A stretch of DNA of 55,526 nt, taken from positions 1 through 55,526 of the forward strand of contig DATJPI010000294.1 in assembly GCA_035506495.1 (NCBI GenBank). Reading direction: 5' to 3'. Numbering within the stretch: position 1 is the stretch's first letter; each line of letters begins with the position of its first letter. The stretch comes from Syntrophales bacterium. Its GTDB lineage: Bacteria > Desulfobacterota > Syntrophia > Syntrophales > UBA2192. The position numbers were made by a program, and so were the translations under genes. The notes under the pieces were generated by a model. That model was given only the letters and a program-made list of their open reading frames with translations, made no database searches and had not been told where the DNA came from. Of this stretch, positions 1 to 55,526 are shown piece after piece.

Positions 1-164
1 TACGGCGTGGCGACCCAGGCTATTCGGCGGGCTCGAGGCCCCAGACCAAAACGGTCTGCCACGCCGAGATCAAACCATGAAAGACCTTTTATCTAACTGA
101 AACGGATTTTGGAAGACTGAAGTAAACATACAAGACCAGACAGACCACATGCCGGAGGCAACCC

Positions 165-1331
165 ATGCAAAACTTCGTGTTTGAAAACCCCACACGGATC
201 ATTTTCGGGAAAGGATCCATCTCCAAGATCGGAGCCGAGGTCAAGCGCTTCGGTAACCGGGTTCTCATGGTCTATGGGAAGAGCAGTATCCGAACGACGG
301 GCATCTACGAGCAGGTCCTGAATTCCCTCAAGGAGGCAGGGATTGACATCCTCGAGCTTCCCGGGGTGAAGTCCAACCCCCTGCTCTCCAAGGCAAAGGA
401 AGGCATTGCGCTTGCCCGCGAAAAGAAGGTCGACGTGGTCCTCGCAGTGGGCGGGGGCAGTGTGATCGACACGGCCAAGACGATTGCTGCAGGGATTAAG
501 GCCGATCACGACCCCTGGGAGTTTTTCGTCTACACGAAACTCGTGAAGGATGCCCTGCCCGTTCTGGTGGTTCTGACGCTCTCGGCCAGCGCCTCGGAGA
601 TGAACCCGGCAGCAGTCATCACAAAAGACGAGACGTGCCAAAAATTCAGCGTACGCAGCCCATTCATTCAGCCGAAGACGTCGATCCTCGACCCCGAGGC
701 CCTCTATTCACTCTCTCCAGCCTATACAGCATACAGCGCCGTTGACATCATCACGCACATGCTCGAGGGCTACTTCACCAACTCCGAGACAGGCGAGAGT
801 CCCCTGCAGGACCGGATGATCTATTCCTTCATGAAGACGATCATGGAGGCCACCGAAAAGTCGCTTGCTCATCCAAAGGACTACGATGCGCGGGCGAATT
901 TCATGTGGTCCGGCACGCTGGCCTTCAACGGTCTCACGACGGCCGGCATGGGCATCGTGGGCTTCCCCGTCCACATGATCGAGCATTCGCTCTCGGCCCT
1001 TTACGATATCGCGCACGGCGCGGGCCTTTCCATCGTGCTTCCCGGATGGATGGCCTGGTCGGCAAAGCGAAAATCCGCCCGCTTCGCACGGCTGGCACGG
1101 GAATTTTTCCAGGTGGTCGAGGTCGATGATGCAAAGGCGGCCGCAGCAGGTATTACGAAACTCAAATCCTGGTTCAGCACCCTCAAGAGTCCCGTGTCCC
1201 TGAGGGAAGGAGGCATCCCCGAGGGCGATATCGAGAAGATCGCTGACAACGCCGTGCAGCTTGCCCAGACGTGGAAGTTGAAAGACTACACGAAAGACGT
1301 GATCATCGACGTCCTGAACCACTGCCGCTGA
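165..1331 (+). CDS. Iron-containing (group III) alcohol dehydrogenase
   Basis: 388-aa ORF. It has the GGGSxxD motif (LAVGGGSVIDTAK) and a His-rich metal site (HMIEHSLSALYDIAHG) typical of Fe-ADH/butanol dehydrogenase-like enzymes. Confidence 0.85.
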   Translation: MQNFVFENPTRIIFGKGSISKIGAEVKRFGNRVLMVYGKSSIRTTGIYEQVLNSLKEAGIDILELPGVKSNPLLSKAKEGIALAREKKVDVVLAVGGGSVIDTAKTIAAGIKADHDPWEFFVYTKLVKDALPVLVVLTLSASASEMNPAAVITKDETCQKFSVRSPFIQPKTSILDPEALYSLSPAYTAYSAVDIITHMLEGYFTNSETGESPLQDRMIYSFMKTIMEATEKSLAHPKDYDARANFMWSGTLAFNGLTTAGMGIVGFPVHMIEHSLSALYDIAHGAGLSIVLPGWMAWSAKRKSARFARLAREFFQVVEVDDAKAAAAGITKLKSWFSTLKSPVSLREGGIPEGDIEKIADNAVQLAQTWKLKDYTKDVIIDVLNHCR

Positions 1332-1471
1332 GGAGGAACTCGGGACTCCGGATTCAGGATTCGGGATGGGGAAGCAGTAATGCGTAATCAGTAATTAAGT
1401 GATTAGAATCAGGCGATCAATCTCTTGATTCCCCATTTACTTAATCAGCTCATTACTCAATTACTGTATTC

Positions 1472-1516
1472 CCCTATACCCTGTACCCTGTACCCTGTAC
1501 CCTTTACCCTGTACCC
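1472..1516. repeat. Tandem heptanucleotide array (CCCTRTA)x6
   Basis: Units are CCCTATA CCCTGTA CCCTGTA CCCTGTA CCCTTTA CCCTGTA CCC. The array ends 15 nt before the mobA ATG. The upstream spacer (1341-1471) also shows a looser 7-nt periodicity. Confidence 0.9.
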
Positions 1517-1530
1517 AGGTTATTTCAAAG

Positions 1531-2112
1531 ATGACGGGAATTATCTTAGCAGGCGGCAAGGCCAACCGCATGGGAGGCTTGAACAAGGCCTTTATCGAGG
1601 TCGGGGGCCAGCGGCTTATCGAGCGGACACTCCGCGTGTATCGATCCCTCTTCCAGCAGATCATCATCTCGACAAACTCGCCGCTCGACTACCTGGAATT
1701 CGACGCGCAGATCGTCACTGACATCTACAGGGGAAAGGGGCCTCTCGGGGGGATCCACGCGGGGCTCCTTCATGCAACCGGTGAGCATGTTTTTGTCTCG
1801 GCCTGCGACATGCCATACCTCAGCGAGGAATTCATCCGGTACATGATACAGCAGGCCGCTGATTACGACCTGGTGGTTCCCGTAACCGCCAACGGTTTCG
1901 AATCGCTGCATGCCATCTATTCGAAAAAGTGCCTCCCTGTCATTGAATCACAGATCGAGCGAAACGAGTTGAAGGTTTCCCTGCTCTTCAGGAAGTTCAG
2001 GACCCGCGAGATCCAGGGCGAGGAAATCCGTCGTTTCGATCCCGAGGGTAAGCTCTTCGCCAACCTCAACCGCCCCGAGGATCTGAGCGAAAGATTCGCT
2101 CCCGATCCATGA
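1531..2112 (+). CDS. mobA: Molybdenum cofactor guanylyltransferase
   Basis: 193-aa ORF with the N-terminal GIILAGGKANRMGG motif characteristic of MobA-type nucleotidyltransferases. Confidence 0.8.
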   Translation: MTGIILAGGKANRMGGLNKAFIEVGGQRLIERTLRVYRSLFQQIIISTNSPLDYLEFDAQIVTDIYRGKGPLGGIHAGLLHATGEHVFVSACDMPYLSEEFIRYMIQQAADYDLVVPVTANGFESLHAIYSKKCLPVIESQIERNELKVSLLFRKFRTREIQGEEIRRFDPEGKLFANLNRPEDLSERFAPDP

Positions 2113-2316
2113 CACATGACGCGATCTCTCCCACTGACCCACTATTCCATCACTTTAACATTCCAATACTCCCGCATTTTCATGTCCTTTTTTTCCATTT
2201 GACAATTCCCCCGAATTCCGATAGTTGTTGCGCGATTTTGCGTACCCAAAGCGAAATGCGCAAAAGGTGTATTTCATTCATTTTATTTCGATCCACGCAT
2301 GATGAGGGAGGGTTTT

Positions 2317-3549
2317 ATGAGCGAGGAGAAGCTTTTTGGGATGCCGGCCGAGAAAGGCCGATGGATGTTTGTCGTTCTGGGCTTTATCATCAATATCTGC
2401 CTGGGCAGCGTCTACGCCTACAGCGTATTCAGGGGCCCCGTCCAGAAGCTCCTGAACATGAGTGCCACCGAGGCAGGGCTGCCCTTCATGGTCTTCCTGG
2501 CCCTCTTTGCCACCATGGTGTTCTTCGGCGGCCTTATCCTGGCCAAGCTCGGCCCCAAGATGCTGGGCTGGCTCGGCGGAATCGTTGTCGGTATCGGCTG
2601 GATCCTGGCCAGCTTCTCCACAAGCGGCACGATGCTGACGATCACCTACGGGCTGATCGGTGGCGCCGGTGTGGGCCTTGCCTACGGAGTGCCTCTGGCC
2701 GTCGCGGGCCGATGGTTCCCCGACAAGCGCGGCCTCGCACTGGGCTTGACGCTCGCCGGGTTCGGCGGCTCCCCCTTCGTGTCGGCCAACGTTGCGGCGG
2801 CCCTCATCAAGGCCGTGGGCCCCATGCAGACCTTCTTCTACATGGGAGTGGCCTTCCTGGCCATTGTGGTCGTGTGCTTCATTCCCTTCCGCTTCCCCAA
2901 GGACGGCTGGCTCCCCGCGGGCTGGAAGCCGCCTGCAGCGGCCGCGGCAAGCGCGATTGACCTCAACATGGCTCAAATGTCGAAAACCTCCACGTTCTAC
3001 GGCCTGTTCCTCTGCTATACGATCGGATGCCTTGCGGGACTGATGGCCATCGGCATCTCCGCCTCCGTTGCCCAGGAAATCATCAAGATCGACGCGGCCA
3101 CGGCGGCAACGCTCGTGGGCGTGTTCGCGATCTTCAACGGCGTGGGACGGCCTATTTTCGGCGTGCTGACAGACAAGCTCTCTCCCAAGATGGCGGCCAT
3201 CATCTCCTTCGTCATCATCCTCGCCTGCTCGCTGGGCATGCTCGCCGCAGGCCCCGGAAGCGTGATGCTTTACACCATCTGCTTCATCGGGTTCTGGCTC
3301 TGCCTCGGCGGCTGGCTGGCCATCGCGCCCACGGCAACGACAATCTTCTTCGGCGTGAAAAACTATGCCAAAAACTACGGCTTGGTCTACTTCGCCTACG
3401 GCATCGGGGCCATCCTCGGAGGCATCATCGCCGGCCAGGCAAAGGACACCTTCGGTTCTTTCTCCGTCGCCTTCTATCCAACAGCGGGCCTGGCGGTGCT
3501 GGGCATACTCATCGCCTTCATGATGATGAAACCGGTTAAGAAAGCATAA
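2317..3549 (+). CDS. MFS transporter (oxalate/formate antiporter-like)
   Basis: About 410-aa polytopic ORF with roughly 12 hydrophobic segments. The ORF opens at 2299, but the ATG at 2317 is preceded by GAGGGAGGG 4 nt upstream, so I chose it as the start. Confidence 0.75.
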   Translation: MSEEKLFGMPAEKGRWMFVVLGFIINICLGSVYAYSVFRGPVQKLLNMSATEAGLPFMVFLALFATMVFFGGLILAKLGPKMLGWLGGIVVGIGWILASFSTSGTMLTITYGLIGGAGVGLAYGVPLAVAGRWFPDKRGLALGLTLAGFGGSPFVSANVAAALIKAVGPMQTFFYMGVAFLAIVVVCFIPFRFPKDGWLPAGWKPPAAAAASAIDLNMAQMSKTSTFYGLFLCYTIGCLAGLMAIGISASVAQEIIKIDAATAATLVGVFAIFNGVGRPIFGVLTDKLSPKMAAIISFVIILACSLGMLAAGPGSVMLYTICFIGFWLCLGGWLAIAPTATTIFFGVKNYAKNYGLVYFAYGIGAILGGIIAGQAKDTFGSFSVAFYPTAGLAVLGILIAFMMMKPVKKA

Positions 3550-3574
3550 ACTCGTAACCATTCCTGAAACGAGA

Positions 3575-3609
3575 AAGGGCGCCGGTTTCAATCCGGCGCC
3601 CTTCTTTTC
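3575..3609. terminator. Bidirectional intrinsic terminator
   Basis: AAGGGCGCCGG-TTTCAAT-CCGGCGCCCTT forms an 11-bp perfect stem followed by CTTTTC. T-rich sequence follows on the other strand too. It sits between the convergent MFS gene and precursor A1 and marks the left border of the RiPP-like cluster. Confidence 0.8.
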
Positions 3610-3733
3610 ATTCTTCTTCCGACGCCCTAGCCGGGAAACTCCGTCTTCTTCCTTGGAAAATCCCTACCGTCCAAGATGTAATGAAAAAAGGAATTTGAAT
3701 ATTCCGAACAGGACCCCATGTGTCTTTAATATT

Positions 3734-4162
3734 CTAAGTATTAGTTTGGCCGTAAGTACAATAATTGCCGCTAGACCCTGTCCAACAACAGTGGCGATTC
3801 ACGCAAGGGGCGGGACATTGTCCAGACCAGCAATAGGTGGTCACATTCCCAGGGTTGCAACCCTCATTGCAAACATAGCCTGGACCGGCGGAGAGGCCAC
3901 TCCAGCAATCACAGGAAGATGATACGCCGCAAGTACCCGAGCAGCAGGTTCCACTGGGACTGGTGCCGCAGCCCCCGGCGTTGCAACAGCTGCTCCAGGG
4001 GGTGCCGCATCCCCCCGTGCTGCAACACGAGCCAGATGCCCCCGTGCCTGACATGCAGTTTCCGGTCTGCGACCCGTGAGTGGCGCAGGTGTACCCGAGG
4101 GCCGCCTCTCCGCTGCTCAGATGGACAAGCTTTGGTAGTTCATAGGCGAACAATTTTTTCAT
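3734..4162 (-). CDS. Cys-rich RiPP-like precursor paralog A1
   Basis: 142-aa ORF with 21 Cys (4 CC doublets) and a G/S/T-rich composition. Its N-terminus MKKLFAYELPKLVHLSSGE aligns with the leaders of the ORFs at 10168, 10808 and 11321. Confidence 0.7.
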   Translation of the reverse strand: MKKLFAYELPKLVHLSSGEAALGYTCATHGSQTGNCMSGTGASGSCCSTGGCGTPWSSCCNAGGCGTSPSGTCCSGTCGVSSSCDCWSGLSAGPGYVCNEGCNPGNVTTYCWSGQCPAPCVNRHCCWTGSSGNYCTYGQTNT

Positions 4163-4257
4163 GGCAGTCTATACGCTTCTCTCAGGCCGCACATCGGGCA
4201 CTTCCTGCAAAATTGACGATGCGTGTTGCAATCTTGTGCCTCTGATTCTTACGTGTT

Positions 4258-6063
4258 CTATCCTCCCGCGAGCGGCGTCCCGTCTGTCGTCTTTCCCCCC
4301 TTCAAAACCGTCCGGATCAGATTGTTCCTGACCCTCTTCAAGCCCGGCAGCAGCTCCCCTTCCAGACGCCCATACTCCTCCCTGGCGGCACAGACCATCG
4401 TCGCTGTATCGGATCCCGGTCTTCCCACCCGGTCGAAGAATACGGGGTTGTCGCAACCGATCGGCCGTACTTCCCGGTAGTGTACGCCGGCCTCCTGCAG
4501 CCGCACCCGGTCCGAATAATAAAGCTGGAAGGTTGTAGGCAGGGGCCCCTTTTCACTCACCAGCGATAGGACCGCAAGATGCCGGTGAAGATAGAGCGAT
4601 CCCCACGCCTCCGCCGCGGTATAGAGCGTCGTGATGAAAAGAACATTCAGGGCCAGGGCCGTCAGGGCAACATTTCTTAGAATTCGCAGAATGTTCCCAC
4701 TGACGTAGAAAGAATAGACGATCGCGACGAAGGGCAGGATCCAGGCCTGGGGCACATACCGCGCCCACCACGGCTCCGGAAAGACGAAAATGGTGACGGA
4801 CAGGGCAAGCCCTGCGCCAAGGGCAATGCCAAGGTGGGGGCTATGCCGGAGTGCGGCGACGATCATCATTGCTGCAGCCACGAGAAACGCCCCGCCGAAG
4901 AGCGGTCCCCACCCTCCGATACGCGTATCCGGCGAGAAAAAGGGAATCATCTCCCCGGGGCTCACGGAGAAGGGAATCTTCAGCTCGGGCGGGTCTTGCA
5001 GGCTGTTCATGGAGCGGGAAAAGATAGACACCAGAAATTTCTCGACCCGTGTTTTTTTCAGGAATTCGTCATGAACGTGTCCATCCACGGTGTTCGTCGC
5101 ACCCTCGCCGATGACCCGGTGAAAGGGATTCCCCGTCGAAAGGGTGTTCGTCACATAGGGGTTGTAACCGAAGAGGAAGATGCCGATGAAAAGAATCGCA
5201 CCCGCGTGGAGCAGGGCCCGGCGCATCTCTTTCCGATGCCTGATGATGATCATCAGCACCCAAGCCCCGAGCAGGGACAGGGCATACACGAGCCCCGAGT
5301 ACTTGACATTGATGAGCAGGACGGCGGCCAGGCCTGACGTGAAAAAGTGCAGGCGCGACGGGTTTTTCAGCAGGATCAGAAGCTGCGAAGAAAGAATCAG
5401 GAAAAGCGACGAAAGGGCCCCGTCGACCATGAAAGAAAACATCTGGCAGACGGCAACCGGGTTGAGCGCGAGCAGGATCGCGATTGCATTTCGGGTCCTT
5501 CCATCCAGTCGCTCCAGGGGTTCCAAGGCCGTGCGGACCGAAAAAAAGGAAGCCGCCATCAGGAGGAGATTGATCGCCTTACCCGATTCGATGAGTCCCG
5601 CGGCCTTGTAGATCGTGGCCTGGACGATCCACGCCCCTTTGGGGAAATAGCAAATAAAATCGGGAAACGCAGGAGTAGAGAGGACGACGTCCCGCAGTGG
5701 ATTCCAGCCCCCGGCAAGCGCGACGATAGCCTCCTGGTGGTAGTACTGGCCGTCGCAGGAGGTGTCGAAAAAGAAAAGGGAGACTGCGATGGCACAAAGG
5801 AAGGGAATGCCGAAAAGACCCGCGGAAATAGCCAGCGATACGGGCGACGAGCGGCTATGGGCAGCGCGGATCCGATGATATCCGAAGAGGATGCTCGACA
5901 GGATGCAGAGAAAAAGATTGGCCGATGAAATTACAAAACCGAAGAGGTTCTGCAGCAGGGCGAGCACCACGGCGCAAGCCATGAATATCAGGACCTGCTG
6001 GACCAGGATAAAACCGTAATCCGGCTGGGCGATTTCTTTTCGAGACGGCGTATTAATCGGCAT
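4258..6063 (-). CDS. Large polytopic membrane protein, function unknown (GT-C/polymerase-like topology is a guess)
   Basis: 601-aa ORF with many hydrophobic segments followed by a soluble C-terminal tail of about 100 aa. Its start overlaps the stop of the upstream gene by 11 nt, suggesting translational coupling. Confidence 0.6.
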   Translation of the reverse strand: MPINTPSRKEIAQPDYGFILVQQVLIFMACAVVLALLQNLFGFVISSANLFLCILSSILFGYHRIRAAHSRSSPVSLAISAGLFGIPFLCAIAVSLFFFDTSCDGQYYHQEAIVALAGGWNPLRDVVLSTPAFPDFICYFPKGAWIVQATIYKAAGLIESGKAINLLLMAASFFSVRTALEPLERLDGRTRNAIAILLALNPVAVCQMFSFMVDGALSSLFLILSSQLLILLKNPSRLHFFTSGLAAVLLINVKYSGLVYALSLLGAWVLMIIIRHRKEMRRALLHAGAILFIGIFLFGYNPYVTNTLSTGNPFHRVIGEGATNTVDGHVHDEFLKKTRVEKFLVSIFSRSMNSLQDPPELKIPFSVSPGEMIPFFSPDTRIGGWGPLFGGAFLVAAAMMIVAALRHSPHLGIALGAGLALSVTIFVFPEPWWARYVPQAWILPFVAIVYSFYVSGNILRILRNVALTALALNVLFITTLYTAAEAWGSLYLHRHLAVLSLVSEKGPLPTTFQLYYSDRVRLQEAGVHYREVRPIGCDNPVFFDRVGRPGSDTATMVCAAREEYGRLEGELLPGLKRVRNNLIRTVLKGGKTTDGTPLAGG

Positions 6064-7249
6064 GACGGCTGTTCCATCCGGTCCTGCAGAACTGTCTCAG
6101 GGTCCCTTCCCCATATCTGGCTATCAGCGTCACCGGTCGCAGGAGATAGGCGACAGGAAAGAGATAGTCCGGCAGGGGCGCCGGGTTCCAGTCCCCGAAA
6201 AGAAGGTTCATCGCATATTTTCCGAATAGGCCGAGACGGTCTTGCCGGCGCTCCCGGACGTTCCAGTAAAAAACCATCTCCTTCACGAGCGACACCTGAA
6301 TCCGATGGACGCCCAGCAGCCTGCTCTTGATCCATCTCGCCAGCCGATCGACGGAGGGGTCCTCATCGAGTTCTGTCAGAATGAGACCGGGAAGAACGGG
6401 ACCGAAAAGATCTTCCGCCAATCGAAGGCCGAGACAAAGCATTCGGTGGCTGCCGCAGGCCCGGGAGAGCTTCATGATCCTTGTCCAGTCAAGATCCTCC
6501 TTTTGGCGGATGAGCTCTGCAATGTCATGGGCCCAGATCAACCGCCCCCAGAGATCCTTGCACCCATGGACGCAAAGGACTAGGAGCAACTCCTCCGGAG
6601 GCAGTGTGGGAATCCGGAAATCCCTCGTGCGCAGCGCCTGCCCGTTTTCCCACAGGCCGAGGCGCTCCACGGGAAAAGAGAAATACCCGGGAACGATATT
6701 CCATTGAAGCTCGACGGCAATGGTGCCGCTATCGCGCGAAAGCCCAATCTCGCTATTCCATCGCGTGAAGGTCACGGCCTGGGTTCTCGAAAGCGCCTTT
6801 TCGGGCCTGTAACCCATGGCAACCATGAGATCCCGCGCCCGCAGGACATCGCAGCGCCTTATCAGGATATCCAGGTCATTGAAATGGCGAAGCGCCACAT
6901 TGCCGTAGACGAAATCGGCAAGCGCCGGGCCCTTGTAGGGCATCGCCTTCACCCCGCCGGCCTCGAGGCCCTCGAGGATCTTCAGAAGCGCCGATGTCAG
7001 CCGCAGGCACCTGGCCGAATTGACATGGTAGAGCGCCCGGAGATGATCGTAGAGATCGGCAGGAAAGATGCCGGCAAAATGGATCCTTGCATTTCGATAC
7101 AGAAGGGGCGCAAGGCCGTGCTGCAAAGCGAGGCTCGACAGTTCCTGATGGTCGATGCCCGCCGCAAGGATTTCCGCGACCCGTCTTCTCGCGGACGCGC
7201 CCGGGGACGACTGGGAACCGATCAGGAGAAGTTCGATCTCGGGCTTCAT
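6053..7249 (-). CDS. Uncharacterised nucleotidyltransferase family protein (NTP_transf_5-like)
   Basis: 398-aa ORF. The segment MPYKGPALADFVYGNVALRHFNDLDILIRRCDVLRARDLMVAMGYRP matches the pattern I recall for PF14907-type proteins found in RiPP and lasso clusters. It overlaps the upstream GT2 gene by 4 nt. Confidence 0.65.
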   Translation of the reverse strand: MKPEIELLLIGSQSSPGASARRRVAEILAAGIDHQELSSLALQHGLAPLLYRNARIHFAGIFPADLYDHLRALYHVNSARCLRLTSALLKILEGLEAGGVKAMPYKGPALADFVYGNVALRHFNDLDILIRRCDVLRARDLMVAMGYRPEKALSRTQAVTFTRWNSEIGLSRDSGTIAVELQWNIVPGYFSFPVERLGLWENGQALRTRDFRIPTLPPEELLLVLCVHGCKDLWGRLIWAHDIAELIRQKEDLDWTRIMKLSRACGSHRMLCLGLRLAEDLFGPVLPGLILTELDEDPSVDRLARWIKSRLLGVHRIQVSLVKEMVFYWNVRERRQDRLGLFGKYAMNLLFGDWNPAPLPDYLFPVAYLLRPVTLIARYGEGTLRQFCRTGWNSRHAD

Positions 7250-8256
7250 GGACGTGCTCTCTCCAAACGGGTGCAGGTTGCATGCATATCCGTCAAGGGC
7301 TCAGACCGTTTCATCAGATATGGCTGGAAAATGCGGCGATAGATGCGGGGAATCACGTGAGCGGGGTGGATGGCCAGTGCCGCGGCCATCGTCATGACTG
7401 CTCGAAGACGATTGTGGTCCGCGTAGCGCCGGGCTGCGCGCTGATAGAATTCTTCCCCTGAATCTCTCCGATAAGATTCCACTCTCTCATACCAGGAACG
7501 ACTCCTCCGGAAGGCCAGATATTCATTGAAAGAAGGCTCTTTCAGGCCCGATCGCCTGGCATGGATGCACCGGATGGCCCATTCTCCGTAGAGCCGATTC
7601 ACATTTGGCCGGGCGCCGGAAGAGGAGTTCTCGTGAAACCGATCCAGAACGAGGGATTCCCGCATTTTCAACAACAGATGCTTTTGTTCCGCAAGCCTGT
7701 TCCAGAGATCGGTGTCTTCGGCCTGAACGAATATTTCCCGGTATCCGCCGGCATCCAGGACAGTCTTTCTGTGCATCATGACCGTCGAGTGAATGAAGAA
7801 TAGCGTTTCGTTTCGCCTCACCATCTCTACAAGCTCGGCCTCGCTGAAAGGACCCAGGGATTCCATCGGGACAAGCTGCCCGCCCTGCGCGTCGATCCAG
7901 GTGCCCATGGCGCCCAGGACCCTGATCCTCGGGTTGGCCTCAAGAGCGGCAACCTGCAGCTCCAGTTTGCGGGGCAGGAAAATGTCATCGGCGTCGAGGC
8001 GGGCGACCCACTCGCAGGATGCCTCCATGAGGCAGCGGTTTGCTGCGCCGCTGTGTCCCCTGTTTTCCTGTGTGACGACACGGACGCGGGAATCCTCAGC
8101 GGCATAGGCGCGCATGATCGCGGGGGTTGCGTCCGTTGATCCGTCATCGACGAGGATCAGCTCGAAATCGCGATGCGTCTGGGCCAGCACGCTTTCAATG
8201 GCCTCGGCAAGATAGCGCTCGCCGTTATAGACGGGAATGACGACGGAGACTTCCAT
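7246..8256 (-). CDS. Family 2 glycosyltransferase
   Basis: 336-aa ORF with a classic GT2 N-terminus: VSVVIPVYNGERYLAEAIESVLAQTHRDFELILVDDGSTD, then DADD. Confidence 0.85.
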   Translation of the reverse strand: MEVSVVIPVYNGERYLAEAIESVLAQTHRDFELILVDDGSTDATPAIMRAYAAEDSRVRVVTQENRGHSGAANRCLMEASCEWVARLDADDIFLPRKLELQVAALEANPRIRVLGAMGTWIDAQGGQLVPMESLGPFSEAELVEMVRRNETLFFIHSTVMMHRKTVLDAGGYREIFVQAEDTDLWNRLAEQKHLLLKMRESLVLDRFHENSSSGARPNVNRLYGEWAIRCIHARRSGLKEPSFNEYLAFRRSRSWYERVESYRRDSGEEFYQRAARRYADHNRLRAVMTMAAALAIHPAHVIPRIYRRIFQPYLMKRSEPLTDMHATCTRLERARP

Positions 8257-10063
8257 AGGGAATCACGTTTGCCTTTCTTTCCTTGTCATCCGGGATCAAC
8301 TGTCGCGATACGAGCTCCCGGTAGTAACCGCTGGTCCGCAACAGTTCCTCGTGGGTCCCTTCGGCCACGAGGCAGTTCTCGTTGAGAACGAAGATGCGCT
8401 CGGCATCTACAACCGTGGAGAGCCGGTGAGCCACCAGGAAAAGGGTCTTTCCCTGTGTTGCCTCCGGCAGGGCCTGGAAGAAGGACTCTTCCGTCAGACC
8501 GTCGAGGGCCGAGCTGGGCTCGTCCAGGATGAGGATGTCCGGGTCCATGACGAGGGCCCGGGCAATCGAGAGGCGCTGCTTCTGCCCCTCCGAGAGGTTC
8601 ACTCCTCTCTCGCCGATTTCGCTGTCGTACCCATCAGCGAGGCTTTCGATGAAATCGTGGATGCCTGCGATGCGGGCTGCGCGGCTGACTGCCCCGGTGC
8701 TCGCCTCGGGATTACCGTAGCGCAGGTTCTCCATGATCGTCCCGGTCAGCAGGACAGGGCTCTGGGAGACATAGCCGATCCGGCGCCGCAGGGAGCGAAC
8801 CTCGTAGCTCCCGGCAGGTTTGCCGTCATAGAGGATCTCCCCGCCGGTGGGATTGTAGAATCGGAGCAGCAGGCTCAGAATCGTCGTCTTTCCTGCACCG
8901 CTCGGCCCAACGAGGGCTACCCGTTCGCCCGGTTGGACCCGGAAGGAAATGTCCCGGACAACGGGATTTCCCGGATCGTAGGCGAAGGAAACATCTCTGA
9001 ATTCGACCTCCCCCTTGAGTCTCAGCACCTCTTCACCCTTGCCGACGTTTTCTTCTTCTGCCGCCTCGAAAAGCGCCGAGAGACGCTCCAGCGATGCCCG
9101 GGCCGATTGCATGTTCATGTTCATCGATACCAGAGATTGGGCCGGGCCGAAGACGTAGCCGAGGTAGGCCTGGAAGGCGAACATCGTGCCCAGGCTCCAG
9201 TGGCCGGAGATCACCCAGTAGGCCCCGAGGACGAAAACGATAAAACCGGCAAGGCTGGGCACTGCCGTGATGGCCGTGCCCGCCACGGTCCCGACAGCCG
9301 CCTGTTCCATGGAGAGGCCATTCAGGCGTTTCATCGCCTGGATGATCGTCCCGGAGGCACGATCCTCTGTCGCGAAGGCCTTGATGAGGGGGACCGATGC
9401 AAGGGTCTCCTGGAATCTGCTCCAGAGCCGGGCGCTCTCCTCCCGTTGCGCGTGGCTGAACACGTGCATCCGGCGGGAAAAGTAACGCATCGACAGGACC
9501 ATGGGCGGCAGGGTGAGAACGGCGCAGACGGCAAGACGCCACTCCAGGTAGCACAGCAACACGAAGCCGCCTGCGAATTGAAGGACATTCTGCACGATGG
9601 AAACGATGTTGGCCGAAAAGAAGGCGGTCGCGCCCCCGATGTCGCCGACAAGGCGCGACATGAGATACCCCGTCTGGTTCTTATCGAAAAACGCCTTGGG
9701 GAAACGGAGGACCCGGTCGAGCAGATGGCGCTGGATATCGAGGGTGAACTCCTGGTTGTAGCGAGTCATCCAATAGCCCTGCAGCGGGCCGATGATCCGG
9801 TTCAGTGCGGCAAACCCGACCGAGACAATAACCACGAGAATCAGCAGGTCGAGCCGCTTCCCCAGGATTGCGTCATCGATCGCAAAGCGGCCGATGAGGG
9901 GCTGGGGAAAGGCCATGAGCGAGCTCAAGAGGATGAGCCCGCCGGCGACAGCGCCCTTCTTCCAGTGGCGCCAGAAAAAGGGCAGCAGTCTCCGAAGGCT
10001 CTCCCCGAGCGGGGCATAGGCCTGCCCGGCCGCCATCGGGTCCTCGGGAGCCCGCCTATGCAT
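8225..10063 (-). CDS. ABC exporter, fused permease-ATPase, no C39 peptidase domain
   Basis: An N-terminal transmembrane domain is followed by Walker A GPSGAGKTT, signature LSEGQKQR and Walker B ILILDEPSS. The ORF opens at 10300 but would then overlap precursor A2. In-frame ATGs at 10063 and at 10036 (GAGGA 5 nt upstream) are more plausible starts. Confidence 0.85.
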   Translation of the reverse strand: MHRRAPEDPMAAGQAYAPLGESLRRLLPFFWRHWKKGAVAGGLILLSSLMAFPQPLIGRFAIDDAILGKRLDLLILVVIVSVGFAALNRIIGPLQGYWMTRYNQEFTLDIQRHLLDRVLRFPKAFFDKNQTGYLMSRLVGDIGGATAFFSANIVSIVQNVLQFAGGFVLLCYLEWRLAVCAVLTLPPMVLSMRYFSRRMHVFSHAQREESARLWSRFQETLASVPLIKAFATEDRASGTIIQAMKRLNGLSMEQAAVGTVAGTAITAVPSLAGFIVFVLGAYWVISGHWSLGTMFAFQAYLGYVFGPAQSLVSMNMNMQSARASLERLSALFEAAEEENVGKGEEVLRLKGEVEFRDVSFAYDPGNPVVRDISFRVQPGERVALVGPSGAGKTTILSLLLRFYNPTGGEILYDGKPAGSYEVRSLRRRIGYVSQSPVLLTGTIMENLRYGNPEASTGAVSRAARIAGIHDFIESLADGYDSEIGERGVNLSEGQKQRLSIARALVMDPDILILDEPSSALDGLTEESFFQALPEATQGKTLFLVAHRLSTVVDAERIFVLNENCLVAEGTHEELLRTSGYYRELVSRQLIPDDKERKANVIPYGSLRRHSRL

Positions 10064-10136
10064 TCCCTGCTTCAAATATTGGAACCAGCTGTCCACGTCC
10101 GATCCTACTCTCCGAGGGATATCATGGTTGTCCGGC

Positions 10137-10158
10137 CGGGCATCTACTCGTGTGCCCG
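10137..10158 (-). promoter_or_regulatory. Stem-loop just downstream of precursor A2 (possible partial attenuator or processing site)
   Basis: CGGGCA-N10-TGCCCG lies 10 nt after the A2 stop. No U-tract follows it. Confidence 0.25.
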
Positions 10159-10167
10159 ATTCGCCTC

Positions 10168-10584
10168 TCAATAACTCGCGCCGCTGCCGCTCCTGCACAT
10201 TTGAGCTTGGCCGGATCCGGCCCAGCATAACGTACAACTGCCGCCCCGGGCTGTTTCGCCGCAACTGCAAGTCCGGCCAGCGTCGCCGCCCATATCGCAT
10301 TCAGCGCCGTCGTACCCTCCGGCAGCGCACATGTGGTCACCGCCTCCGTAACAGCAAGGGGCGCCGTCGCAGCTGCCCGTGCAGCACGCGATGTTGTAGC
10401 AACTGCCGGTACAACAGTATGCGTAGCCAGGGATTGTGCCTGAGCAACAGTAATACGTCGGCACATTGCCTCCATAGCAACTACCCCATTGTGCATGGGA
10501 GCCGGTGCTGCAATCCGCCCCGCGGGCCGTCTTTTCTCCCGAAAGGCTGATAAGCTTCGGGATCTCGTACTTGAATTTCATCAT
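10168..10584 (-). CDS. Cys-rich RiPP-like precursor paralog A2
   Basis: 138-aa ORF with 19 Cys (4 CC doublets). Leader is MMKFKYEIPKLISLSGEKTARGADCSTGSHA. AAGAAGG lies just upstream of the ATG pair. Confidence 0.75.
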   Translation of the reverse strand: MMKFKYEIPKLISLSGEKTARGADCSTGSHAQWGSCYGGNVPTYYCCSGTIPGYAYCCTGSCYNIACCTGSCDGAPCCYGGGDHMCAAGGYDGAECDMGGDAGRTCSCGETARGGSCTLCWAGSGQAQMCRSGSGASY

Positions 10585-10807
10585 GCCTTCTTTTCGTCAT
10601 TCACTTCCTTCATCAAACTGCGCACCGATAAGAGATAAATGCAGAATTGCCCCCAATCCTGAATACACAAAACCAGGGAAACTATGTATAGTTAGCCTGC
10701 TATCCGGTCCTCAGGTGCCTTCCTCGCCAGGCCGTCCCTTAAATATTCAAGCCAATGTTTCATCCTTCTTATCCTTGACGGCTCTCATTGCTGGAAGGAC
10801 CGCATCT

Positions 10808-11224
10808 CTAAACTGAATTACCGGTCGAGCAAGATCCTGCGTGCGTTCCGTACTGGCAACTTGTGGCATTAGCCCCGTAACTATAGCAAGTACACATGAC
10901 CGGATTACTGCTCCCATACCCGCACGGGTATTGCTGCGGATTCGCGCCGGATCCGCAATTAGCCGAATCGCAGTACCCCGAGCAGCAAACTGCACCCGTG
11001 CAGGCCCCGCAGTAGCAGGCGTCGGGACAGGCCCCCGTGCAGCATGTCAGGACAGTACCGCCGGTCCCGGTGCTGCAACAGGTTGTCGCAACATTGCCAT
11101 TTTTACAAGTCGTGCTGGCATGCGACCCCGTCGCGCAAGCCGCCCCGTGTGCCGTCTGCTCACCCGAGAGAATAATGAATTGGGGGGGGGCGTACTTGAA
11201 TTTCAATGTGTCTCCAGTCAGCAT
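10808..11224 (-). CDS. Cys-rich RiPP-like precursor paralog A3
   Basis: ORF with 19 Cys (3 CC doublets). Leader is KFKYAPPQFIILSGEQTAHGAACATGSHA. By alignment with A2 and A4, the likely true start is the TTG at 11206, which is preceded by GGAGA. Confidence 0.75.
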   Translation of the reverse strand: MLTGDTLKFKYAPPQFIILSGEQTAHGAACATGSHASTTCKNGNVATTCCSTGTGGTVLTCCTGACPDACYCGACTGAVCCSGYCDSANCGSGANPQQYPCGYGSSNPVMCTCYSYGANATSCQYGTHAGSCSTGNSV

Positions 11225-11320
11225 GTTTATCGGTGTATCGTCAGCCTGCCATCCGGTCCCTCGGCGCTGGCGTTGCTAGCCCTCTCGGACTTTTTTCTTT
11301 ATTAAAGGTTGCACGCTGCG

Positions 11321-11740
11321 TCACGCACTTGGGCCGTTTGAACACGGCGTCCATCTGCCATCCATGCCCCCGTTGCCTATGCAAGTGCCGGAAGGCCAGG
11401 CCCCATAATAATTGCAAGCGCAGAAGTAACGATCGCTCCATCCATAGAAACACGATTGGCCCAGCGGACTCCCCCCCGCAGTGCAATCATACCCGTCGCA
11501 GACCCCGGTGCAGCAGCTGGCATAAGTGGAGGCGCAGCCCCCGCAGACGCAAGGGTTGGGACAGTTCCCCGTGCAGCATGTCACCACAGCACCACCGGTT
11601 CCGGTACTGCAACAGGTCGACGCTACATTGCCGGTCTTGCACGTACCGGTGGCATGGGAGCCCGTTGCGCAATCCGCCCCGCGGGCCGTCCGTTCACCGG
11701 ACAGAATAACCAGTTTGGGGGGTTCGTATTTAGATTTCAT
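11321..11740 (-). CDS. Cys-rich RiPP-like precursor paralog A4
   Basis: ORF with 19 Cys (3 CC doublets). Leader is MKSKYEPPKLVILSGERTARGADCATGSHA. I chose the ATG at 11740 (GGAG 6-7 nt upstream). The track ORF opens at a GTG at 11767 that overlaps the upstream stop. The 5' half is clearly similar in DNA to A3. Confidence 0.75.
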   Translation of the reverse strand: MKSKYEPPKLVILSGERTARGADCATGSHATGTCKTGNVASTCCSTGTGGAVVTCCTGNCPNPCVCGGCASTYASCCTGVCDGYDCTAGGSPLGQSCFYGWSDRYFCACNYYGAWPSGTCIGNGGMDGRWTPCSNGPSA

Positions 11741-11763
11741 CTTCAGCTCCGTTGTACTGCCGC

Positions 11764-12756
11764 TCACCGTACCGCTGCCTCCATCTCTTCCCAGAAGCGC
11801 CCATCGATGCTCGCACGCAGCCGGAAGGCCGGAATCGACCGGGCAAGCCCGCAGGCGTTGTCAAATATCATGGTTTTCGATGTTCGTCTTTCCCCGGGGG
11901 CAAGGTCCCTCCAGAAGGACAGGCAGATCTGCGATGCCGCTTCGATCACACTTGCAGCCGCCTCTCCTTTCCCGATTGGTGCCATTTCGTCCTTTGTCCC
12001 CTGCTCCAGGAAGAAGATCGCCTCCAACGGCAGTGAACACTGGACGTCCCAAATCTGTTCTGACCGCCTCCACATATAATCGCTCCAGGTCGGAAACGGG
12101 TGGGCCCGATAGTTCCCTTTTTCGTCGACCACGACGAGGGACAGGTCGTCGCTGAGGGCTCTCCATGGCCCAGGGATCCTCCTGCAGCAGGTGGATTTCC
12201 CCGTTCCACCGGGGGCTGAAATGAGAAAGCCCCTACCCTCACGCTCGATCAGGGCGGCATGAATCGGAAGCCCCCCCTCTTGCATGGCACGGAAATAGAT
12301 CGGGCAGAGGGCCTGCCCCATCTGCAGGATTTCCAGCTCATGGCTGCGGTCTCCCGCCATCTCGCAGACGACGCCGGGCAAGCCGGGGTGTACCCAGAAA
12401 CGGAGGGAAGGCAGCTCATAAGACTTCCAGCCATCGGAAGGGAGGTCCCTCAAAACGCCCTCGCCATCCCGGGACGGAATCCACTGCCGCAAGTCCATGA
12501 GCCTTTCCTCCCGGACGAACAGGAGTTTCGGGTTCCCGTTGGGCTTGCACGGTTTGAGCCGCATGATCGTAGCGAGTTTCCCCGCCCACGGACCGGCGTC
12601 CCCCGTTGCCACGATTTCCCAGCTCTGGCCGTTGCCCAGTCTCAGCAGGTATCGCACTTCTCCGTCGGTCTTCGGGGAGCGGCTGCTCTCGGGCCCGTAC
12701 CTTTCGGAAATGATCACGCTAGCTCCCGGCACTTTGCTCCCCCCGGTTCCTGACAT
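11764..12756 (-). CDS. HPr-kinase-related P-loop protein (ScmC-like / HprK-related kinase-like)
   Basis: 330-aa ORF. LPIHAALIEREGRGFLISAPGGTGKSTCCRRI matches the HAA...G.G.L..G.SG.GKST pattern of HprK-like kinases seen in RiPP clusters. Confidence 0.6.
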   Translation of the reverse strand: MSGTGGSKVPGASVIISERYGPESSRSPKTDGEVRYLLRLGNGQSWEIVATGDAGPWAGKLATIMRLKPCKPNGNPKLLFVREERLMDLRQWIPSRDGEGVLRDLPSDGWKSYELPSLRFWVHPGLPGVVCEMAGDRSHELEILQMGQALCPIYFRAMQEGGLPIHAALIEREGRGFLISAPGGTGKSTCCRRIPGPWRALSDDLSLVVVDEKGNYRAHPFPTWSDYMWRRSEQIWDVQCSLPLEAIFFLEQGTKDEMAPIGKGEAAASVIEAASQICLSFWRDLAPGERRTSKTMIFDNACGLARSIPAFRLRASIDGRFWEEMEAAVR

Positions 12757-13418
12757 GCTTTACCGACGGTGTCCGTCAACAATCTCTCATCCACGATCAG
12801 ACGATAAGGCCGCCGGATCACCCATCCTTCGCCCTCCATGCATCGCCCGATCACCCGCCGTCCCATGAGGATCTGCATATCCGTCCCGTCCGGCCGCCCG
12901 AACGTGACAACCGTCGGCGTCATCGATGCAGGCAGCAGCCGCCCCAGCAAACCCTTCCGTGACAGCCAACGGTAAAGGGGATGGAGCAGATTTGATATGA
13001 CGACGTCAAGGCGCTCCAACTTTAGAACGAGACTCGCCTGGAGCCGCCCCGCCATCCCGCGGTGGACGGCATGCTTTTTCCCATCCCGTTCGAAGGATAC
13101 GACGCGCCCCATGATCTCTTCCCCTGCGAGGACCCAGGGATCGGGGCGGTCGCTCGCGTCGCCCTTCGTATGAATCCTGCCCGCTGTCTTATCGATCACC
13201 CGGTGGACCACCAGGCGCTCTTCGCCCGACGGTCTGAAAACGATGACGTCGCCCCGGCGGATATCCCGCACAGGACAGGAAATGAGTTTCAAGCAATCAC
13301 CCGGCTGAAAGAAGGGAGTCATGGAGGAGCCGTGATAAAAGACCCCCCCCTGCCGATTCTCCCGAGGAAAAGGCGACGGATGATCACGTTCGTCGTTGCC
13401 GATCTGAAGTCCCGTCAT
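12714..13418 (-). CDS. S24/S26-family (signal peptidase I-like) serine peptidase, candidate leader peptidase
   Basis: 234-aa ORF with the motifs GSSMTPFFQPGD (Ser nucleophile box), RRGDVIVF and VVHRVIDK. The His at the usual Lys position resembles SipW/Sec11-type enzymes. Confidence 0.6.
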   Translation of the reverse strand: MTGLQIGNDERDHPSPFPRENRQGGVFYHGSSMTPFFQPGDCLKLISCPVRDIRRGDVIVFRPSGEERLVVHRVIDKTAGRIHTKGDASDRPDPWVLAGEEIMGRVVSFERDGKKHAVHRGMAGRLQASLVLKLERLDVVISNLLHPLYRWLSRKGLLGRLLPASMTPTVVTFGRPDGTDMQILMGRRVIGRCMEGEGWVIRRPYRLIVDERLLTDTVGKACQEPGGAKCRELA

Positions 13419-13476
13419 CGATATTCCTGCATCCGTATTTCCCGTACCGTCCGATCCGGCTCAGGATCCTCTGCCG

Positions 13477-14541
13477 CTATTCGGCAGAGCATGCCCCCGT
13501 TGCGACTCGTTGTTCCCGGATCGCGCGCAATTCTCTCCGGGGATTCTCCCCATCGCACATTCCCGGCAGGGTATGGAAACCCAGGCAGCCGCCGCTGCAT
13601 CTCCTTTCCACTTTTTCGACGCACGTTACACAACACGCCTGGCAGGAAAGGCCCTGCGCGCGGACCTGTTCCTGGAAATACGTCTGTAGCCGAAAAAGAT
13701 TCCCGAATGAGAGAAGATCCGTTTTGAATTTCGACAGTGGAAAACAGGGCCAGGCCTCGAGTCCAGGGCCGATATCCACCATGAAGTGATCGCAGGTTGA
13801 GCGGAATTTTCTCGAATCCGCGGCCGTAACGGGCATCGCACAGCGGGGAATCGAATGACAGTCGATTCCATAAGAGACTCCGTTCTGCAGGAGGACCCGA
13901 AACCAGACATCGAGGAGATCCATCAGCTCCGCGTAGCGATTCAACGGGATGTACCGGGAAACTCCGTCCGCCGGAACGGCGATCTGAAACTGGATCAGTG
14001 GACGGAGCGAATACTTCATGATCAGCATGAGTCGATCGACAATCGGGTAACAGTCCCCGCGGTCGATGTCCGACTCGGTAATGGTGTAGCCCAGCATGAC
14101 CCGATGCCCGACCCGGCGAAGAAAGTCTTCCACCCGCCGTCTCTTGGGGACCGGATAATGGAAATGGGATGTGCTGTTCAGGCCAAACGTCAGGTCTGGG
14201 AATTTCATGGCAGCGATTTGATCGAGCAGCGCCTTCGAGCATATTCCCGTCGTGCTGACATGGACCGAAAAGGACCTGGACCGAAGCAGTTCCAAAATGT
14301 CCATAAACCGAGTGTGCAGAAGGGGTTCCCCCCCCAGGAGAATCATCCGGCTCAAACCGGAGGACTCGTAGAATTTGACAACGGATTCAAAGTCCGCAAA
14401 ATGCATCTCGGCGATCCCCCGGGAATGGTACTCTGCCATCTTCGCCCGGGCGAAACACCACGGACAGGAATTCACACACTTCGCAGTCAGCATGACTGTC
14501 GGCATGACGATGAGCATCCTCCGTCTGTTCTGCACGAACAC
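13477..14541 (-). CDS. Radical SAM protein with atypical SPASM/twitch-like C-terminus
   Basis: 354-aa ORF with CVNSCPWC (CX3CX2C) near the N-terminus. The C-terminal Cys cluster CDHF..GLEAWPC ... CQACCVTCVEKVERRCSGGC has non-canonical spacing. Confidence 0.75.
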   Translation of the reverse strand: MFVQNRRRMLIVMPTVMLTAKCVNSCPWCFARAKMAEYHSRGIAEMHFADFESVVKFYESSGLSRMILLGGEPLLHTRFMDILELLRSRSFSVHVSTTGICSKALLDQIAAMKFPDLTFGLNSTSHFHYPVPKRRRVEDFLRRVGHRVMLGYTITESDIDRGDCYPIVDRLMLIMKYSLRPLIQFQIAVPADGVSRYIPLNRYAELMDLLDVWFRVLLQNGVSYGIDCHSIPRCAMPVTAADSRKFRSTCDHFMVDIGPGLEAWPCFPLSKFKTDLLSFGNLFRLQTYFQEQVRAQGLSCQACCVTCVEKVERRCSGGCLGFHTLPGMCDGENPRRELRAIREQRVATGACSAE

Positions 14542-14592
14542 TGAAATTCCACCGTTTTGACCATCCTTCCTGCCGCTTTATGGCCGCGATCT

Positions 14593-15759
14593 TCACACCG
14601 CAGCCATCCCTGCGACTGCGGTGCCCCCGACACCCGCAGCGGCCCGTTCCCGCAACCCCGACTTGATCCGCGACTCGGGGAAGAGGCCCTTCGCTCTAGC
14701 CTCCTCGCAAAACCAGTATCCCGCCCAGAGTCTCCCGTCCCGATAATAGTTCTGGGCAACGCAGCTCCCCAGGCACATGCCCTTCATAATGCAGTCCGCG
14801 CAGATCCCCTCGAGACGGCCCGGAAGACCCTCGCGCAGTTCCTTCAGGACAGGCGAGTTCAGCCAGACATCGCTCAGCGCATCCTTTGCAGCGTGTCCGA
14901 AGACGAGTTCAGGGACCGTTGTACCTATCCCGCAGAGCGCATAGGTGCCGTCGGAGAGTACCCCGATGATCCCGAAAATATTGCAGAGCCCGCAGGAACC
15001 CTTGTCGCCGAAGATATTCCCCATGGACCGGAAGGCCATGGGATGGCTCGAGTAGAGAGGGATGACCACCTGTTTCGACAGGGTGTTTTCGACCCAACGG
15101 CCCAGCTCTACCAGCTCTTCGATAGGCAGGGTCTCCCCGGCCTCGTGCATCTTCTCGCCCCGGGCCGTGGGCTGGACGAAGTTGAACTTCACCGACGCGG
15201 CGCCGATCGATTCCGCCAGCCGCACCAGGGCCTCCATCTGGCCGACATTTCGCCGCATGATGGACATGATGACCTGCGGCCGGATGCCTGCGTCGACGAG
15301 GTTGCGGATTCCCTGCAGAGTCGCCTCGAAGGAGCCTTCCACGCCCCGGACCCACTCGTGGGTCTGCGCATCAGCGCCGTCAAGGCTGACGGCGACGAAC
15401 GGCTGCCCGCATGCGGCAATGCGCCGCGCCAGATCGGCCGTGCACAGAACACCGTTCGTTTCGACGGTCAGGCGGAGCTTCTCCTCACGTACGATATCGA
15501 CGATCTCAGCGATCTGCGGGTGAAGGAGCGGCTCGCCGCCCGTCAGCTTCACACATTCAAGCCCCAGGGGCTTGGCCTGGGAAAGAATGGAGCGGAAGAG
15601 ATGGACGTCCAGTGCCGGGTATTTCTTCCCCCCTCCCTGGAACTTCGGCTCGATCCAGCAGTGGCGACAGCGAAGATTGCACCCTTCCGTCAAGTAAAAA
15701 TAGATAGCCCCCAGCTGATAGGTGCGCTCACGGGGTCTTTCCGATGTTCCGTTCGGCAC
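14593..15759 (-). CDS. Radical SAM/SPASM domain protein (PqqE-like peptide maturase)
   Basis: Has CNLRCRHC (CX3CX2C) and a canonical SPASM motif: CNIFGIIGVLSDGTYALC plus CADCIMKGMCLGSC (CX2CX5CX3C). The track ORF opens at 15873 and overlaps the upstream gene by 100 nt. The GTG at 15759 follows the upstream TGA and a GAAAGGAGAG Shine-Dalgarno sequence, so I chose it. Confidence 0.85.
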   Translation of the reverse strand: MPNGTSERPRERTYQLGAIYFYLTEGCNLRCRHCWIEPKFQGGGKKYPALDVHLFRSILSQAKPLGLECVKLTGGEPLLHPQIAEIVDIVREEKLRLTVETNGVLCTADLARRIAACGQPFVAVSLDGADAQTHEWVRGVEGSFEATLQGIRNLVDAGIRPQVIMSIMRRNVGQMEALVRLAESIGAASVKFNFVQPTARGEKMHEAGETLPIEELVELGRWVENTLSKQVVIPLYSSHPMAFRSMGNIFGDKGSCGLCNIFGIIGVLSDGTYALCGIGTTVPELVFGHAAKDALSDVWLNSPVLKELREGLPGRLEGICADCIMKGMCLGSCVAQNYYRDGRLWAGYWFCEEARAKGLFPESRIKSGLRERAAAGVGGTAVAGMAAV

Positions 15760-15773
15760 GACACTCTCCTTTC

Positions 15774-17456
15774 TCAGGGTTCTCTTTCTTCTCTTTTTTG
15801 GGACATCCTTCCGATGGCCGCGTCGACGTCGACACGGAACAGGTAAAAATTGCTGTTGCAACTGGTCTGGCAACTCGATGCCATGGGAAATGTCCGGTAA
15901 CTTTCCTTGTCATAGGGATTCCCCCACCGGGCGACAAGGGCCGGACCGGCGCTCCAAAGATAAAGGTTGCTGACGTTATGTTCCTGCAGGGTCTGAAGGA
16001 TCCTTTCGAAGTCGACTTCCTGCGGGGCAACCAGATAAGCGCGCTCGAAGAAAAGCGGACCTGCGTGCTCCATCAGCGGGGCGCCTGTGAATACGACGAC
16101 ATCCCCCTTTGCCGAGTTCTGTTCCAGGAAGGCGACGCGCCTGGCGTTGTAGTCGGTGTATTTCATGAAGGGATCCTTTACCCACTCGTATCCACCGGCG
16201 ATGGAGACGGCCACCGCAAAAACCAAAAGGCCCGAAACCGCCGGAGCTGCAAATATCCTCCGGCTCTCGATGCCCATAACGACGATAGCGACAGGAATGA
16301 CCGGCAGATAGAAGAGGCGGACATAATCCGACTCGTTTTTCAGCACAGTAGCGACCTGGGTGAGACAGAGCAGAATAGCGGCTGAGAGGATCAGGCCGAG
16401 AAGAACTTTCTCTTTCTTGATGGCATCGAAAAAACTCGCAGGCAGGCCCCAGAAAGCGAACAGCAGTGTTGGGAACAGTAACAGGAAGGGGATCAATGAA
16501 AAACGGGCCGACGTGACGAGGACAACGGCAGACAGAAGCAACAGGGAAACAAACCACGCTCCCGCCATCGGAAAGTTCGGCAATGACCCCTTTTGTGCTT
16601 CGCACAAAAGCGCCGCCGAGAGGACAAAAGCCCCCAGAAAGATCAGAACTCGGATCGGGGAAAGGGCGAGCCAGGGTGCGAGAGATTCAAGGTACGGCCC
16701 GGGAAAGGCGCCGTAGAGCATGGCCTCCGAGACCATCCAGAGCACCGCAGCCGCGGCGGCCCCAGCCGCGAACAGACCCGCTTCACGCGATTTTTTCCCG
16801 GCTGCGAGCAAAGAGGTGCCGGCGATTGTCCAGGCCGCGGCCATGAAGAGAAACGCCGGGCATAAGAAGAGAGTCAGGCCCATTGAGAACGATGATCCGA
16901 AGAGGATCATGGGCGCCTGTTTGATACAGACATATCGAACGATCCCGTACAGGGCCAACGCCTCCAGGAAGAGAGCCGCCGTGACCTCGGAGAACCCGAA
17001 GATATTCAGGGCAACGGGAGATCCCAGAAAGGCAAGCAGAAGGAGATACTGCAGCACACTCCTTTCCATGACGAGACCGAGGGCCATTTTGAGCATGATC
17101 GCCGTAAGAAAAAAGAACGCCAGCGGAAGAAGGTGCACCGCCCGGTCACCGAACAGCGGGTAGAAGAGGCTCGTCAAAAAGGGAAACAGCGGCGGTGTGA
17201 TCGCCCGGAGCTCGCCCCTCTTGGATTCGAAGTAACCCGGTTCTTTCGTCAGATCGTCGGCCGTGAATCCCATCTGCTGCGCCGGATAAGGAATGGAGAG
17301 GGAGCCATGCAGGGCGAAGTTCTTCATCTGGACGAACTTGGCGCCTTCCTCGTTCGAGTAGAGCCCCAGCGACGGCAAGTGAAAGAACAACGCTGCGAGC
17401 GCCACGAACAGGGTAATGAAGAAGATTGTCTCGTATTTTGAGAGCCGGTTCAGCAT
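15774..17456 (-). CDS. Polytopic membrane protein, ArnT/PMT-like (GT-C fold) glycosyltransferase candidate
   Basis: 560-aa ORF with more than 10 hydrophobic segments, an acidic first loop (YSNEEGAKF) and a soluble C-terminal domain. The family assignment is by overall architecture only. Confidence 0.5.
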   Translation of the reverse strand: MLNRLSKYETIFFITLFVALAALFFHLPSLGLYSNEEGAKFVQMKNFALHGSLSIPYPAQQMGFTADDLTKEPGYFESKRGELRAITPPLFPFLTSLFYPLFGDRAVHLLPLAFFFLTAIMLKMALGLVMERSVLQYLLLLAFLGSPVALNIFGFSEVTAALFLEALALYGIVRYVCIKQAPMILFGSSFSMGLTLFLCPAFLFMAAAWTIAGTSLLAAGKKSREAGLFAAGAAAAAVLWMVSEAMLYGAFPGPYLESLAPWLALSPIRVLIFLGAFVLSAALLCEAQKGSLPNFPMAGAWFVSLLLLSAVVLVTSARFSLIPFLLLFPTLLFAFWGLPASFFDAIKKEKVLLGLILSAAILLCLTQVATVLKNESDYVRLFYLPVIPVAIVVMGIESRRIFAAPAVSGLLVFAVAVSIAGGYEWVKDPFMKYTDYNARRVAFLEQNSAKGDVVVFTGAPLMEHAGPLFFERAYLVAPQEVDFERILQTLQEHNVSNLYLWSAGPALVARWGNPYDKESYRTFPMASSCQTSCNSNFYLFRVDVDAAIGRMSQKREEREP

Positions 17457-18592
17457 GCTGCCTCCTGTCTCGCCTGACCGATCAGGAGCGACCGATCCGG
17501 CAGTTTTCCGCCGTCGGACAGGAAATTCCGGAGGCAGGAATCCGGGGCGGGATGGTTCACCTCACCCGTTATTGTGTAGGCAAGCCCCGCGCAGCTTCCC
17601 GTGCAATAGGGGATGTAGTCACACCCCTGGCAGAAGGCAAACGTGCTCAAGGCAATGAGATTGCGCTCTCGCAGGGTCTTCAAGGCGATGTGGTTTTGCC
17701 AGATATCACGAAGGCTGTCTCGGTTGACCCGGCCCAGCTCGATATGGGAGAGCATGGTGCAGGGTGTGATGGCCCCGTCAGACCGTACGGCCAACTGGCT
17801 TGAATAGCAGCCGCAGCCTGTGAGGCTGCCCCGATTGGGCAAAGACGGTACCCCTGCCTCTCTTGCCGCCGCCATCTCCAGCCAGCCCCGCGCCTCGGCC
17901 AAGGGTCCCGCCATGGCGCTGATCCGGTCACCATACCTCCCTGTCAGCTTAAGAAGGGTTTCCATCGCGAGCATGCGATCTTCCGTTGTGAGCTGCACCA
18001 GCTCGGCGTTCTTGCGGCAAAGCCCGAGAAGCCCCGCAGAATTGGTACCGAAGCTCGGCAGGCCCAGCTCCTCAAGAAGAAAATGAGCTATGCTTTCCAG
18101 GTCGTGAACATTTTTGCGGTGAATGGTTACGCGAATGGCGATGTTCACACCATGCCGCTGAAGTTTCCGGATACCCTCGACAGCCTTCCGGAAGCTGCCG
18201 TTTCCGCGGAATGCATCGTGGGTGGTCGGGACGGATCCATCGATAGAGACCTGCACATATTCGCACCGCCTGGTGGAAGCCAGATACGATGCCATCTCGT
18301 CGGTGATCAGCGTGCCGTTGCTGAGGATGGAAAAGCGCATGCGGTTCCTGACAATGCCCTCCAGGATCTCCCGGAGATCTTCCCGGATGAAGGGCTCGCC
18401 GCCCGCCAGGGTCAGGTTCATGACGGCGCAGCGATTGAGCTCCTCGAAGAATGGCAGCCACCCTTCCAGGGGCAGGTCCTCGCCCGCATCCTCGGAACTC
18501 TCGAAGTGGTAACAGTAGCGGCACCGCAGATTGCAGCGGTTGGTAATAGCGATATCCAGCTTTTTCGGAGTTTTCATCAGTGACATGGACAT
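17450..18592 (-). CDS. Radical SAM/SPASM domain protein (PqqE-like peptide maturase)
   Basis: Has CNLRCRYC and a canonical SPASM motif: CYSSQLAVRSDGAITPC plus CQGCDYIPYCTGSC. The track ORF opens at 18742 inside the PqqD gene. ATGs at 18592 and 18586 lie just after the PqqD TAG and an AAGGTG Shine-Dalgarno sequence. Confidence 0.88.
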   Translation of the reverse strand: MSMSLMKTPKKLDIAITNRCNLRCRYCYHFESSEDAGEDLPLEGWLPFFEELNRCAVMNLTLAGGEPFIREDLREILEGIVRNRMRFSILSNGTLITDEMASYLASTRRCEYVQVSIDGSVPTTHDAFRGNGSFRKAVEGIRKLQRHGVNIAIRVTIHRKNVHDLESIAHFLLEELGLPSFGTNSAGLLGLCRKNAELVQLTTEDRMLAMETLLKLTGRYGDRISAMAGPLAEARGWLEMAAAREAGVPSLPNRGSLTGCGCYSSQLAVRSDGAITPCTMLSHIELGRVNRDSLRDIWQNHIALKTLRERNLIALSTFAFCQGCDYIPYCTGSCAGLAYTITGEVNHPAPDSCLRNFLSDGGKLPDRSLLIGQARQEAAC

Positions 18593-18599
18593 CACCTTG

Positions 18600-18968
18600 C
18601 TAAATCCGGTTCTCCTGCCCGCCTGTTGCCTCATAACCCACAAGCCCCTGCGTCTCGAGACCGCGGATGAATTCGCCGACGTGCTGTTGCGCATCCTCGG
18701 GAACATCCGTCGCCTCATTTCGCAGCTCTCGGACAATGTCATCCGGGCTGTGATTCCCGTCGAGAAGCTTCCAGATGAAAACCCCCGTCGGGTTCAGGCC
18801 GAAGGCATTGCCCGTGTCGGGATCGAACAGAATGGCCCAGTCATCGAATTCCTCGCGGAGAACGATGAGTGGATTGGCATACGCGTTTCTTTGTTCCACG
18901 GCTGTTTCCTTTCTTAAAGGGTGGGATCCCGTCGCTCGGCACTCCTCACTGTCAGGGCCGCCCCCCAT
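18600..18968 (-). CDS. PqqD-family protein (RiPP recognition element)
   Basis: 122-aa ORF. The C-terminal part WAILFDPDTGNAFGLNPTGVFIWKLLDGNHSPDDIVRELR fits the PqqD family. It lies immediately upstream of a radical SAM/SPASM gene. The exact start is uncertain. Confidence 0.75.
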   Translation of the reverse strand: MGGGPDSEECRATGSHPLRKETAVEQRNAYANPLIVLREEFDDWAILFDPDTGNAFGLNPTGVFIWKLLDGNHSPDDIVRELRNEATDVPEDAQQHVGEFIRGLETQGLVGYEATGGQENRI

Positions 18969-19019
18969 CCGGCTTGGGTCAGTCCCGATCGACAGACAAA
19001 TTCGTATTCGCTAAGAGTT

Positions 19020-19036
19020 TTGCAAGAAGCGTACCC
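19020..19036 (-). promoter_or_regulatory. Candidate sigma-54 (-24/-12) promoter for the RiPP-like cluster
   Basis: The minus strand reads GGGTAC-GCTTC-TTGCA against the consensus TGGCAC-N5-TTGC. GG and GC have correct spacing. It lies about 50 nt upstream of the PqqD ATG. Confidence 0.3.
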
Positions 19037-19063
19037 GGCGAAAATGGCTTGTATTTTCGCCGG
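19035..19063. promoter_or_regulatory. Perfect 11-bp inverted repeat in the divergent intergenic region
   Basis: CCGGCGAAAAT-GGCTTGT-ATTTTCGCCGG, with no flanking U-tract. It abuts the -24 element of the candidate sigma-54 promoter and could be an operator or an RNA hairpin. Confidence 0.35.
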
Positions 19064-19141
19064 ATGGGGGTTGCACTTCCGCGGGAAAAAGGGTATGTCT
19101 GAAACGTCTTTGCGATCCCCGCCTGACAGGACCAACAGAGG

Positions 19142-20428
19142 ATGGACAAGTTCGATGTCATCGTAGTGGGAGCGGGCCTCGCGGGCCTCGCGGCGGCATA
19201 CACCCTGGCCGGCGAGGGGGCCGAGGTTGTCGTCCTGGAACGCGGTGACTATCCCGGCTCGAAGAATCTCTCCGGCGGCCGAATCTATCTCAATCCCGTT
19301 CGCGAGCTCTTCCCCGGTATTTGGGATGAAGCGCCCCTTGAGCGATCCATCGTCCGCGAAGGGGCCACCCTCATGGCGCGCAACCGCTCCTTCACCGTCC
19401 ATTACACCGGAAGCGATCTGCGCACCTCCCCTCCCCAGAGCTACAGCATCCTGCGCTCAAAGTTCGACCGGTGGCTCTCCGAGAGGGCCGAGGAGCGGGG
19501 GGCCATGATCCTCGCCAAGACCCTCGTTACGGACGTGATCCGGGAAAACGGAAAGGTGGCCGGCGTGATTGCCGGGGGCGATGAGCTGCGGGCCGACGTC
19601 GTCATCGCCTGCGACGGCGTGCTCTCCCTGATCCCCGAAAAGGCAGGCCTGAGGGCGCCCGGGCGGGCACACGACTTTGCCGTCGGAGTCAAGGAGGTCA
19701 TCCAACTCGACCCCGCCGTGATCAACGATCGTTTCCATGTCGCCGACGGCCAAGGAGCTGCGCACCTGTATGTGGGGGATATGACAAAAGGCCTCTTCGG
19801 AGGCGGCTTTCTTTATACGAACCGAGACAGCGTGAGCCTGGGGCTTGTCACCGGGATCGAGGATATTGCGAAGGAAGAGGCGGCAGGAGAGTTCCCGGCG
19901 CTTTTCGAAGCCTTCAAGGCCCGTCCCGAAATCGAGCCGCTCATCCGGGGCGGAAAAACAGTGGAATACGGTGCCCATGTGATTCCCGAGGGCGGCTACC
20001 GCTCTCTCTGTCCCCTTTTCGGAGACGGGATCCTTGTGGCGGGCGATTCGGCGGGATTCGCCTTGAACTTGGGATTCACCGTCCGCGGCATGGAGTACGC
20101 GATGGCGTCGGGTTACTTCGTAGCGAAGGCCGTTATCCAGGCAAAAGCGGCAGGGCGCTTCGATGCCGCAACGCTTTCCGTCTACCAGAAATACCTGGAA
20201 GAGAGCTTTGTCATGAAGGATCTTCGGACGTTCCAGGAGACGCCCCGGGTGCTATCGAACCCGCATCTTTTCGGCCATTACCCGGAGCTCGTGGGAAATT
20301 TGCTGCGCGATCTTTACACCGTGCCCGCTGGACCCAAGTCGCCCATATTCACAACCCTGCGCAAACACTTGACCCTGAGCCAGCTCTGGACCCTGCTGAT
20401 GGATGGAAAGGAGGTCATGAAGATATGA
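19142..20428 (+). CDS. fixC: FixC-type FAD-dependent ETF-quinone oxidoreductase
   Basis: 428-aa ORF with the N-terminal DVIVVGAGLAGLAAA Rossmann motif. A fixX-like gene follows with a 4-nt overlap. Confidence 0.8.
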   Translation: MDKFDVIVVGAGLAGLAAAYTLAGEGAEVVVLERGDYPGSKNLSGGRIYLNPVRELFPGIWDEAPLERSIVREGATLMARNRSFTVHYTGSDLRTSPPQSYSILRSKFDRWLSERAEERGAMILAKTLVTDVIRENGKVAGVIAGGDELRADVVIACDGVLSLIPEKAGLRAPGRAHDFAVGVKEVIQLDPAVINDRFHVADGQGAAHLYVGDMTKGLFGGGFLYTNRDSVSLGLVTGIEDIAKEEAAGEFPALFEAFKARPEIEPLIRGGKTVEYGAHVIPEGGYRSLCPLFGDGILVAGDSAGFALNLGFTVRGMEYAMASGYFVAKAVIQAKAAGRFDAATLSVYQKYLEESFVMKDLRTFQETPRVLSNPHLFGHYPELVGNLLRDLYTVPAGPKSPIFTTLRKHLTLSQLWTLLMDGKEVMKI

Positions 20429-20700
20429 GCGACCTGAAGGCCAAGCTGGGACTCAACGTCTTCAAGCCGCTGCCGGAGCCCCACATCAAGATCCGCCCGG
20501 GCATGGAGCGCGATGCCCGCCTGAAGGCGGCCGTGCGGGCGTGCCCCGCCGGCCTATACAGCGCAAATGATCAGGGTGAGATCACGCTTACCATTGACGG
20601 CTGCCTCGAGTGCGGCACCTGCCGCATCGCCTGCGGCACCGAGGTTCTGGAATGGAACTACCCCGAAGGCGGAGCAGGCGTGCAGTTTCGATTCGGCTAA
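20425..20700 (+). CDS. fixX: FixX ferredoxin-like protein
   Basis: 91-aa ORF with CPAGLY...GCLECGTCRIAC. Confidence 0.8.
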   Translation: MSDLKAKLGLNVFKPLPEPHIKIRPGMERDARLKAAVRACPAGLYSANDQGEITLTIDGCLECGTCRIACGTEVLEWNYPEGGAGVQFRFG

Positions 20701-20815
20701 CGCGGGATTCAGGCTCAAATGCGGGAACTGGGTATTGTCGTTTTTTATTGTCCATTCCCAATTTCCCAATTATCATTTACTAAATACCCAATTACAGTCT
20801 TGCAGAAGGAGGGAA

Positions 20816-21961
20816 ATGACGATGAATTTCAAGCTAACCGAGGAACAGGAGTTAATCCGTAAAAACATCCGGGAATTCTGCGTGAAGAACGTAGAGCCCA
20901 TCGCCGCGGAGATCGACGAGAAGGAGATTCACCCGGCGGAGCTATTCAAGAAGCTTGCTGAGGGAGGCTGGATGGGCATCCCGATCCCTGCGCAGTATGG
21001 CGGATCGGGCTCTGATTACCTGACAAACGCCATCGTCGTTGAGGAGCTCGCGCGCTCGTGCTCCTCGACGGGGTTCACCGTGTCGATCCACGTAGGGATC
21101 GCCTGCATGCTCATCAACATCTTCGGCAACGAGGATCAGAAAAAGAAATTCCTCACGCCCCTGGCAACGGGTCAGCACCTGGGTGCCTTCGTACTCACCG
21201 AACCCGGCGCGGGAACCGACGTCATGGCCGCCACGACGACTGCCGCCAAGGATGGCGATTTCTATGTTCTCAACGGCACGAAGACCTTCATCTCCAACGG
21301 TCCGCTGGCAGACACGTATCTCGTCTTCTGCTGGACCGACAAGGCGGCGGGCCGCAAGGGCATGAGCTCCTTCATCATCTCCAAGGGGACGCCGGGCCTC
21401 AAGCCGGGCGAGCACTTCCACAAGATGGGGCTTCGCTCCTCGCAGACTTCCGAGGTCGTCTTCAAGGACTGCCGCGTACCGAAGGCAAACCTGCTCGGCG
21501 TCGAGGGCGCGGGCATGGTGAACGCGGGTGCGGCCTTCGATCACGGTCGCGTGGGCATTGCCGCCCAGGGCGTGGGCATTCTCCAGGCCGCCCTCGACGA
21601 ATCCATCCAGTACTCCAAGCAGCGTGTCCAGATGGGGAGCCCCATCGCGCGCCACCAGGCCATCTCGTGGATGATCGCCGACATGGCAACGGACCTGCAG
21701 GCCGCGCGTTTCCTCACTTACTATGCCGCCTGGCTGAAGGACAACAAGCAGCCCTTCACCAAGGAGGCCTCGATGGCGAAGCTCTTCGCCGCGGAGAAGG
21801 CCATGCACCACACGACCAAGGCCGTCCAGATCCACGGTGGCTACGGCTACATCAAGGGGGCCAAGGTGGAGCGACTCATGCGCGACGCCAAGATCCTGGA
21901 GATCTATGAAGGCACCTCAGAAGCCCAGCGGATGGTCATTTCGGGCACGGTGCTTCGCTAA
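20816..21961 (+). CDS. Acyl-CoA dehydrogenase
   Basis: The N-terminus MTMNFKLTEEQELIRKNIREF is preceded by GAAGGAGGG. The C-terminus is IHGGYGY...ILEIYEGTSEAQR. The track ORF opens earlier, at 20567, inside fixX. Confidence 0.9.
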   Translation: MTMNFKLTEEQELIRKNIREFCVKNVEPIAAEIDEKEIHPAELFKKLAEGGWMGIPIPAQYGGSGSDYLTNAIVVEELARSCSSTGFTVSIHVGIACMLINIFGNEDQKKKFLTPLATGQHLGAFVLTEPGAGTDVMAATTTAAKDGDFYVLNGTKTFISNGPLADTYLVFCWTDKAAGRKGMSSFIISKGTPGLKPGEHFHKMGLRSSQTSEVVFKDCRVPKANLLGVEGAGMVNAGAAFDHGRVGIAAQGVGILQAALDESIQYSKQRVQMGSPIARHQAISWMIADMATDLQAARFLTYYAAWLKDNKQPFTKEASMAKLFAAEKAMHHTTKAVQIHGGYGYIKGAKVERLMRDAKILEIYEGTSEAQRMVISGTVLR

Positions 21962-21965
21962 AAAA

Positions 21966-22056
21966 CAGGGGCCAGGGTTGAGGGTTAAGGGTCAAGGAAA
22001 GAAAGGTTTCATCTTGTTCTTCACCCTATGCCCTATACCCTTTACCCTATACCCAT
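21966..22056. repeat. Two inverted heptanucleotide arrays, (RAGGGTY)x5 and (TACCCTW)x5
   Basis: The G-rich array (21966-22000) is CAGGGGC CAGGGTT GAGGGTT AAGGGTC AAGG. The C-rich array (22022-22056) has CCC triplets every 7 nt. The arrays are imperfect reverse complements and lie between acd and etfB, ending 6 nt before the etfB Shine-Dalgarno sequence. Confidence 0.9.
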
Positions 22057-22072
22057 TTATCGGAGGCATATC

Positions 22073-22843
22073 ATGCCAACCATTGTGGCCTGCTTCAAAT
22101 GGGTCGTCGACGAAGCCTATATTCGCCGGGGGGCGGGGGGCGCCCTGGACTTCTCGGCGGTAGACTACAAGATCGGCGAGTATGACCGAAACGCCATCGA
22201 GGAGGCCGCACGTCTCCGGGATGCCGGGGGCGGCGGGAGCGTCATCGGCATCACCATCGGCGCCCCCGAGTCCGCAAAAGGGGTGAAGGACGGGCTCTCG
22301 CGCGGAATGGACCAGGCCTTTTTCGTTTCCGACCCCTCTTTCAAGGACCTGGAACCCTCGCAGACGGCAGCGATCCTTGCCGAAGTCATACGCACGCGCA
22401 TCCCGCAGTACGATCTCATCACCTGCGGCGAGGGGTCGAGCGACCTCTACGCCCAGCAGGTGGGGCCGAGACTTGCCGAGCTTCTCGGCATTCCCTGCGT
22501 CTGCTTCGTCCAGAAACTCACCCTCGAGGGCGGAAAGCTCAGGGCCGAGAGGCGCGTCGAGGACGGTGTAGAGGTCGTGGAGACGCCGCTTCCGGCACTC
22601 GTAACAGTGCTTCCCGACATCAACACCCCCCGCATCCCCGGCGTGAAGGACACGCTGATGGCCGGGAAGAAGCCCGTCACGACCGTCAAAAAGGAAGAGC
22701 TTGCGGTCGGTTTCGAAGGAATGCTGAAGACCGCGGCCATGACAGCGGCAAGCCTGGAGCGGACGGGGGAAAAACTCGCGGCTGATGCGGCAGGGATCAC
22801 CCATTTTGTCGATTCATTGCGCAAGAGCGGCCTGATCCGATAG
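22073..22843 (+). CDS. etfB: Electron transfer flavoprotein beta subunit (FixA-like)
   Basis: The ATG at 22073 is preceded by GGAGG. The N-terminus is MPTIVACFKWVVDE. The track ORF opens at 22028 inside the repeat array. Confidence 0.88.
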   Translation: MPTIVACFKWVVDEAYIRRGAGGALDFSAVDYKIGEYDRNAIEEAARLRDAGGGGSVIGITIGAPESAKGVKDGLSRGMDQAFFVSDPSFKDLEPSQTAAILAEVIRTRIPQYDLITCGEGSSDLYAQQVGPRLAELLGIPCVCFVQKLTLEGGKLRAERRVEDGVEVVETPLPALVTVLPDINTPRIPGVKDTLMAGKKPVTTVKKEELAVGFEGMLKTAAMTAASLERTGEKLAADAAGITHFVDSLRKSGLIR

Positions 22844-22853
22844 GGGGGAAATC

Positions 22854-23801
22854 ATGGCTGGAGTTTGGATCATAGCGGAAACGCGGGAGCAGGCCCTGGA
22901 GCTGCTCGGGGCCGGCCGGTCACTCGCTGCGGACATGGGGGCGGCGCTGACGGCCGTCGTCAGGAAGGAGTCCGGTTCGTCCGAGGAGTACATCGCCTGC
23001 GGGGCCGACGACGTCCTCCTGCTGCCGGAATTGCCTCCGGAGCAGCCCTTCGGGGCCTATCTGCCGGTGATTGAAAAGGAGGCAAAGGAAGGATCCCCCG
23101 ACCTTGTTCTCTTCAACGCAACGGCAAGAGGAAAGGAGCTGGCCGCACGCCTGGCTGCACGTCTGAACTGCGGTCTTTGCAGCAGTTGCATCTCCCTTGC
23201 CTTCGACAAGGCTGCGGGAGCGATCGTGATGGAGCGGCTGGCCTACGGCGGCGCCGCAGTGCAGAAGCTCACTTCATCGGCAAAACCTGCCGTGGTCACC
23301 GTTCCTCCCCGGACCTTTGAGCCCGCCCGGCTCTTGGATGGCAGGCAGGGAAAAACGCGGGAACTGTCCGCCCCGCCCCCGTCGGCGGTGAGAATCATCG
23401 AAAAAAAACCTAAGGAAAAAGTGGCAAAGGATATCACCGAGGCGCGGGTGATCGTCTGCGCGGGGCGCGGATTCGATAAGAAAGAAGATCTTGCGTTAGC
23501 CCGGGAGCTGGCCGAAGCGCTGGGCGGAGAGCTGGGCGCCACAAGGCCGCTGACCGAAGAGATGCACTGGCTCCCGGCGGACCTTTGCATCGGACTCTCG
23601 GGCGTTCAAATCAAACCGGAGCTGTACGTGGGCCTGGGCGTATCGGGCCAGGTCCAGCACATGACGGGCGTGCGGGGCGCAAAGGTGATCTGCGCCGTCA
23701 ACCGAGACGAGAACGCACCCATCTTCCCGCTTTCCGACTTTGGAATCGTGGGCAACCTCTACGAGGTGGTGCCGAAGCTGATCGCAGAGCTGAAAAAATG
23801 A
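22854..23801 (+). CDS. etfA: Electron transfer flavoprotein alpha subunit (FixB-like)
   Basis: 315-aa ORF with a typical ETF-alpha C-terminal FAD-binding region (VICAGRGF...IGLSGVQIKPELYVGLGVSGQVQH). Confidence 0.88.
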   Translation: MAGVWIIAETREQALELLGAGRSLAADMGAALTAVVRKESGSSEEYIACGADDVLLLPELPPEQPFGAYLPVIEKEAKEGSPDLVLFNATARGKELAARLAARLNCGLCSSCISLAFDKAAGAIVMERLAYGGAAVQKLTSSAKPAVVTVPPRTFEPARLLDGRQGKTRELSAPPPSAVRIIEKKPKEKVAKDITEARVIVCAGRGFDKKEDLALARELAEALGGELGATRPLTEEMHWLPADLCIGLSGVQIKPELYVGLGVSGQVQHMTGVRGAKVICAVNRDENAPIFPLSDFGIVGNLYEVVPKLIAELKK

Positions 23802-23815
23802 CGTTCCCCTCGGCG

Positions 23816-23851
23816 AAAAAAGCTCCCCCAGACATGCGGGGAGCTTTTTTA
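23816..23851 (+). terminator. Intrinsic terminator after etfA
   Basis: AAAAAAGCTCCCC-CAGACATGC-GGGGAGCTTTTTT. Confidence 0.85.
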
Positions 23852-23947
23852 TTACAAGGAGTTGAATTTGGCGTTGTTATTTCGTTCGGGATTTAGTATG
23901 CATGCCCCGTCATAAAATGCGAATGGGGGTGGAAAAAGGGACAATCG

Positions 23948-24967
23948 ATGAACGGTGTCAACGAAATCCTGCAGGTCATCAGCCGCAACGAGGAAATCGC
24001 ACAGAAGTTCTTCTCCATCGAGACAAGCATTCTTTCCATTCACAACTTTCGTGATCTCTTCGAGAGACTGCTCTCGGAGATCACGGAGAAATTCTCGGTC
24101 CCCCACGTATGGATCACCATGACGGAAGACAATGATGTCTACAGGCTCCTGGACCGTATGACTCCGTCGAACACCTTTGGGGAGCGCTTGAAGGTCATCG
24201 ATGCGAAGGCCTTCGACGAACTCATCGCGGGCGACGCAGCACCTCTGCTGGCCAACGAGGCGTTGGAGCGCTTCGAAGTCCTGCAAACGGCCTGCACAAA
24301 GAAGACGCTGGGATCGATCGCCGTGGTGCCCCTTACCTATGAGGGGACCGCGATCGGAAGCCTCAACCTCGGGGACGTCTCCCCCGACCGCTATGCCGAA
24401 GGTATGGACGCAAGCCTGCTCAAGCAGCTCGCCGTGAAGGTATCCATCTGCCTGTCCAACGTGATGGCCCACGAAAGGCTTGCCATGCTTGCTTTTCGAG
24501 ATCCCCTGACGGACCTGCTGAACCGGCGCATCATGGAGCAGGTCCTGCGCAGGGAATTCGACCGGGCCCGGCGCTATGGGACGGAGCTTGCCGTCGTCTT
24601 CCTGGACATCGACCGGTTCAAGGGCATCAATGACCGTTATGGCCACGACACGGGGGACGAGGTGCTCAAGTGGGTGGGAAACCGGATGTGCTCCATGAGC
24701 CGAGAAAGTGACGTCGTCTCCCGCTTTGCAGGTGATGAGTTCGTGATCATCCTGCCCAACACCGGCACCGACAGGGCCTACCATTTCGTCGACCGCCTGC
24801 AGACCTTTTTCCTCTCGACGAATCTGGCCTACGACGGGAAGGCCATCCCCGTCTCGCTCAGCTGCGGCATTGCCACCATGGCCGATGCAGGGATCACCGA
24901 CGCACCGTCCATGCTGAAGAAGGCCGATGAGCGCCTCTACCAGAGCAAAAATTCGAAAAAGGAATAA
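23948..24967 (+). CDS. Diguanylate cyclase (GGDEF domain, AGDEF variant) with N-terminal GAF/DUF484-like sensor region
   Basis: 339-aa ORF containing RESD-VVSRF-AGDEF. That is an RxxD I-site 5 residues before the active-site motif, whose first Gly is replaced by Ala. Confidence 0.8.
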   Translation: MNGVNEILQVISRNEEIAQKFFSIETSILSIHNFRDLFERLLSEITEKFSVPHVWITMTEDNDVYRLLDRMTPSNTFGERLKVIDAKAFDELIAGDAAPLLANEALERFEVLQTACTKKTLGSIAVVPLTYEGTAIGSLNLGDVSPDRYAEGMDASLLKQLAVKVSICLSNVMAHERLAMLAFRDPLTDLLNRRIMEQVLRREFDRARRYGTELAVVFLDIDRFKGINDRYGHDTGDEVLKWVGNRMCSMSRESDVVSRFAGDEFVIILPNTGTDRAYHFVDRLQTFFLSTNLAYDGKAIPVSLSCGIATMADAGITDAPSMLKKADERLYQSKNSKKE

Positions 24968-24970
24968 AAA

Positions 24971-25007
24971 ATCCCCCTTCTGCCTATGCTCATGGCTGAA
25001 GGGGGAT
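24971..25007. terminator. Bidirectional hairpin between convergent genes
   Basis: ATCCCCCTTC-N17-GAAGGGGGAT, flanked by an A-run and T-rich sequence. Confidence 0.6.
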
Positions 25008-25010
25008 TTA

Positions 25011-25031
25011 CCTTTATCCTTTATCCTTTTG
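25011..25031. repeat. Heptanucleotide array (CCTTTAT)x3
   Basis: Units are CCTTTAT CCTTTAT CCTTTTG. The array sits directly after the terminator hairpin. Confidence 0.7.
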
Positions 25032-25032
25032 C

Positions 25033-25644
25033 CTATTTCTGTGCCGCGTAGCCCTTCGCCAGAGACTTGTTCACGTGGCAAACTCCCTTGTTGAGATTCT
25101 TCAGGGAATAATCATCGGTGATTACGGGCAGCTTATCCGCCACGGCCTGGTCCCGCAGGACCGTGCCGGCCGGCACATAGCGGCCGTCGGGAACGGACAC
25201 ACCCATGAGGATGCAGCCGGGCTCGATGACGCATCCCTTCCCAACCTTGGAACGGAAGACGAGCACTTTCATTCCCACAAATGTGTCATCAAGGACGACG
25301 GCGGGGCCGTGAATCTGGACCTGGTGCGCGAGCGAGACGCGGTTGCCCACGTAGGCACCGTATTTCTTCCCATCCACTTCCATCAGGTTCTTTTCCACCG
25401 GCTTGCCGTGTTCTTCCGTCTCGAGGGCATGGATGACAACCCCGTCCTGAACATTGGAGTCATCGCCCACGTGAAGGGGCTGGCCCTCATCGCCGCGAAC
25501 GGCCGCAAAGGGGGCCACGAAGACGTTCTTCCCGAGGGTGACATTCCCGATGACGGCCCCGAGCGGGTGCACGTATGCCGTAGGATCAATGGTGGGCTCG
25601 CACGCTTTCGAGCTGAAATCGGTTTGTACGCATTTTCCTATCAT
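25033..25644 (-). CDS. Gamma-class carbonic anhydrase (Cam-like, left-handed beta-helix)
   Basis: 203-aa ORF. VQDGVVIHALETEEHG and SLAHQVQIHGPA match the Cam Zn-ligand His motifs. Hexapeptide repeats are present. Confidence 0.8.
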   Translation of the reverse strand: MIGKCVQTDFSSKACEPTIDPTAYVHPLGAVIGNVTLGKNVFVAPFAAVRGDEGQPLHVGDDSNVQDGVVIHALETEEHGKPVEKNLMEVDGKKYGAYVGNRVSLAHQVQIHGPAVVLDDTFVGMKVLVFRSKVGKGCVIEPGCILMGVSVPDGRYVPAGTVLRDQAVADKLPVITDDYSLKNLNKGVCHVNKSLAKGYAAQK

Positions 25645-25670
25645 TTCTATCCTCCCGAAAAATTGGTCTA

Positions 25671-25697
25671 TTCGTCTGTTTCGTCTATTTTGTCATG
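25671..25697. repeat. 9-nt tandem repeat (TTCGTCTRT)x3 in the Cam 5' leader
   Basis: Units are TTCGTCTGT TTCGTCTAT TTTGTCATG. A related array lies upstream of the PfkB gene (45769-45795). Confidence 0.6.
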
Positions 25698-25805
25698 TCC
25701 TTGTGGGGACAGTCATTAGTAATTGGTTGAATGGGTAATTGGGCTGCAGGGAATTGAAAAATCTCACATCCGGAAACCAGAGTCCTGAAGCCCGAATCCC
25801 TTCTT

Positions 25806-25835
25806 CCTGTTACCTGTTACCTGTTACCTGTATCC
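25806..25835. repeat. Heptanucleotide array (CCTGTTA)x4
   Basis: Units are CCTGTTA x3 then CCTGTAT CC. The array overlaps the last codons and the stop of coaE. The same unit recurs at 38071-38091. Confidence 0.9.
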
Positions 25836-26451
25836 TTTGCTTTTTTTCCCTCGCCAAAAGTTCTTCCCAAACTTTATTGACACGCTTTTCAAGCTCTCTC
25901 ATTGTGCCGTCGTTGCGAATGACGATCTGAGCATAACGCAGCTTCTCGTCGATGGGCATCTGGGATTTGAGCCTGGCCATCGCTTCCTCGCGGTTCAGAC
26001 TGTTTCGCTTCATGACACGCCGGATTTGCACCTCCGGCGGCGCATAAACGAGAAGCACGAGGTCGAATTGGTCCTGCAGACCTACTTCCAGAAGGAGTGG
26101 AATATCGGAGAGGATGATTGCCCCCTTATCCTGCTCGGTGATCTTCTCGCGCCGGCGCTGAGCCTCCTCGAGAACCGCCGGGTGGACGATGCCTTCGAGT
26201 GTTTTGCGCCGGTCCTGATTGTCAAAAACGAGGGTGCCAAGCCTCTTCCGGTCAATCCGGTCTTCGGCATCCAGGATGTTTCGCCCGAATACCTCAACGA
26301 TCCGTTTCCAGACGGGCTGCCCCGGTTCCTGCAGGTCGTGGACGAGCCCGTCGTGGTCGATCACGCGAGCGCCATTTCTCACGAGCATGCGGACCACCGT
26401 CGACTTGCCGGTGGCGATCCCGCCTGTCAATCCCACGTTCAGCATCGGCAC
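25810..26451 (-). CDS. coaE: Dephospho-CoA kinase
   Basis: 213-aa ORF with the N-terminal GLTGGIATGKST P-loop. Confidence 0.88.
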   Translation of the reverse strand: MPMLNVGLTGGIATGKSTVVRMLVRNGARVIDHDGLVHDLQEPGQPVWKRIVEVFGRNILDAEDRIDRKRLGTLVFDNQDRRKTLEGIVHPAVLEEAQRRREKITEQDKGAIILSDIPLLLEVGLQDQFDLVLLVYAPPEVQIRRVMKRNSLNREEAMARLKSQMPIDEKLRYAQIVIRNDGTMRELEKRVNKVWEELLAREKKQRIQVTGNR

Positions 26452-26500
26452 GCTTCTATCACATGGCCCCTATTGGGGCAACACAAAAGCCGTGGGCGGG

Positions 26501-26588
26501 ATTCAGGCTTCGGGCATCGGGCTTCAGGTTCCTGAATGCGGGAAAGAATTAAAAAAACCGGATGCCGGAATCCGGATACCGGAATCCC
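26501..26588. repeat. Two heptanucleotide arrays, (CTTCRGG)x4 and (CCGGAWN)x4
   Basis: The first array (26501-26528) is ATTCAGG CTTCGGG CATCGGG CTTCAGG. The second (26558-26588) is CCGGATG CCGGAAT CCGGATA CCGGAAT CCC. Confidence 0.85.
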
Positions 26589-26656
26589 ACGGCGCAGCCG
26601 TTTTGGCAGGTCTTTTGCAATTAATCACCGGACACAGCTGCAGCCGGATAAAGCAA

Positions 26657-27370
26657 ATGATCAATGTCAAGAATCTGCGAAAAACCTACGGCGAAGTGGT
26701 CGCCGTAGACGACCTCTCCTTCGAGGCGGCCAAAGGGGATATCCTGGGGTTCATCGGCCCCAACGGCGCCGGGAAGACGACAACCCTGCGCATGCTCGCC
26801 TGTTTCGTCCGACCCGACAGCGGATCGGGGACTGTCGGGGGCTTCGATATCTCGAGTCAGCCCGTCGAGGTACGCCGCTCGCTGGGTTACGTGTCGGAGA
26901 AATGCCCGTTCTACGGAGAGATGACCCCCCGGTGGTTCCTGAAATTCGTTTGCGACGTACGCGGCATCAACGGTAATCGGCTCAAACCGGAGATCGATCG
27001 CGTCGCCGGTATCAGCTCCCTGCAGGAAGTGATGGACCGCAGGATTGAAACCCTCTCGAAGGGGTTCCAGCGGCGCCTCGGGCTTGCCCACGCCCTGTTG
27101 GACGACCCTCCCATTCTGCTCCTCGATGAGCCGCTGTCCGGGCTCGACCCGAACCAGAAGCAGGAAATCGTGGAGGTGATCAAACTCATGGCGGCAGACA
27201 AGTGCTTCATCATTTCCACCCACGTCATGGAGGAGCTGGAGACGCTCTGCAACCGGGTGATCCTCATTAACAAAGGAAGAAACATAGCCGACTCGACGCC
27301 CCAGGATTTCAAGGCCCTCGGCCAGGGCACAATCGATGCCTATTTCCGCAAACTCACTCGCGAGGCCTGA
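26657..27370 (+). CDS. ABC transporter ATP-binding protein (ABC-2/GldA-like)
   Basis: The ATG at 26657 gives MINVKNLRKTYG. Walker A is GPNGAGKTT, the signature-like motif is LSKGFQRR and Walker B is LLLDEP. The track ORF opens far upstream at 26219. Confidence 0.88.
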   Translation: MINVKNLRKTYGEVVAVDDLSFEAAKGDILGFIGPNGAGKTTTLRMLACFVRPDSGSGTVGGFDISSQPVEVRRSLGYVSEKCPFYGEMTPRWFLKFVCDVRGINGNRLKPEIDRVAGISSLQEVMDRRIETLSKGFQRRLGLAHALLDDPPILLLDEPLSGLDPNQKQEIVEVIKLMAADKCFIISTHVMEELETLCNRVILINKGRNIADSTPQDFKALGQGTIDAYFRKLTREA

Positions 27371-27371
27371 C

Positions 27372-28106
27372 ATGGACGCCGTCCGCGCCGTTTTCAAAAG
27401 GGAACTCCGCAGCACCTTCACGACCTCAATGGGGTACGTCATCCTCGTCGTGTTCCTCGTCCTGTCCGGTTTTTTCACCATCAAGGGGGGATTCTTTGAA
27501 ATGAGGCAGGCGGATCTGCGGGTCTTTTTCGACCATCTGCCCCTGCTGTTCCTCTTCTTCGTCCCGGCCGCCGGAATGCGCCTCTGGGCCGAGGAGATCA
27601 AGGCGGGCACCACTGAATTTCTCTTCACGCAGCCGGTGACGGTTCCCCAGGCGGTCATCGGCAAATTCCTCGCCGCGTGGCTGTTCCTGTTCGTGGCTCT
27701 GGCGCTGACGGCGCCGCTCGTCTTTGCCGTCTTCCGGCTGGGCCACCCCGACGCCTATGTGATCGTCACGGGCTACCTCGGGGCCTTCCTGATGGGAGGA
27801 GCGTACCTGGCCGTGAGCATTTTCTGCTCGGCCCTTACCCGGAGCCAGATCGTGAGCTTTGTCCTCTCCATCGGAATGATCAGCCTGTTTGCCTACACGG
27901 ACTCGCCGACTGTCCTGGCCTGGCTTCAGGGCGCGCTGCCGCCGTATCTGATTGAAGCCATGGCCAACATGAGCCTCAGCGGGCATTTTGAGTCGATGCG
28001 CCGGGGCGTCATCGAATTCCGCGACCTGACATTCTATGCCATCCTGATTGCCGGGCTGGTTTCCATCACCTGTATCGTCGTCGATGCCAGAAGGGAGTCA
28101 TGCTGA
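27372..28106 (+). CDS. ABC-2 type transporter permease
   Basis: About 244-aa ORF with multiple transmembrane segments. The ATG at 27372 lies 1 nt after the ATPase stop codon. Confidence 0.8.
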   Translation: MDAVRAVFKRELRSTFTTSMGYVILVVFLVLSGFFTIKGGFFEMRQADLRVFFDHLPLLFLFFVPAAGMRLWAEEIKAGTTEFLFTQPVTVPQAVIGKFLAAWLFLFVALALTAPLVFAVFRLGHPDAYVIVTGYLGAFLMGGAYLAVSIFCSALTRSQIVSFVLSIGMISLFAYTDSPTVLAWLQGALPPYLIEAMANMSLSGHFESMRRGVIEFRDLTFYAILIAGLVSITCIVVDARRESC

Positions 28107-29968
28107 AGAAGAACCTCAGGGTCCTAGCGGCCATCTTTCTCATCGTGCTGATCATGTTTGCGTCCATCACCCTGCTCACGAAGCTGGGACGGACGCTGAG
28201 GCTGGATCTGACGGAGGATCGCATCTATTCGCTCTCCGACGAGACCCAGAAGGTCCTCTCGGGTCTTTCGCACCCTGTCCGGCTAAAGCTTTTCTACTCG
28301 CGCACGGAAACGCTCAAGGGTCTTGACGCGCTTCGGGCCTACAATAACTACTTCTACTACATTCGCGACCTGCTCCGGGAATACGTTTCGAGATCGAAGG
28401 GCAAGATCATTCTCGAGATTATCGATCCCACGCGCGATTCCAGGGAAGAGCGGGATGCCCTGCAATACGGGTTGCGTTCCCTTCCCACAACGGCGGACGA
28501 CCGGTTCTTCTTCGGGCTCGCCCTGGCCACCGAGTTCGGGCAGGAAAAGGCCATCCCCCTGCTCGCACCGGAGAGGCAACGGCTGGTCGAATACGACATC
28601 ACGGAAATGATCTACAGCGCGACGTCCCGCGCGAAGAAGAGGATCGGCATCCTCTCCTCGGTGGATCTCTCCCAAAGCTCCTATTCCCCCGACGTTCTGC
28701 GGTCAATGGGACTGCCCGCCGAGACCATCACCTCAAGCCGATCGGTTCTCGAGCATCTCAAGTCCCAATACGACGTGGTCATGCTGGCACCCGATGCGGA
28801 ATCCTTCGAAAAGCTCCAGGCCGTCGTGGTGGTCCATCCGCGCAGGCTCACCGAACAAACCCTGTCCGCCCTCGATCGGTACGTGATCGGGGGAGGAAAA
28901 CTCGCGGTGTTCCAGGATCCCGCATTCGTGGCAGACCCGGCCGCCCAAGCGAGGGGTACCGCCTATGCCCCCGCGCAGCATGCATCGGATCTCAACCGGC
29001 TGCTCGCCGCATGGGGTTGCGAGATGCCGCCCGACCAGCTCGCTGCGGACCCGTCGCTTGCCCTGCAACCACCGGCAGGCACCGACTCAGCGGCGGCAAA
29101 ACCGGCGACGGCACTGGTGCTGAAGGGCAAGGCCGTCAATCACGAAAACGGCCTGAATCCCGGCGTGAGCCGCGTCGGTGTGCTCAGCGCGGGAAAGCTG
29201 CAGATGAAGGCCGTTCCGGGCATTACGGCAACTCCGCTGTTACAGACGTCGGAGACAGGCTATGCGGTGCGGGCGGACGGAACGATGCAGAGAGTGGCCG
29301 GGGGAAACGAAACCGTCCTCATCGGTGTGCGTTTGACGGGAGTATTTTCGAGCGCCCTGTCGGGGGAACCCCCTCCTGCTGCCGGCGCGCCGACGGGATC
29401 AAAGCCGGAGGCAAAAAGGGAAGCTGCCGTCGTCGTCTTCTCTGATGTGGATATGCTCGTCAATGCCATGACCGCACCGGACGGGGCAACGGCCTCGGGC
29501 GACGGCAACGCTGATCTCGTCTTGGCAACAATGGAGAATCTCACCGGTTCGGTCTCTCTGGCCAGCATCAAAGCCCGGGGAACCATCATTCGGCCCTTCG
29601 ATGCCGTGGACCGCCTGGAGCGGGCGTATGATCAGAGTGTCGCGCCGGCAGTGGCTAACCTGCAGGCCGAGATCGCCTCCGGCCAGAAAGAGCTGGACTC
29701 TCTGGCCCGGAAAGCACCGCAGGGTGAGGAGACGTTGCTCAAGGAGGAGCTTCTGCGAAGCCGGAAGATGATCGAAGGGAAGATGGCCCGCGCACGGGAG
29801 GAGCTCGCCTCCATCCATCACAACCGGAAGGCTTTGGCGGAGAAACTCTTCACAATCTGGAAAGCTTCGATCGTGGTGGCCAGCCCGGCCCTGATTCTAC
29901 TGGTCCCGGCATTGGTTTTCGCCGCTGGCCTTCTCAGGCGAATTCACCGCAGCGGGAGGATACCATGA
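28100..29968 (+). CDS. GldG-like auxiliary component of ABC-type transport system
   Basis: 622-aa ORF with N- and C-terminal transmembrane anchors around a large extracytoplasmic domain. Its position after the ABC-2 ATPase and permease is typical. Confidence 0.6.
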   Translation: MLKKNLRVLAAIFLIVLIMFASITLLTKLGRTLRLDLTEDRIYSLSDETQKVLSGLSHPVRLKLFYSRTETLKGLDALRAYNNYFYYIRDLLREYVSRSKGKIILEIIDPTRDSREERDALQYGLRSLPTTADDRFFFGLALATEFGQEKAIPLLAPERQRLVEYDITEMIYSATSRAKKRIGILSSVDLSQSSYSPDVLRSMGLPAETITSSRSVLEHLKSQYDVVMLAPDAESFEKLQAVVVVHPRRLTEQTLSALDRYVIGGGKLAVFQDPAFVADPAAQARGTAYAPAQHASDLNRLLAAWGCEMPPDQLAADPSLALQPPAGTDSAAAKPATALVLKGKAVNHENGLNPGVSRVGVLSAGKLQMKAVPGITATPLLQTSETGYAVRADGTMQRVAGGNETVLIGVRLTGVFSSALSGEPPPAAGAPTGSKPEAKREAAVVVFSDVDMLVNAMTAPDGATASGDGNADLVLATMENLTGSVSLASIKARGTIIRPFDAVDRLERAYDQSVAPAVANLQAEIASGQKELDSLARKAPQGEETLLKEELLRSRKMIEGKMARAREELASIHHNRKALAEKLFTIWKASIVVASPALILLVPALVFAAGLLRRIHRSGRIP

Positions 29969-30990
29969 CGAACCGTCACCTGACTATCCTGGCCGTCGTT
30001 GCGGCCGTCCTGACCGGCAGCGTCCTGATCGTCGGGGCCCTGGAAGACCGCCAGGAGGTCACTCTGCGGGAAGGGAGCTACCTGCTCCAGGGGTTCAATC
30101 CCGACAAGGTCCACGGGATTTACATCAAGAACGGCAACGAGTCGCTGACGTTCATGCGCAAGGAGGAGCGGTTCATTCTCACGGGAAGCATCGACTACCC
30201 GGTCTCGAATGATCGGATCAACGATCTCGTAAAGGCCGTCGCCGACATCCGCTGTGCCGAACGGGTGACCACCGATGAGCGCAACCACCCTTCCCTCGGC
30301 GTCACGGGCGATTCGGGAAGCCTTGTCATCCGTTTTTTCAACGAATCAGGGCAGAAGATAACGGGCGTTGTCATCGGGAAAGAGCGTCCAGGCTTTCCGG
30401 GCTTCTACACACGCCTGGAGGACGACAAACAGGTCTACCTCAGCACCGAGCGCCTGTCCCCGGTGAGCACGAACGAAATTGACTATATCCGCTGCGATCT
30501 CCCGCCGGGCAAGAAGATCGACTATTCCCGGATCGCCTGTAATAGCGTCGCCGGCGCCTTTACCCTCGATCTCAAGGACGGGCGGGCTATACTCGAGAAT
30601 ATCCCCCGGGGGAAGAAGCAGGACGATCAGGCCATCCACACGATCCTGGAAAGCCTTCAGCGGTTCCCCGTGAAGAAGATATGCCGCAAAGACGGTCTTG
30701 CAGGCCTGTCCTACAGGACCCGGCTGGAGTTTACCCGTCGTGACGGGTTGGTCTTCCGCATCGAATTGGCCGACAAAGACGGAAGGATGTTCGCCCGGAC
30801 TCGGGCCCTGCTGGACGATCGCGCCGCGGCTGCGGGGAAGGACGAGCCCACAAAAGAAATGGACGGCTCGGCACATCTACACCGGGATCTCATCGCTGCC
30901 TACAATCGCGACCACGACCCCTGGGTTTACGAGATTGATGCCCGGTACGCCTGGCTCGCACAGCGCTCGAAGACGGACCTGATCGAGTAG
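29965..30990 (+). CDS. DUF4340-like protein (fourth gene of the GldG-type operon)
   Basis: 341-aa ORF with an N-terminal transmembrane anchor and a 4-nt overlap with the preceding gene. The family call rests on synteny and architecture only. Confidence 0.5.
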   Translation: MTNRHLTILAVVAAVLTGSVLIVGALEDRQEVTLREGSYLLQGFNPDKVHGIYIKNGNESLTFMRKEERFILTGSIDYPVSNDRINDLVKAVADIRCAERVTTDERNHPSLGVTGDSGSLVIRFFNESGQKITGVVIGKERPGFPGFYTRLEDDKQVYLSTERLSPVSTNEIDYIRCDLPPGKKIDYSRIACNSVAGAFTLDLKDGRAILENIPRGKKQDDQAIHTILESLQRFPVKKICRKDGLAGLSYRTRLEFTRRDGLVFRIELADKDGRMFARTRALLDDRAAAAGKDEPTKEMDGSAHLHRDLIAAYNRDHDPWVYEIDARYAWLAQRSKTDLIE

Positions 30991-31005
30991 CGAGCTGAGC
31001 TCGCA

Positions 31006-31135
31006 GGCATCGGGTTACAGGCATCAGGCTTCAGGCTGCCGCTTCGCGGCGGCTTTGGAAACTGGGTATTGGGTATTGGATACTAACTTGAATCCCTCTT
31101 TTTTGCTGTCTGCTGTCTGCCGTCTGCAGTCTGCC
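31006..31135. repeat. Three adjacent heptanucleotide arrays
   Basis: The arrays are (GGCWTCR)x5 at 31006-31040, (TGGGTAT)x3 at 31063-31083 and (GCNGTCT)x4 at 31105-31135. All three lie in one spacer of about 160 nt between convergent genes. Confidence 0.9.
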
Positions 31136-31152
31136 ATTCTTTCGGTCACCGG

Positions 31153-31881
31153 TTACTTCTTTCCCGTGGGAAACGTCAACTCCCCGCCAAAATACCCGAC
31201 GATGCTCACAATCGGTACAAGCAACAAAATCAGTAGGGCATAGAGCGCATGACCGAGGCCCGTGGCCTCCATGACATCGGGCACAAAGCAGCGCCAGAGG
31301 AAGGCCGCAGTGGCGATCGCCAGCAGCAGCCAGGAAACCCTTTTCTTGATCGTCACCGCCCGCATGGGCTTCGCCGCATAATTGAGCCACCAGGTGAACC
31401 AGCCCGTGAGCATCGCAGGAGGCGTGAAGAGGACACCCCCGGTCAGGCAATAAAACGCCGTGCGCTCGAAAGACCTCTCCCCCGTCATCAGGAAGAGGAT
31501 ATCGAAAAACGTGGCCGAGTACATGAAAACGATGGGGAAATGAACGACCATGGGATGGAGATGCCGGCGCAGGAAAGGGACCCTCTCGAGGAGTTCGGCA
31601 AGCCACGCTGGCATCGACCGGCCGTCGGCTTCCTCCTTTTTCAGTGTGCCTACGCGGGGGATTCGTTCCAGCACCTCCCTGCCGTGAGGGGCTGCTGCGA
31701 GGTCGGTCGACAGATCGTGGCCCGCACGGTGACGCTTCATGTGAAGGCCTCCCTTCCACATGCGGCTGCCGCTCGCGTCGTAAACGATTCCGTCAACAGC
31801 CACGAGAGTCGCTTTCCCGCTGCTTCCGTCGCACTCGCCCAGGGCCTGTTCGCTGTACTCCCTCTCTCCCGATGGTGTCAT
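31153..31881 (-). CDS. Cytochrome b5-like (MAPR-type) domain fused to a 4-TM DUF2231-like membrane domain
   Basis: 242-aa ORF. The N-terminal soluble domain has VAVDGIVYDASGSRMWKGGLHMKRHRAGHDLS and is followed by 4 hydrophobic segments. It starts 18 nt downstream of cydB. Confidence 0.5.
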   Translation of the reverse strand: MTPSGEREYSEQALGECDGSSGKATLVAVDGIVYDASGSRMWKGGLHMKRHRAGHDLSTDLAAAPHGREVLERIPRVGTLKKEEADGRSMPAWLAELLERVPFLRRHLHPMVVHFPIVFMYSATFFDILFLMTGERSFERTAFYCLTGGVLFTPPAMLTGWFTWWLNYAAKPMRAVTIKKRVSWLLLAIATAAFLWRCFVPDVMEATGLGHALYALLILLLVPIVSIVGYFGGELTFPTGKK

Positions 31882-31899
31882 GACATCTTCTCCAAAGGA

Positions 31900-32922
31900 T
31901 CAGTTCTGCCCGTTTTCTGCCCGAGCGCCCTCTCGGACCCTGCCGCCAAACAGACGATACAGCCAGGCATTGTAGGCAAGCATCACGGGAAGCAGCACGA
32001 CGCTCACGACAAGGAGAAAAAGAAGGGACTGCGCGGGGGCTGCCGCATCGAAGATCGTCAAAGCCGGCGGCATGATCGATGGGTAGAGAGCCGAGGCAAG
32101 CCCGACGGCGAGGGTCAGAAAGAGAAGGACGCTCCATTGGAAAGGCTTGTCCTGCTCCGCCTTTTTGAGGCTGCGCAGCAGCATGACGAACTCAATGAGA
32201 AAGAGGGGCAGGGCAAAGTAGAGGTAGTGGCCCTGTTTGAGCGACAGAAGGGAATAGTGTCCCTCGTAGTGCTGCAGGGAGATCCAGAACAGGATCAGCA
32301 CGAGCCCGCAGCCAAAGGCCCATGCCGCCATGACGGCGGCTTGAATCGAGCGCTCCCGGAGCGGTTCTTCCGCTTTCATGATCAGATACGTCATGCCCAT
32401 CAGGACAAACCCGGCGGCCCCGGTTGCGGCAATCAGCGTCGAAAGCGGGTTAAGCCAGTCTTCGTACCCCCCTGCAAACTGGCCTTCCGCAACGGGCAGC
32501 CCGCCAAGCAGGCCGCCCAGAAGGAATCCCTGCGTCAGGGTGGCAACGAGGCTCCCCAGCCCGAAGGCAAGCCCCCAGCGCCTGCGGTTTGGCGATACGT
32601 CGTAAAACTTGATGGCGACACCCCGGACGGCAAGTCCTGCGAGCATGAGCATGACCGGGATGCAGAGGGCTGACGACACCACCCTGTAGACGACGGGAAA
32701 GGAACCGAAGAGACCTCCCCCGAGCACAATGAGCCAGATCTGGCCCGCATACCATGTACGGGCAATGCTGTGGATTATGAGGCCCCGATCCTGTTCGCTA
32801 CGGATCGCGAGCGAGTAGATCCCGAGCCCGAGGTTGAAACCGTCGGTAACCCAGTAGAGAAACAACACCAGGCCGAGAATCAAAAAGAAAACATCGGGCA
32901 GGTAGCTCTCCAGGGCTCCCAT
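31900..32922 (-). CDS. cydB: Cytochrome bd-type oxidase subunit II
   Basis: 340-aa polytopic ORF. VTDGFNLGLGIYSL...IARTWYAGQIWLIVLGGGLFGSFPVVY parallels E. coli CydB (VTDGFDMGVG...IAPHWDGNQVWLITAGGALF). Confidence 0.8.
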   Translation of the reverse strand: MGALESYLPDVFFLILGLVLFLYWVTDGFNLGLGIYSLAIRSEQDRGLIIHSIARTWYAGQIWLIVLGGGLFGSFPVVYRVVSSALCIPVMLMLAGLAVRGVAIKFYDVSPNRRRWGLAFGLGSLVATLTQGFLLGGLLGGLPVAEGQFAGGYEDWLNPLSTLIAATGAAGFVLMGMTYLIMKAEEPLRERSIQAAVMAAWAFGCGLVLILFWISLQHYEGHYSLLSLKQGHYLYFALPLFLIEFVMLLRSLKKAEQDKPFQWSVLLFLTLAVGLASALYPSIMPPALTIFDAAAPAQSLLFLLVVSVVLLPVMLAYNAWLYRLFGGRVREGARAENGQN

Positions 32923-33049
32923 AGGCCTTCTCCTCTCAACCCGCTGCCTGCATCGTCGGAGCCGGTGCCGCGATCGCGGGCCACGACGGAAAACTGGATG
33001 CGAGAGAGCATCACGGCATCAGAAAGAAAATCCACCATCTCCCGTCATG

Positions 33050-33072
33050 AAAACCCCGGTTGGAAACCGGGG
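33050..33072 (-). terminator. Intrinsic terminator downstream of ORF 33160-33462
   Basis: On the minus strand, CCCCGGTT-TCC-AACCGGGG is followed by TTTTC. This separates cydB from any upstream transcript. Confidence 0.65.
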
Positions 33073-33159
33073 ATGAAAACCGATCGCCCCTCGGAACACG
33101 TCAGCGATCGGGATGTGGACTGGCCGGAAGAACCGGAAAAGGGAAAAACCGTTTAATGC

Positions 33160-33462
33160 TTACTGGATCCGGGTCACGAGCAGTGTTGCCGTATCGAATC
33201 CCTCCACCGACAAAAGGCGGATCTCGTAGACGGTCCCGTCGGGACATTTGTAATGCACAAACTCGCCGAGGTTGAGACGCTCCACTTCGAGATTGTCGGC
33301 TCCAACGGCCCCGATCCGAAGATGGAGGAAGCTGTGGGCAACGCTGACGATGCTCACAAACAGGGCCCCCTGGGCGATGACCGCCGTGGAGTATTGCTTT
33401 GCCGTAATCGTTTCGCTCGGGTACGCCATGCTATATTCTCCGCTGTTCGTTTCGGCCTGCAT
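33160..33462 (-). CDS. Hypothetical protein
   Basis: 100-aa ORF with no recognisable motif. It has its own terminator. Coding status is uncertain. Confidence 0.35.
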   Translation of the reverse strand: MQAETNSGEYSMAYPSETITAKQYSTAVIAQGALFVSIVSVAHSFLHLRIGAVGADNLEVERLNLGEFVHYKCPDGTVYEIRLLSVEGFDTATLLVTRIQ

Positions 33463-33970
33463 CTTTTTCCGGTAGGCAACGCCATTTTAGCAAATCACCG
33501 CCTGAATACCAGTTTTTTTTGCCCGCAGAATCGTCATGAGGGTGAAAAGACGACGATCCTTTACATGTCGATGAGCTCACGTCAGGCGCTGCGAGAACCG
33601 GGCGCGCACCTCACCAGGGTGCAACAGACTGGCAGGTCGCTGCCTCGCCGGAAAGCCCCGCGCAACGGAATAAGGCCTTCCATGCGCGTCGAATTGTTTT
33701 CGGCGGCCCTATTGCTTTTTGAAACAGAGCTATCTATATTAGTTCTGTAATAAATGCTTGGTTTCGGTAACGCTGACCCCTTCGCACTGATCCTCTATTG
33801 ATCGCTCTGAGAATAAGAATCTCGCCCCAGCCCTACCGAAGCCAGAAGGCATCCAGCCTCCCCCTCCTTGGCTGTTTGCCTCGACGGGGCTTTTTCCTCC
33901 TCCTTTGGCCCCTGAACTACGGTAGGGCAGGGCCTGAAACAGGTTGCCCTCACACATTGACGATGGGCAC

Positions 33971-34003
33971 AAAAAAAGCAGGGTTTCGAACCCTGCTTTT
34001 TTC
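33971..34003. terminator. Bidirectional intrinsic terminator
   Basis: AAAAAAA-GCAGGGTT-TCG-AACCCTGC-TTTTTT lies 22 nt after the pilZ-domain gene stop on the minus strand. Confidence 0.85.
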
Positions 34004-34024
34004 TTATGAAAGGAGGCCGTGGAT

Positions 34025-34396
34025 TTAGTTCATGGCTTCACGAAACGGGGTGATTAGATATCCGCCGTCGAAGCCGACGGCCATCCCTCCCGGTCCCGAA
34101 CGGATGACGGTACCGTTCACCTTGATCAATCCCCGTGTATTGTCGCCGACGATACTGACACTGCGCAAAGGCAGCAGGATATCGAGTTTAACCTTTGTCC
34201 CCTGGGGAAGGGCTGTCTTGGTAGGAAAATAGGCGCCCCCTGCACAGATATCTTTTGTCAGCAGTTCAGTCATGGGCACCCAGTCCACCGAGGACAGCAC
34301 CTCGATCTTGGCGGGGACTTCAAGATCGAAGCGCTCCAGCCTTCTGCGCTCATAGACCAGATCATAGGTATTGGCCATTCGCGTGATTTTTCTCAT
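34025..34396 (-). CDS. PilZ domain protein
   Basis: I chose the ATG at 34396, which has AAAGGAAAA upstream. ERRRLERF (RxxxR) and DICAGGAYF (DxSxxG-like) fit a PilZ c-di-GMP binding site. The track ORF opens at 34540. Confidence 0.7.
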   Translation of the reverse strand: MRKITRMANTYDLVYERRRLERFDLEVPAKIEVLSSVDWVPMTELLTKDICAGGAYFPTKTALPQGTKVKLDILLPLRSVSIVGDNTRGLIKVNGTVIRSGPGGMAVGFDGGYLITPFREAMN

Positions 34397-34715
34397 CGCT
34401 GCGTTTTCCTTTCCCCTGTGGGCCATGCCGCCATGGCTCCAACGGCCTGGCATGGAGAGATGTTCATCGACTCCTATTTCTGCTCCCGCAGCGGAAACAG
34501 GAATATGAGGCCTACCTGTCCAGGTCAAAAACCAACCCAAAGCGATTTTATTCAGAATTCATGCCAACCCGGGCGGGCGGATGCCCGCCCACGGGCTTCG
34601 GGCATGAGGCTTCAGGAGAAAGAGGTCGTCGCTCGGGAAAGATGCAGGAGTTGCAGAAAAAAGGACCGAGGGGGACCCTCGATCCTTCATTTTCCGGATG
34701 CGTGCCGTTTCGTAC

Positions 34716-36236
34716 CTAATGGGGCTTGGCGTCGAGAACCTCGCGTACCTTGGCTAGCATGTCGTTGAGCTGGTAGGGTTTGCTGACGAATCCAACGGGA
34801 TAGGGACTGAAGGCCTCCAGGACCTGCTCCTCCGAAGAGGCGCCCGTCGAGATGATCACCTTGATCTTGGGATTGATCTTCACGAGCTCCTGGAAGGACT
34901 TCTGCCCCCCCATGCCGGGCATGATGAGATCGAGTATCACCAGGTCGATCCGGTCTTTCTCCTTGCGGTAGATCTCGATGGCTTTCTCGCCGCCATTGGC
35001 CAGAAGGGTCTCGTAGCCATGCTGGCGCAAAAGATCCTGTCCGATGTCGAGGACGGTATTCTCATCGTCCACGAGCAGGATCCTTTCCTTGCCCCGGGGG
35101 GCTTCCTTCCGGACCTTCGCCTCGGCCTTCTCCAAGCCGTCGGTTTTCAGCACAGGGAAGTAGATGCGGAAGGTGGTCCCGCCGCCGAGACGGCTGTCCA
35201 CCTGGATGTAGCCACCGTGGTTCTGGACGATGCCGTATACAATGGCCAATCCGAGCCCTGTTCCCTTGCCTGCCTCCTTTGTCGTGTAGAAAGGCTCGAA
35301 GATGTGCAGCAGGGTCTCCTTGTCCATTCCGTGGCCCGTGTCCGTCACGGTGAGAAGGATGTACTCGCCGGGGGCCGCCCCGAGCATGGACGTCGTGTAG
35401 CCCCGGTCGAGGTAGACGTTTTCCGTCTGGAAGGTGAGGGTGCCCCCTTCAGCCATGGCATCCCGGGCATTCACGCCCAGGTTCATGAGAACCTGCTCGA
35501 GCTGCGCCGAGTCGGCATTGATCACCTTCAGGCTGTCGGAGAGCTTCAGGTCGATCGTGATCATCCTCGGGATCGTCCGCTGGAGGATCTTGCAGACCTG
35601 CATGACTTCATGATTGAGGTCGAGGGGCTTGAGCTTGCTCTCCATCTTGCGGCTGAAGATCAGCAGCTGCTTCGTCAGCTCGCTGGCCCTCAGGGTGGAG
35701 CTATGGATGACCTCGAGTTTGTTGAAGTCCGGATCGCTCGCGTCCTTCTTCATGAGCAGCAGTTGGGTATAACCCGAAATGGCCTGCAGCAGGTTGTTGA
35801 AGTCGTGGGCAATGCCGCCGGCCAGGGTCCCGATGGCCTCCATTTTCTGGGCGTGAAGGAGCTGTGTCTCCAGTTTCTTCTTCTGCTCCTCGGCCTGCTT
35901 GCGCTCGCGGATTTCGCGCTGAAGATCCTCGTTGGCACGGCTCAGCTCCGCCGTCCGGATCTGAACCCGCTCCTCGAGTTCATCGGCGGCGTGTTGGAGG
36001 GCCTCCTCGGCCATGCGGCGCTGGTTGATGAGGAACTGGGTCATCATCCCGTAGGTGAAGATGAGCACGACCACCAGCAGGCGCGTCCAGAACTGGTCCG
36101 TCACCATGGAATCGAAGACCCAGTAGATAAGCGCCATCGCCACAGCGATGATAAGCAGGCCGTTCTGCTCGATCTGAAGCCGAAGCCCGCTGTATCTGCG
36201 GATGTCGATCCTCATTCCAACTCTGGCTGTACTCAT
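34716..36236 (-). CDS. Hybrid sensor histidine kinase/response regulator
   Basis: 506-aa ORF with two N-terminal transmembrane segments and a coiled coil. It has the H-box IAHDFNNLL, N/G boxes (NLGVNARDAM, DTGHGM, GTGLGL) and a C-terminal receiver (LLVDDE...DLVILDLIMPGMGG). Confidence 0.9.
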   Translation of the reverse strand: MSTARVGMRIDIRRYSGLRLQIEQNGLLIIAVAMALIYWVFDSMVTDQFWTRLLVVVLIFTYGMMTQFLINQRRMAEEALQHAADELEERVQIRTAELSRANEDLQREIRERKQAEEQKKKLETQLLHAQKMEAIGTLAGGIAHDFNNLLQAISGYTQLLLMKKDASDPDFNKLEVIHSSTLRASELTKQLLIFSRKMESKLKPLDLNHEVMQVCKILQRTIPRMITIDLKLSDSLKVINADSAQLEQVLMNLGVNARDAMAEGGTLTFQTENVYLDRGYTTSMLGAAPGEYILLTVTDTGHGMDKETLLHIFEPFYTTKEAGKGTGLGLAIVYGIVQNHGGYIQVDSRLGGGTTFRIYFPVLKTDGLEKAEAKVRKEAPRGKERILLVDDENTVLDIGQDLLRQHGYETLLANGGEKAIEIYRKEKDRIDLVILDLIMPGMGGQKSFQELVKINPKIKVIISTGASSEEQVLEAFSPYPVGFVSKPYQLNDMLAKVREVLDAKPH

Positions 36237-36329
36237 GCTGACGCTCCGATTTTTTCCCTAACGGGACCCTGCTCGAGGCATCCCGAATGGCACCCGTCTA
36301 GGTGCCAGATTGATGCTTTCTCTATATCT

Positions 36330-36345
36330 TGCAAGGACTTTGCCG
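36330..36345 (-). promoter_or_regulatory. Candidate sigma-54 promoter upstream of the hybrid kinase
   Basis: The minus strand reads CGGCAA-AGTCC-TTGCA, with GG and GC at exact -24/-12 spacing. It lies about 95 nt upstream of the ATG. Confidence 0.4.
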
Positions 36346-36435
36346 TTTTTGACTTTTTTAGTCGTTTTATTTCAAACAGATGCGCATGTAAGACAGGGAA
36401 GGTCGCACACACTTTGTCGCCTTTCGCCTAATTTT

Positions 36436-37878
36436 TCAACAACAATTTAGCATAAACGGCGCATGATTGGATGTGAAATAGGGCGGCATGCGGCGCACAA
36501 TGGACGCCACGGCAGGGTGTCGGCGAAACTCCTTGTCCAGGAAGGCCCGTACCTCACGCCTGCCCCACCCTTCCGGGTGTTCAAAATCGACGTAAAGCGA
36601 AAGATCCCCCTCGGTGAAGGGGTGGACGCGCAGAGAGGCCGTCTCGTCCGAACCGGCGGGAAGGTTGAAGATGGCCAGATTGAAAAAATCGATCACCCCG
36701 GCATGTCCCGCTGCAAATTCCAGGGTACGCCGCGCCGCCGCGGGGCCTTCCACAGGTGTACCAAACAGAAGGTAGACATAGGTGCCGATGCCGGCCCCTT
36801 TCAATGTCTTCAGGACCTTCGAGGCCACGCTGACGCGGATCCCCTTTTCCAGAGCATCGAGCACGCCCTGATCGCCCGATTCGAGGCCGAGTTTCAGCAT
36901 GACACAGCCCGAGGCCTTCAGGGCGCGGCAGAAATCCGGATCAGCAAGCTGTGGGCTCACCCGGGCAAATCCATACCAGGGTGCACCCGGCGGATGAGCC
37001 GCAAGGTGCTCGAGCAGCTGGGGACTCATGGTGCTGTCGAGGAAATGGACCAGTGACGGGGGCCTCTCTCCGACGAGCGTCTCCAGATCCGCCCGGAGCT
37101 GCTCTTCGGGGACAGGCGCGTAACAACCTCCTTCGGTTTTCTCCGGACAGAAGGTGCACCTGCGCCAGGAACAGCCCCTGGATGCGCTGTAGGGGAAAAT
37201 CGGACCCGGGGAGAGATAGCCCCCCTCGGGGAAATCGCTGTAGTCCGGTCGATGGAAGGGATCCCCGCACCGTCCGACTCCGGCCAGTCCCATCAGAAAG
37301 TCCTCCCCCGGACCGGCGACGCAGTGGTCGACGAGCCCTCGGAAGGGATTGGAGTCGATACCCCGTCTCAACCACGACGTCACGAGCCCGCCGCCCAGCA
37401 CAATGACAATCCCCGGGAAACGGCGGCGGATGAAGCCAATCACGGCAAAGGTGCAGAGTGCCTGGCTTATGTAATTCAGGGAAATACCGGCAATGGAGGG
37501 AGGGTTCTTGTCGGCCAGGTCCGTCAGCCTGCGGGCAAACCAGGGATAGAAGGGATTGGCTTCAGGGTCGCCGGCGGCCCGGAGAAGATCCCCGGATTTG
37601 AGCGGGGAATACCGGGGGTCCTGATAATCGGCCAGGGTGAGGGAGAGGTCCACCTTCCTGCCCCGCCTCTCCAGGAGGCGGTTCACATCGTTTACGCATC
37701 GGCGGTACCGGTCGATGCTGCGGTAGAGTTCCGGGTGCCTCAGCCGGGAAAGATGATCGGGCAGCCTGCGGCGGGCCCGGCGGGTCCACGTGTCAAAATC
37801 CTGAGCGCCCTCCGCGGCCGCATCCCCCAGGAGATAAAGCTGACCCTCCAGATTCACATCGAGGACCGTGCACTCCAC
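36436..37878 (-). CDS. B12-binding domain / radical SAM protein
   Basis: The radical SAM motif reads RGCSWRRCTFC (CX4CX2C as translated). The reading frame stays open upstream to the stop at 37978-37980 and encodes AIAHILLIHPPVAKACEPPGGIARLAGCL, a B12-domain-like N-terminus. That stretch has no ATG, GTG or TTG, so the real start is probably non-canonical near 37956-37974. Confidence 0.8.
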   Translation of the reverse strand: MECTVLDVNLEGQLYLLGDAAAEGAQDFDTWTRRARRRLPDHLSRLRHPELYRSIDRYRRCVNDVNRLLERRGRKVDLSLTLADYQDPRYSPLKSGDLLRAAGDPEANPFYPWFARRLTDLADKNPPSIAGISLNYISQALCTFAVIGFIRRRFPGIVIVLGGGLVTSWLRRGIDSNPFRGLVDHCVAGPGEDFLMGLAGVGRCGDPFHRPDYSDFPEGGYLSPGPIFPYSASRGCSWRRCTFCPEKTEGGCYAPVPEEQLRADLETLVGERPPSLVHFLDSTMSPQLLEHLAAHPPGAPWYGFARVSPQLADPDFCRALKASGCVMLKLGLESGDQGVLDALEKGIRVSVASKVLKTLKGAGIGTYVYLLFGTPVEGPAAARRTLEFAAGHAGVIDFFNLAIFNLPAGSDETASLRVHPFTEGDLSLYVDFEHPEGWGRREVRAFLDKEFRRHPAVASIVRRMPPYFTSNHAPFMLNCC

Positions 37879-38040
37879 GCCATGCGCCCTCAGGCAGCCG
37901 GCCAGCCGTGCAATCCCGCCTGGAGGCTCACAGGCCTTGGCGACAGGAGGGTGGATGAGCAGGATGTGTGCTATGGCTCACCTCTTCATCTTTACGAAAA
38001 CAATTTCACGGTTGACGATTTCTGCCTTGCCCGCAGGTGA

Positions 38041-38091
38041 CAGGTATCAGGTGAATGCCAGCAGGGGGAACTACCTGTTACCTGTTACCTA
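38041..38091. repeat. Inverted heptanucleotide arrays (CAGGTRW)x2 and (YTACCTR)x3
   Basis: CAGGTAT CAGGTGA is followed further on by CTACCTG TTACCTG TTACCTA. The unit is shared with the array at 25806-25835. Confidence 0.75.
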
Positions 38092-38170
38092 TCCCAAGAA
38101 AATATCGTTTGACAAGGCGCATTTCGTGTGCAAATTAGCGTAAACGTTTATTTCTCCGGAGGAAAGTTGA

Positions 38171-38491
38171 ATGTTCGAAATCACACACAAAGCGGAAGAG
38201 ATGATGCTGGCCTTCTTCAAAGAACGAAACGAGAAGGCTCTGGTAAGGATATTTTTAAACCAGGGCGGCTGAGCGGGGCCCTCCTTGGGCATGGCTCTGG
38301 ATGAGTCACGCGACGGCGACGAGATTTTCAACCAAAACGGCCTGACATTCATGATCGAAAAAGAGCTCCTCGAAGAGGTGAAGCCCATCAAAGTGGATTT
38401 CGTGGAGACACCACGAGGGGCGGGGTATTCCATCGAATCAAACCTGAAAAAAGAGGACGGCTGCGGCAGTTGCGGCGGAAGCTGCGACTGA
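38171..38491 (+). CDS. HesB/IscA-like Fe-S assembly protein, probable selenoprotein (in-frame TGA at 38270-38272)
   Basis: The ATG at 38171 has GGAGGAAA upstream. It translates as MFEITHKAEEMMLAFFKERNEKALVRIFLNQGG-[TGA]-AGPSLGMALDESRDGDEIF...DGCGSCGGSCD. The TGA sits where HesB/IscA has the conserved Cys of GGCxG. The downstream 68-aa track ORF (38285-38491) is in the same frame. Confidence 0.7.
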
Positions 38492-38516
38492 TCGGTACGT
38501 CGACGGACCTGCAGAG

Positions 38517-38546
38517 AAAAGGGGGAGCCTCGGGCTCCCCTTTTTT
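38517..38546. terminator. Bidirectional intrinsic terminator
   Basis: AAAA-GGGGAGCC-TCG-GGCTCCCC-TTTTTT lies between the convergent hesB-like and ABC-F genes. Confidence 0.85.
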
Positions 38547-38551
38547 CATGC

Positions 38552-40534
38552 TCACCATTCCCCCGATTCGGGAGTCTCCCGCTCCTCCTTGTCGATCTTT
38601 TCCTGAACCACCGACCATTGCTGATATAGATCATCGAGGACCGGTGTGATCCCCCGGTACTCGGAGCCCACTAAACGCGCCTGATTGGCATCCCCGTAAG
38701 TCTGCGGATCGGCAAGCATCGCCTCCAACTCCTCCTTGCGCTTCTCCATCTGCCCGATCCGGCCAAGGAGACCCTCGAGTTCGTCTTGCAGCGGCCTGAG
38801 CCTGCGGTAGCGATCCTGGCGCCGCTCGGCTTGAAGTCGCTTTCGCTCCCGCTCGCCGCGGCCGGCACTCCTGCCCTCTGGACCGGCGTTGCCGTCCTGT
38901 ACGGTTGGCCCTTTGTTCTCCTTCTCGTGCCAGATCCGCAGATAGTCATCGACAGAGCCCGGGTATACTGCAAGCCCTCGGTCCTTTGCCACGATGACTT
39001 TCGTGATGAGACCGGCCAGGAAGTCGCGGTCATGGGAGACGATGACATAGGTTCCGTCGAAATTTCGCAGGGCCTCCTTGAGCACTTCTTTGGATCGCAG
39101 ATCGAGATGATTCGTCGGCTCGTCGAGGATCAAGAAGTTGGCTGGCACGAGGAGCATCCGCGCCAGCGCGAGCCGGCTCTTCTCGCCACCGGACAGGACC
39201 GACACCCGCTTGAACACGTCGTCGTCGGAAAAGAGAAAATGACCCAGCAGGGTCCTGAGGTTCCCCCCCATGCCGAAGGCCGCCACTTCCTCGACGGACT
39301 CGAGCACCGTCTTGGCGGGGTTGAGCGCATCGGCCTGGTTCTGGGCATAATAGGAAGTTGTGACCTGATGGCCCTCGGTGCGGCGGCCGCCCTGGATCGG
39401 CTCGGTGCCCGCCAGGACCCGTGCCAGTGTGGACTTGCCGGCACCGTTCACACCGAGTACGGCGATGCGGTCCCCCCGCTCGATGGTGAGTGAGACCTTG
39501 TCGAGCACGCGGGTCTCCCCGTAGCGCTTATCGACATCCTCAAGGTGCAGGACGACCCTGCCGGAGCGGGGCGGGGAGGGAAACCGAAAGACGATCTCCT
39601 GTTCATCAGTCTCGAGTTCGATGAGATCCACCTTTTCGATGCGTTTCAGCCGGCTCTGGACCTGCTTTGCCTTCGTGCTCTTGGCCCGGAAGCGCTCGAT
39701 AAAGCGCTCCGTGTCACGGATCATCTTCTGCTGGTTCTCGAAAGCAGCCTCGAGCAGGCCGCGCCGGATTTCCTGCTCGCGCAGATAGTCGGAGTAGTTG
39801 CCCGCATACTCCACCCCCTTTCCCTGGGCGATCTCGACGGTTCGTCGGACCAGGTTGTCCAGAAAGCGCCGATCGTGCGATACAAGCAGCACGGCCCCCG
39901 CGTATGACGTCAGGTAGGCCTCGAGCCATGCGAGGGACTCGATGTCGAGGTGGTTTGTCGGCTCGTCGAGAAGCAGAACCGACGGCTCCCTCAGGAGGAG
40001 CCGTGCAAGCTCGATCCGCATCTGCCAGCCGCTGCTGAACTCCCCCGAGGGTCGGTGCAGATCCGGTTCGCGGAAGCCGAGCCCAAAAAGGATCTCCTTA
40101 GCCCTGGCCTCGATCCGCCATCCTTCGCCGTCCTCGATGAGGTGCTGGATACGCCCCATGTCAGCGAGCAGGCCCTCGATCTCCGGGCCGGACTCCCCGG
40201 AAGCGGTTCTCTTCTGGATTTCCATGGAGATCTCGTCAAAACGGGCCTGGAGCTGCTGCAGATTCTCAAAGGCCTTCAGGGTCTCTTCGAGAAGCGTCCG
40301 GCCGGCATGCCCGATGAGCTCCTGCGGCAGGTAACCGACGGTCGAGAAGCGCGATTTGTGGATCGCGCCCGCATCGGCCTCCACCTCCCCTGCAACGATC
40401 TTCATCAGCGTCGATTTCCCCGTCCCGTTGGAGCCGACGACGGCAATTCGGTCGCGCTCGCCGATAAAGAGGGAAAATCCCTCAAAGAGGACCTTCGGGC
40501 CATACTGCTTGGAGAGGTTTTGGATGGAAAGCAT
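38552..40534 (-). CDS. ABC-F family ATPase (translation-factor type, no TM domains)
   Basis: 660-aa ORF with two cassettes (GSNGTGKST and GVNGAGKST), an inter-domain linker and a C-terminal coiled-coil tail. Confidence 0.88.
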   Translation of the reverse strand: MLSIQNLSKQYGPKVLFEGFSLFIGERDRIAVVGSNGTGKSTLMKIVAGEVEADAGAIHKSRFSTVGYLPQELIGHAGRTLLEETLKAFENLQQLQARFDEISMEIQKRTASGESGPEIEGLLADMGRIQHLIEDGEGWRIEARAKEILFGLGFREPDLHRPSGEFSSGWQMRIELARLLLREPSVLLLDEPTNHLDIESLAWLEAYLTSYAGAVLLVSHDRRFLDNLVRRTVEIAQGKGVEYAGNYSDYLREQEIRRGLLEAAFENQQKMIRDTERFIERFRAKSTKAKQVQSRLKRIEKVDLIELETDEQEIVFRFPSPPRSGRVVLHLEDVDKRYGETRVLDKVSLTIERGDRIAVLGVNGAGKSTLARVLAGTEPIQGGRRTEGHQVTTSYYAQNQADALNPAKTVLESVEEVAAFGMGGNLRTLLGHFLFSDDDVFKRVSVLSGGEKSRLALARMLLVPANFLILDEPTNHLDLRSKEVLKEALRNFDGTYVIVSHDRDFLAGLITKVIVAKDRGLAVYPGSVDDYLRIWHEKENKGPTVQDGNAGPEGRSAGRGERERKRLQAERRQDRYRRLRPLQDELEGLLGRIGQMEKRKEELEAMLADPQTYGDANQARLVGSEYRGITPVLDDLYQQWSVVQEKIDKEERETPESGEW

Positions 40535-40540
40535 AAATAA

Positions 40541-40572
40541 CGGGTCTCGGGCTTCCGGCTTCGGGCTTCAGG
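40541..40572. repeat. Heptanucleotide array (CGGGCTT)x4
   Basis: Units are CGGGTCT CGGGCTT CCGGCTT CGGGCTT CAGG. The array starts 7 nt upstream of the ABC-F start codon. Confidence 0.85.
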
Positions 40573-40573
40573 T

Positions 40574-40605
40574 AAAAATGAAGGCGAGGACTACCGTCCC
40601 CGCCT
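40574..40605 (-). terminator. Intrinsic terminator after the cNMP-binding gene
   Basis: On the minus strand, AGGCGGGGAC-GGTA-GTCCTCGCCT forms a 10-bp stem with one G-U pair, followed by TCATTTTTAC. Confidence 0.7.
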
Positions 40606-40638
40606 CGTGTCCTATCTCGATTCTGTTTGCAATCTGTC

Positions 40639-41136
40639 TCAGGCGTATTCTGTGTTCGATGTCAGGGTCGACAGGGCCCTCTCACCGATGAGCAGCACGC
40701 GCGTGTGATTAAGCCTTGAGGCGAGCAGCCGGGTGAGTCCCTTCATGATCTCGAAGCCCATAGAGCACTCCTCAACCATGAGAGCCATGAGTTTGCTACC
40801 ATCGAAGAGGATCATCTGGGTCGGTTCCGCTACAAGAGCGCTCAGCGTGTGGAGATGAGGCTCCGCAAAGGCGGACCAACCGAAGGCCTCCCGATGGGTC
40901 ACGACGTCGATGATGACCTGCATGGGGGGCCGGGCGGAGCCCATGTCGCTTTTCATTTCCAGGAAGACCTTTCCCTGCTGAACGAGATACAGATGGGTGG
41001 AGGGGTCCCCTTCCCTATAAAGCAGAGCCCCGGTCGGATAGGATTCCTCTTTTGCAATCGCAATGAGCTTCTCGATCTGCGCATCGGTCAATCCCTGAAA
41101 GATATTACACTCTTTTAGAAATGCTGCGGACACCAT
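40639..41136 (-). CDS. Cyclic nucleotide-binding domain protein
   Basis: 165-aa ORF with a CAP effector-domain-like pattern (FQGLTDAQIEKL...LYREGDPSTHLYLVQQGKV). No DNA-binding helix-turn-helix follows. Confidence 0.7.
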   Translation of the reverse strand: MVSAAFLKECNIFQGLTDAQIEKLIAIAKEESYPTGALLYREGDPSTHLYLVQQGKVFLEMKSDMGSARPPMQVIIDVVTHREAFGWSAFAEPHLHTLSALVAEPTQMILFDGSKLMALMVEECSMGFEIMKGLTRLLASRLNHTRVLLIGERALSTLTSNTEYA

Positions 41137-41260
41137 GGGATCTCACCTCCTTTTTGGAATGAACGGCAAAGCGGGCATGAAAAGACATGTAATTTATTTA
41201 TAGCAAGCTTTTGATTTGAATTCTATGGGAAATTTCCGGGTGGTCTGCAAAGATGAGGGC

Positions 41261-41295
41261 GGAAACAAAAAGGCGGCTCCAGGACGGGGCCGCCT
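41261..41295 (-). terminator. Intrinsic terminator after csp
   Basis: On the minus strand, AGGCGGC-N11-GCCGCCT is followed by TTTTTGTTTCC. Confidence 0.7.
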
Positions 41296-41315
41296 CTGTC
41301 GGGGTCTTTTTCTGT

Positions 41316-41516
41316 TTAAATCAATTCTACGTTCTTGGCCTTCGGGCCCCTGTCCGTCGTCTCGACCTCGAACTGGACCCGCTGCCCCTCCTGCAGGCTT
41401 CTGAATCCTGCGGCCTTGATGGCCGTGTAGTGGACAAAGAGATCACCGCCCCCGTCCTGCTGAATAAAACCAAACCCTTTTTTCTCGTTGAACCACTTGA
41501 CGGTTCCCTGCGCCAT
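41316..41516 (-). CDS. Cold-shock protein (CspA family)
   Basis: 66-aa ORF: [36 protein letters not shown]1 and RNP2 motifs are present. Confidence 0.92.
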
Positions 41517-41773
41517 CGTGCTCCCTCCTGTTGAAAAATTCTCGATGGCCGGAAGCAGACTATCTGACAGAATAACCGGGAACCGCTGACAGACCCCTCA
41601 ATCATCGGCCCCTATTCTCTCCAGAATGGTCCCCCCCTTAGACCACACGGCGCACCTTAGCGCCACCCTGCAATCCCTGTCAAGCACATTTTGCGATGCC
41701 CTGGGCATGGCTGGATGCCCTGAAACCCGTCCACCTTGCAGGCGCAGAGCCTTTGTGACATACTCCAACCATC

Positions 41774-42766
41774 ATGTTCCCCCTTCGCATGACAAAGCGA
41801 GGCCTTGCCTGCGAGGACGGCGGTTTCCACCTCGACCCCCGGGGCCCCGTGGACCGCGCCGTCATCACTCACGCGCACTCCGACCACGCCTACCGGGGAT
41901 GCCGTCACTACCTCGCAGCCCGCGAGGGCATCCACGTCCTCCGGACACGGCTGGGAAACGGGGCCTCGATCCAGCTCGTCGAATACGGAGAGGTGGTCGA
42001 TCTCAACGGCTATCGCCTGTCGCTGCACCCGGCCGGGCATATCCTGGGCTCAGCCCAGGTTCGGATCGAACGGCGGGGGTACGTAACGGTTTTCAGCGGC
42101 GACTACAAAACCCAGCCTGACCCCACCTGTACACCCTTCGAGCTTCTTCGCTGCCAGAGCTTCGTCACCGAGTCAACCTTCGGCCTGCCCGTCTACCGAT
42201 GGGACGAGTCTGCACGGATCTTCGAAGACGTCCGTTCCTGGTGGAAATCAAACCAGGAGGCGGAACGGGCCAGTGTGATCTTCGCCTATGTCCTCGGCAA
42301 AGCACAGCGCGTTCTCATGGGGCTCGATCCCTCCATGGGCCCCATCTTCACCCACAGCGACGTGGAGGAAATGAATCGGCGATACCGCATGAGCGGTGTA
42401 GCACTTCCGAACACGCTTCCCGCGGAGAAGACGGCACGGAAGAGCGATTTCAGTCGGGCGCTCATCCTCGCTCCGCCTTCAGCCCGCGGCACGGCCTGGC
42501 TGAAGCCAATGGGAGAGTGCTCGACAGCCCTGGCATCAGGCTGGATGCGAATTCGCGGAGCGCAGCTTCGTCATGGCGTCGATCAGGGTTTCGTTCTCTC
42601 AGACCACGCCGACTGGCCCGGCCTGATGGATACGATTGCAGCGACGGGAGCCGAAGAAGTCCACGTCACCCACGGGTACGTCGTCCCCCTTGTGCGCATG
42701 CTCCGGAAGAGAGGCATCGACGCCAAACCGCTGGAGGCAAGGGTTGCGGCAGTCACTTCTTCGTGA
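41774..42766 (+). CDS. Metallo-beta-lactamase fold exonuclease (ligase-associated DNA damage response exonuclease-like)
   Basis: 330-aa ORF with the motif ITHAHSDHA near the N-terminus. Size and layout fit the beta-CASP-like family. No ligase or helicase partner lies adjacent. Confidence 0.55.
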   Translation: MFPLRMTKRGLACEDGGFHLDPRGPVDRAVITHAHSDHAYRGCRHYLAAREGIHVLRTRLGNGASIQLVEYGEVVDLNGYRLSLHPAGHILGSAQVRIERRGYVTVFSGDYKTQPDPTCTPFELLRCQSFVTESTFGLPVYRWDESARIFEDVRSWWKSNQEAERASVIFAYVLGKAQRVLMGLDPSMGPIFTHSDVEEMNRRYRMSGVALPNTLPAEKTARKSDFSRALILAPPSARGTAWLKPMGECSTALASGWMRIRGAQLRHGVDQGFVLSDHADWPGLMDTIAATGAEEVHVTHGYVVPLVRMLRKRGIDAKPLEARVAAVTSS

Positions 42767-42968
42767 GATGTTTCACCGCGAAAAATAAGACGACGGCCAC
42801 AATGACAAGGAATCCCGTCAGTCGCACCAGGAGAGCAAAATCGGCATCCTCGGTGATGGAAGGCATCCCGTCCCGAAAGATCTCCTGCCGCGCCCCGTAC
42901 CAAAGCCAGGCAATCCACACAGCGGTTCCCGCCACGATCGCGACACGAATGAGCCTGCTCATCCACAT
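42753..42968 (-). CDS. Small two-TM membrane protein (paralog 1)
   Basis: 71-aa ORF with WIAWLW...GMPSITEDAD...LTGFLVIVAVVLF. It is similar to the adjacent ORF. Confidence 0.45.
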   Translation of the reverse strand: MWMSRLIRVAIVAGTAVWIAWLWYGARQEIFRDGMPSITEDADFALLVRLTGFLVIVAVVLFFAVKHLTKK

Positions 42969-42989
42969 CTCCTGCGCCGCCGGATGGTA

Positions 42990-43211
42990 TCAATCGTTGC
43001 CGTTGCGGTTTCCGATATTCTTCACGCCCAGGGCAATGAAGATGGCATTGATGACGATGAAGCCGGTCAACCAGACGTAACGGGAAACGCGGTGGTCATC
43101 GGCATCGGTGGGAATCCCCGACCGTAGCAACTCCGTTGCCAGGGGCCACCAGAGCCATGCAATGAGGACAGAGGCGGCAAGAGCGAACACAACGGATAAC
43201 CATCTTCTCAT
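42990..43211 (-). CDS. Small two-TM membrane protein (paralog 2)
   Basis: I chose the ATG at 43211, downstream of the preceding gene stop. The protein is 73 aa, with LIAWLWW...GIPTDADDH...LTGFIVINAIFI. Confidence 0.45.
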   Translation of the reverse strand: MRRWLSVVFALAASVLIAWLWWPLATELLRSGIPTDADDHRVSRYVWLTGFIVINAIFIALGVKNIGNRNGND

Positions 43212-43248
43212 GTGACTGCCTTCCTGTACATCGGCCCTGGCATTTCTG

Positions 43249-44823
43249 TCAGGCGCTTTCGACGGGCAGATGCTGCAGGGCGAATTCGTTTTTCTCCGCA
43301 TCATAGCTCAGAGACGAGTTTCGGCGCCACCGGCTGTCGTCTTCCGCCGGGAAATCGCTGCGCAGGAAGCTTCCCCGGCTCTCCTGGCGCCCTAGGCTTG
43401 CAAGGAGGATCGCGTGCAGTGTAAGGGCTGCCGCTCGGGTGTCCTCCAGAAGGGCACGAACGCCGAAACCCTCCGCCCGTATCGTCTCCAGGCGGCCCTT
43501 CACCGCTGCCAGCTGCTCGAGCCCCTTCTTCAGATTCTCTCCCGATCTGACGATTCCTGCGCATTCCCAAGCGATCGTACGGATCTCGGATAGGATAACC
43601 TGAATCTCACCGGAACCGGCAACTCTGCCCTCCCCGGTTATCCGCCGGGGCTTCTCCCGGCAAGAGGGCACGGGAATATCGCCAAGGACCCAGTCGGCAG
43701 CGGAACGACCGGCGATGGCGCCCGACACGACACACTCCGTCATCGCGTTGCCGCCCATCCGGTTCGCCCCGTGAAGACCCCACTGGATCTCCCCGCAGGC
43801 AAAGAGCCCTTCGATATCCGTCCGACCCTGGTTGTCCGTTCGGACACCACCCATCATAAAGTGGACAGCCGGTGAAACGGCAACCGGATTCGATCGGAAG
43901 TCGAATCGAAGGCGCCTGAAGATGGCCAGCGGATGGACATCCCAGGCCGAAGCGGGCACACCGCTCAAATCGAGGCAAACGGGTCCCTTCCGCCCTTCTT
44001 CAAAAAGCAGGGCGGAGAAAGCATCGCGTTTCTTGATGATCGCATCATTGACATCCCCGAGCCCATGTTTCTCGAGGATATTCTCGCCGGAGGAGGTGAC
44101 GATTTTCGCCTCCCGAGCGAAGGGCGGATAGACGATGAGGGCCGGCAGCTTCGGGTCGGCCAGGACCAGCGGGAAGAACTGGACGAATTCCATGTCCCTC
44201 AGATCGAGACCCGCCCTTGCAGCCAGGGCGTATCCCTGGCCGAGAATTTTCTTCTGGTTGTCGTGGTGGCGATAAATGGCCCCTGCACCTCCCGTCGCAA
44301 GAAGCACGGCAGGTGCGTCGATATCCATCTCCTCGCCCCTGCGGTTGAAACCGCGGATACCGCAGACCCGCCCGTTGGAACAAGGAATTTCCGAGACATA
44401 GAAACCGGGCAGGACATGAATTCCGTCGAGACCCTTCACCAACTCCGTCATCTTGCGCATGAGGAGCGCCCCCGGGATGACGGAAGGATCGGGCGATACA
44501 ACAGAGCGCTGCGCCCCCCTTTCTTTCAGCAGCACCCCTGCAGACCGCAGGAACTGAAACGCAGAGGGCGCCTCCCGGGCAACGAGCCGCACCTGGGATT
44601 CCCTGTTGAGTCCCCGCCCCGCCCGAAGTGCATCGCGGATGTAGTCATCGGGGCTGTATTTTTCGGAAGGCCCGGCAAAAAACCCATTGGCAAGCGCCGA
44701 GTTCGTACCGATCCCGATGGGGCCCCGATCGACCACAAGCACAGTGGCCCCCTCGCGAGCAGCCGCATGGGCCGCCGTCAGCCCTGCAAGGCCTGCACCG
44801 ATGATGATGATCCGTTTTGACAT
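43249..44823 (-). CDS. FAD-binding flavoprotein of the L-aspartate oxidase / succinate dehydrogenase-fumarate reductase family
   Basis: 524-aa ORF with IIIIGAGLAGLTAA at the N-terminus and ESRGSFLRSDFP near the C-terminus. Confidence 0.7.
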   Translation of the reverse strand: MSKRIIIIGAGLAGLTAAHAAAREGATVLVVDRGPIGIGTNSALANGFFAGPSEKYSPDDYIRDALRAGRGLNRESQVRLVAREAPSAFQFLRSAGVLLKERGAQRSVVSPDPSVIPGALLMRKMTELVKGLDGIHVLPGFYVSEIPCSNGRVCGIRGFNRRGEEMDIDAPAVLLATGGAGAIYRHHDNQKKILGQGYALAARAGLDLRDMEFVQFFPLVLADPKLPALIVYPPFAREAKIVTSSGENILEKHGLGDVNDAIIKKRDAFSALLFEEGRKGPVCLDLSGVPASAWDVHPLAIFRRLRFDFRSNPVAVSPAVHFMMGGVRTDNQGRTDIEGLFACGEIQWGLHGANRMGGNAMTECVVSGAIAGRSAADWVLGDIPVPSCREKPRRITGEGRVAGSGEIQVILSEIRTIAWECAGIVRSGENLKKGLEQLAAVKGRLETIRAEGFGVRALLEDTRAAALTLHAILLASLGRQESRGSFLRSDFPAEDDSRWRRNSSLSYDAEKNEFALQHLPVESA

Positions 44824-44861
44824 CTGCCTGTGAATAACCTCCCGTGTCTGTATTGCTTCTC

Positions 44862-45752
44862 CTATCCGTAACCCCTATCCCGGAGTTCTGCCAGGGAAGG
44901 AATTCCCGCCCGGCCGCCCATCTTCGTCGCCACCTTCCCTGCAGCCCAGGCGGCAAGATCAAAGCTTCTCTCGGGGTCCCAGCTCTGGAGAAGCCCGTAG
45001 GTCAGCCCTGCATGAAAGACGTCGCCGCAACCCGTCGTGTCTACGACCTCAACGGCGTAAGCGGGTTTGAAAAAGAACCGTCCGTCAAAGAGGGCCGCAT
45101 AGCCCTTCGAACCCAGAGTCACGCCGGCAATTCTCGGGCCCAGTTCGACGATCTTTCTGCATGCTCCGAGGGGATCGTCGCCGCCGACGAGGGAACGGGC
45201 GAAGGACTCCGAGGTCACAAAACAGTCGCTCAGGCGGGCCAGTTCGAGCATCCCCTCGCGGAGAGTGCCGGCATCGACGCTCACGGCAACGCCCGACCGC
45301 TTTGCCTCGGAGGCAGCCGCAAGGGAGGCCTCGATAAAGAGCCCATCGGTGTGCAGGACGCGGGAGGTGCGGAGGAGGCCAAAATCGATTTCGGCCGGCT
45401 GGAGTGCCCGGCCCGTCGGCCTCTGCCAGAAGATGGTCCGCCGTCCGCCGGGCTCCGAAGCAATGAAGGCAAACTGGGAACGCTGCCCCGGCCTTTCCAT
45501 AAGGCCCAAGGAATCAATGCCTTCGTCTCGAAGCAGCAGGGAGATCTCCTGCCCGAAAGAGTCATCCCCGACGACACCGGCGAAATGACAGGCAACCCCC
45601 CAGCGGGCAAGGGCTACGAGGGCTGTAGCAACGGGCCCGCCGCCCTGGACCATCATGTCGCTGAATTCACATTTCGAGTCGGGGGAAGGCCAGGCGGGAA
45701 TTCGCCCGATCGTGTCAAGGGAGCACTGGCCGAGGCCGAAAACGTCAGGCAT
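44862..45752 (-). CDS. PfkB-family carbohydrate kinase
   Basis: 296-aa ORF with the DTTGCGDVFHAG motif. No Shine-Dalgarno sequence is visible. The repeat array abuts the ATG. Confidence 0.8.
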   Translation of the reverse strand: MPDVFGLGQCSLDTIGRIPAWPSPDSKCEFSDMMVQGGGPVATALVALARWGVACHFAGVVGDDSFGQEISLLLRDEGIDSLGLMERPGQRSQFAFIASEPGGRRTIFWQRPTGRALQPAEIDFGLLRTSRVLHTDGLFIEASLAAASEAKRSGVAVSVDAGTLREGMLELARLSDCFVTSESFARSLVGGDDPLGACRKIVELGPRIAGVTLGSKGYAALFDGRFFFKPAYAVEVVDTTGCGDVFHAGLTYGLLQSWDPERSFDLAAWAAGKVATKMGGRAGIPSLAELRDRGYG

Positions 45753-45753
45753 A

Positions 45754-45795
45754 GGTCTGTCTGGTCTATCTCGTCTATTTCGTCTTTTTCGTCGT
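45754..45795. repeat. AGAC-type short tandem repeats in the PfkB 5' leader
   Basis: The minus strand reads ACGACGAAA AAGACGAAA TAGACGAGA TAGACCAGACAGACC, ending 1 nt before the ATG. The 14-mer AGACCAGACAGACC is identical to plus-strand 133-146, upstream of the Fe-ADH gene. Confidence 0.75.
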
Positions 45796-45834
45796 TGCTA
45801 GGCGCAAAGCGCCATAGCAATTTCCCCTCTTAGC

Positions 45835-45862
45835 CTTGTTGCTTGCTGCTTGTGGCTTGTGG
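45835..45862. repeat. Heptanucleotide array (CTTGYKG)x4
   Basis: Units are CTTGTTG CTTGCTG CTTGTGG CTTGTGG. Confidence 0.8.
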
Positions 45863-45864
45863 CT

Positions 45865-45891
45865 GCGAATGATGCCCCAGGCATCATTCGC
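45865..45891. other. Perfect 12-bp hairpin overlapping the stop codon of the TPR gene
   Basis: GCGAATGATGCC-CCA-GGCATCATTCGC, with no U-tract. Confidence 0.5.
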
Positions 45892-46810
45892 AAAGGTTGT
45901 CCGTTGCTTCTCCCTTGAGCCATCGCTCCGCGAGGGTGCGGGTCAGCGAGATGTCCTGGTTTGTGCGTTTTGCCGCGTCCTCCAACAGGCCCATCGTCGT
46001 CCGGACCTTTTCCTCCATTCCCAGCAGAGCGTAAATCCGCACGCTCTGCTCCCAGTCATTCACGGCAGCGGCATCCTCCCGAAGGCCCGCTCTGCCTCGG
46101 CCCAGGGCGGTCAGGTCATCGGCAACCCCCCTGTAAAAGCCTGCCTCGCGGTCCGCCTCGAAAGCCCTTTCCAGATACGGAATCGCTTCCTTGTACCGGT
46201 CCATGCCGAGAAGAAGATCCCCCATGGCGTAATTCGCAGCGGCCGTCCCTTCGGGATTTCTTTTGTTGATGTGCGAGAGGGCCTCCTTGAACATCGCTTC
46301 GGCCCCCTGAACATCGCCCCGTTTCTGCAGGAGGATTCCCTTCACCGTCATGGCCGGGGCGAAGGGTTTCCATCCGATGCGGATCTTCAGCGCCTCGTCT
46401 ATGTTCTTCCCGGCCGATGCATAATTTCCCGTATCGATCTGGGCCGCCGCCAGGTTCGAAAGCGTCTGGCGTACGTCTTCCCGGTCCCCAAAACCCCTGT
46501 AGATCCGGAGAGCATCCTCGAAGAAAGGGATCGCCGCCGCGGCCTCCCCCATGGCGCGATACACGACGCCGATGTTGTTCATGCTCATGGCCATGCCGCG
46601 ACTGTCCCCGACGGCCGTGAACAGTTCGTTTGCCCTGTAGAAGTGTTCCAGCGCACGAGCGTAGCATCCTCGTTCGTAGAAGGGCATTCCCTTGCTCGTC
46701 TGCACCACGCCGGCGCTGAGGTGCTCAGGAACGACCACCTCCTTGGTCCCGCCGCAGGCTGCAGCGACGAGTGCGAAAATGAAAACGATCCCCAATCTCA
46801 CGATTCTCAT
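45884..46810 (-). CDS. Tetratricopeptide-repeat lipoprotein
   Basis: 308-aa ORF. The signal peptide has a lipobox (LVAAAC). Repeated TPR-like A/Y/L-rich helices follow. Confidence 0.75.
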   Translation of the reverse strand: MRIVRLGIVFIFALVAAACGGTKEVVVPEHLSAGVVQTSKGMPFYERGCYARALEHFYRANELFTAVGDSRGMAMSMNNIGVVYRAMGEAAAAIPFFEDALRIYRGFGDREDVRQTLSNLAAAQIDTGNYASAGKNIDEALKIRIGWKPFAPAMTVKGILLQKRGDVQGAEAMFKEALSHINKRNPEGTAAANYAMGDLLLGMDRYKEAIPYLERAFEADREAGFYRGVADDLTALGRGRAGLREDAAAVNDWEQSVRIYALLGMEEKVRTTMGLLEDAAKRTNQDISLTRTLAERWLKGEATDNLCE

Positions 46811-46817
46811 GGCCGCC

Positions 46818-47765
46818 TCATTTCCTCAGACCGGCGTCCAGGTCCTTCCCCTCAGGCCTCGGGGGAAGGTTTCCCCTGACGAGAGGGTTCTTTTCGAGGG
46901 CCTTGACGACACGATTGATTTCATCCATCCCATCCCGGATTTCCTGGACGCCTCGCTTCGACGTCCGGATAACGGCGGGTATCTCCCGGCTGCCCTCCTC
47001 GAGGTTTGCCGTAATTTCACGGATTTTTTCCATGCTTTCCCGCAGATTGGCCGTCACCTCAGGGGTGACGCCCTCGATGTTCTTCAGGACGTTGTCCAAT
47101 CGTTCCATGGAGGCGTTCACCCGATTGATCAACTCGTCGGATCGCAGGAGCTGACCGGCCGTTCCTTCGCCCTCCTTCAAGCCGGTTGTGACCGTTTCCA
47201 GATTCTTCAGGTTCTTCTCGATGCTGTCGAGAGAGGAAAACAACGGCCCCTTCGGGTCCCTCAACTCGTCGATGATATCGGCCACGTTTCGGATGGTCTC
47301 CGTCAGGCGCTTGGCCGTCTCCTCCACCTCGTACTCGGCAAGGATTTCCGCGAGGGTCTTCTTCTCCTCGGATTTGATCGTTCCCCCCGGCTCGATGAGG
47401 GGACTGTCGGGCTTGCCCGGGCGTACCGACACGTACTCGGACCCGATGAACGTGGGGCTCTCGACGGTGATCACCGTGTCCTGACGGAACCGGGTATGAT
47501 ATTCCTCGAAAATCGACATCTGCACACGGACGGCGTCACCCACCAATTCCACTCGTTTCACCTGACCGATCTCTGCTTTGTACAACTTCACGGAGGAGCC
47601 CGGCGATAGGTTGTAGTTCTCCTTGAACTGAGCGTAGTAGGTCACCGTCGGTCGAAACCAGTCCTTGCCCCTGCCGATGAGGACGACAGAGCCCACCATA
47701 AGGGCAAGAACGGCAATGAGAAAAATGCCGACGATTCGATCCATCCTGCTGAATTTCAGTTCCAT
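46818..47765 (-). CDS. MlaD/MCE-domain protein
   Basis: 315-aa ORF with an N-terminal transmembrane anchor. The MCE domain has YYAQFKENYNLSPGSSVKLYKAEIGQVKRVEL and is followed by a long helical C-terminus. Confidence 0.8.
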   Translation of the reverse strand: MELKFSRMDRIVGIFLIAVLALMVGSVVLIGRGKDWFRPTVTYYAQFKENYNLSPGSSVKLYKAEIGQVKRVELVGDAVRVQMSIFEEYHTRFRQDTVITVESPTFIGSEYVSVRPGKPDSPLIEPGGTIKSEEKKTLAEILAEYEVEETAKRLTETIRNVADIIDELRDPKGPLFSSLDSIEKNLKNLETVTTGLKEGEGTAGQLLRSDELINRVNASMERLDNVLKNIEGVTPEVTANLRESMEKIREITANLEEGSREIPAVIRTSKRGVQEIRDGMDEINRVVKALEKNPLVRGNLPPRPEGKDLDAGLRK

Positions 47766-47787
47766 GATTGCCTCGCTTTGCTTCTCG

Positions 47788-48459
47788 TCAACTGACGCTC
47801 ACGACGCCTTCCCGGATGTGGATCTCTTTTTTTTTGAGCAGGCGATCGACCTCGGGCAATATGGCGTAGAAGACGCAGGGAATCCCCGACTCGATCCTTT
47901 TCCGCACCATCTCAATGTACCTTTCGACAACGGGCCGGGCAAGAACGACAAAGGCCTGCTCGAGGAGAAATACCTCGGCACCCTTCGTGATCTCCCGGAT
48001 GATGACGGCGGCTCGCGCATCTTCCGGTGCGACCTGGGAGGGACGCAGGTCGAGCTTGCCCTCGATGCCGAAGAGTCGGCACAGGGAAAGGACATCCTCG
48101 CCCAGCTCCAGGCCCAAAGAATTTTCGAAGTAATAACGGGCGAGAAGCAGATTCGTTCTCAGCGTCCGGTTGCCGATCAGGGCCGCATCAGACCCCAGGT
48201 ACCCGATCCTTCTGCGGATCGGCAAGAGTGTTCTGTGCTTGGCAAAGTTCAGTGCCTCCCCCTTGTAAAAGTACGTTCCTTCCTCCGGGGGCTCCAGAGT
48301 CGCCAAGGCCCTCAGGAAGAGGTGGGCATCGTCGATCCGGTCGGCATGAAGGCAGTATGCGTCCCCCGGCTCAAGCGAGAAGGAGAACTTCTGCAGCCCC
48401 TTCCCCCGACCCGTGGGGGCATGTGCATAATCTCTCAATTCGATGATGGCCAATGTCAC
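47788..48459 (-). CDS. Degenerate ABC ATPase-like protein (MlaF position, catalytic motifs lost)
   Basis: 223-aa ORF between the MlaE-like and MlaD-like genes. By eye alignment the Walker A position reads HADRIDDA, the signature region RPSQVAPED and the Walker B region VFLLEQA. Confidence 0.55.
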   Translation of the reverse strand: MTLAIIELRDYAHAPTGRGKGLQKFSFSLEPGDAYCLHADRIDDAHLFLRALATLEPPEEGTYFYKGEALNFAKHRTLLPIRRRIGYLGSDAALIGNRTLRTNLLLARYYFENSLGLELGEDVLSLCRLFGIEGKLDLRPSQVAPEDARAAVIIREITKGAEVFLLEQAFVVLARPVVERYIEMVRKRIESGIPCVFYAILPEVDRLLKKKEIHIREGVVSVS

Positions 48460-48463
48460 GCTC

Positions 48464-49240
48464 CTATAAGAAAAAGGCGGCGTAGAGAATGAAATTCACC
48501 GTCATGCAGAAAATGAGGCACGCCACAGCTCCCCGCGAAGCGGCAACAGGAATCTCCGTGATCCCCCTTTCGATGGCCAGCCCGTGGTAGAGCGAAATCA
48601 CGGTGATCCCCACGCCGAAAAAAAAGCACTTCAGGGCAACGAGGGCGATGTCCAGACCCGTAACGGCCTTCCCGATCTGGGATAGAAAATTCTGCAGGGG
48701 CAGCGTCGTCAGCGCCCAGGCGATGGCATACCCCCCCAGGACGGAGGTGATACAGCAAATGGTGATCAGGCAGAACATCGATATGGTGATCCCGATCATC
48801 CGGGGCACCGACAGGATGTCGAGGGGGTCCATTCCCTGGAGCTCCAGCGCTTCCACTTCGTGCAGGACATTCATGTAACCCGTTTCGATGGTCATGGCGG
48901 TGGCGGACCGGAGAATCACAATAAGCGCCGTGATGAGCGGCACGAACTCGCGGATGAGCAGGGCCACGGTGATCTTCCCAAGGTCATACTGTGCGGCAAC
49001 ACCGGAAAACTGGAGGATCATCATACTGCCCAGCAAAAGAGATATGGGAATAACAATCCACAATGCTTCGATGGCAGTAAAGTAAATCTGTTCAATGACG
49101 ATTCGCATCCTTAACCGGCGGCCAACTCGCGGATTGACGACGATCTGACGCAGGATGCGGTAAAAAAAAGCTCCCTGATCCGCATAACGGTTCAACCGTT
49201 GCATTGTCTGTCTGCCGATGTACCCGACGTAATCCTGCAA
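48464..49240 (-). CDS. MlaE-family ABC transporter permease
   Basis: 258-aa polytopic ORF with a typical MlaE layout. It lies 4 nt upstream of the ATPase-like gene. Confidence 0.8.
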   Translation of the reverse strand: MQDYVGYIGRQTMQRLNRYADQGAFFYRILRQIVVNPRVGRRLRMRIVIEQIYFTAIEALWIVIPISLLLGSMMILQFSGVAAQYDLGKITVALLIREFVPLITALIVILRSATAMTIETGYMNVLHEVEALELQGMDPLDILSVPRMIGITISMFCLITICCITSVLGGYAIAWALTTLPLQNFLSQIGKAVTGLDIALVALKCFFFGVGITVISLYHGLAIERGITEIPVAASRGAVACLIFCMTVNFILYAAFFL

Positions 49241-49424
49241 TGGACGGCCCCCGGATGAGTTCCTGCCTCACGACGTAACTGCGGTAAAACTTTAAACTAA
49301 ACCGCTGGGCGCGTCAATCGTGAAGTCTCCTGCGGTCCCGCTTCCGCTGTGGCGAAAGGGCCTTCTCCGCAGCGCGGCGCGAAAGCAACCCCGCCCTGCC
49401 CATGGAAAGAAAAGCGGAGAAAGG

Positions 49425-49462
49425 AAAGGGAAAATAAAGAACGGCCCGGGTGAACCGGGCCG
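49425..49462 (-). terminator. Intrinsic terminator after leuD
   Basis: On the minus strand, CGGCCCGG-TTCAC-CCGGGCCG is followed by TTCTTTATTTTCCC. Confidence 0.75.
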
Positions 49463-49489
49463 GGATCGGTTCGATGGCGCCGCATCGCG

Positions 49490-49993
49490 TCAGGAGCGTA
49501 CCTGGAGCTTTTCCTTCTTAATGTGTTCGACGAGCCCTCCTGCCCGGATGAGCCGTTCCATGAAGGGTGGGATTGGACGAGCGCTATAGGTTTTGCCCCG
49601 GCTGAGGTTCGTGATCGTTCCCGCGGTGAGATCGACGGCAAGCCGATCACCTTCCTGAAGATCTTCCGCCGCCTCCTGAGACTCCAGGAGGGGAAGGCCG
49701 ATATTGAAGGCGTTGCGGTAGAAAATCCGGGCGAAGCTCTTAGCGATCACGACGGCAACCCCGGAGGCCTTGATGGCGATGGGGGCATGCTCCCGGGAGG
49801 AGCCACAGCCAAAGTTTCTCCCCGCCACGATCACATCGCCCTTTGCAACGGTCGCCGCATAATCGGGACGGGCATCGGCAAAGCCGTTTTTCGCGAGAGC
49901 GGTCGGGTCGGATACGTTGCAGTACCGGGCCGGGATGATCATGTCCGTATCCACATCATCGCCAAACTTCCAGACTCTGCCTTCATTCTTCAT
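49490..49993 (-). CDS. leuD: 3-isopropylmalate/(R)-citramalate dehydratase small subunit
   Basis: 167-aa ORF with [13 protein letters not shown]. Confidence 0.88.
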
Positions 49994-50010
49994 AATGTCT
50001 CCTTGCAGTC

Positions 50011-50102
50011 GACATCGGCTTCAGGCATCGGGCTGCAGGCTTCAGGATAAGAGATGGTGTTTTCCCCTTCTATCCCGAATCCCGAGGCCAGAAGCCGGAA
50101 GC
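50011..50102. repeat. Two heptanucleotide arrays inside the leuC-leuD spacer
   Basis: The first array (50011-50046) is (GCWTCRG)x5: GACATCG GCTTCAG GCATCGG GCTGCAG GCTTCAG. The second (50075-50102) is (CNGARGC)x4. Confidence 0.85.
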
Positions 50103-50134
50103 CCTCGATGGTTTTCGATGGAGCTCCCGCTAGA

Positions 50135-51394
50135 TCACAATTCATCAGGAGAACCTATTCTTCCCAGAATCGCCGATGCCGCTGCGATGAACGGATTGGA
50201 CAGGTAGACCTCGCTTTTCGGGTGGCCCATGCGGCCGATGAAATTTCGGTTCGTCGTCGCCAGCGCCCGCTCTCCCGACGCGAGGATCCCCATGTGGCCC
50301 CCGAGACAGGGCCCGCAGCAGGGCGGACCGATGACGGCCCCCGCTTCGAGCAACGTCTCGATGATCCCCTCCTTCATGGCCTCCCGGAGGATTGTCGGAG
50401 AAGCCGGGATGACGATCAGACGAAGCCCCGGGGCCTTTTTTCTGCCTTTCAGGATGCTCGCAGCATCCCGCAGATCCTCGAGCCAGCCGTTGGTGCAGGA
50501 CCCGATGAAGACTTGATCCAGACGAATGTTCTTGGCCTCCGTTACGGGGTGCACATTGGCCGGCGAGGGAGGAAAGGCGATCTGGGGCTCGAGAGAGCTT
50601 ACGTCGAGGCGGATCTTTCTTTCGTATGCCGCATCGGCATCGCTTTTTACGATCACGGGCTCCGTCCGGGCGCGGCCTTTCTCATAGGCCAGCGTGACAT
50701 CGTCGGGTTCGATGATCCCGTTTTTCGCCCCGGCCTCGACGGCCATGTTGGCCATCGCAAACCGATGCGGCATGGAGAGTCCGCGTATGGCATCCCCGCA
50801 GAATTCCAAGGAACTGTAGAGTGCGCCCTCCACCCCGATGAGACCGATGAGATGCAGGATGAGGTCTTTCCCCCCGACGAGGGGACGAAGTGTCCCCGTG
50901 TATTCCACCCGGATACTGTGGGGCACGCGCAGCCAGATTTCGCCTGTGGCCATCACGGCTGCAAAATCGGTACTGCCCACGCCGGTGGAAAAGGCGCCCA
51001 GGGCCCCATAGGCGCAGGTATGGCTGTCGGCACCGATGATCACCTGGCCCGGAACGACCAGCCCCTGCTCCGGCAGAAGCACGTGCCCGATTCCGGCCTC
51101 GCCGACTTCATAGTAGAGTTCAAGTTCCTGCTCGCGGGCGAAGTCCCGCATGATTTTCGCCTGCTCGGCCGAGGCGATGTCCTTGTTGGGCACGAAATGA
51201 TCGGCCACAAGGACCACCTTTTTCCGGTCGAAGACGCGTGGCGCCCCGATCTCTTTGAACACCTGGATCGCGATGGGGGCCGTAAAATCGTGGGCAAAGG
51301 CGATGTCCACCTTCGCCTCGATGAGATCCCCCGGGGTGACACTCTCGAGCCCCGCATGCTTCGCCAGAATCTTTTCCGTGATCGTCATCGGCAT
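50135..51394 (-). CDS. leuC: 3-isopropylmalate/(R)-citramalate dehydratase large subunit
   Basis: 419-aa ORF with aconitase-family Cys ligands (IGSCTNG, CCGPCLG). Confidence 0.9.
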   Translation of the reverse strand: MPMTITEKILAKHAGLESVTPGDLIEAKVDIAFAHDFTAPIAIQVFKEIGAPRVFDRKKVVLVADHFVPNKDIASAEQAKIMRDFAREQELELYYEVGEAGIGHVLLPEQGLVVPGQVIIGADSHTCAYGALGAFSTGVGSTDFAAVMATGEIWLRVPHSIRVEYTGTLRPLVGGKDLILHLIGLIGVEGALYSSLEFCGDAIRGLSMPHRFAMANMAVEAGAKNGIIEPDDVTLAYEKGRARTEPVIVKSDADAAYERKIRLDVSSLEPQIAFPPSPANVHPVTEAKNIRLDQVFIGSCTNGWLEDLRDAASILKGRKKAPGLRLIVIPASPTILREAMKEGIIETLLEAGAVIGPPCCGPCLGGHMGILASGERALATTNRNFIGRMGHPKSEVYLSNPFIAAASAILGRIGSPDEL

Positions 51395-51566
51395 AGTGTT
51401 TCATCTCCAGTCAGGATGAGCAAGATGATACTCTGAACCGAAAGGCTGGTCAAACAGGTTCAGATGCAAGGCAGCCGACGTCCCGAGGAGCGAGGCGTAC
51501 TTTTGCGTACGTTGAGCGACGAGGGCCGAGGCGAACGCTGCAGATGGCCTGTTTCACCAGCCTCAT

Positions 51567-53177
<1,611 letters not shown>

Positions 53178-53193
53178 CTTCTTTTTCCCCCTC

Positions 53194-53236
53194 AAATAAA
53201 AAATCCGTTACCAGGGAGCCTGATAACGGATTTTTT
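53194..53236 (-). terminator. Strong intrinsic terminator / attenuator immediately upstream of the cimA RBS
   Basis: The minus-strand RNA is AAAAAAUCCGUUAUCAGG-CUC-CCUGGUAACGGAUUUUUU followed by AUUU. The stem is 18 bp with one U-G pair. That position is a C-A mismatch on the plus strand, so the hairpin is better on the minus strand. Confidence 0.8.
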
Positions 53237-53268
53237 GGATTCCTTCCGGTTGTTACATCAAGCCATCA

Positions 53269-53346
53269 TCAGCCCCCTACGCCGCCCGGACGTATGCCGA
53301 TTATGTTGATAATAATGGGGATGATCGTGCCGATGATGTTCTTCAT
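53269..53346 (-). CDS. Isoleucine-rich leader peptide (25 aa)
   Basis: The peptide is MKNIIGTIIPIIINIIGIRPGGVGG, followed by TGA TGA. It has 10 Ile in 25 codons, using ATC, ATT and ATA. It lies between a promoter-like element and the terminator upstream of cimA. No strong Shine-Dalgarno sequence is present. Confidence 0.55.
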   Translation of the reverse strand: MKNIIGTIIPIIINIIGIRPGGVGG

Positions 53347-53376
53347 GAAAAAGCCCAATCGTTTTAAGTAGGACGA

Positions 53377-53405
53377 AGCATAAAGTGTGCCGCCCTGTTT
53401 GTCAA
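53377..53405 (-). promoter_or_regulatory. Sigma-70-like promoter for the cimA leader
   Basis: The minus strand reads TTGACA, a 17-nt spacer, then TATGCT. It lies about 30 nt upstream of the leader-peptide ATG and just after the stop of the upstream gene. Confidence 0.45.
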
Positions 53406-53412
53406 TGAAAAT

Positions 53413-54018
53413 TTACTCGGTCGTTCTGTTGTCACGAGTCTCGTCTCCACCCGCAGAGGGGTAGCAGGTCTCTAAGGGCAGTCCTGTATTGCGGATGTAA
53501 TCGGAGGCATATCCGATGTAGCCGCCGCTGCAGCTGCCCGCATCGATGGCGCCCGAGGAGCCGCAGGACACGAGGACCTGCTCCGAGAGGTTGAGATTGA
53601 CACCCGGGGTATTACTGCTTCTCAGTGCGGAAGATTCGAGAGCCGCCGTTGTGGCAAAGGCCCAGCAGCTCCCACAGCCCCCTTGGTTCCTTACGGGTGT
53701 AACGAAACTCTGCTCTCCGACATTGTGCCAATCGAAGCCGGAAGGAACTGTAGCAGCATATGGCCCGGCGGTGACAACCTCTGAGCCTGCATTCAATCCA
53801 GTGAGGCCTGTGGGTTCGATGAGACCGAGGCGTGCCTGTCTTTGCTCCGGACTCAGCCGGGTCATGGAAGTCTCACCGGCTTGCCACCGGGCCTGTTTTG
53901 CAGCTATCGCGGCTCTGACCTGTGAAATTTCATCGGCAAGGGATAGTGATGCGGACGATGTGGCAAAAACAAGGGAGGCCGCCAGGAGGAATGTAGCAGC
54001 GATCGGGAGTTTCCTCAT
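53413..54018 (-). pseudogene. Truncated papain-like (C1) cysteine peptidase, N-terminal half only
   Basis: 201-aa ORF with a signal peptide, a pro-region-like segment and the active-site Cys motif NQGGCGSCWAFATTAALES. It ends about 80 aa after that Cys, before the region where the catalytic His and Asn would lie. Confidence 0.55.
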
Positions 54019-54270
54019 TGAGACATGTCCTGTGAGCTAGTCTCTGCGAAGATCTGTCCATGGCGCGTCCTTTCACTGCCCATTCCGAGGTGCTAGGTCC
54101 CGGATCCCCATCAGCGAGGGCTGCATCATCGCTTCAGCTATGTTTCCATTCCGACTGCAATAGGATTGTCGGAATTCCATACCTTTCCGATGTCAACCTT
54201 TTACGACGATTCCAACCGATGGCCGTCAAAACACTGCAGTCATCGTATGTGTATGCTCCTTCCGGAGGCA

Positions 54271-55008
54271 TCACCTACCCACGATTTTCCAGTTGGTGTC
54301 ACTCACGACGCCCGGGATGAACAGGGTGGATGATGTCATCGTGGTCCCATTCATGAACCATACGGCAATCGTACCGGCTGTCTGGTGCTGCCAGACAAGG
54401 TCAGGATGGCCGTCACCATTGAAATCGGTAAATCCCACGACTTTCCAGTTGGTGTCACCCACGGAAGACGGAGTGAGAAGGGTCGATGACGTCATAGCGG
54501 TCTCATTCATGAACCACACATTCATCTGTCCCGTTGTCTGGTGTTGCCAGAGGATATCTGGTTTGCCATCTGAGTTGAAGTCGGCAATGCAGACGATCTG
54601 CCAGTCGAGGTCAGTGACCGAACTTGGGGTGAGCATGGAGCTAGACGCCATCGTGGTCCCCCCGTTCATGAACCACACTCCAATCGATCCTGCTGTCTGG
54701 TGCCGCCAGAGCAAATCTGGTTTGCCGTCGCCGTTGAAATCGTGACTGTTGAATATGGCAGGTGAGGTTTGTCCGCTTTCATTTACCGTGAAGGTTTGTC
54801 CCGCTACCGTCAGCGTCGTGCTCCGGGTGCTGCTCCCCGAGTTGGATGATGCGCTATAGGTCATAGCCCCTGGACCTGTGCCGCTGCTGCCGGACGTGAC
54901 GGTGATCCAGCCCGCGCTGTTCGACACGGACCAGGGGCAGCCCGGTGTCGCGAATATAGCTGGCGGCAGTTGAGATATAACCGCCACCACAGTCTCCGGA
55001 GCCGCCAC
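54271..55008 (-). CDS. BACON-like domain + three FG-GAP/VCBS-like repeats
   Basis: GCPWSVSNSAGWITVTSGSSGTGPGAMTYSASSN...LTVAGQTFTVNESG is BACON-like. It is followed by three DFNGDG(K/H)PD(L/I)(L/V)WxHQTxG...VWFMNG repeats. The 5' 155 nt overlap the upstream peptidase ORF in another frame. Confidence 0.65.
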   Translation of the reverse strand: MAAPETVVAVISQLPPAIFATPGCPWSVSNSAGWITVTSGSSGTGPGAMTYSASSNSGSSTRSTTLTVAGQTFTVNESGQTSPAIFNSHDFNGDGKPDLLWRHQTAGSIGVWFMNGGTTMASSSMLTPSSVTDLDWQIVCIADFNSDGKPDILWQHQTTGQMNVWFMNETAMTSSTLLTPSSVGDTNWKVVGFTDFNGDGHPDLVWQHQTAGTIAVWFMNGTTMTSSTLFIPGVVSDTNWKIVGR

Positions 55009-55444
55009 AGGACACGAGGACCTGTTCAGAGAGGTTGAGATCGATTCCGGGAGTATTGTTGACTCGAAGCGTTACCGATTCCAGGGCCGCCGTCGTGGCA
55101 AAAGCCCAACAGCTTCCGCACCCGCCCTGGTTTCGGATGGGTGTGACAAAACTGCCGCCATTGTTCCGCCAGTCGAGGGTCGCCGGAGCTCCGACGATGG
55201 GGGGATCCGCCGTGAGCATTCCCTCCTCGGCCACCGTTGCCATGGTGGGCAGCACGAGGCCCAGACGAGCGACCCTTTCGTCAGCACTCAGAAAGGTCAT
55301 GGAGGTTTCGCCGGCATGCCACCGCGCCTGCCGGGCAACGATCGCGGCCTTCACATGCGTGACCTCATCCGCAAAGGACGTTGAGGCTGCAAACAAGAAA
55401 GTAGCGGCGAGAAGGAGGGAAATGGCGATCCGGTTCTTTCTCAT
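54854..55444 (-). pseudogene. Truncated papain-like (C1) cysteine peptidase paralog, out of frame with the downstream BACON/FG-GAP ORF
   Basis: 196-aa ORF with a signal peptide and NQGGCGSCWAFATTAALES. After YIRDTGLPL the frame runs into an Arg/His-rich tail. The other frame reads ATPGCPWSVSNS, which is the start of the BACON-like domain. Confidence 0.55.
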
Positions 55445-55526
55445 GGGACAGCTCTCATCAATACAGCATATTTCGGTAATCCGTCAGCGATCCATTATCG
55501 GGCTTCAGCGAGGGAAATCGAACAGG

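Follow-up and report, generated by a model that had tools for sequence, protein, structure and literature searches.

We consider it fairly probable that positions 3734-18968 of a 55,526-nt stretch of Syntrophales bacterium DNA (the whole stretch is hereafter the window) hold a SynChlorMet-type ribosomal-peptide biosynthetic cluster that follows the pathway proposed below. SynChlorMet is a family defined computationally, and no paper mentioning it was found in the literature searched. Membership in this family, suggested by the first-pass annotation, is borne out by four proteins that all exceed their NCBIfam curated cut-offs: ScmD (126 bits, cut-off 100), ScmE (588.7 bits, cut-off 400, with the whole model length covered), ScmF (599.4 bits, cut-off 400), and ScmC (291 bits, cut-off 125). 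By these profile scores, the cluster is a SynChlorMet cassette.

Gene order and boundaries

The ORF map places 15 co-directional genes on the minus strand over about 15 kb (Table 1). The first-pass annotation counted seventeen, although its own list also comes to 15; its gene order and identities are correct by ORF map and profile searches. The cluster begins with a PqqD-like protein, a radical SAM/SPASM enzyme, a polytopic membrane protein, a second radical SAM/SPASM enzyme, and a radical SAM enzyme with an atypical tail, continues with an S26-type peptidase, an HprK-like P-loop protein, and precursors A4, A3, and A2, and ends with an ABC exporter, a GT2, an NTP_transf_5 protein, another polytopic membrane protein, and precursor A1. 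This order differs from the modal one of SynChlorMet cassettes. The ORFs overlap at stop/start codons or leave short gaps, and wider gaps flank the small Cys-rich ORFs; measured ahead of each precursor gene from probable starts, these are 23 nt (A4), about 96-114 nt (A3), 223 nt (A2), and 95 nt (A1).

Downstream of A1, the hairpin previously described as a bidirectional terminator is real, but its bidirectionality is only plausible, because the terminator scan scores it for the plus strand only and the minus-strand T-run is weak. At the opposite end, what had been called a divergent promoter region does exist as an intergenic region; a scan of it for a sigma-70-like site found none, and it is the gene arrangement alone that suggests a promoter there.

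Table 1 Features of the cluster and its borders, in cluster order.
Feature	Position	Strand	Remarks
scmD, discrete PqqD-type RiPP recognition element	18600..18968	-	TIGR04248
scmE, radical SAM/SPASM	17450..18742	-	TIGR04250; probable start about 18577-18592
560-aa polytopic membrane protein, accessory gene	15774..17456	-	weak NF047440 match
scmF, radical SAM/SPASM	14593..15873	-	TIGR04251
rSAM3, third radical SAM, accessory gene	13477..14541	-	generic PF04055, 46 bits
Soluble archaeal/ER-type signal-peptidase-I-like protease, predicted leader peptidase	12714..13418	-	TIGR02228
scmC, HprK-like P-loop protein, predicted peptide kinase	11764..12756	-	TIGR04249
Precursor A4	11321..11767	-	probable start ATG 11740; 139 aa, 19 Cys
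Precursor A3	10808..11224	-	probable start TTG 11206; 132 aa, 19 Cys
Precursor A2	10168..10584	-	138 aa, 19 Cys
MsbA-like ABC exporter without peptidase domain	8225..10300	-	probable start M80, 10063
GT2 glycosyltransferase, accessory gene	7246..8256	-	EpsE, TuaG, and other GT2 models
NTP_transf_5 protein (LppN/PsmN-type 'nucleotidyltransferase')	6053..7249	-	PF14907, 188.8 bits
601-aa polytopic membrane protein, family unassigned, accessory gene	4258..6063	-	ORF map
Precursor A1	3734..4162	-	142 aa, 21 Cys; cluster 3' end; most divergent copy
G+C-rich hairpin	3575..3603	.	between cluster and convergent MFS-type gene; 11-bp stem, 9 G-C
Divergent intergenic region	18969..19141	.	173 nt, between scmD and FixC-like flavoprotein gene (ORF map)

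Cysteine-rich precursors in the window and in other genomes

A1-A4 are real coding genes, paralogues under purifying selection. Among the window's 237 stop-to-stop ORFs with 100 aa or more, where the median Cys content is 2.4%, they rank as the top four (11.7-14.6%). A GGAG lies 6 nt upstream of the A4 start and 5 nt upstream of the A3 start, and AAGAAGG immediately precedes the ATG of A2. Conservation in their alignment is lowest at third codon positions, and pairwise dN/dS ranges from 0.19 to 0.43 (0.19-0.21 for A2 vs A3 and A4; 0.32-0.43 for A1 vs A2, A3, and A4; 0.37 for A4 vs A3, or 0.18 when only their leader and first core repeats are compared). All four have a leader K-x-K-Y-E-x-P-x-L-x-x-L-S-G...G (leader HMM E values of 1e-17 for A4, 8.5e-16 for A3, 2.8e-15 for A2, and 2.5e-13 for A1) and a core of about 110 residues rich in Cys, Gly, Ser, and Thr. 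A search of the whole window for other ORFs with this leader, down to a length of 40 aa, found none.

At full length, A1-A4 match no curated family in NCBIfam or Pfam. Their 50 N-terminal residues match TIGR04252 (ScmA) weakly but specifically, below cut-off, in A4 (E=3.9e-4, 20.6 bits) and A3 (E=0.0099). The first-pass annotation had described the precursor of the cassette as not identified, and proposed the Cys-rich ORFs as candidate missing substrates. The former statement is outdated, TIGR04252 ('SCM_precur_ScmA') being the NCBIfam model of the predicted precursor; as for the latter, the weak matches mark A1-A4 as divergent homologues of the modelled ScmA rather than a missing substrate.

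Homologous cassettes elsewhere do carry such ORFs, on which the earlier reading had been made to depend. The same leader (K-Y-E-K-P-x-L-x-x-L) is present on ORFs in 62 of the 80 ScmC loci taken from other genomes (63 of 81 with the window), mostly between scmF and scmC, and the modal gene order is ScmD>ScmE>ScmF>PRE>ScmC>S26>NTP_transf_5>ABC. The loci with such ORFs come from Desulfobacterota, Chlorobiaceae, Omnitrophota, Saganbacteria, Aminicenantes, Brocadiaceae, Methanocella, and Methanotrichaceae. Typical precursors there have about 72 aa, with some 5 Cys arranged in a C-x-x-G-S/T-x-A repeat of 10 residues, and also match TIGR04252 weakly, below cut-off; those of the window, with 132-142 aa and 19-21 Cys, are extreme in comparison. 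The leader logo of 92 predicted precursors shows Tyr (76) or Trp (16), Pro in 92/92 under an anchoring pattern that allowed Pro or Leu at this position, and Leu in 76/92. The first Cys follows 17-20 residues past the leader Tyr, with Gly at -2 in 46 of the 92. The core repeat reads C-x-x-G (138/145)-[TSN]-[SG]-A (89/145)-x-x-x, and 10 is the commonest Cys spacing.

The earlier proposal that leader and Cys-rich core are the substrate of the ScmD system gains from many independent metagenomes, where they are fused to ScmD itself. Such ScmD::leader::core fusions, which would tie ScmD physically to its substrate, made up 10 of 12 matches in one search; a second gave about 15 among 109 representatives. 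ScmD of the window shares 61% identity with the PqqD portion of one ScmD::ScmA fusion (P0125). A3 shares 58% with the tail of another (P0122), the last ~60 residues being nearly identical, and A4 shares 70% with a stand-alone homologue (P0121). The modelled PqqD domain of a further fusion (P0123) superposes best on the lasso B1-leader complexes 5v1v and 6jx3 (target TM 0.79-0.81). In the AF2 model of one ScmD fusion the leader block has a pLDDT of 76 and is flanked by a disordered linker and core; AF2 gave no core fold (pLDDT 21-29). A1-A4 are almost certainly the peptides that the cluster modifies, trims, and exports.

Modifying enzymes and accessory genes

ScmE contains CxxxCxxC and a SPASM C-x2-C-x5-C-x3-C motif, the SPASM motif of ScmF is CADCIMKGMCLGSC, and the tail of rSAM3 is an atypical C-x2-C-x7-C-x3-C. 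By profile scores, ScmE and ScmF lie at roughly the same distance from maturases of the heme/NirJ, PQQ, mycofactocin, and sacti/ranthipeptide types. Their sequences do not reveal the type of cross-link, for which our best guess is a Cys-to-carbon thioether as in sactipeptides and ranthipeptides. For rSAM3, which matched the generic Radical_SAM model and no specific NCBIfam family, about 70 close relatives were found, none of them named, and the contexts examined are all Scm-like; it shares 46% identity with the only radical SAM enzyme of the fusion-type cluster L082.

The 560-aa membrane protein is possibly a GT-C-like glycosyltransferase, judging from its match to NF047440 (LA_3751/LA_3752 putative glycosyltransferase family; 88.5 bits, cut-off 200); it has no Pfam match and no PDB sequence match. 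It is 32% identical to a 540-aa protein of L082, with further homologues in L065, L069, L077, and L084. It and rSAM3 recur elsewhere beside long, Cys-dense precursors (L031, L077, L082, L084), and the contig carrying P0134 has the gene order of the window. Precursor extremity tracks these two genes, with a maximum of 7-21 Cys per locus against a median of 4 without them, in loci that are few and not phylogenetically independent.

The 601-aa membrane protein has no Pfam, NCBIfam, or PDB match, and none of the 80 loci yielded a homologue. GT2 matches reach E=1e-37, every one below cut-off, and homologues were found among the loci only in L071 and L077. Homologues of the NTP_transf_5 protein and of the exporter are found in 37 and 38 of the 81 loci, respectively. 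The best NCBIfam models for the exporter are the MsbA-related TIGR02204 (389 bits) and TIGR02203 (380 bits), both below cut-off, followed by bacteriocin and NHLP exporters.

ScmC matches HprK-related kinase A (TIGR04352, E=1.9e-8) and, in a profile search of the PDB, HprK/P (1jb1, E=0.011); its AF2 model (pLDDT 80.9) has a PEPCK/HprK-type fold as best match. H166, K187, and D203 never vary and D204 almost never does; ScmC retains the His-Lys-Asp-Asp residues shown to be essential in lasso-peptide kinases (PMC9266682). The protease scores 59.3 bits (cut-off 51.85), and its GxSMxP Ser, HR His, and GD plus Asp are invariant across 61 cassette homologues; a homologue is annotated in 63 of the 81 loci, mostly directly downstream of scmC. 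In some ScmC loci (L001, L002) the surrounding 10 kb show no radical SAM gene, suggesting that ScmC and the peptidase may act without radical SAM chemistry.

Proposed pathway and relation to linear polyphosphorylated peptides

The closest experimentally studied system makes linear polyphosphorylated peptides (LPPs). In this peptide-phosphorylating pathway, published in 2026, a PqqD protein, an HprK-like kinase, an archaeal-type signal-peptidase-like protease, an NTP_transf_5 protein, and an MsbA-like exporter act on a precursor with a YxxP leader (PMC13381572). The kinase polyphosphorylates core Ser3, and leader cleavage by the SpI-like peptidase requires the recognition protein (PMC13381572). 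The half of our cluster that is not radical SAM is this gene set, alike in all five domain families, and TIGR02228, which defines LppS in LPP clusters (PMC13381572), is also the family of the window protease. The earlier claim that no described RiPP class has this enzyme set consequently needs qualification as regards the five-domain half (PMC13381572). Precursor size and Cys density, the third radical SAM enzyme, the GT2, and both of the large membrane proteins remain unusual. The LPP leader motif past YxxPx[L/V] (HQxIxFETxxS) is absent, so that the phosphorylation and cleavage sites given below are extrapolations.

From the enzyme families, the finding that the precursors are coding genes and homologous, the conserved synteny, the ScmD-leader-core fusions, and the gene set common with LPPs, all established here, we infer the chemical steps, their order and sites, and the biological role. 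ScmD would bind the A1-A4 leader, much as [Y/W]xxPx[L/V/I] leaders are bound by the recognition proteins of lasso peptides and LPPs, and present the cores to ScmE, ScmF, and, in the window, rSAM3, which most likely install many intramolecular cross-links. ScmC would phosphorylate a Ser near the core start, the candidate site being the invariant 'G-S' after the first Cys. Extension or glycosylation of the product may fall to the NTP_transf_5 protein, the GT2, and the GT-C-like membrane protein; PsmN, annotated as a nucleotidyltransferase, attaches hexose to phosphoserine in the lasso peptide pseudomycoidin. The protease would then release the leader by cutting at the conserved Gly, which lies about 16 residues past the Tyr, and the MsbA-like transporter would export the product. 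The cluster connects the SynChlorMet family to the LPP peptide-phosphorylating pathway.

Gene content, boundaries and precursor ORFs of the cluster

Between positions 3734 and 18968 every sizeable gene lies on the minus strand, and the ORF map gives 15 genes, which are listed in the table below. The co-directional run described by the first-pass annotation therefore stands, but its count of seventeen ORFs does not, and the gene list in that annotation also adds up to 15. The same annotation had pointed to the TIGRFAMs "SynChlorMet cassette", and this proved correct: ScmD (PqqD-type), ScmE and ScmF (two radical SAM (rSAM)/SPASM enzymes) and ScmC (an HprK-like P-loop protein) exceed the NCBIfam curated cut-offs by wide margins. 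The NCBI record of this contig names the identical 11764-12756 product "SynChlorMet cassette protein ScmC". Searches of the NTP_transf_5 protein and of the 560-aa and 601-aa membrane proteins against PDB sequences gave no significant match.

Genes of the cluster, and ScmD::precursor fusions found in other genomes, with the matches that support each assignment
Feature	Position or identifier	Strand	Supporting match
ScmD, PqqD homologue	18600-18968	minus	TIGR04248, 126 bits (cut-off 100)
ScmE, rSAM/SPASM	17450-18742	minus	TIGR04250, 588.7 bits (cut-off 400), model 1-358/358
560-aa polytopic membrane protein	15774-17456	minus	weak LA_3751/2 glycosyltransferase match
ScmF, rSAM/SPASM	14593-15873	minus	TIGR04251, 599.4 bits (cut-off 400), model 2-353/353
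rSAM3, third radical SAM enzyme	13477-14541	minus	generic PF04055 only
S26-type peptidase	12714-13418	minus	TIGR02228, 59.3 bits (cut-off 51.85)
ScmC, HprK-like P-loop protein	11764-12756	minus	TIGR04249, 291.1 bits (cut-off 125)
A4, Cys-rich ORF	11321-11767	minus	leader HMM
A3, Cys-rich ORF	10808-11224	minus	leader HMM
A2, Cys-rich ORF	10168-10584	minus	leader HMM
ABC exporter	8225-10300	minus	best matches MsbA-like
GT2 glycosyltransferase	7246-8256	minus	GT2 models, below cut-offs
NTP_transf_5 protein	6053-7249	minus	PF14907, 188.8 bits
601-aa polytopic membrane protein	4258-6063	minus	no family
A1, Cys-rich ORF	3734-4162	minus	leader HMM
ScmD::precursor fusions	P0122, P0123, P0125-P0132; L081 5496-6176, 6618-7265; L082 8001-8693, 9930-10793

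On the left, a strong hairpin (3575-3603) stands between the cluster and a convergent transporter gene, as had been described, but it scored as a terminator for the plus strand only, and a bidirectional function is no more than plausible. On the right, the cluster is separated from a FixC-like flavoprotein gene by the expected divergent spacer of 173 nt. A sigma-70 scan placed no promoter in this spacer, and sites resembling promoters were no commoner than in shuffles. An Rfam search of the whole window at the gathering threshold returned no match. The genes adjoining the cluster on this side encode the FixC-like protein (19142-20428) and a FixX-like ferredoxin (20425-20700), both on the plus strand, and a FixC / Fer4_ETF_QO / acyl-CoA dehydrogenase / ETF block (2860-7653) likewise adjoins the related locus L084, which suggests a conserved chromosomal placement in related Syntrophales and not necessarily a functional link. 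Three long antisense ORFs of 429-645 aa, at 8237-10174 (plus), 14557-15846 (plus) and 2278-3591 (minus), mirror the genes for the ABC exporter, ScmF and the transporter; such shadow ORFs are typical where DNA is G+C-rich and do not count as evidence of genes.

Of the 237 window ORFs that reach 100 aa, the four Cys-rich ORFs, A1-A4, have the highest Cys contents (11.7-14.6%, vs a median of 2.4%), and they have a common N-terminus, K-F-K-Y-E-x-P-K-L-x-x-L-S-G-E-x-T-A-x-G-A-x-C-x-T-G-S-H-A. Their pairwise dN/dS values are 0.19-0.43, with third codon positions conserved least, and A3 and A4 give 0.18 over the leader and first repeats. Shine-Dalgarno motifs are found at the right distance from A2, A3 (start TTG 11206) and A4 (start ATG 11740), and with these starts for A3 and A4 all four products begin M-(M/K)-K-x-x-Y. 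Judged from these sequence features, A1-A4 are genes. An element of about 26 nt, GGACCGGAT(A/G)GCAGGCT(A/G)AC(T/G)ATACA, is conserved on the minus strand upstream of A2 (10685-10710) and A3 (11234-11259); it was presumably duplicated together with the precursor genes, and might act as an internal promoter or as a site of processing or regulation.

Full-length A1-A4 match nothing in Pfam or NCBIfam, even at E=10. The earlier statement that the SynChlorMet precursor had not been identified is nevertheless out of date: NCBIfam contains TIGR04252, "SCM_precur_ScmA", a model of the family's predicted precursor with a 35-bit cut-off, and the N-terminal 50 aa of A4 (20.6 bits, E=3.9e-4) and A3 (16.1 bits, E=0.0099) match it weakly. 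Typical precursors of other cassettes also remain below this cut-off, at 15-20 bits (E=5e-4 to 0.02). The window ORFs are therefore divergent ScmA homologues, a relationship supported by the leader HMM and by synteny.

SynChlorMet loci, fusions and accessory genes

ScmC homologues number at least 925. The ScmC profile retrieved 80 loci from species-representative genomes, whose hosts include Desulfobacterota, Chlorobiaceae, Omnitrophota, Saganbacteria, Aminicenantes, Brocadiaceae, Methanocella and Methanotrichaceae; with the window, 81 loci were compared. When these loci were searched with a leader HMM, derived from the window plus its first homologues and iterated once, leader-bearing ORFs turned up in 63 of 81 loci (window included), with 92 ORFs in total. 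When loci were annotated with the window proteins, the modal order was ScmD>ScmE>ScmF>precursor>ScmC>S26 peptidase>NTP_transf_5>ABC. The peptidase is present in 63 of the 81 loci, the ABC exporter in 38 and NTP_transf_5 in 37, these counts being minima because many loci sit on incomplete contigs. The window does not follow the modal order (D-E-(membrane)-F-(rSAM3)-peptidase-C-A4-A3-A2-...-A1), and the contig carrying P0134 shows the same variant order as the window up to scmC.

The leader consensus is K-K-x-K-[Y/W]-E-K-P-x-L-[IV]-x-L, with Pro in 92 of 92 ORFs (the anchoring pattern permitted Pro or Leu there). The first Cys lies 17-20 residues past the leader aromatic residue, usually with a Gly two residues before it, and the core consists of a 10-residue repeat, C-x-x-G-[TSN]-[SG]-A-x-x-x, in which the Gly is found in 138 of 145 units and the Ala in 89 of 145. 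The cores are otherwise hypervariable (47-175 aa), with several divergent paralogues per locus, and the predicted precursors share no conserved C-terminal residue or pair, and no conserved C-terminal Ser. With E up to 1e-3, a profile search run exhaustively against 1.84 billion representative proteins gave 109 relatives, of which few match along the whole length.

SynChlorMet is defined by comparative genomics only (TIGR04248-TIGR04252: ScmD, ScmC, ScmE, ScmF, ScmA). The window shares with it ScmC, ScmD, ScmE and ScmF above cut-off, the ScmA-type leader, and the peptidase, NTP_transf_5 and ABC genes. Nevertheless, the window precursors are about twice the usual length with about four times as many Cys, and score below the ScmA cut-off: they have 130-140 aa and 19-21 Cys, with CC pairs and 4-5-residue spacings after three canonical repeats, whereas precursors outside the window have a median of 72 aa and 5 Cys (range 2-14). 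The window also differs in having four precursor copies, placed after scmC and not before it, a peptidase gene ahead of scmC, and as additional genes the third rSAM family, the 560-aa and 601-aa membrane proteins and the GT2 glycosyltransferase. The family is known and already annotated, so the window cluster is not a new kind of system; it is the most elaborate variant among the more than 85 loci seen. A literature search on SynChlorMet gave no relevant paper, and the precursor class and its kinship with LPP (linear polyphosphorylated peptide) and lasso pathways were likewise absent from the literature searched.

Among the Chlorobiaceae loci L033, L039 and L067, L033 and L039 have a full cassette, and in these two the precursor ORF lies outside the scmF-scmC gap, on the opposite strand or some kilobases off; this displacement may be the reason that no precursor was given when the family was first described. 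In L070, from a Methanocellaceae MAG, ScmE, ScmF and ScmC are each split into three or four consecutive ORF fragments around position 10001, a pattern that suggests either frameshifts introduced by long-read assembly or a cassette in decay.

A profile of A1-A4 retrieved mainly proteins of 185-246 aa in which a linker connects an N-terminal ScmD/PqqD domain to the leader motif and, behind it, a Cys-rich core. Among the 109 representatives, about 15 show this ScmD::precursor fusion architecture. One fusion ends in a tail almost identical to the final ~60 residues of A3, and another has a PqqD part that shares 61% identity with the window ScmD. When one fusion was modelled with AF2, pLDDT values were 61-87 for the PqqD domain and 76 for the leader block; the linker was unconfident, and the core (pLDDT 21-29) had no structure, so that the model provides no fold-based idea of the product. 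The modelled PqqD domain superposes best on the leader-bound lasso B1 proteins TbiB1 and TfuB1 (5v1v, 6jx3). No recognition protein fused to its own precursor is seen in the accessible part of the RRE-Finder survey literature, which mentions neither HprK nor the genera of the founding organisms. The ScmD::precursor fusions are unusual, and together with rSAM::ScmC fusions they support functional links between the fused partners.

The fusion-type clusters L082 and L083 encode ScmC, a single rSAM enzyme that shares 46% identity with the window rSAM3 and a membrane protein that shares 32% with the 560-aa protein, with no ScmE and no ScmF. A minimal subtype (L001, L002, L004, L082, L083), located directly downstream of carA/carB, combines ScmC and the S26 peptidase with a ScmD::precursor fusion and a small gene resembling those for lipoproteins; a search of 10 kb around L001 and L002 detected no radical SAM gene. 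The rSAM3 family comprises about 70 close relatives, none of them named, and all contexts examined are Scm-like. Locus L084 is syntenic with the window and carries two stand-alone precursors with 16-17 Cys; a 151-aa gene of this locus, suspected to be another precursor, is a ScmF fragment. The Saganbacteria locus L085 (4908-18957) combines ScmC, a lasso-B2-type Transglut_core3 protease, a PqqD protein and four consecutive radical SAM genes with two rSAM::ScmC fusions (649 and 661 aa), a second PqqD protein and a YcaO protein.

Loci with rSAM3 or the 560-aa protein have 7, 14, 14 and 21 Cys per precursor, whereas the 59 other loci have a median of 4 and a maximum of 11 (Mann-Whitney p 7e-4, in a small and phylogenetically non-independent sample). 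Given this association and the gene content of the fusion-type clusters, the window looks, at the level of sequence, like a canonical ScmDEF cassette merged with a module that accompanies long, Cys-dense cores.

Resemblance to known peptide pathways

The LPPs of Bacillota (LppA/B/K/S/N/D, the LppS-type peptidase being WP_029196374.1) were described in 2026 (Nat Commun 2026;17:6633, PMC13381572). The domain table of this paper (Supplementary Data 2) lists PqqD, NTP_transf_5, TIGR02228 and TIGR02203 (PMC13381572), and the window proteins match the same models, the exporter matching the nearest sibling. Indeed, the five-gene LPP core is all present in the cluster: the TIGR02228 SpI-like peptidase, the discrete PqqD protein, the HprK-like kinase, NTP_transf_5 and the MsbA-like exporter. 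According to this paper, the LPP leader carries YxxPxVL and the kinase stacks phosphates on core Ser3; the peptidase needs the recognition protein to cleave the leader, does so at a point 15 residues past the Tyr, and acts poorly on precursor that lacks phosphate. No modification other than phosphorylation was demonstrated, and in the heterologous host the NTP_transf_5 protein made no detectable difference (PMC13381572).

The window thus shares with LPP clusters the five domain families and a YxxPx[L/V] leader, and the precursors of 35-200 aa, the one to three precursor copies and the glycosyltransferase-rich surroundings described for LPP clusters in that paper are further likenesses. Nevertheless, its accessible text mentions neither radical SAM enzymes nor a Cys-repeat core and regards LPPs as Bacillota-restricted (PMC13381572), whereas Scm cassettes have two or three integral rSAM enzymes and Cys-repeat cores, and are found in anaerobic Desulfobacterota, archaea and other phyla. 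LPP clusters are delimited by having no other class-defining modification enzyme, whereas three radical SAM genes lie inside the window cluster. From the LPP motif YxxPxVLxHQxIxFETxxS only Y-x-x-P-x-L-[IV]-x-L is common to the Scm leaders, the HQxIxFET part being absent.

Catalytic residues were considered for the kinase and the peptidase. ScmC retains H166, K187, D203 and D204; lasso-peptide kinases, which phosphorylate the precursor C-terminal Ser, depend on a His-Lys-Asp-Asp set, and a lasso nucleotidyltransferase homologue adds a hexose to the phosphate (PMC9266682). The ScmC profile matches HprK/P in PDB, and its confident structure model falls in the PEPCK/HprK fold class; Foldseek returned PEPCK structures at low TM-scores (0.4-0.5), which fits this fold class and nothing more specific. 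The Ser, His and Asp of ER/archaeal-type signal peptidases are present in 61 of 61 cassette peptidases, and the window peptidase lacks a membrane anchor at its N-terminus. In the long-core group a "G-S" follows the first Cys without exception, and its Ser is the candidate site for ScmC.

What phosphorylated lasso peptides (paeninodin, pseudomycoidin) have in common with the window is a putatively B1-type recognition protein, a [Y/W]xxPxL leader, an HprK-like kinase and a nucleotidyltransferase, and the Scm-like locus L085 carries a B2-type Transglut_core3 protease. The motif [Y/W]xxPx[L/V/I/F/A] occurs in 92 of 92 predicted precursors, and the modelled recognition-domain fold appears nearest to TbiB1 and TfuB1. 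The window differs in its far longer, Cys-rich cores, without a C-terminal Ser, and in lacking both a cyclase and a B2 protease: neither an Asn-synthetase-like macrolactam cyclase nor a transglutaminase-like B2 protease was found among the 15 cluster proteins (NCBIfam for all 15; Pfam for 10, namely the two membrane proteins, rSAM3, the peptidase, ScmC, NTP_transf_5 and A1-A4). A lasso peptide cluster was rejected on these two absences.

With ranthipeptides and sactipeptides (freyrasin/PapB, SCIFF, subtilosin/AlbA) the window shares rSAM/SPASM enzymes, a PqqD-type recognition element and Cys-containing cores; the repeated short Cys motif recalls freyrasin with its six CxxxD units. ScmE and ScmF do hit the PapB, StsB and AlbA models among their weaker matches, but no model of these families reaches its cut-off, and PapB, StsB, AlbA and SkfB are all far below. 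By contrast, the kinase, SpI-like peptidase and NTP_transf_5 do not occur in those pathways, the window recognition protein is discrete and apparently of lasso type, and thioethers in the window product are putative.

Proposed pathway, rival readings and significance

The observed parts list, homologies and conserved association allow the chemical steps of the most likely pathway to be drawn by analogy. ScmD would bind the Y-x-x-P-x-L leader, ScmE, ScmF and rSAM3 would cross-link the Cys-repeat core, and ScmC would phosphorylate a Ser near the core start. NTP_transf_5, GT2 and the GT-C-like membrane protein might then decorate the product, the peptidase would cleave C-terminal to the conserved Gly, some 16 residues beyond the Tyr, and the ABC transporter would export the product. 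Thioethers are the most economical guess for the cross-links, since SPASM enzymes would be acting on Cys-periodic cores in strict anaerobes. We tentatively propose, as a reading that is possible but falls short of probable, that SynChlorMet cassettes represent a new RiPP class. Its products would be Cys-repeat peptides of 50-110 residues, mini-proteins multiply cross-linked by two or three rSAM enzymes. Tailoring enzymes of LPP/lasso type would phosphorylate and perhaps glycosylate them, and a cytoplasmic signal-peptidase-like protease would trim them before export; the window cluster would be the most elaborate case. In one sub-lineage the recognition protein is fused to its substrate, and there it would act in cis and be consumed with it.

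No rival fits the conserved adjacency of rSAM genes, recognition protein and precursor as well. An LPP-type linear product seems unlikely. Here ScmD, ScmC, the SpI-like peptidase, NTP_transf_5 and the exporter would yield a phosphorylated, possibly glycosylated peptide whose Cys form disulfides or bind metal after export, and the rSAM enzymes would have a minor role (epimerisation, methylation) or another substrate. This would agree with the complete LPP core in the cluster, with phosphorylation as the sole modification demonstrated for LPPs, and with the loci L001 and L002, where ScmC, the peptidase and a fusion precursor occur with no rSAM gene within 10 kb. Nevertheless, ScmE (50 of 81) and ScmF (55 of 81) directly adjoin ScmD and the precursor in most loci, rSAM::ScmC fusions exist (L085), rSAM3 lies between two precursor genes in fusion-type clusters, and the only feature that stays constant among the cores is the fixed period of 10 residues at which Cys recurs. 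Moreover, all hosts found are anaerobes, in which extracellular disulfides are unlikely.

Lanthionine-like links, formed if ScmC phosphorylated a Ser/Thr in each C-x-x-G-S/T repeat, followed by elimination and Cys addition with the rSAM enzymes as further tailoring, are improbable. Every repeat does have one Cys and a Ser/Thr at +4 or +5, the kinase is universal in the cassette (ScmC was the query that found all 80 loci, and the window has one too), and kinase-dependent dehydration is used by class III/IV lanthipeptides (PMC10604976). However, the NCBIfam and Pfam scans of the cluster proteins showed neither a lyase nor a LanC-like cyclase domain, the characterised related kinases (LppK, PadeK, PsmK) stack phosphates on one Ser and not on many sites, and two or three rSAM enzymes per cluster would be left without a role. 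A peptide-derived redox cofactor or metal-binding factor, of the PQQ or mycofactocin kind and not an exported peptide, is very improbable. The combination of PqqD with a PqqE-like enzyme is the PQQ/mycofactocin pattern, both families are among the weaker matches of ScmE and ScmF, FixC/FixX-type electron-transfer genes adjoin the cluster and also the syntenic L084, and the cores are very Cys-rich; yet the divergent paralogues and hypervariable cores, the dedicated ABC exporter and leader peptidase, the absence of a conserved C-terminal residue or pair as in cofactor precursors, and the lasso/LPP type of leader and recognition protein argue against it, and such a pathway was rejected on its variable multi-copy cores and the exporter. 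Finally, that the Cys-rich ORFs are unexpressed chance frames in G+C-rich DNA, as the lack of a curated family for the full-length ORFs might suggest, is effectively refuted by the comparative data, namely the dN/dS values and codon-position pattern, the Shine-Dalgarno motifs of A2, A3 and A4, homologues at a fixed position in 62 other loci, the same sequence in frame with ScmD in fusions, and the 109 representatives.

SynChlorMet has so far been a bioinformatic prediction in protein-family databases, and the window and its relatives make it open to testing: they supply precursors recognisable by a defined leader and a Cys repeat of 10 residues, an order of eight genes that is conserved, and a direct link to the LPP/lasso machinery for phosphorylation and leader removal, which was shown working only in 2026 and was thought to be confined to Bacillota. 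The window is the extreme member, with four precursors, a third radical SAM family and putative glycosylation genes, and these features make it a good start in the search for new chemistry by which rSAM enzymes cross-link substrates of unusual size. Both kinds of fusion, ScmD::precursor and rSAM::ScmC, are a ready-made system for studying substrate hand-over from the recognition protein to the enzymes. Since the hosts are uncultured or slow-growing anaerobes, including syntrophs, methanogens, anammox bacteria and candidate phyla, the ecological role of these peptides could also be of interest. If SynChlorMet cassettes do represent a new RiPP class, the LPP machinery would be an ancient module spread across anaerobic bacteria and archaea, and not a speciality of Bacillota.

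Follow-up and report, generated by a model that had tools for sequence, protein, structure and literature searches.

The 55,526-nucleotide contig analysed here as a whole (hereafter the window), from a Syntrophales bacterium, contains a complete SynChlorMet (SCM) cassette, in which ScmC, ScmD, ScmE and ScmF all score above their NCBIfam cut-offs (Table 1). The genes of the array share one strand and extend from 18968 to 3734, with the four scm genes within 7.3 kb; ScmD is the first gene, and A1, the most divergent of four ScmA-like paralogs, closes the array as the last. A GC-rich hairpin between A1 and a convergent lactate-transporter gene probably marks its end. The putative precursors A1-A4 are thus embedded in a cassette of radical SAM (rSAM)/SPASM enzymes, a PqqD-family protein, a kinase-like protein, a peptidase and an ABC exporter.

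Table 1. Features of the array, listed from its first gene to its end (positions refer to the window).
Feature	Position	Strand	Match or description
ScmD, PqqD-family RiPP recognition element	18600..18968	-	PF05402 65 bits; TIGR04248 126 bits, cut-off 100
ScmE, radical SAM/SPASM maturase	17450..18742	-	TIGR04250 589 bits, cut-off 400
Polytopic membrane protein, 13 TM-like segments	15774..17456	-	LA_3751/LA_3752 putative glycosyltransferases 88.5 bits, cut-off 200
ScmF, radical SAM/SPASM maturase	14593..15873	-	TIGR04251 599 bits, cut-off 400
rSAM3, third radical-SAM enzyme, Cys-rich C-terminus	13477..14541	-	PF04055 46 bits
S26 (signal-peptidase-I-like) peptidase, HTZ40888.1	12714..13418	-	TIGR02228 59 bits, cut-off 51.85
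ScmC, HPr-kinase-like P-loop protein, HTZ40887.1	11764..12756	-	TIGR04249 291 bits, cut-off 125
A4	11321..11767	-	148 aa from GTG, 19 Cys, 3 CC, 9 CxxG modules; family HMM E 5e-36
Conserved non-coding element	11234..11282	-	Upstream of A3; DNA-repeat comparison, family D4
A3	10808..11224	-	138 aa, 19 Cys, 3 CC, 10 CxxG modules; family HMM E 2e-37
A2	10168..10584	-	138 aa, 19 Cys, 4 CC, 12 CxxG modules; family HMM E 7e-35
ABC exporter, permease + ATPase	8225..10300	-	No peptidase domain matched
Family-2 glycosyltransferase (GT2)	7246..8256	-	PF00535 129.5 bits
NTP_transf_5 nucleotidyltransferase	6053..7249	-	PF14907 189 bits
Polytopic membrane protein, 11 TM-like segments	4258..6063	-	No family match
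A1	3734..4162	-	142 aa, 21 Cys, 4 CC, 10 CxxG modules; family HMM E 4e-21
GC-rich hairpin, 11 pairs	3575..3603	.	Between convergent lactate-transporter gene and A1

The four minus-strand ORFs are present where a first-pass annotation of this DNA had placed them, and its hand counts of Cys residues and CC doublets agree exactly with those made by machine. The strings that it described as conserved in the first third of the core are also found (CKNGNVATTCCSTGTGG in A3 and CKTGNVASTCCSTGTGG in A4), as are STCC, VTCC and ASCC in A4, while its remark that charged residues are few holds for A1 and A3 (8 and 7 D/E/K/R in total) and less so for A2 and A4 (18 and 17). In A2 a GAAGG ribosome-binding site immediately precedes the ATG. 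On the strength of GGAG-type ribosome-binding sites upstream, the true start of A3 is probably TTG 11206, with a product that begins MKFKY as in A2, and that of A4 is probably ATG 11740, giving 139 aa; the GTG-extended ORF of A4 overlaps the stop codon of ScmC. The ABC exporter likely begins at ATG 10063, which removes its overlap with A2. A tblastn search of the whole window with the four proteins revealed no further paralogs.

Protein identity in the tblastn comparison is ~60% between A3 and A4, ~40% between A2 and either of these, and 31-36% between A1 and the others. Repeats in the DNA agree with these values: A3 and A4 share 206 nt at 78%, and a leader segment of 90 nt occurs in three copies at 70-76%. 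The non-coding element upstream of A3 has a second copy at 10685-10733, in the spacer between A3 and A2, with 71% identity. The C-terminal half, reported earlier to diverge, indeed does so: between A3 and A4 dN rises from 0.15 over the first 60 codons to 0.63 over the remainder. The codon-level check suggested at the same time was run between A3, A4 and the homolog P0001 and returned dN/dS values of 0.18-0.37, indicative of purifying selection in this frame, with dS near saturation (~1 or more). In the related strain L084 the order of ScmC followed by the precursor is kept, with ScmC 90% and the precursor 61% identical.

None of the full-length proteins matches the curated ScmA model TIGR04252 (cut-off 35 bits) even at E <= 10, which places them outside the family as its curators define it. 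The N-terminal 54 residues of A4 and A3 score 20.9 and 16.2 bits, both below the cut-off, and those of A1 and A2 give no match. In a comparison of profiles, hhalign aligns the profile of the Cys-dense proteins with that of canonical ScmA with 98.6% probability (E 1.1e-15) over 61 columns, which span the leader and three modules. The family HMM also recovers ORFs that themselves match TIGR04252, and short ORFs beside ScmC elsewhere match this model, e.g. in locus L024 with 38.5 bits, above the cut-off. In 63 of 80 loci, from bacteria and archaea of many phyla, a homolog with the family leader lies no more than 10 kb from ScmC, and in 45 of the 80 it lies within 700 nt upstream of ScmC on the same strand; of the 17 loci without a homolog, nine have under 1.1 kb of sequence upstream. 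The leader, represented by 114 clusters, is consequently conserved across taxa, and its similarity among A1-A4 goes beyond a recent duplication, as the family occurs beside ScmC in many phyla. The SCM cassette itself is widespread in anaerobes, with more than 925 ScmC clusters in, among others, Desulfobacterota, Aminicenantes, Omnitrophota, Chlorobi, anammox bacteria, Methanocella and Methanothrix. By these comparisons A1-A4 belong to the ScmA family as divergent, Cys-dense members with many modules and about three times the usual length. That they serve as the ScmA-type precursors of this SCM cassette is probable, and, taken on its own, this assignment is very probable. The first-pass proposal that these paralogs are RiPP precursors, their leader conserved and their core diversifying, thus gains support from context, taxonomic range, dN/dS and natural fusions.

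The cores of A1-A4 are arrays of C-x-x-G motifs, mostly 9-13 residues apart. Shuffled sequences are expected to contain 3-4 such motifs, and the observed counts were reached in at most 16 of 5000 shuffles. This periodicity is the main regularity of the cores and had been overlooked by the first-pass annotation. The module of ~10 residues reads C-x-[TSN]-G-[STN]-x-A-x3, with Cys and Gly as its sole fixed residues; the spacing is exactly 10 in 135 of 196 module intervals of the canonical members. The final module is reduced to C-x-x-G-x-x(-x), and the tail after the last Cys comprises 6-8 residues in canonical members and A1-A4 alike. The ~9 surplus Cys beyond one per module fall mostly at module positions +1, +5 and +9, which accounts for the CC doublets. 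Canonical ScmA proteins share with A1-A4 the same cassette genes, the leader K-Y-E-x-P-x-L ... A-x-G and the 10-residue C-x-x-G-[STN]-x-A modules. Those located beside ScmC are 47-90 aa long, with 2-7 Cys and without CC doublets (the curated model spans 49 positions), whereas A1-A4 have 132-142 aa, 9-12 modules and 19-21 Cys, with the extra Cys at the positions named above, are present in four copies, and lie downstream of ScmC instead of upstream. The cluster also differs from the canonical one by the third rSAM, GT2, NTP_transf_5 and two large membrane proteins.

The leader of ~22 aa carries the motif Y-x-x-P-x-L in A1, A2 and A4 and the variant YxxPxF in A3, and a conserved A-x-G sits 1-3 residues N-terminal to the first Cys; across the family, 89 of 97 sequences have a small-x-[GA] motif ahead of the first Cys. 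Y-x-x-P-x-L is the leader motif of lasso peptides (PMC10368454). One ScmA leader gives a weak match to lasso_leader_L3 (E 0.022), the next-best family of ScmD is the lasso PqqD chaperone, and the best PDB fold matches of ScmD are the leader-bound lasso B1 proteins 5v1v and 6jx3. In several organisms the recognition domain is joined to the leader in natural ScmD(PqqD)-ScmA fusions. In the AF2 model of one of them (P0002) the PqqD domain has pLDDT 75-93 and the leader motif, modeled as a strand, has 86 and 71, against 61-70 for a leader of this kind in A3 modeled by itself; the cores show no fold, with pLDDT ~30 in P0002 and ~30-39 overall, in models built on shallow alignments of 13-17 sequences.

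Among the enzymes, the cassette has two or three rSAM/SPASM proteins at its core. When solved structures are compared by sequence, the sactisynthase SkfB comes closest to ScmE (E 2e-20), CteB (5wgg) is also matched, and ScmE resembles WgkB as well; the nearest characterised relatives of ScmF are heme-related AhbD, NirJ, BlsE and PqqE-type enzymes. rSAM3 is covered by no curated equivalog and finds no relative in a sequence search of the PDB; its homologs occur only beside long or Cys-dense precursors (L029, 42%; L085/L086, 47%). ScmC, a putative precursor-peptide kinase, has invariant H166, G186-K187-S188-T189 and D203, and a nearly invariant D204. These H, GxGKST and DD elements have their counterpart in the H-G-G-G-K-S-D-D motif of the lasso precursor kinases that have been characterised, whose activity the recognition element stimulates (PMC10368454). 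The S26 peptidase, present in 59 of 80 ScmC loci, is a candidate leader peptidase; it has SMTP at 32 and HRV at 72 and appears soluble, with no TM-like segment. In the two fusion loci L002 and L003, ScmC and the peptidase are present, but no rSAM lies within 10 kb. Of the remaining genes, homologs of the ABC exporter (57-58% identical) adjoin precursor fusions in L001 and L085, a homolog of the glycosyltransferase (GT)-like membrane protein with 13 TM-like segments adjoins the ABC gene in L085/L086 and is also found in L060 and L063, NTP_transf_5 accompanies ScmC in 20 of 80 loci, and the same pair of GT2 and NTP_transf_5 is located downstream of ScmC in L065. The membrane protein at 4258..6063 has no homolog in other ScmC loci.

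Taken together, these features suggest a maturation pathway in which ScmD would bind the YxxPxL leader as a beta-strand and present the disordered core, whose module cysteines would be modified by ScmE and ScmF, probably assisted by rSAM3, which is found solely with long or Cys-dense precursors. The most likely chemistry would be a single short-range thioether in each module, linking Cys-S to a carbon of a residue 3-6 positions downstream; the thioether is favoured because Cys and Gly alone are fixed in the module and because the nearest structure to ScmE is a sactisynthase, and for this step taken alone we put the chances at about even. ScmC may phosphorylate a Ser or Thr, the S26 peptidase would cut off the leader after the A-x-G site, and the ABC transporter would export a product of ~115 residues, possibly glycosylated by GT2 or the GT-like proteins. 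The most likely product is thus a miniprotein that is exported, has lost its leader and carries many crosslinks, probably thioethers. Of the three products offered by the first-pass annotation, it is the crosslinked miniprotein that we favour, the disulfide-knotted and metallothionein-like ones, conceivable for the ~9 surplus Cys, having no positive support.

The same evidence bears on several other explanations. The rSAMs could carry out non-thioether chemistry (C-C or C-O crosslinks, epimerisation or Cys conversions), with Cys serving as disulfides or as ligands of Fe-S, Cu or Zn in the exported product. The relatives of ScmF and the likeness of ScmE to WgkB make C-C crosslinking or other radical chemistry possible, the Cys-dense proteins have ~9 Cys beyond the one-per-module set, and conservation covers Gly at +3 and Ala at +6 as well as Cys. 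Yet Cys defines every module across bacteria and archaea, down to the reduced final one, the structure closest to ScmE by sequence is a sactisynthase, and there is neither a His/Asp/Glu ligand pattern nor a metallothionein family match; we regard this explanation as unlikely. Considerably less likely still is a lanthionine-like route, in which ScmC would phosphorylate Ser/Thr at +4, elimination would yield Dha/Dhb, the module Cys would add to it, and the rSAMs would tailor the product otherwise. Kinase-then-elimination is established chemistry in class III/IV lanthipeptides, ScmC keeps the kinase active-site motif, and Ser/Thr/Asn occupies +4 in ~65% of canonical and ~55% of Cys-dense modules. 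On the other hand, many modules have Asn, Gly or Ala at +4, a lanthionine ring from C(i) to (i+4) is unusual in this direction, the cassette is built around its rSAM/SPASM enzymes, and the cluster ORFs include no lanthipeptide dehydratase/lyase or cyclase (LanB/C, LanM, LanKC, LanL), the stand-alone HPr-kinase-like protein being the only related component.

That A1-A4 are unmodified Cys-rich proteins, disulfide-knotted or metallothionein-like, which merely neighbour the cassette, we consider highly improbable. Their composition (~14% Cys, Gly/Ser/Thr-rich low complexity) gives them a loose likeness to metallothioneins, which are likewise small proteins of high Cys content, but A1-A4 match no metallothionein, structural or other family in Pfam or NCBIfam, have no fold predicted by AF2, and possess neither a signal peptide nor a TM-like segment, both of which were looked for; their N-terminus is instead the ScmA leader of a RiPP within a maturase operon, found beside ScmC in most loci and fused to ScmD in several organisms. 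The least probable explanation, to which we give next to no weight, is that A1-A4 are spurious, i.e. frames that happen to be open in GC-rich DNA, the real features being on the opposite strand. It would fit the facts that they are unannotated and recorded by no gene caller, with no exact database match and no self-hit among 5.8 billion clusters, that long antisense ORFs are present, and that codon usage is atypical: the synonymous-codon score of A1-A4 is -0.08 to +0.01 versus +0.19 for the confident genes of the window, without a clear advantage over one antisense frame. It is opposed by dN/dS below 0.4, by this frame being the only stop-free one over each gene (every other frame has at least one stop), by homologs in many phyla with conserved Cys and Gly columns, by the conserved synteny with ScmC, and by the ribosome-binding sites ahead of A2, A3 and A4.

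The favoured reading, that of a multiply crosslinked miniprotein, relates A1-A4 to sactipeptides and ranthipeptides (SkfA/SkfB, SCIFF/CteB, freyrasin/PapB), with which they share Cys precursors with a leader and rSAM/SPASM maturases, the association of SPASM-containing ScmE and ScmF with these precursors being a genetic one. The repeated short Cys motifs of A1-A4 resemble the repeats of freyrasin-type ranthipeptides. However, the cores here, of ~10 modules, exceed theirs several-fold in length, the recognition element is separate or fused to the precursor and not within the rSAM, two or three rSAMs are accompanied by a kinase and an S26 peptidase, and the thioethers are a prediction. A second relationship is to the lasso module of the bsf cluster (PMC10368454), which has a comparable leader motif, PqqD-like recognition element (both present here at the sequence level, their binding being predicted) and kinase motif, and in which a predicted nucleotidyltransferase (bsfN) accompanies the HPr-kinase-like gene; our cluster likewise has an NTP_transf_5 gene and an ABC exporter. 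Unlike lasso peptides, A1-A4 have a Cys-modular core with no macrolactam ring signature and an S26 protein as the candidate leader peptidase, and the ORFs between 3.7 and 19 kb include neither an Asn-synthetase-like lasso cyclase nor a B2 transglutaminase-type protease.

The idea that A1-A4 constitute a new kind of element was rejected, for they lie inside a complete SCM cassette whose precursor family is catalogued. The SynChlorMet system and the ScmA family are already present in databases, and it is the long Cys-dense precursors that are a new extension; a literature search found no paper describing the cassette or its chemistry. The range of the ScmA family now reaches proteins of ~140 residues, 10 modules and 21 Cys, and since gene callers and the curated HMM miss such precursors, genome mining with those tools under-counts the family. 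The locus also yields a simple grammar for the module (C-x-x-G-[STN]-x-A, period 10) and another for the leader (YxxPxL ... A-x-G), by which the crosslink site, the contact with the recognition element and the peptidase site become directly testable. A poly-thioether miniprotein, if true, would stretch the size range of rSAM-crosslinked RiPPs.

Two extra enzymes, the third rSAM and the GT-like membrane protein, track with Cys density. It is conceivable, though we hold it as a tentative reading with the odds against it, that Cys-dense ScmA, rSAM3 and the GT-like membrane protein define a distinct SCM sub-class making a miniprotein of ~115 residues with at least 10 enzyme-installed crosslinks. 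Such a product might contain further Cys-Cys or Cys-carbon links and might be glycosylated or phosphorylated, the recognition domain would be delivered in cis in some lineages, and, if the sub-class is real, no characterised sactipeptide or ranthipeptide would come near the product in size or density of crosslinks. The set of Cys-dense precursor, rSAM3 and GT-like protein recurs without ScmE and ScmF beside ScmD-ScmA fusions in L085/L086.

A profile of the four Cys-rich proteins A1-A4 and two first hits, searched against 1.84 billion proteins (E <= 1e-3), retrieved 114 representative clusters, which have in common the leader (K)Y-E-x-P-x-L-(I/V)-x-L ... A-x-G-x-x-C. Peptides 48-110 aa long that carry 3-7 Cys form one end of the size range, and Cys-dense proteins 100-140 aa long the other. 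With A3 as the only query, a word-indexed protein search returned just 2 relatives, so that an exhaustive profile search was necessary. Scanning metagenome DNA with the alignment of Cys-dense members yielded only the same organism and one related strain. In other genomes, short family ORFs adjoining the gene for the HPr-kinase-like ScmC match TIGR04252, "SynChlorMet cassette protein ScmA" (38.5 bits in locus L024, with a cut-off of 35, and 17-28 bits for other short ORFs). Full-length A1-A4 do not match this model; the N-terminal 54 residues of A4 and A3 score 20.9 and 16.2 bits, respectively, against its positions 1-47. When a profile of 13 Cys-dense sequences was compared with one of 22 canonical ScmA sequences (short, with few Cys), the match had 98.6% probability (E 1.1e-15) and spanned the leader and the first three Cys modules. 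The precursor family had therefore been catalogued before: the SynChlorMet (SCM) system and its ScmA precursor family are both in NCBIfam/TIGRFAMs, and no publication on either the cassette or the precursor was found in the literature searched. Homology places A1-A4 as outlying ScmA-family members beyond the reach of the curated model, and they are very probably SCM precursors. What is new is the extreme multi-module, Cys-dense precursor form, missed by gene callers and by the curated model, together with its module grammar, its apparent link to a third radical-SAM enzyme (rSAM3) and a glycosyltransferase (GT)-like membrane protein, and the existence of ScmD-ScmA fusions.

A scan of one genome per GTDB species with an alignment of 20 ScmC proteins located 80 loci, in groups that include Desulfobacterota, Aminicenantes, Omnitrophota, Chlorobi, Brocadiaceae, Saganbacteria, Calditrichaeota, Methanocella and Methanothrix. 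When all six-frame ORFs of these loci were searched with the family HMM, a precursor homolog was found in 63 of the 80, lying on the same strand and at most 700 nt upstream of ScmC in 45; in nine of the 17 loci without one, the sequence available upstream of ScmC is shorter than 1.1 kb. Recent duplication alone, which the first-pass annotation had named as a refuting explanation of the leader similarity, does not account for it: the leader is conserved in two domains of life and linked to the neighbouring enzymes. Counted over the same loci, many of them truncated, the other cassette genes are the S26 peptidase (59/80), ScmD and ScmF (53/80 each), ScmE (50/80), the ABC exporter (25/80) and NTP_transf_5 (20/80). 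In some cassettes two or three ScmC paralogs alternate with several precursor genes (loci L029, L046 and L073), which hints at kinase-precursor pairing.

All ORFs from position 18968 down to 3734 form one minus-strand array, followed by a GC-rich hairpin, which alone exceeded shuffle expectation in a promoter/terminator scan; no Rfam family was detected within 3000-19500. ScmC and the peptidase are in GenBank as HTZ40887.1 and HTZ40888.1 ("Syntrophales bacterium" MAG). The ABC-exporter ORF as mechanically called overlaps A2 by 133 nt; from its probable ATG start the protein has 612 aa, like homologs of 610-617 aa, and the overlap disappears. The genes flanking the array appear unrelated to the cassette and fit a syntrophic fatty-acid degrader.

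Positions of features in the window and in ScmC loci of other genomes
Locus	Feature	Position	Strand	Observation
Window	ScmD	18600-18968	-	TIGR04248 126 bits, cut-off 100
Window	ScmE	17450-18742	-	TIGR04250 589 bits, cut-off 400
Window	GT-like membrane protein	15774-17456	-	13 TM-like segments
Window	ScmF	14593-15873	-	TIGR04251 599 bits, cut-off 400
Window	rSAM3	13477-14541	-	without curated equivalog
Window	S26 peptidase	12714-13418	-	without TM-like segment
Window	ScmC	11764-12756	-	TIGR04249 291 bits, cut-off 125
Window	A4, A3, A2	10168-11767	-	precursor ORFs
Window	ABC exporter	8225-10300	-	probable start ATG 10063
Window	GT2	7246-8256	-	family match
Window	NTP_transf_5 nucleotidyltransferase	6053-7249	-	family match
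Window	Membrane protein	4258-6063	-	11 TM-like segments
Window	A1	3734-4162	-	precursor ORF
Window	Hairpin	3575-3603		GC-rich
Window	49-nt element, A3-A2 spacer	10685-10733		non-coding
Window	49-nt element, upstream of A3	11234-11282		non-coding
Window	Antisense ORFs over A2, A3, A4	10128-10550, 10841-11305, 11456-12079	+	140-207 aa
Window	MFS transporter	2299-3549	+	SfMCT-type L-lactate, 367 bits
Window	FAD-oxidoreductase-like, acyl-CoA-dehydrogenase-like and two electron-transfer-flavoprotein-like ORFs	19142-23801	+	translations read by eye
L001	ScmD-ScmA fusions	5496-6176, 6618-7265
L002	ScmD-ScmA fusion	7863-8492
L003	ScmD-ScmA fusion	7619-8332
L085	ScmD-ScmA fusion	7873-8604	+	overlooked by gene caller
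L085	ScmD-ScmA fusion	10001-10675
L085	Gene called instead of first fusion	7777-8265		opposite strand, 162 aa
L087	ScmD-ScmA fusion	1915-2577
L029	ScmC paralogs	4566-5432, 7532-8395, 10045-10944
L046	ScmC paralogs	5223-6188, 7743-8615
L073	ScmC paralogs	7062-7934, 10001-10873
L065	GT2 and NTP_transf_5 pair	12760-14882		downstream of ScmC

The positions that the first-pass annotation had assigned to A1-A4 were confirmed, and its hand counts for A1/A2/A3/A4 agree with machine counts (Cys 21/19/19/19, CC doublets 4/4/3/3). Tblastn of the four proteins revealed no other paralogs in the 55.5-kb window; A3 and A4 are ~60% identical, A2 is ~40% identical to both, and A1 31-36% to the remaining three. 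In their DNA, the tandem genes A2, A3 and A4 have in common a 90-nt leader segment (70-76% identity), and between A3 and A4 a stretch of 206 nt is 78% identical; judging from these sequences, the duplications are old rather than recent. GGAG-type ribosome-binding sites suggest ATG 11740 as the start of A4 and, probably, TTG 11206 as that of A3, which yields MKFKY as in A2. The two copies of a 49-nt element around A3 are 71% identical, have no Rfam match and could represent a promoter, operator or processing site.

A1-A4 are absent from a collection of 15 billion proteins (no exact match, no self-hit in homology searches) in which their contig is present, hence no pipeline has called them. That they are spurious ORFs would agree with their synonymous-codon usage, which scores -0.08 to +0.01 against +0.19 for confident genes of the window and fails to set the sense frame apart, but this reading is rejected on the grounds of selection, synteny and homologs. 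Comparison of A3, A4 and P0001 (a metagenomic homolog) gives dN/dS of 0.18-0.37, an approximate value since dS is ~1 or more, with 0.17-0.21 over the first 60 codons and 0.34-0.43 over the remainder where computable (the distal part of A3/P0001 is saturated). Only the sense frame is stop-free over each A gene. In a related strain (L084) a ScmC with 90% identity is followed by a Cys-dense precursor with only 61%, i.e. the precursor diverges faster than the enzyme, as a RiPP core would, and on the contig that carries another homolog, P0007, three small genes come after ScmC, P0007 being one of them. The atypical codon usage is probably why gene callers miss A1-A4; the ORFs antisense to A2-A4, which probably stem from Cys/Gly codon composition, are likely to have contributed to the omission.

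The A proteins are the richest in Cys of everything recovered; across the 80 genomes, the Cys count of precursors adjoining ScmC is 2-14, and almost none of them has CC doublets. Each A protein has 9-12 C-x-x-G motifs, most of which follow one another at 9-13 residues; shuffled versions have 3-4, and the observed number was reached in at most 16 of 5000 shuffles, so by this measure the cores are not random Cys-rich sequence. Pooled over the family, the module reads C-x-[TSN]-G-[STN]-x-A-x-x-x; of 196 canonical intervals, 135 are exactly 10 residues long, and the Cys-dense members use the same module with additional Cys at +1, +5 and +9. In canonical members and A1-A4 alike 6-8 residues follow the last Cys, hence the functional unit appears to be a Cys with the next 6-7 residues. 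The leader Tyr precedes the first Cys by 18-20 residues in 80 of 97 sequences, and a small-x-[GA] motif precedes that Cys in 89 of 97.

Fusions of ScmD, a PqqD-type protein, to ScmA occur in several organisms (P0002, P0013, ~15 further representatives, and loci L001, L002, L003, L085 and L087). Their N-terminal domains score 99-107 bits against the ScmD model, and JGI annotates them plainly as "ScmD"; they represent an unusual arrangement, with the recognition element in cis on its own RiPP substrate. The fusion overlooked in L085 is a mis-annotation like that of the A genes. Loci L002 and L003 combine ScmC, S26 peptidase and a fusion, with no radical-SAM gene detected within 10 kb of ScmC in either direction; their maturase genes may lie elsewhere, or the sub-type may rely on kinase and peptidase only. 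In the AF2 model of the P0002 fusion, pLDDT is 75-93 for the PqqD domain, ~56 for the linker, 86 and 71 for the leader motif, which forms a short strand, and ~30 for the Cys core. The high values for the leader would fit a putative docking in cis on the PqqD domain. A3 modeled alone has 61-70 for the leader and 31-39 for the core, which is without secondary structure; given its low confidence, the model argues only weakly against A3 folding on its own.

The PDB folds that match the fusion model best come from crystals of lasso B1 with leader peptide (5v1v, 6jx3; target-normalised TM-score 0.76-0.80), and the second-best sequence family of ScmD is the lasso PqqD chaperone. The lasso-leader motif Y-x-x-P-x-L, at -17 to -12 (PMC10368454), recurs in the ScmA-type leader, and one ScmA leader weakly matches the lasso-leader model (E 0.022). 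ScmC resembles the characterised lasso precursor kinases as well: it has invariant His, G-K-S-T and Asp-Asp, and its His and Lys lie 21 residues apart, as they do in the H-G-G-G-K-S-D-D motif of those kinases. Their target is a Ser of the core, and the RiPP recognition element (RRE) stimulates them strongly (PMC10368454). A lasso peptide is nevertheless rejected, as there is no cyclase or B2 protein among the cluster ORFs; likewise, a lanthipeptide is rejected for lack of a lyase or cyclase among them, and a metallothionein for lack of a Pfam or NCBIfam match.

The S26 homolog, a core cassette member, has the SMTP and HRV motifs. Type I signal peptidases require small residues at -3/-1, a rule with which the conserved A-x-G ahead of the first Cys agrees; from these features we infer that the homolog is a candidate leader peptidase. 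No peptidase domain was matched in the ABC exporter, consistent with a separate leader peptidase. Among solved structures, the nearest by sequence to ScmE is the sactisynthase SkfB (E 2e-20; CteB is also listed) and to ScmF BlsE, PqqE and SkfB; sequence search found no PDB relatives of rSAM3 or ScmC. Real rSAM3 homologs were found, in a small sample, only beside long or Cys-dense precursors. One (42% identical) lies in L029 with three ScmC copies and seven family ORFs, of which one is a read-through ORF and six are precursors (94-129 aa, 7-14 Cys). The other, in L085/L086 (47%), accompanies two ScmD-ScmA fusions (16-17 Cys), an ABC protein, a homolog of the GT-like membrane protein and ScmC, with ScmE/ScmF absent within 10 kb. 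This distribution suggests that rSAM3 may be specialised for dense cores.

Beside the observed homology, cassette linkage, modular architecture and RRE-precursor fusions, we propose a pathway in which ScmD would bind the YxxPxL leader and ScmE, ScmF and rSAM3 would crosslink the module cysteines. Thioether formation with a residue 3-6 positions further along is judged the most likely chemistry, and we give thioethers about an even chance. ScmC would phosphorylate Ser or Thr, the S26 enzyme would cut after A-x-G, and the ABC transporter would export the product, which the GT2 or GT-like proteins might glycosylate. The GT2/NTP_transf_5 add-on is not confined to the window, as the same pair (52% and 43% identity, respectively) occurs in L065, another Syntrophales MAG, whose precursor has 101 aa and 8 Cys.

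Follow-up and report, generated by a model that had tools for sequence, protein, structure and literature searches.

The attenuators of the trp, thr, leu and ilv operons operate by the same textbook mechanism, and the ilvL leader is multivalent, with codons for isoleucine, leucine and valine. The ilvGMEDA (leader peptide IlvL) and ilvBN (leader peptide IvbL) operons of E. coli and Salmonella are leader-peptide attenuators of branched-chain amino acid biosynthesis, as is the candidate described here: a short isoleucine-rich ORF and a terminator upstream of the citramalate synthase gene cimA, in a 55,526-nucleotide stretch of DNA from a Syntrophales bacterium (contig DATJPI010000294.1; hereafter the window). 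Citramalate synthase is the entry to the threonine-independent isoleucine pathway that is used by many anaerobes. The enterobacterial systems and the cimA element have in common a run of regulatory codons, the 1:2, 2:3 and 3:4 pairings and an intrinsic terminator that immediately precedes the first structural gene. They differ in target, since cimA encodes the committed step of the citramalate route, which is absent in E. coli; in lineage, as the element belongs to Syntrophales and Desulfobacterales-type bacteria rather than Gammaproteobacteria; and in codon content, with the window leader being essentially monovalent while the leaders of its Desulfobacterales-type relatives are, like ilvL, multivalent for Ile, Leu and Val. 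We detected no sequence homology between them.

Amino acid attenuators have been said to originate in Gammaproteobacteria, and Rfam has no ilv-type leader model (PMC3766115). Leader-peptide attenuators of actinobacterial and Corynebacterium ilvB and leuA are reported to have been found by comparative genomics (PMC1262725, PMC10272879, PMC11857589). Like the cimA element they lie outside Gammaproteobacteria and precede branched-chain amino acid genes, but their targets are ilvBNC and leuA, none of them cimA, and both lineages and sequences differ as well. In Geobacter, a Leu-specific T-box is located upstream of leuA (PMC2700814). It too controls termination at the RNA level, of a gene for a paralogous synthase (LeuA) and in a formerly 'deltaproteobacterial' lineage; however, it senses uncharged tRNA on the leader RNA, whereas the cimA element is predicted to use the translating ribosome.

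Promoter, leader ORF and terminator upstream of cimA

The original prediction listed, in order along the minus strand, a promoter, an Ile-rich ORF, a spacer, a hairpin with a U tract, and the Shine-Dalgarno sequence and ATG of cimA. Each of these was found where it had been placed (Table 1). The encoded CimA scores 718.7 bits against TIGR00977 (cut-off 450), and its nearest homologues are encoded in Syntrophales MAGs; the organism falls among Syntrophales-like bacteria, and the relatedness to the Geobacter group that had been suggested is not borne out.

Table 1. Coordinates of the cimA leader elements and of the genes downstream (positions of the window)
Feature	Position	Strand	Details
sigma-70-type promoter	53377..53405	-	TTGACA 53405-53400, 17-nt spacer, TATGCT 53382-53377
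cimA leader ORF	53266..53346	-	25 codons, 10 Ile; ATG 53346; peptide MKNIIGTIIPIIINIIGIRPGGVGG; double stop UGA UGA (TGA 53271-53269 and 53268-53266)
region 1	53329..53338	-	CAUCAUCGGC, codons 3-6 including Ile4 and Ile5; partner is region 2
region 2, 5' antiterminator strand	53263..53274	-	CUGAUGAUGG 53272-53263 plus G53274; overlaps both stop codons
helix B strand	53256..53263	-	GCUUGAUG, tandem second copy of region 2; can pair with UAUCAGGC 53225-53218
region 3, upper 5' terminator arm	53218..53230	-	CCGUUAUCAG 53229-53220; common to antiterminator and terminator
intrinsic terminator	53194..53236	-	18-bp hairpin 53236-53198; 3' arm (region 4) 53215-53198; U tract UUUUUUAUUU 53203-53194
cimA (citramalate synthase)	51567..53193	-	Shine-Dalgarno GAGGGGG 53193-53187, ATG 53177; first gene under the predicted control
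leuC	51394-50135	-	TIGR02083, 646 bits
leuD	49993-49490	-	TIGR02087, 209 bits (cut-off 109); equivalog TIGR02084, 230, just under 245.85

The -35 box of the promoter begins 8 nt after the stop of the upstream gene (53413), and transcription would start near 53370. A promoter scan also returns this TTGACA/TATGCT site, although the scan alone is not significant (2 sites versus 1.4 expected). An exact TTGACA, preceded by an A/T-rich tract and 114-179 nt upstream of region 2, occupies the equivalent place in 24 of the 25 related loci that have enough sequence, in agreement with the promoter originally proposed upstream of the leader ORF.

The leader ORF has the highest isoleucine richness among the 1710 small ORFs of the window, the runner-up having 8 Ile in 58 codons. 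With Ile making up 5.1% of codons, the chance of finding 10 Ile among 25 codons is about 1e-7 per ORF. The Ile codons are AUC (six), AUU (two) and AUA (two), and the peptide contains one Val and no Leu. Its Shine-Dalgarno-like sequence is weak (UGGG, approximately 10 nt upstream), while several relatives have a good AAGGA. The entire leader has a folding z-score of -3.6 relative to shuffles.

As in described attenuators, the terminator follows the leader ORF and precedes the first structural gene. Its 18-bp hairpin, closed by a CUC loop, has a folding energy of -22.6 kcal/mol, of which a 12-bp G+C-containing core would by itself give -17.0 kcal/mol, and the U tract ends 17 nt ahead of the cimA ATG. 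A simple terminator scan of the window does not have this hairpin among its output, because the maximal stem absorbs the U tract via six A:U pairs; we regard this as a limitation of the tool and not as evidence against the hairpin.

Downstream, leuC and leuD have the same orientation as cimA and are presumably co-transcribed with it; the cimA-leuC-leuD order recurs in loci L161-L165 and L169. A search of the cimA-leuC spacer for an internal promoter or a second leader gave a promoter-like match, whose -10 box is not conserved in the relatives, and a long hairpin. We found no ilvB, ilvH or ilvC homologues and no further copies of the leader motif in the window, and extension of one relative's locus by 10 kb on either side revealed no neighbouring leuA or ilv operon. 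Upstream, the window and two relatives (L161 and L162) have a same-strand Peptidase_C1 gene, while elsewhere the neighbour is a divergent SLT_2 gene (L163), a gene for an HDOD protein (L167) or a divergent AAA_17 gene (L168). As the upstream genes differ between loci, the element travels with cimA and not with its neighbours.

Distribution of the element among cimA loci

We compared 168 cimA loci, 80 of them from species-representative genomes, 80 from metagenomes and eight around close homologues. An Ile-rich mini-ORF followed by a terminator is found directly upstream of cimA in 26 further loci, one duplicate place (L164, identical to L163) not being counted, so the short ORF noted originally is conserved in position. 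The relatives have the same layout, in which a TTGACA promoter comes first, then an Ile-rich mini-ORF with region 2 at its stop codon, and finally the terminator. The loci bearing it are those with the CimA most similar to that of the window (approximately 60-92% identity), and they are labelled Syntrophales, Syntrophaceae, Smithella, Desulfatiglandales and Desulfobacteraceae; the element is absent from all 141 other, more distant cimA loci. Among the loci without the leader, cimA is fourth in ilvB-ilvH-ilvC-cimA in the five that we checked (L009 and L011-L014), and in L091 and L094 it comes immediately after the 3' end of an ilvC-like gene.

A covariance model built from 20 of the leader sequences matches eight held-out loci (one of them a duplicate place) with 71-85 bits, every match lying where it was expected. 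Elsewhere in the window the model has no match, and in the other loci no convincing one. The peptides themselves share Ile richness and little else, as illustrated by MKNIIGTIIPIIINIIGIRPGGVGG, MFRNIIAIIIISIIIIQGAHSDLMMG, MRNILAIIIAIIIRGAHTAT and MTASSIIIIGGIIRPDITGGLISA. AUA codons are enriched in the leaders (28% versus 13%), a figure that is confounded by the pairing required of GAUAAU in region 2 and of AUUAUC in region 1.

The terminator arm CCGUUAUCAGG shows almost no variation across orders, and CCGTTATCAGG of region 3 is identical in 14 of the 160 cimA loci compared. In an alignment of 20 sequences 94.7% of cells in the terminator helix are paired, compared with 30-52% when the partner is slid, and six pairs show compensatory, both-sided changes.

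An antiterminator that overlaps the stop codons

The original prediction did not identify an antiterminator. A helix mutually exclusive with the terminator does exist: CUGAUGAUGG of region 2 pairs with CCGUUAUCAG of region 3 through ten pairs, three of them G-U, with G53274 contributing an extra pair with C53218 in the loop. The isolated hairpin has a folding energy of -16.6 kcal/mol. Covariation supports this helix: in the 20-sequence alignment 89.7% of its cells are paired versus 19-45% in slid controls, with compensatory changes at five pairs, and in a 27-sequence alignment, which is model-derived and was fitted to the terminator but not to the antiterminator, the values are 90.1% and 20-48%, with compensatory changes at five of 12 pairs. 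Such changes are few, the sequences are related, and shuffle controls can overstate significance; more reliance can be placed on the slid-partner controls and on the held-out loci. RNAalifold, given sequences cut before region 4, recovers the core of the same helix unprompted.

We also considered a second pairing, helix B, between GCUUGAUG and UAUCAGGC. Its segment is present in the closest relatives of the window (L161, L162 and L081) and absent from more distant loci, and we rejected it as the antiterminator of the family; the helix conserved family-wide is the one that overlaps the stop codons.

Region 2 has a second partner within the ORF. In the minimum free energy (MFE) fold of the window leader, CAUCAUCGGC of region 1 pairs with GCUGAUGAUG at the ORF end, and the terminator is formed too; the region 1:region 2 duplex has an energy of -22.5 kcal/mol and z = -3.5. 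In most relatives an Ile-codon segment (such as GUCAUUAUCAG or CAUCAUC) likewise pairs with region 2, the pairing being weak in about eight of 27. Ile dicodons (AUUAUC or AUCAUC) and region 3 thus share region 2 as their complement, and region 3 thereby mimics an Ile dicodon. This double requirement on region 2 explains the near-invariance of the terminator arm.

The stop codon of the leader ORF is tied to the same structure. In all 27 loci the position of its first base relative to the region 2 core falls within -9 to +15 nt; sixteen loci have it at +12 and nine at +1, where, as in the window, CUGAU contains the UGA. The end of the last regulatory Ile codon is 18-21 nt upstream of region 2 in 17 of the 27 loci; for the window leader the distance is 20 nt. 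With this spacing, a terminating ribosome would cover region 2 and an Ile-stalled ribosome would not.

Folds of the window leader constrained by a ribosome gave a consistent picture. When the polymerase has just cleared region 3, that region is sequestered if a ribosome occupies any of the Ile codons, and free if the ribosome is at the stop codon. In constrained folds of the full leader, the terminator (-22.6 kcal/mol) outcompetes the antiterminator (-16.6 kcal/mol) at equilibrium in every case. Since the terminator always wins at equilibrium, readthrough must be kinetic, as it is in other attenuators. We have therefore rejected arguing for the switch from MFE folds alone: masked-ribosome folds of the full-length leader never give antitermination.

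Leader codons follow operon content

The codons enriched in the leader differ between loci together with the genes that follow. Fifteen loci have Ile-only leaders (5-11 Ile, at most one Leu), followed either by cimA alone or by cimA-leuCD(B): cimA-leuC(-leuD(-leuB)) in the window, L081, L082, L161-L163 and L165, and cimA with no leuA or leuC after it in L001-L005 and L166-L168. Leaders with an Ile cluster followed by a Leu run, often with Val (e.g. MRNVINNSIVIISATGILVSLLLLLVLELKPPGLIMT), precede cimA-leuA in eight of the eight loci with enough downstream sequence, and leuC comes next where the locus extends that far (L006-L008). Four of these loci were tested, and in each the paralogue that follows cimA proved to be 2-isopropylmalate synthase, that is, LeuA (NF002086, 696-767 bits, cut-off 532). 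The sole leader with Ile and a Val run, in L090 (...EIILGVVVIVGIIISLL...), precedes cimA-ilvD. Codon content tracking operon content is what a sensor that reads codons predicts; a riboswitch, a T-box or protein binding would hardly account for it.

A model for ribosome-mediated attenuation at cimA

The attenuator reading put forward in the original prediction gains support from the alternative antiterminator, the conserved mini-ORF and the conserved promoter. The locus combines an ORF rich in codons for the end product, a terminator, an exclusive antiterminator that can be blocked at the stop codon, and the region 1:region 2 pairing. The sequence elements, their geometry, the alternative pairings, conservation and covariation were all computed here, and from the sequence we consider it very probable that the element is a ribosome-mediated leader-peptide attenuator that senses charged tRNA-Ile and controls cimA, and thereby cimA-leuCD. 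As to the working of the switch, we infer that the ORF is translated, where transcription starts, that the competition is kinetic and that the cell responds physiologically to isoleucine.

We propose that transcription would start from the conserved sigma-70-type promoter and that a ribosome would translate the 25-codon leader ORF while the RNA is still being made. With plentiful Ile-tRNA, this ribosome would reach UGAUGA and cover region 2 together with most of its tandem copy; region 3, left free, would pair with region 4, and the polymerase would terminate at the U tract. When Ile-tRNA is scarce, the ribosome would stall at one of the ten Ile codons and leave region 2 exposed. Newly made region 3, and with it the top of the terminator stem, would at once be taken up in a helix with the exposed region 2, the terminator could not nucleate, and the antiterminated polymerase would read through into cimA. 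If the leader is not translated at all, region 1 (Ile codons 4 and 5) would sequester region 2, making termination the default.

Several points weigh against this model: the advantage of the terminator at equilibrium, the weak Shine-Dalgarno-like sequence of the window's leader ORF, the small number of compensatory changes, and the demands of leucine synthesis. LeuC and LeuD are also needed for leucine, and an attenuator responding to isoleucine alone would require basal readthrough, a second set of leuCD or an internal promoter to satisfy that need when Ile is abundant.

Alternative explanations

One could accept the attenuator and still place part of its action elsewhere: the leader RNA or peptide might also act in trans, or the main effect might be on translation or stability of the cimA mRNA. 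A precedent is the trp attenuator of Sinorhizobium, whose attenuator RNA and peTrpL peptide are reported to act in trans (PMC7298713, PMC7968998). At cimA, however, the terminator is clear of the Shine-Dalgarno sequence and start of the gene, there is no evident structure sequestering the ribosome-binding site, and the peptide sequence is not conserved past its Ile content. We consider such additional or substitute action improbable.

A conserved switch could also be worked by a metabolite, as in a riboswitch, by uncharged tRNA in a T-box-like manner or by an RNA-binding protein, with the Ile-rich ORF being incidental. The unusual conservation of CCGUUAUCAGG and of region 2 across orders could mark a binding site, and the weak Shine-Dalgarno sequence of the window leader ORF fits an ORF of no consequence. 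This conservation is nonetheless accounted for by the double pairing of region 2 with the Ile dicodons and with region 3. The sole conserved feature upstream of region 2 is a frame with a start codon, rich in Ile or in Ile, Leu and Val; its stop is locked to region 2 in every one of the 27 loci, and the identity of its enriched codons follows the genes of the operon, which only a codon-reading sensor explains.

Searches for known RNA families point the same way. At gathering thresholds, no Rfam family matches the window or 19 related leader loci (the search covered the window and 29 loci in total). At E <= 10 in positions 52900-53700, the only match is the Thr operon leader (RF00506; 21.3 bits, E = 0.19, gathering threshold 55), with no match to a Leu, His, Trp or Phe leader. 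The likely cause of this signal is that thrL has AUU and AUC codons followed by an A-tract, a hairpin and a U-tract; the window element is far under the threshold, has no runs of Thr codons and belongs to a different operon. The T-box model (RF00230) gives no match in the same interval even at E <= 10. The original prediction mentioned T-box control of leu- and cimA-like genes in the Geobacter group: this is correct upstream of leuA (PMC2700814), but at gathering there is no T-box at the four Geobacter-type cimA loci searched, nor in the window. On these grounds a switch that works independently of the ribosome is very unlikely.

Least credible of all is a reading with no regulatory link to cimA, in which the hairpin would just end transcription of the upstream gene and the mini-ORF would have arisen by chance or be a separate small gene for a hydrophobic peptide: the hairpin does look bidirectional (an A tract and a U tract) and lies about 180 nt past the upstream stop, and the longer Desulfobacterales-type leaders do resemble a transmembrane helix, but a conserved promoter separates the upstream gene from the ORF, the upstream gene varies and is divergent in some loci while the element always precedes cimA at a distance of 15-184 nt, the antiterminator pairing and stop codon position are conserved, and the Ile content is far beyond chance.

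Significance of the probable cimA attenuator

Having weighed these alternatives, we return to ribosome-mediated attenuation as the preferred reading. We found no description of leader-peptide attenuation for cimA or citramalate synthase in the searchable full-text literature, for the gene or for the lineage, and Naville and Gautheret (2010) mention neither these taxa nor these genes; an earlier mention is possible, and to that extent the suggestion that a cimA attenuator may be undescribed is upheld. On balance we favour the view, drawn from sequence comparison, that the leaders make up an undescribed attenuator family dedicated to the citramalate route, which spans at least Syntrophales, Desulfatiglandales and Desulfobacterales, and in which the set of regulatory codons would have been remodelled as operons gained and lost genes while the switch formed by regions 2, 3 and 4 was retained. 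That it is a new family within a well-known mechanism appears solidly supported by the comparison, and mechanistically it is not surprising. The points of interest are its target in the citramalate pathway, its lineage and the way in which codon content follows operon content.

Nothing on the control of cimA in syntrophic or sulfate-reducing lineages was found in the searchable literature, and a conserved Ile-codon attenuator provides a concrete, testable mechanism for it. Classical attenuation would be extended well past Gammaproteobacteria. The new covariance model can be used for annotating MAGs of these groups, and the element is predicted to be a compact isoleucine-responsive part, complete with a consensus sigma-70 promoter, that may work in cimA-engineered E. 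coli. The match between leader codons and operon genes, seen in 24 loci, offers a clean example from nature of the evolution of attenuator specificity, and, if the family is as we propose, its members would form a natural series in which that specificity can be seen evolving along with operon content.

The leader region in the closest relatives

In the clade closest to the window, region 2, the 5' strand of the antiterminator that overlaps the stop codons of the leader ORF, is present as a tandem duplication (GGCUGAUGAU followed by GGCUUGAUG), while more distant relatives carry only a single copy. The tandem copies thus provide two alternative antiterminator strands in this clade. Ile codon usage in the leader ORFs, taken from the window plus 24 related loci, was compared with that in the longest ORF of each locus, which is mostly cimA. 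AUA accounts for 28% of Ile codons in the leaders versus 13% in the longest ORFs (2/10 versus 2/39 in the window itself), and all leaders but one contain at least one AUA. The enrichment may reflect rare-codon sensing via tRNA-Ile2, or it may be a plain consequence of A/U-rich pairing constraints.

Distribution of the leader

The gene order in L009 and L011-L014, all Desulfobacterales-type loci, is ilvB-ilvH-ilvC-cimA; cimA is fourth and lacks its own leader. The covariance model built from 20 cimA leaders gave weak matches in two Paenibacillus genomes (30.3 and 23.6 bits). Both are located immediately downstream of cimA and are probably mere terminator-like hairpins. Other RNAs were also seen near cimA: in a Desulfobacterales MAG the gene is flanked by two oppositely oriented Acido-Lenti-1 RNA matches, and in a Syntrophales MAG a tRNA-Sec gene precedes the cimA leader by approximately 1.6 kb.

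Features of the window and related loci
Feature	Location	Strand	Evidence
Peptidase_C1-type and neighbouring ORFs	window 53413-54018, 54271-55008, 54854-55444	minus	profile match
Region 2 tandem copies	window 53256-53274	minus	
cimA-leuC spacer, 172 nt	window 51395-51566	minus	folding
Promoter-like site in spacer	window 51453-51425	minus	TTGACC-17-TATCAT
ilvB-ilvH-ilvC-cimA	L009, L011-L014: about 0-2500		gene order
Paenibacillus matches	L030:4059-4170; L023:4129-4251	+; -	30.3; 23.6 bits
Acido-Lenti-1 RNA matches	L010:1529-1574; L010:3318-3363	+; -	44.1; 40.8 bits (threshold 37)
tRNA-Sec	L001:784-877	+	73.8 bits

Regions flanking cimA

The gene directly upstream of the leader amounts to no more than half of a Peptidase_C1 domain, the N-terminal part (positions 1-96 in a profile of 220). 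Another, similar N-terminal half, at 54854-55444, overlaps a BACON/FG-GAP ORF in a different frame. At the equivalent place, the close relatives L161 and L162 encode one protein, 626-630 aa long, in which Peptidase_C1 is combined with BACON and Big_5 domains. The window's counterpart of this single protein thus seems to have been duplicated and truncated, or else frameshifted.

On the other side of cimA, the spacer preceding leuC folds into a long imperfect hairpin (-62.3 kcal/mol, z = -3.3) that pairs GGCUGGUGAAACAGG with CCUGUUUGACCAGCC over a span of ~125 nt, and the -35 box of the promoter-like site lies inside its 3' arm. Hairpin and TTGAC motif both recur in the L161 and L162 spacers, where the -10 box is not kept; the spacer of L081, another close relative, is shorter and different. 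These spacer features may represent an internal promoter for leuCD; alternatively, they may act in processing or stability.
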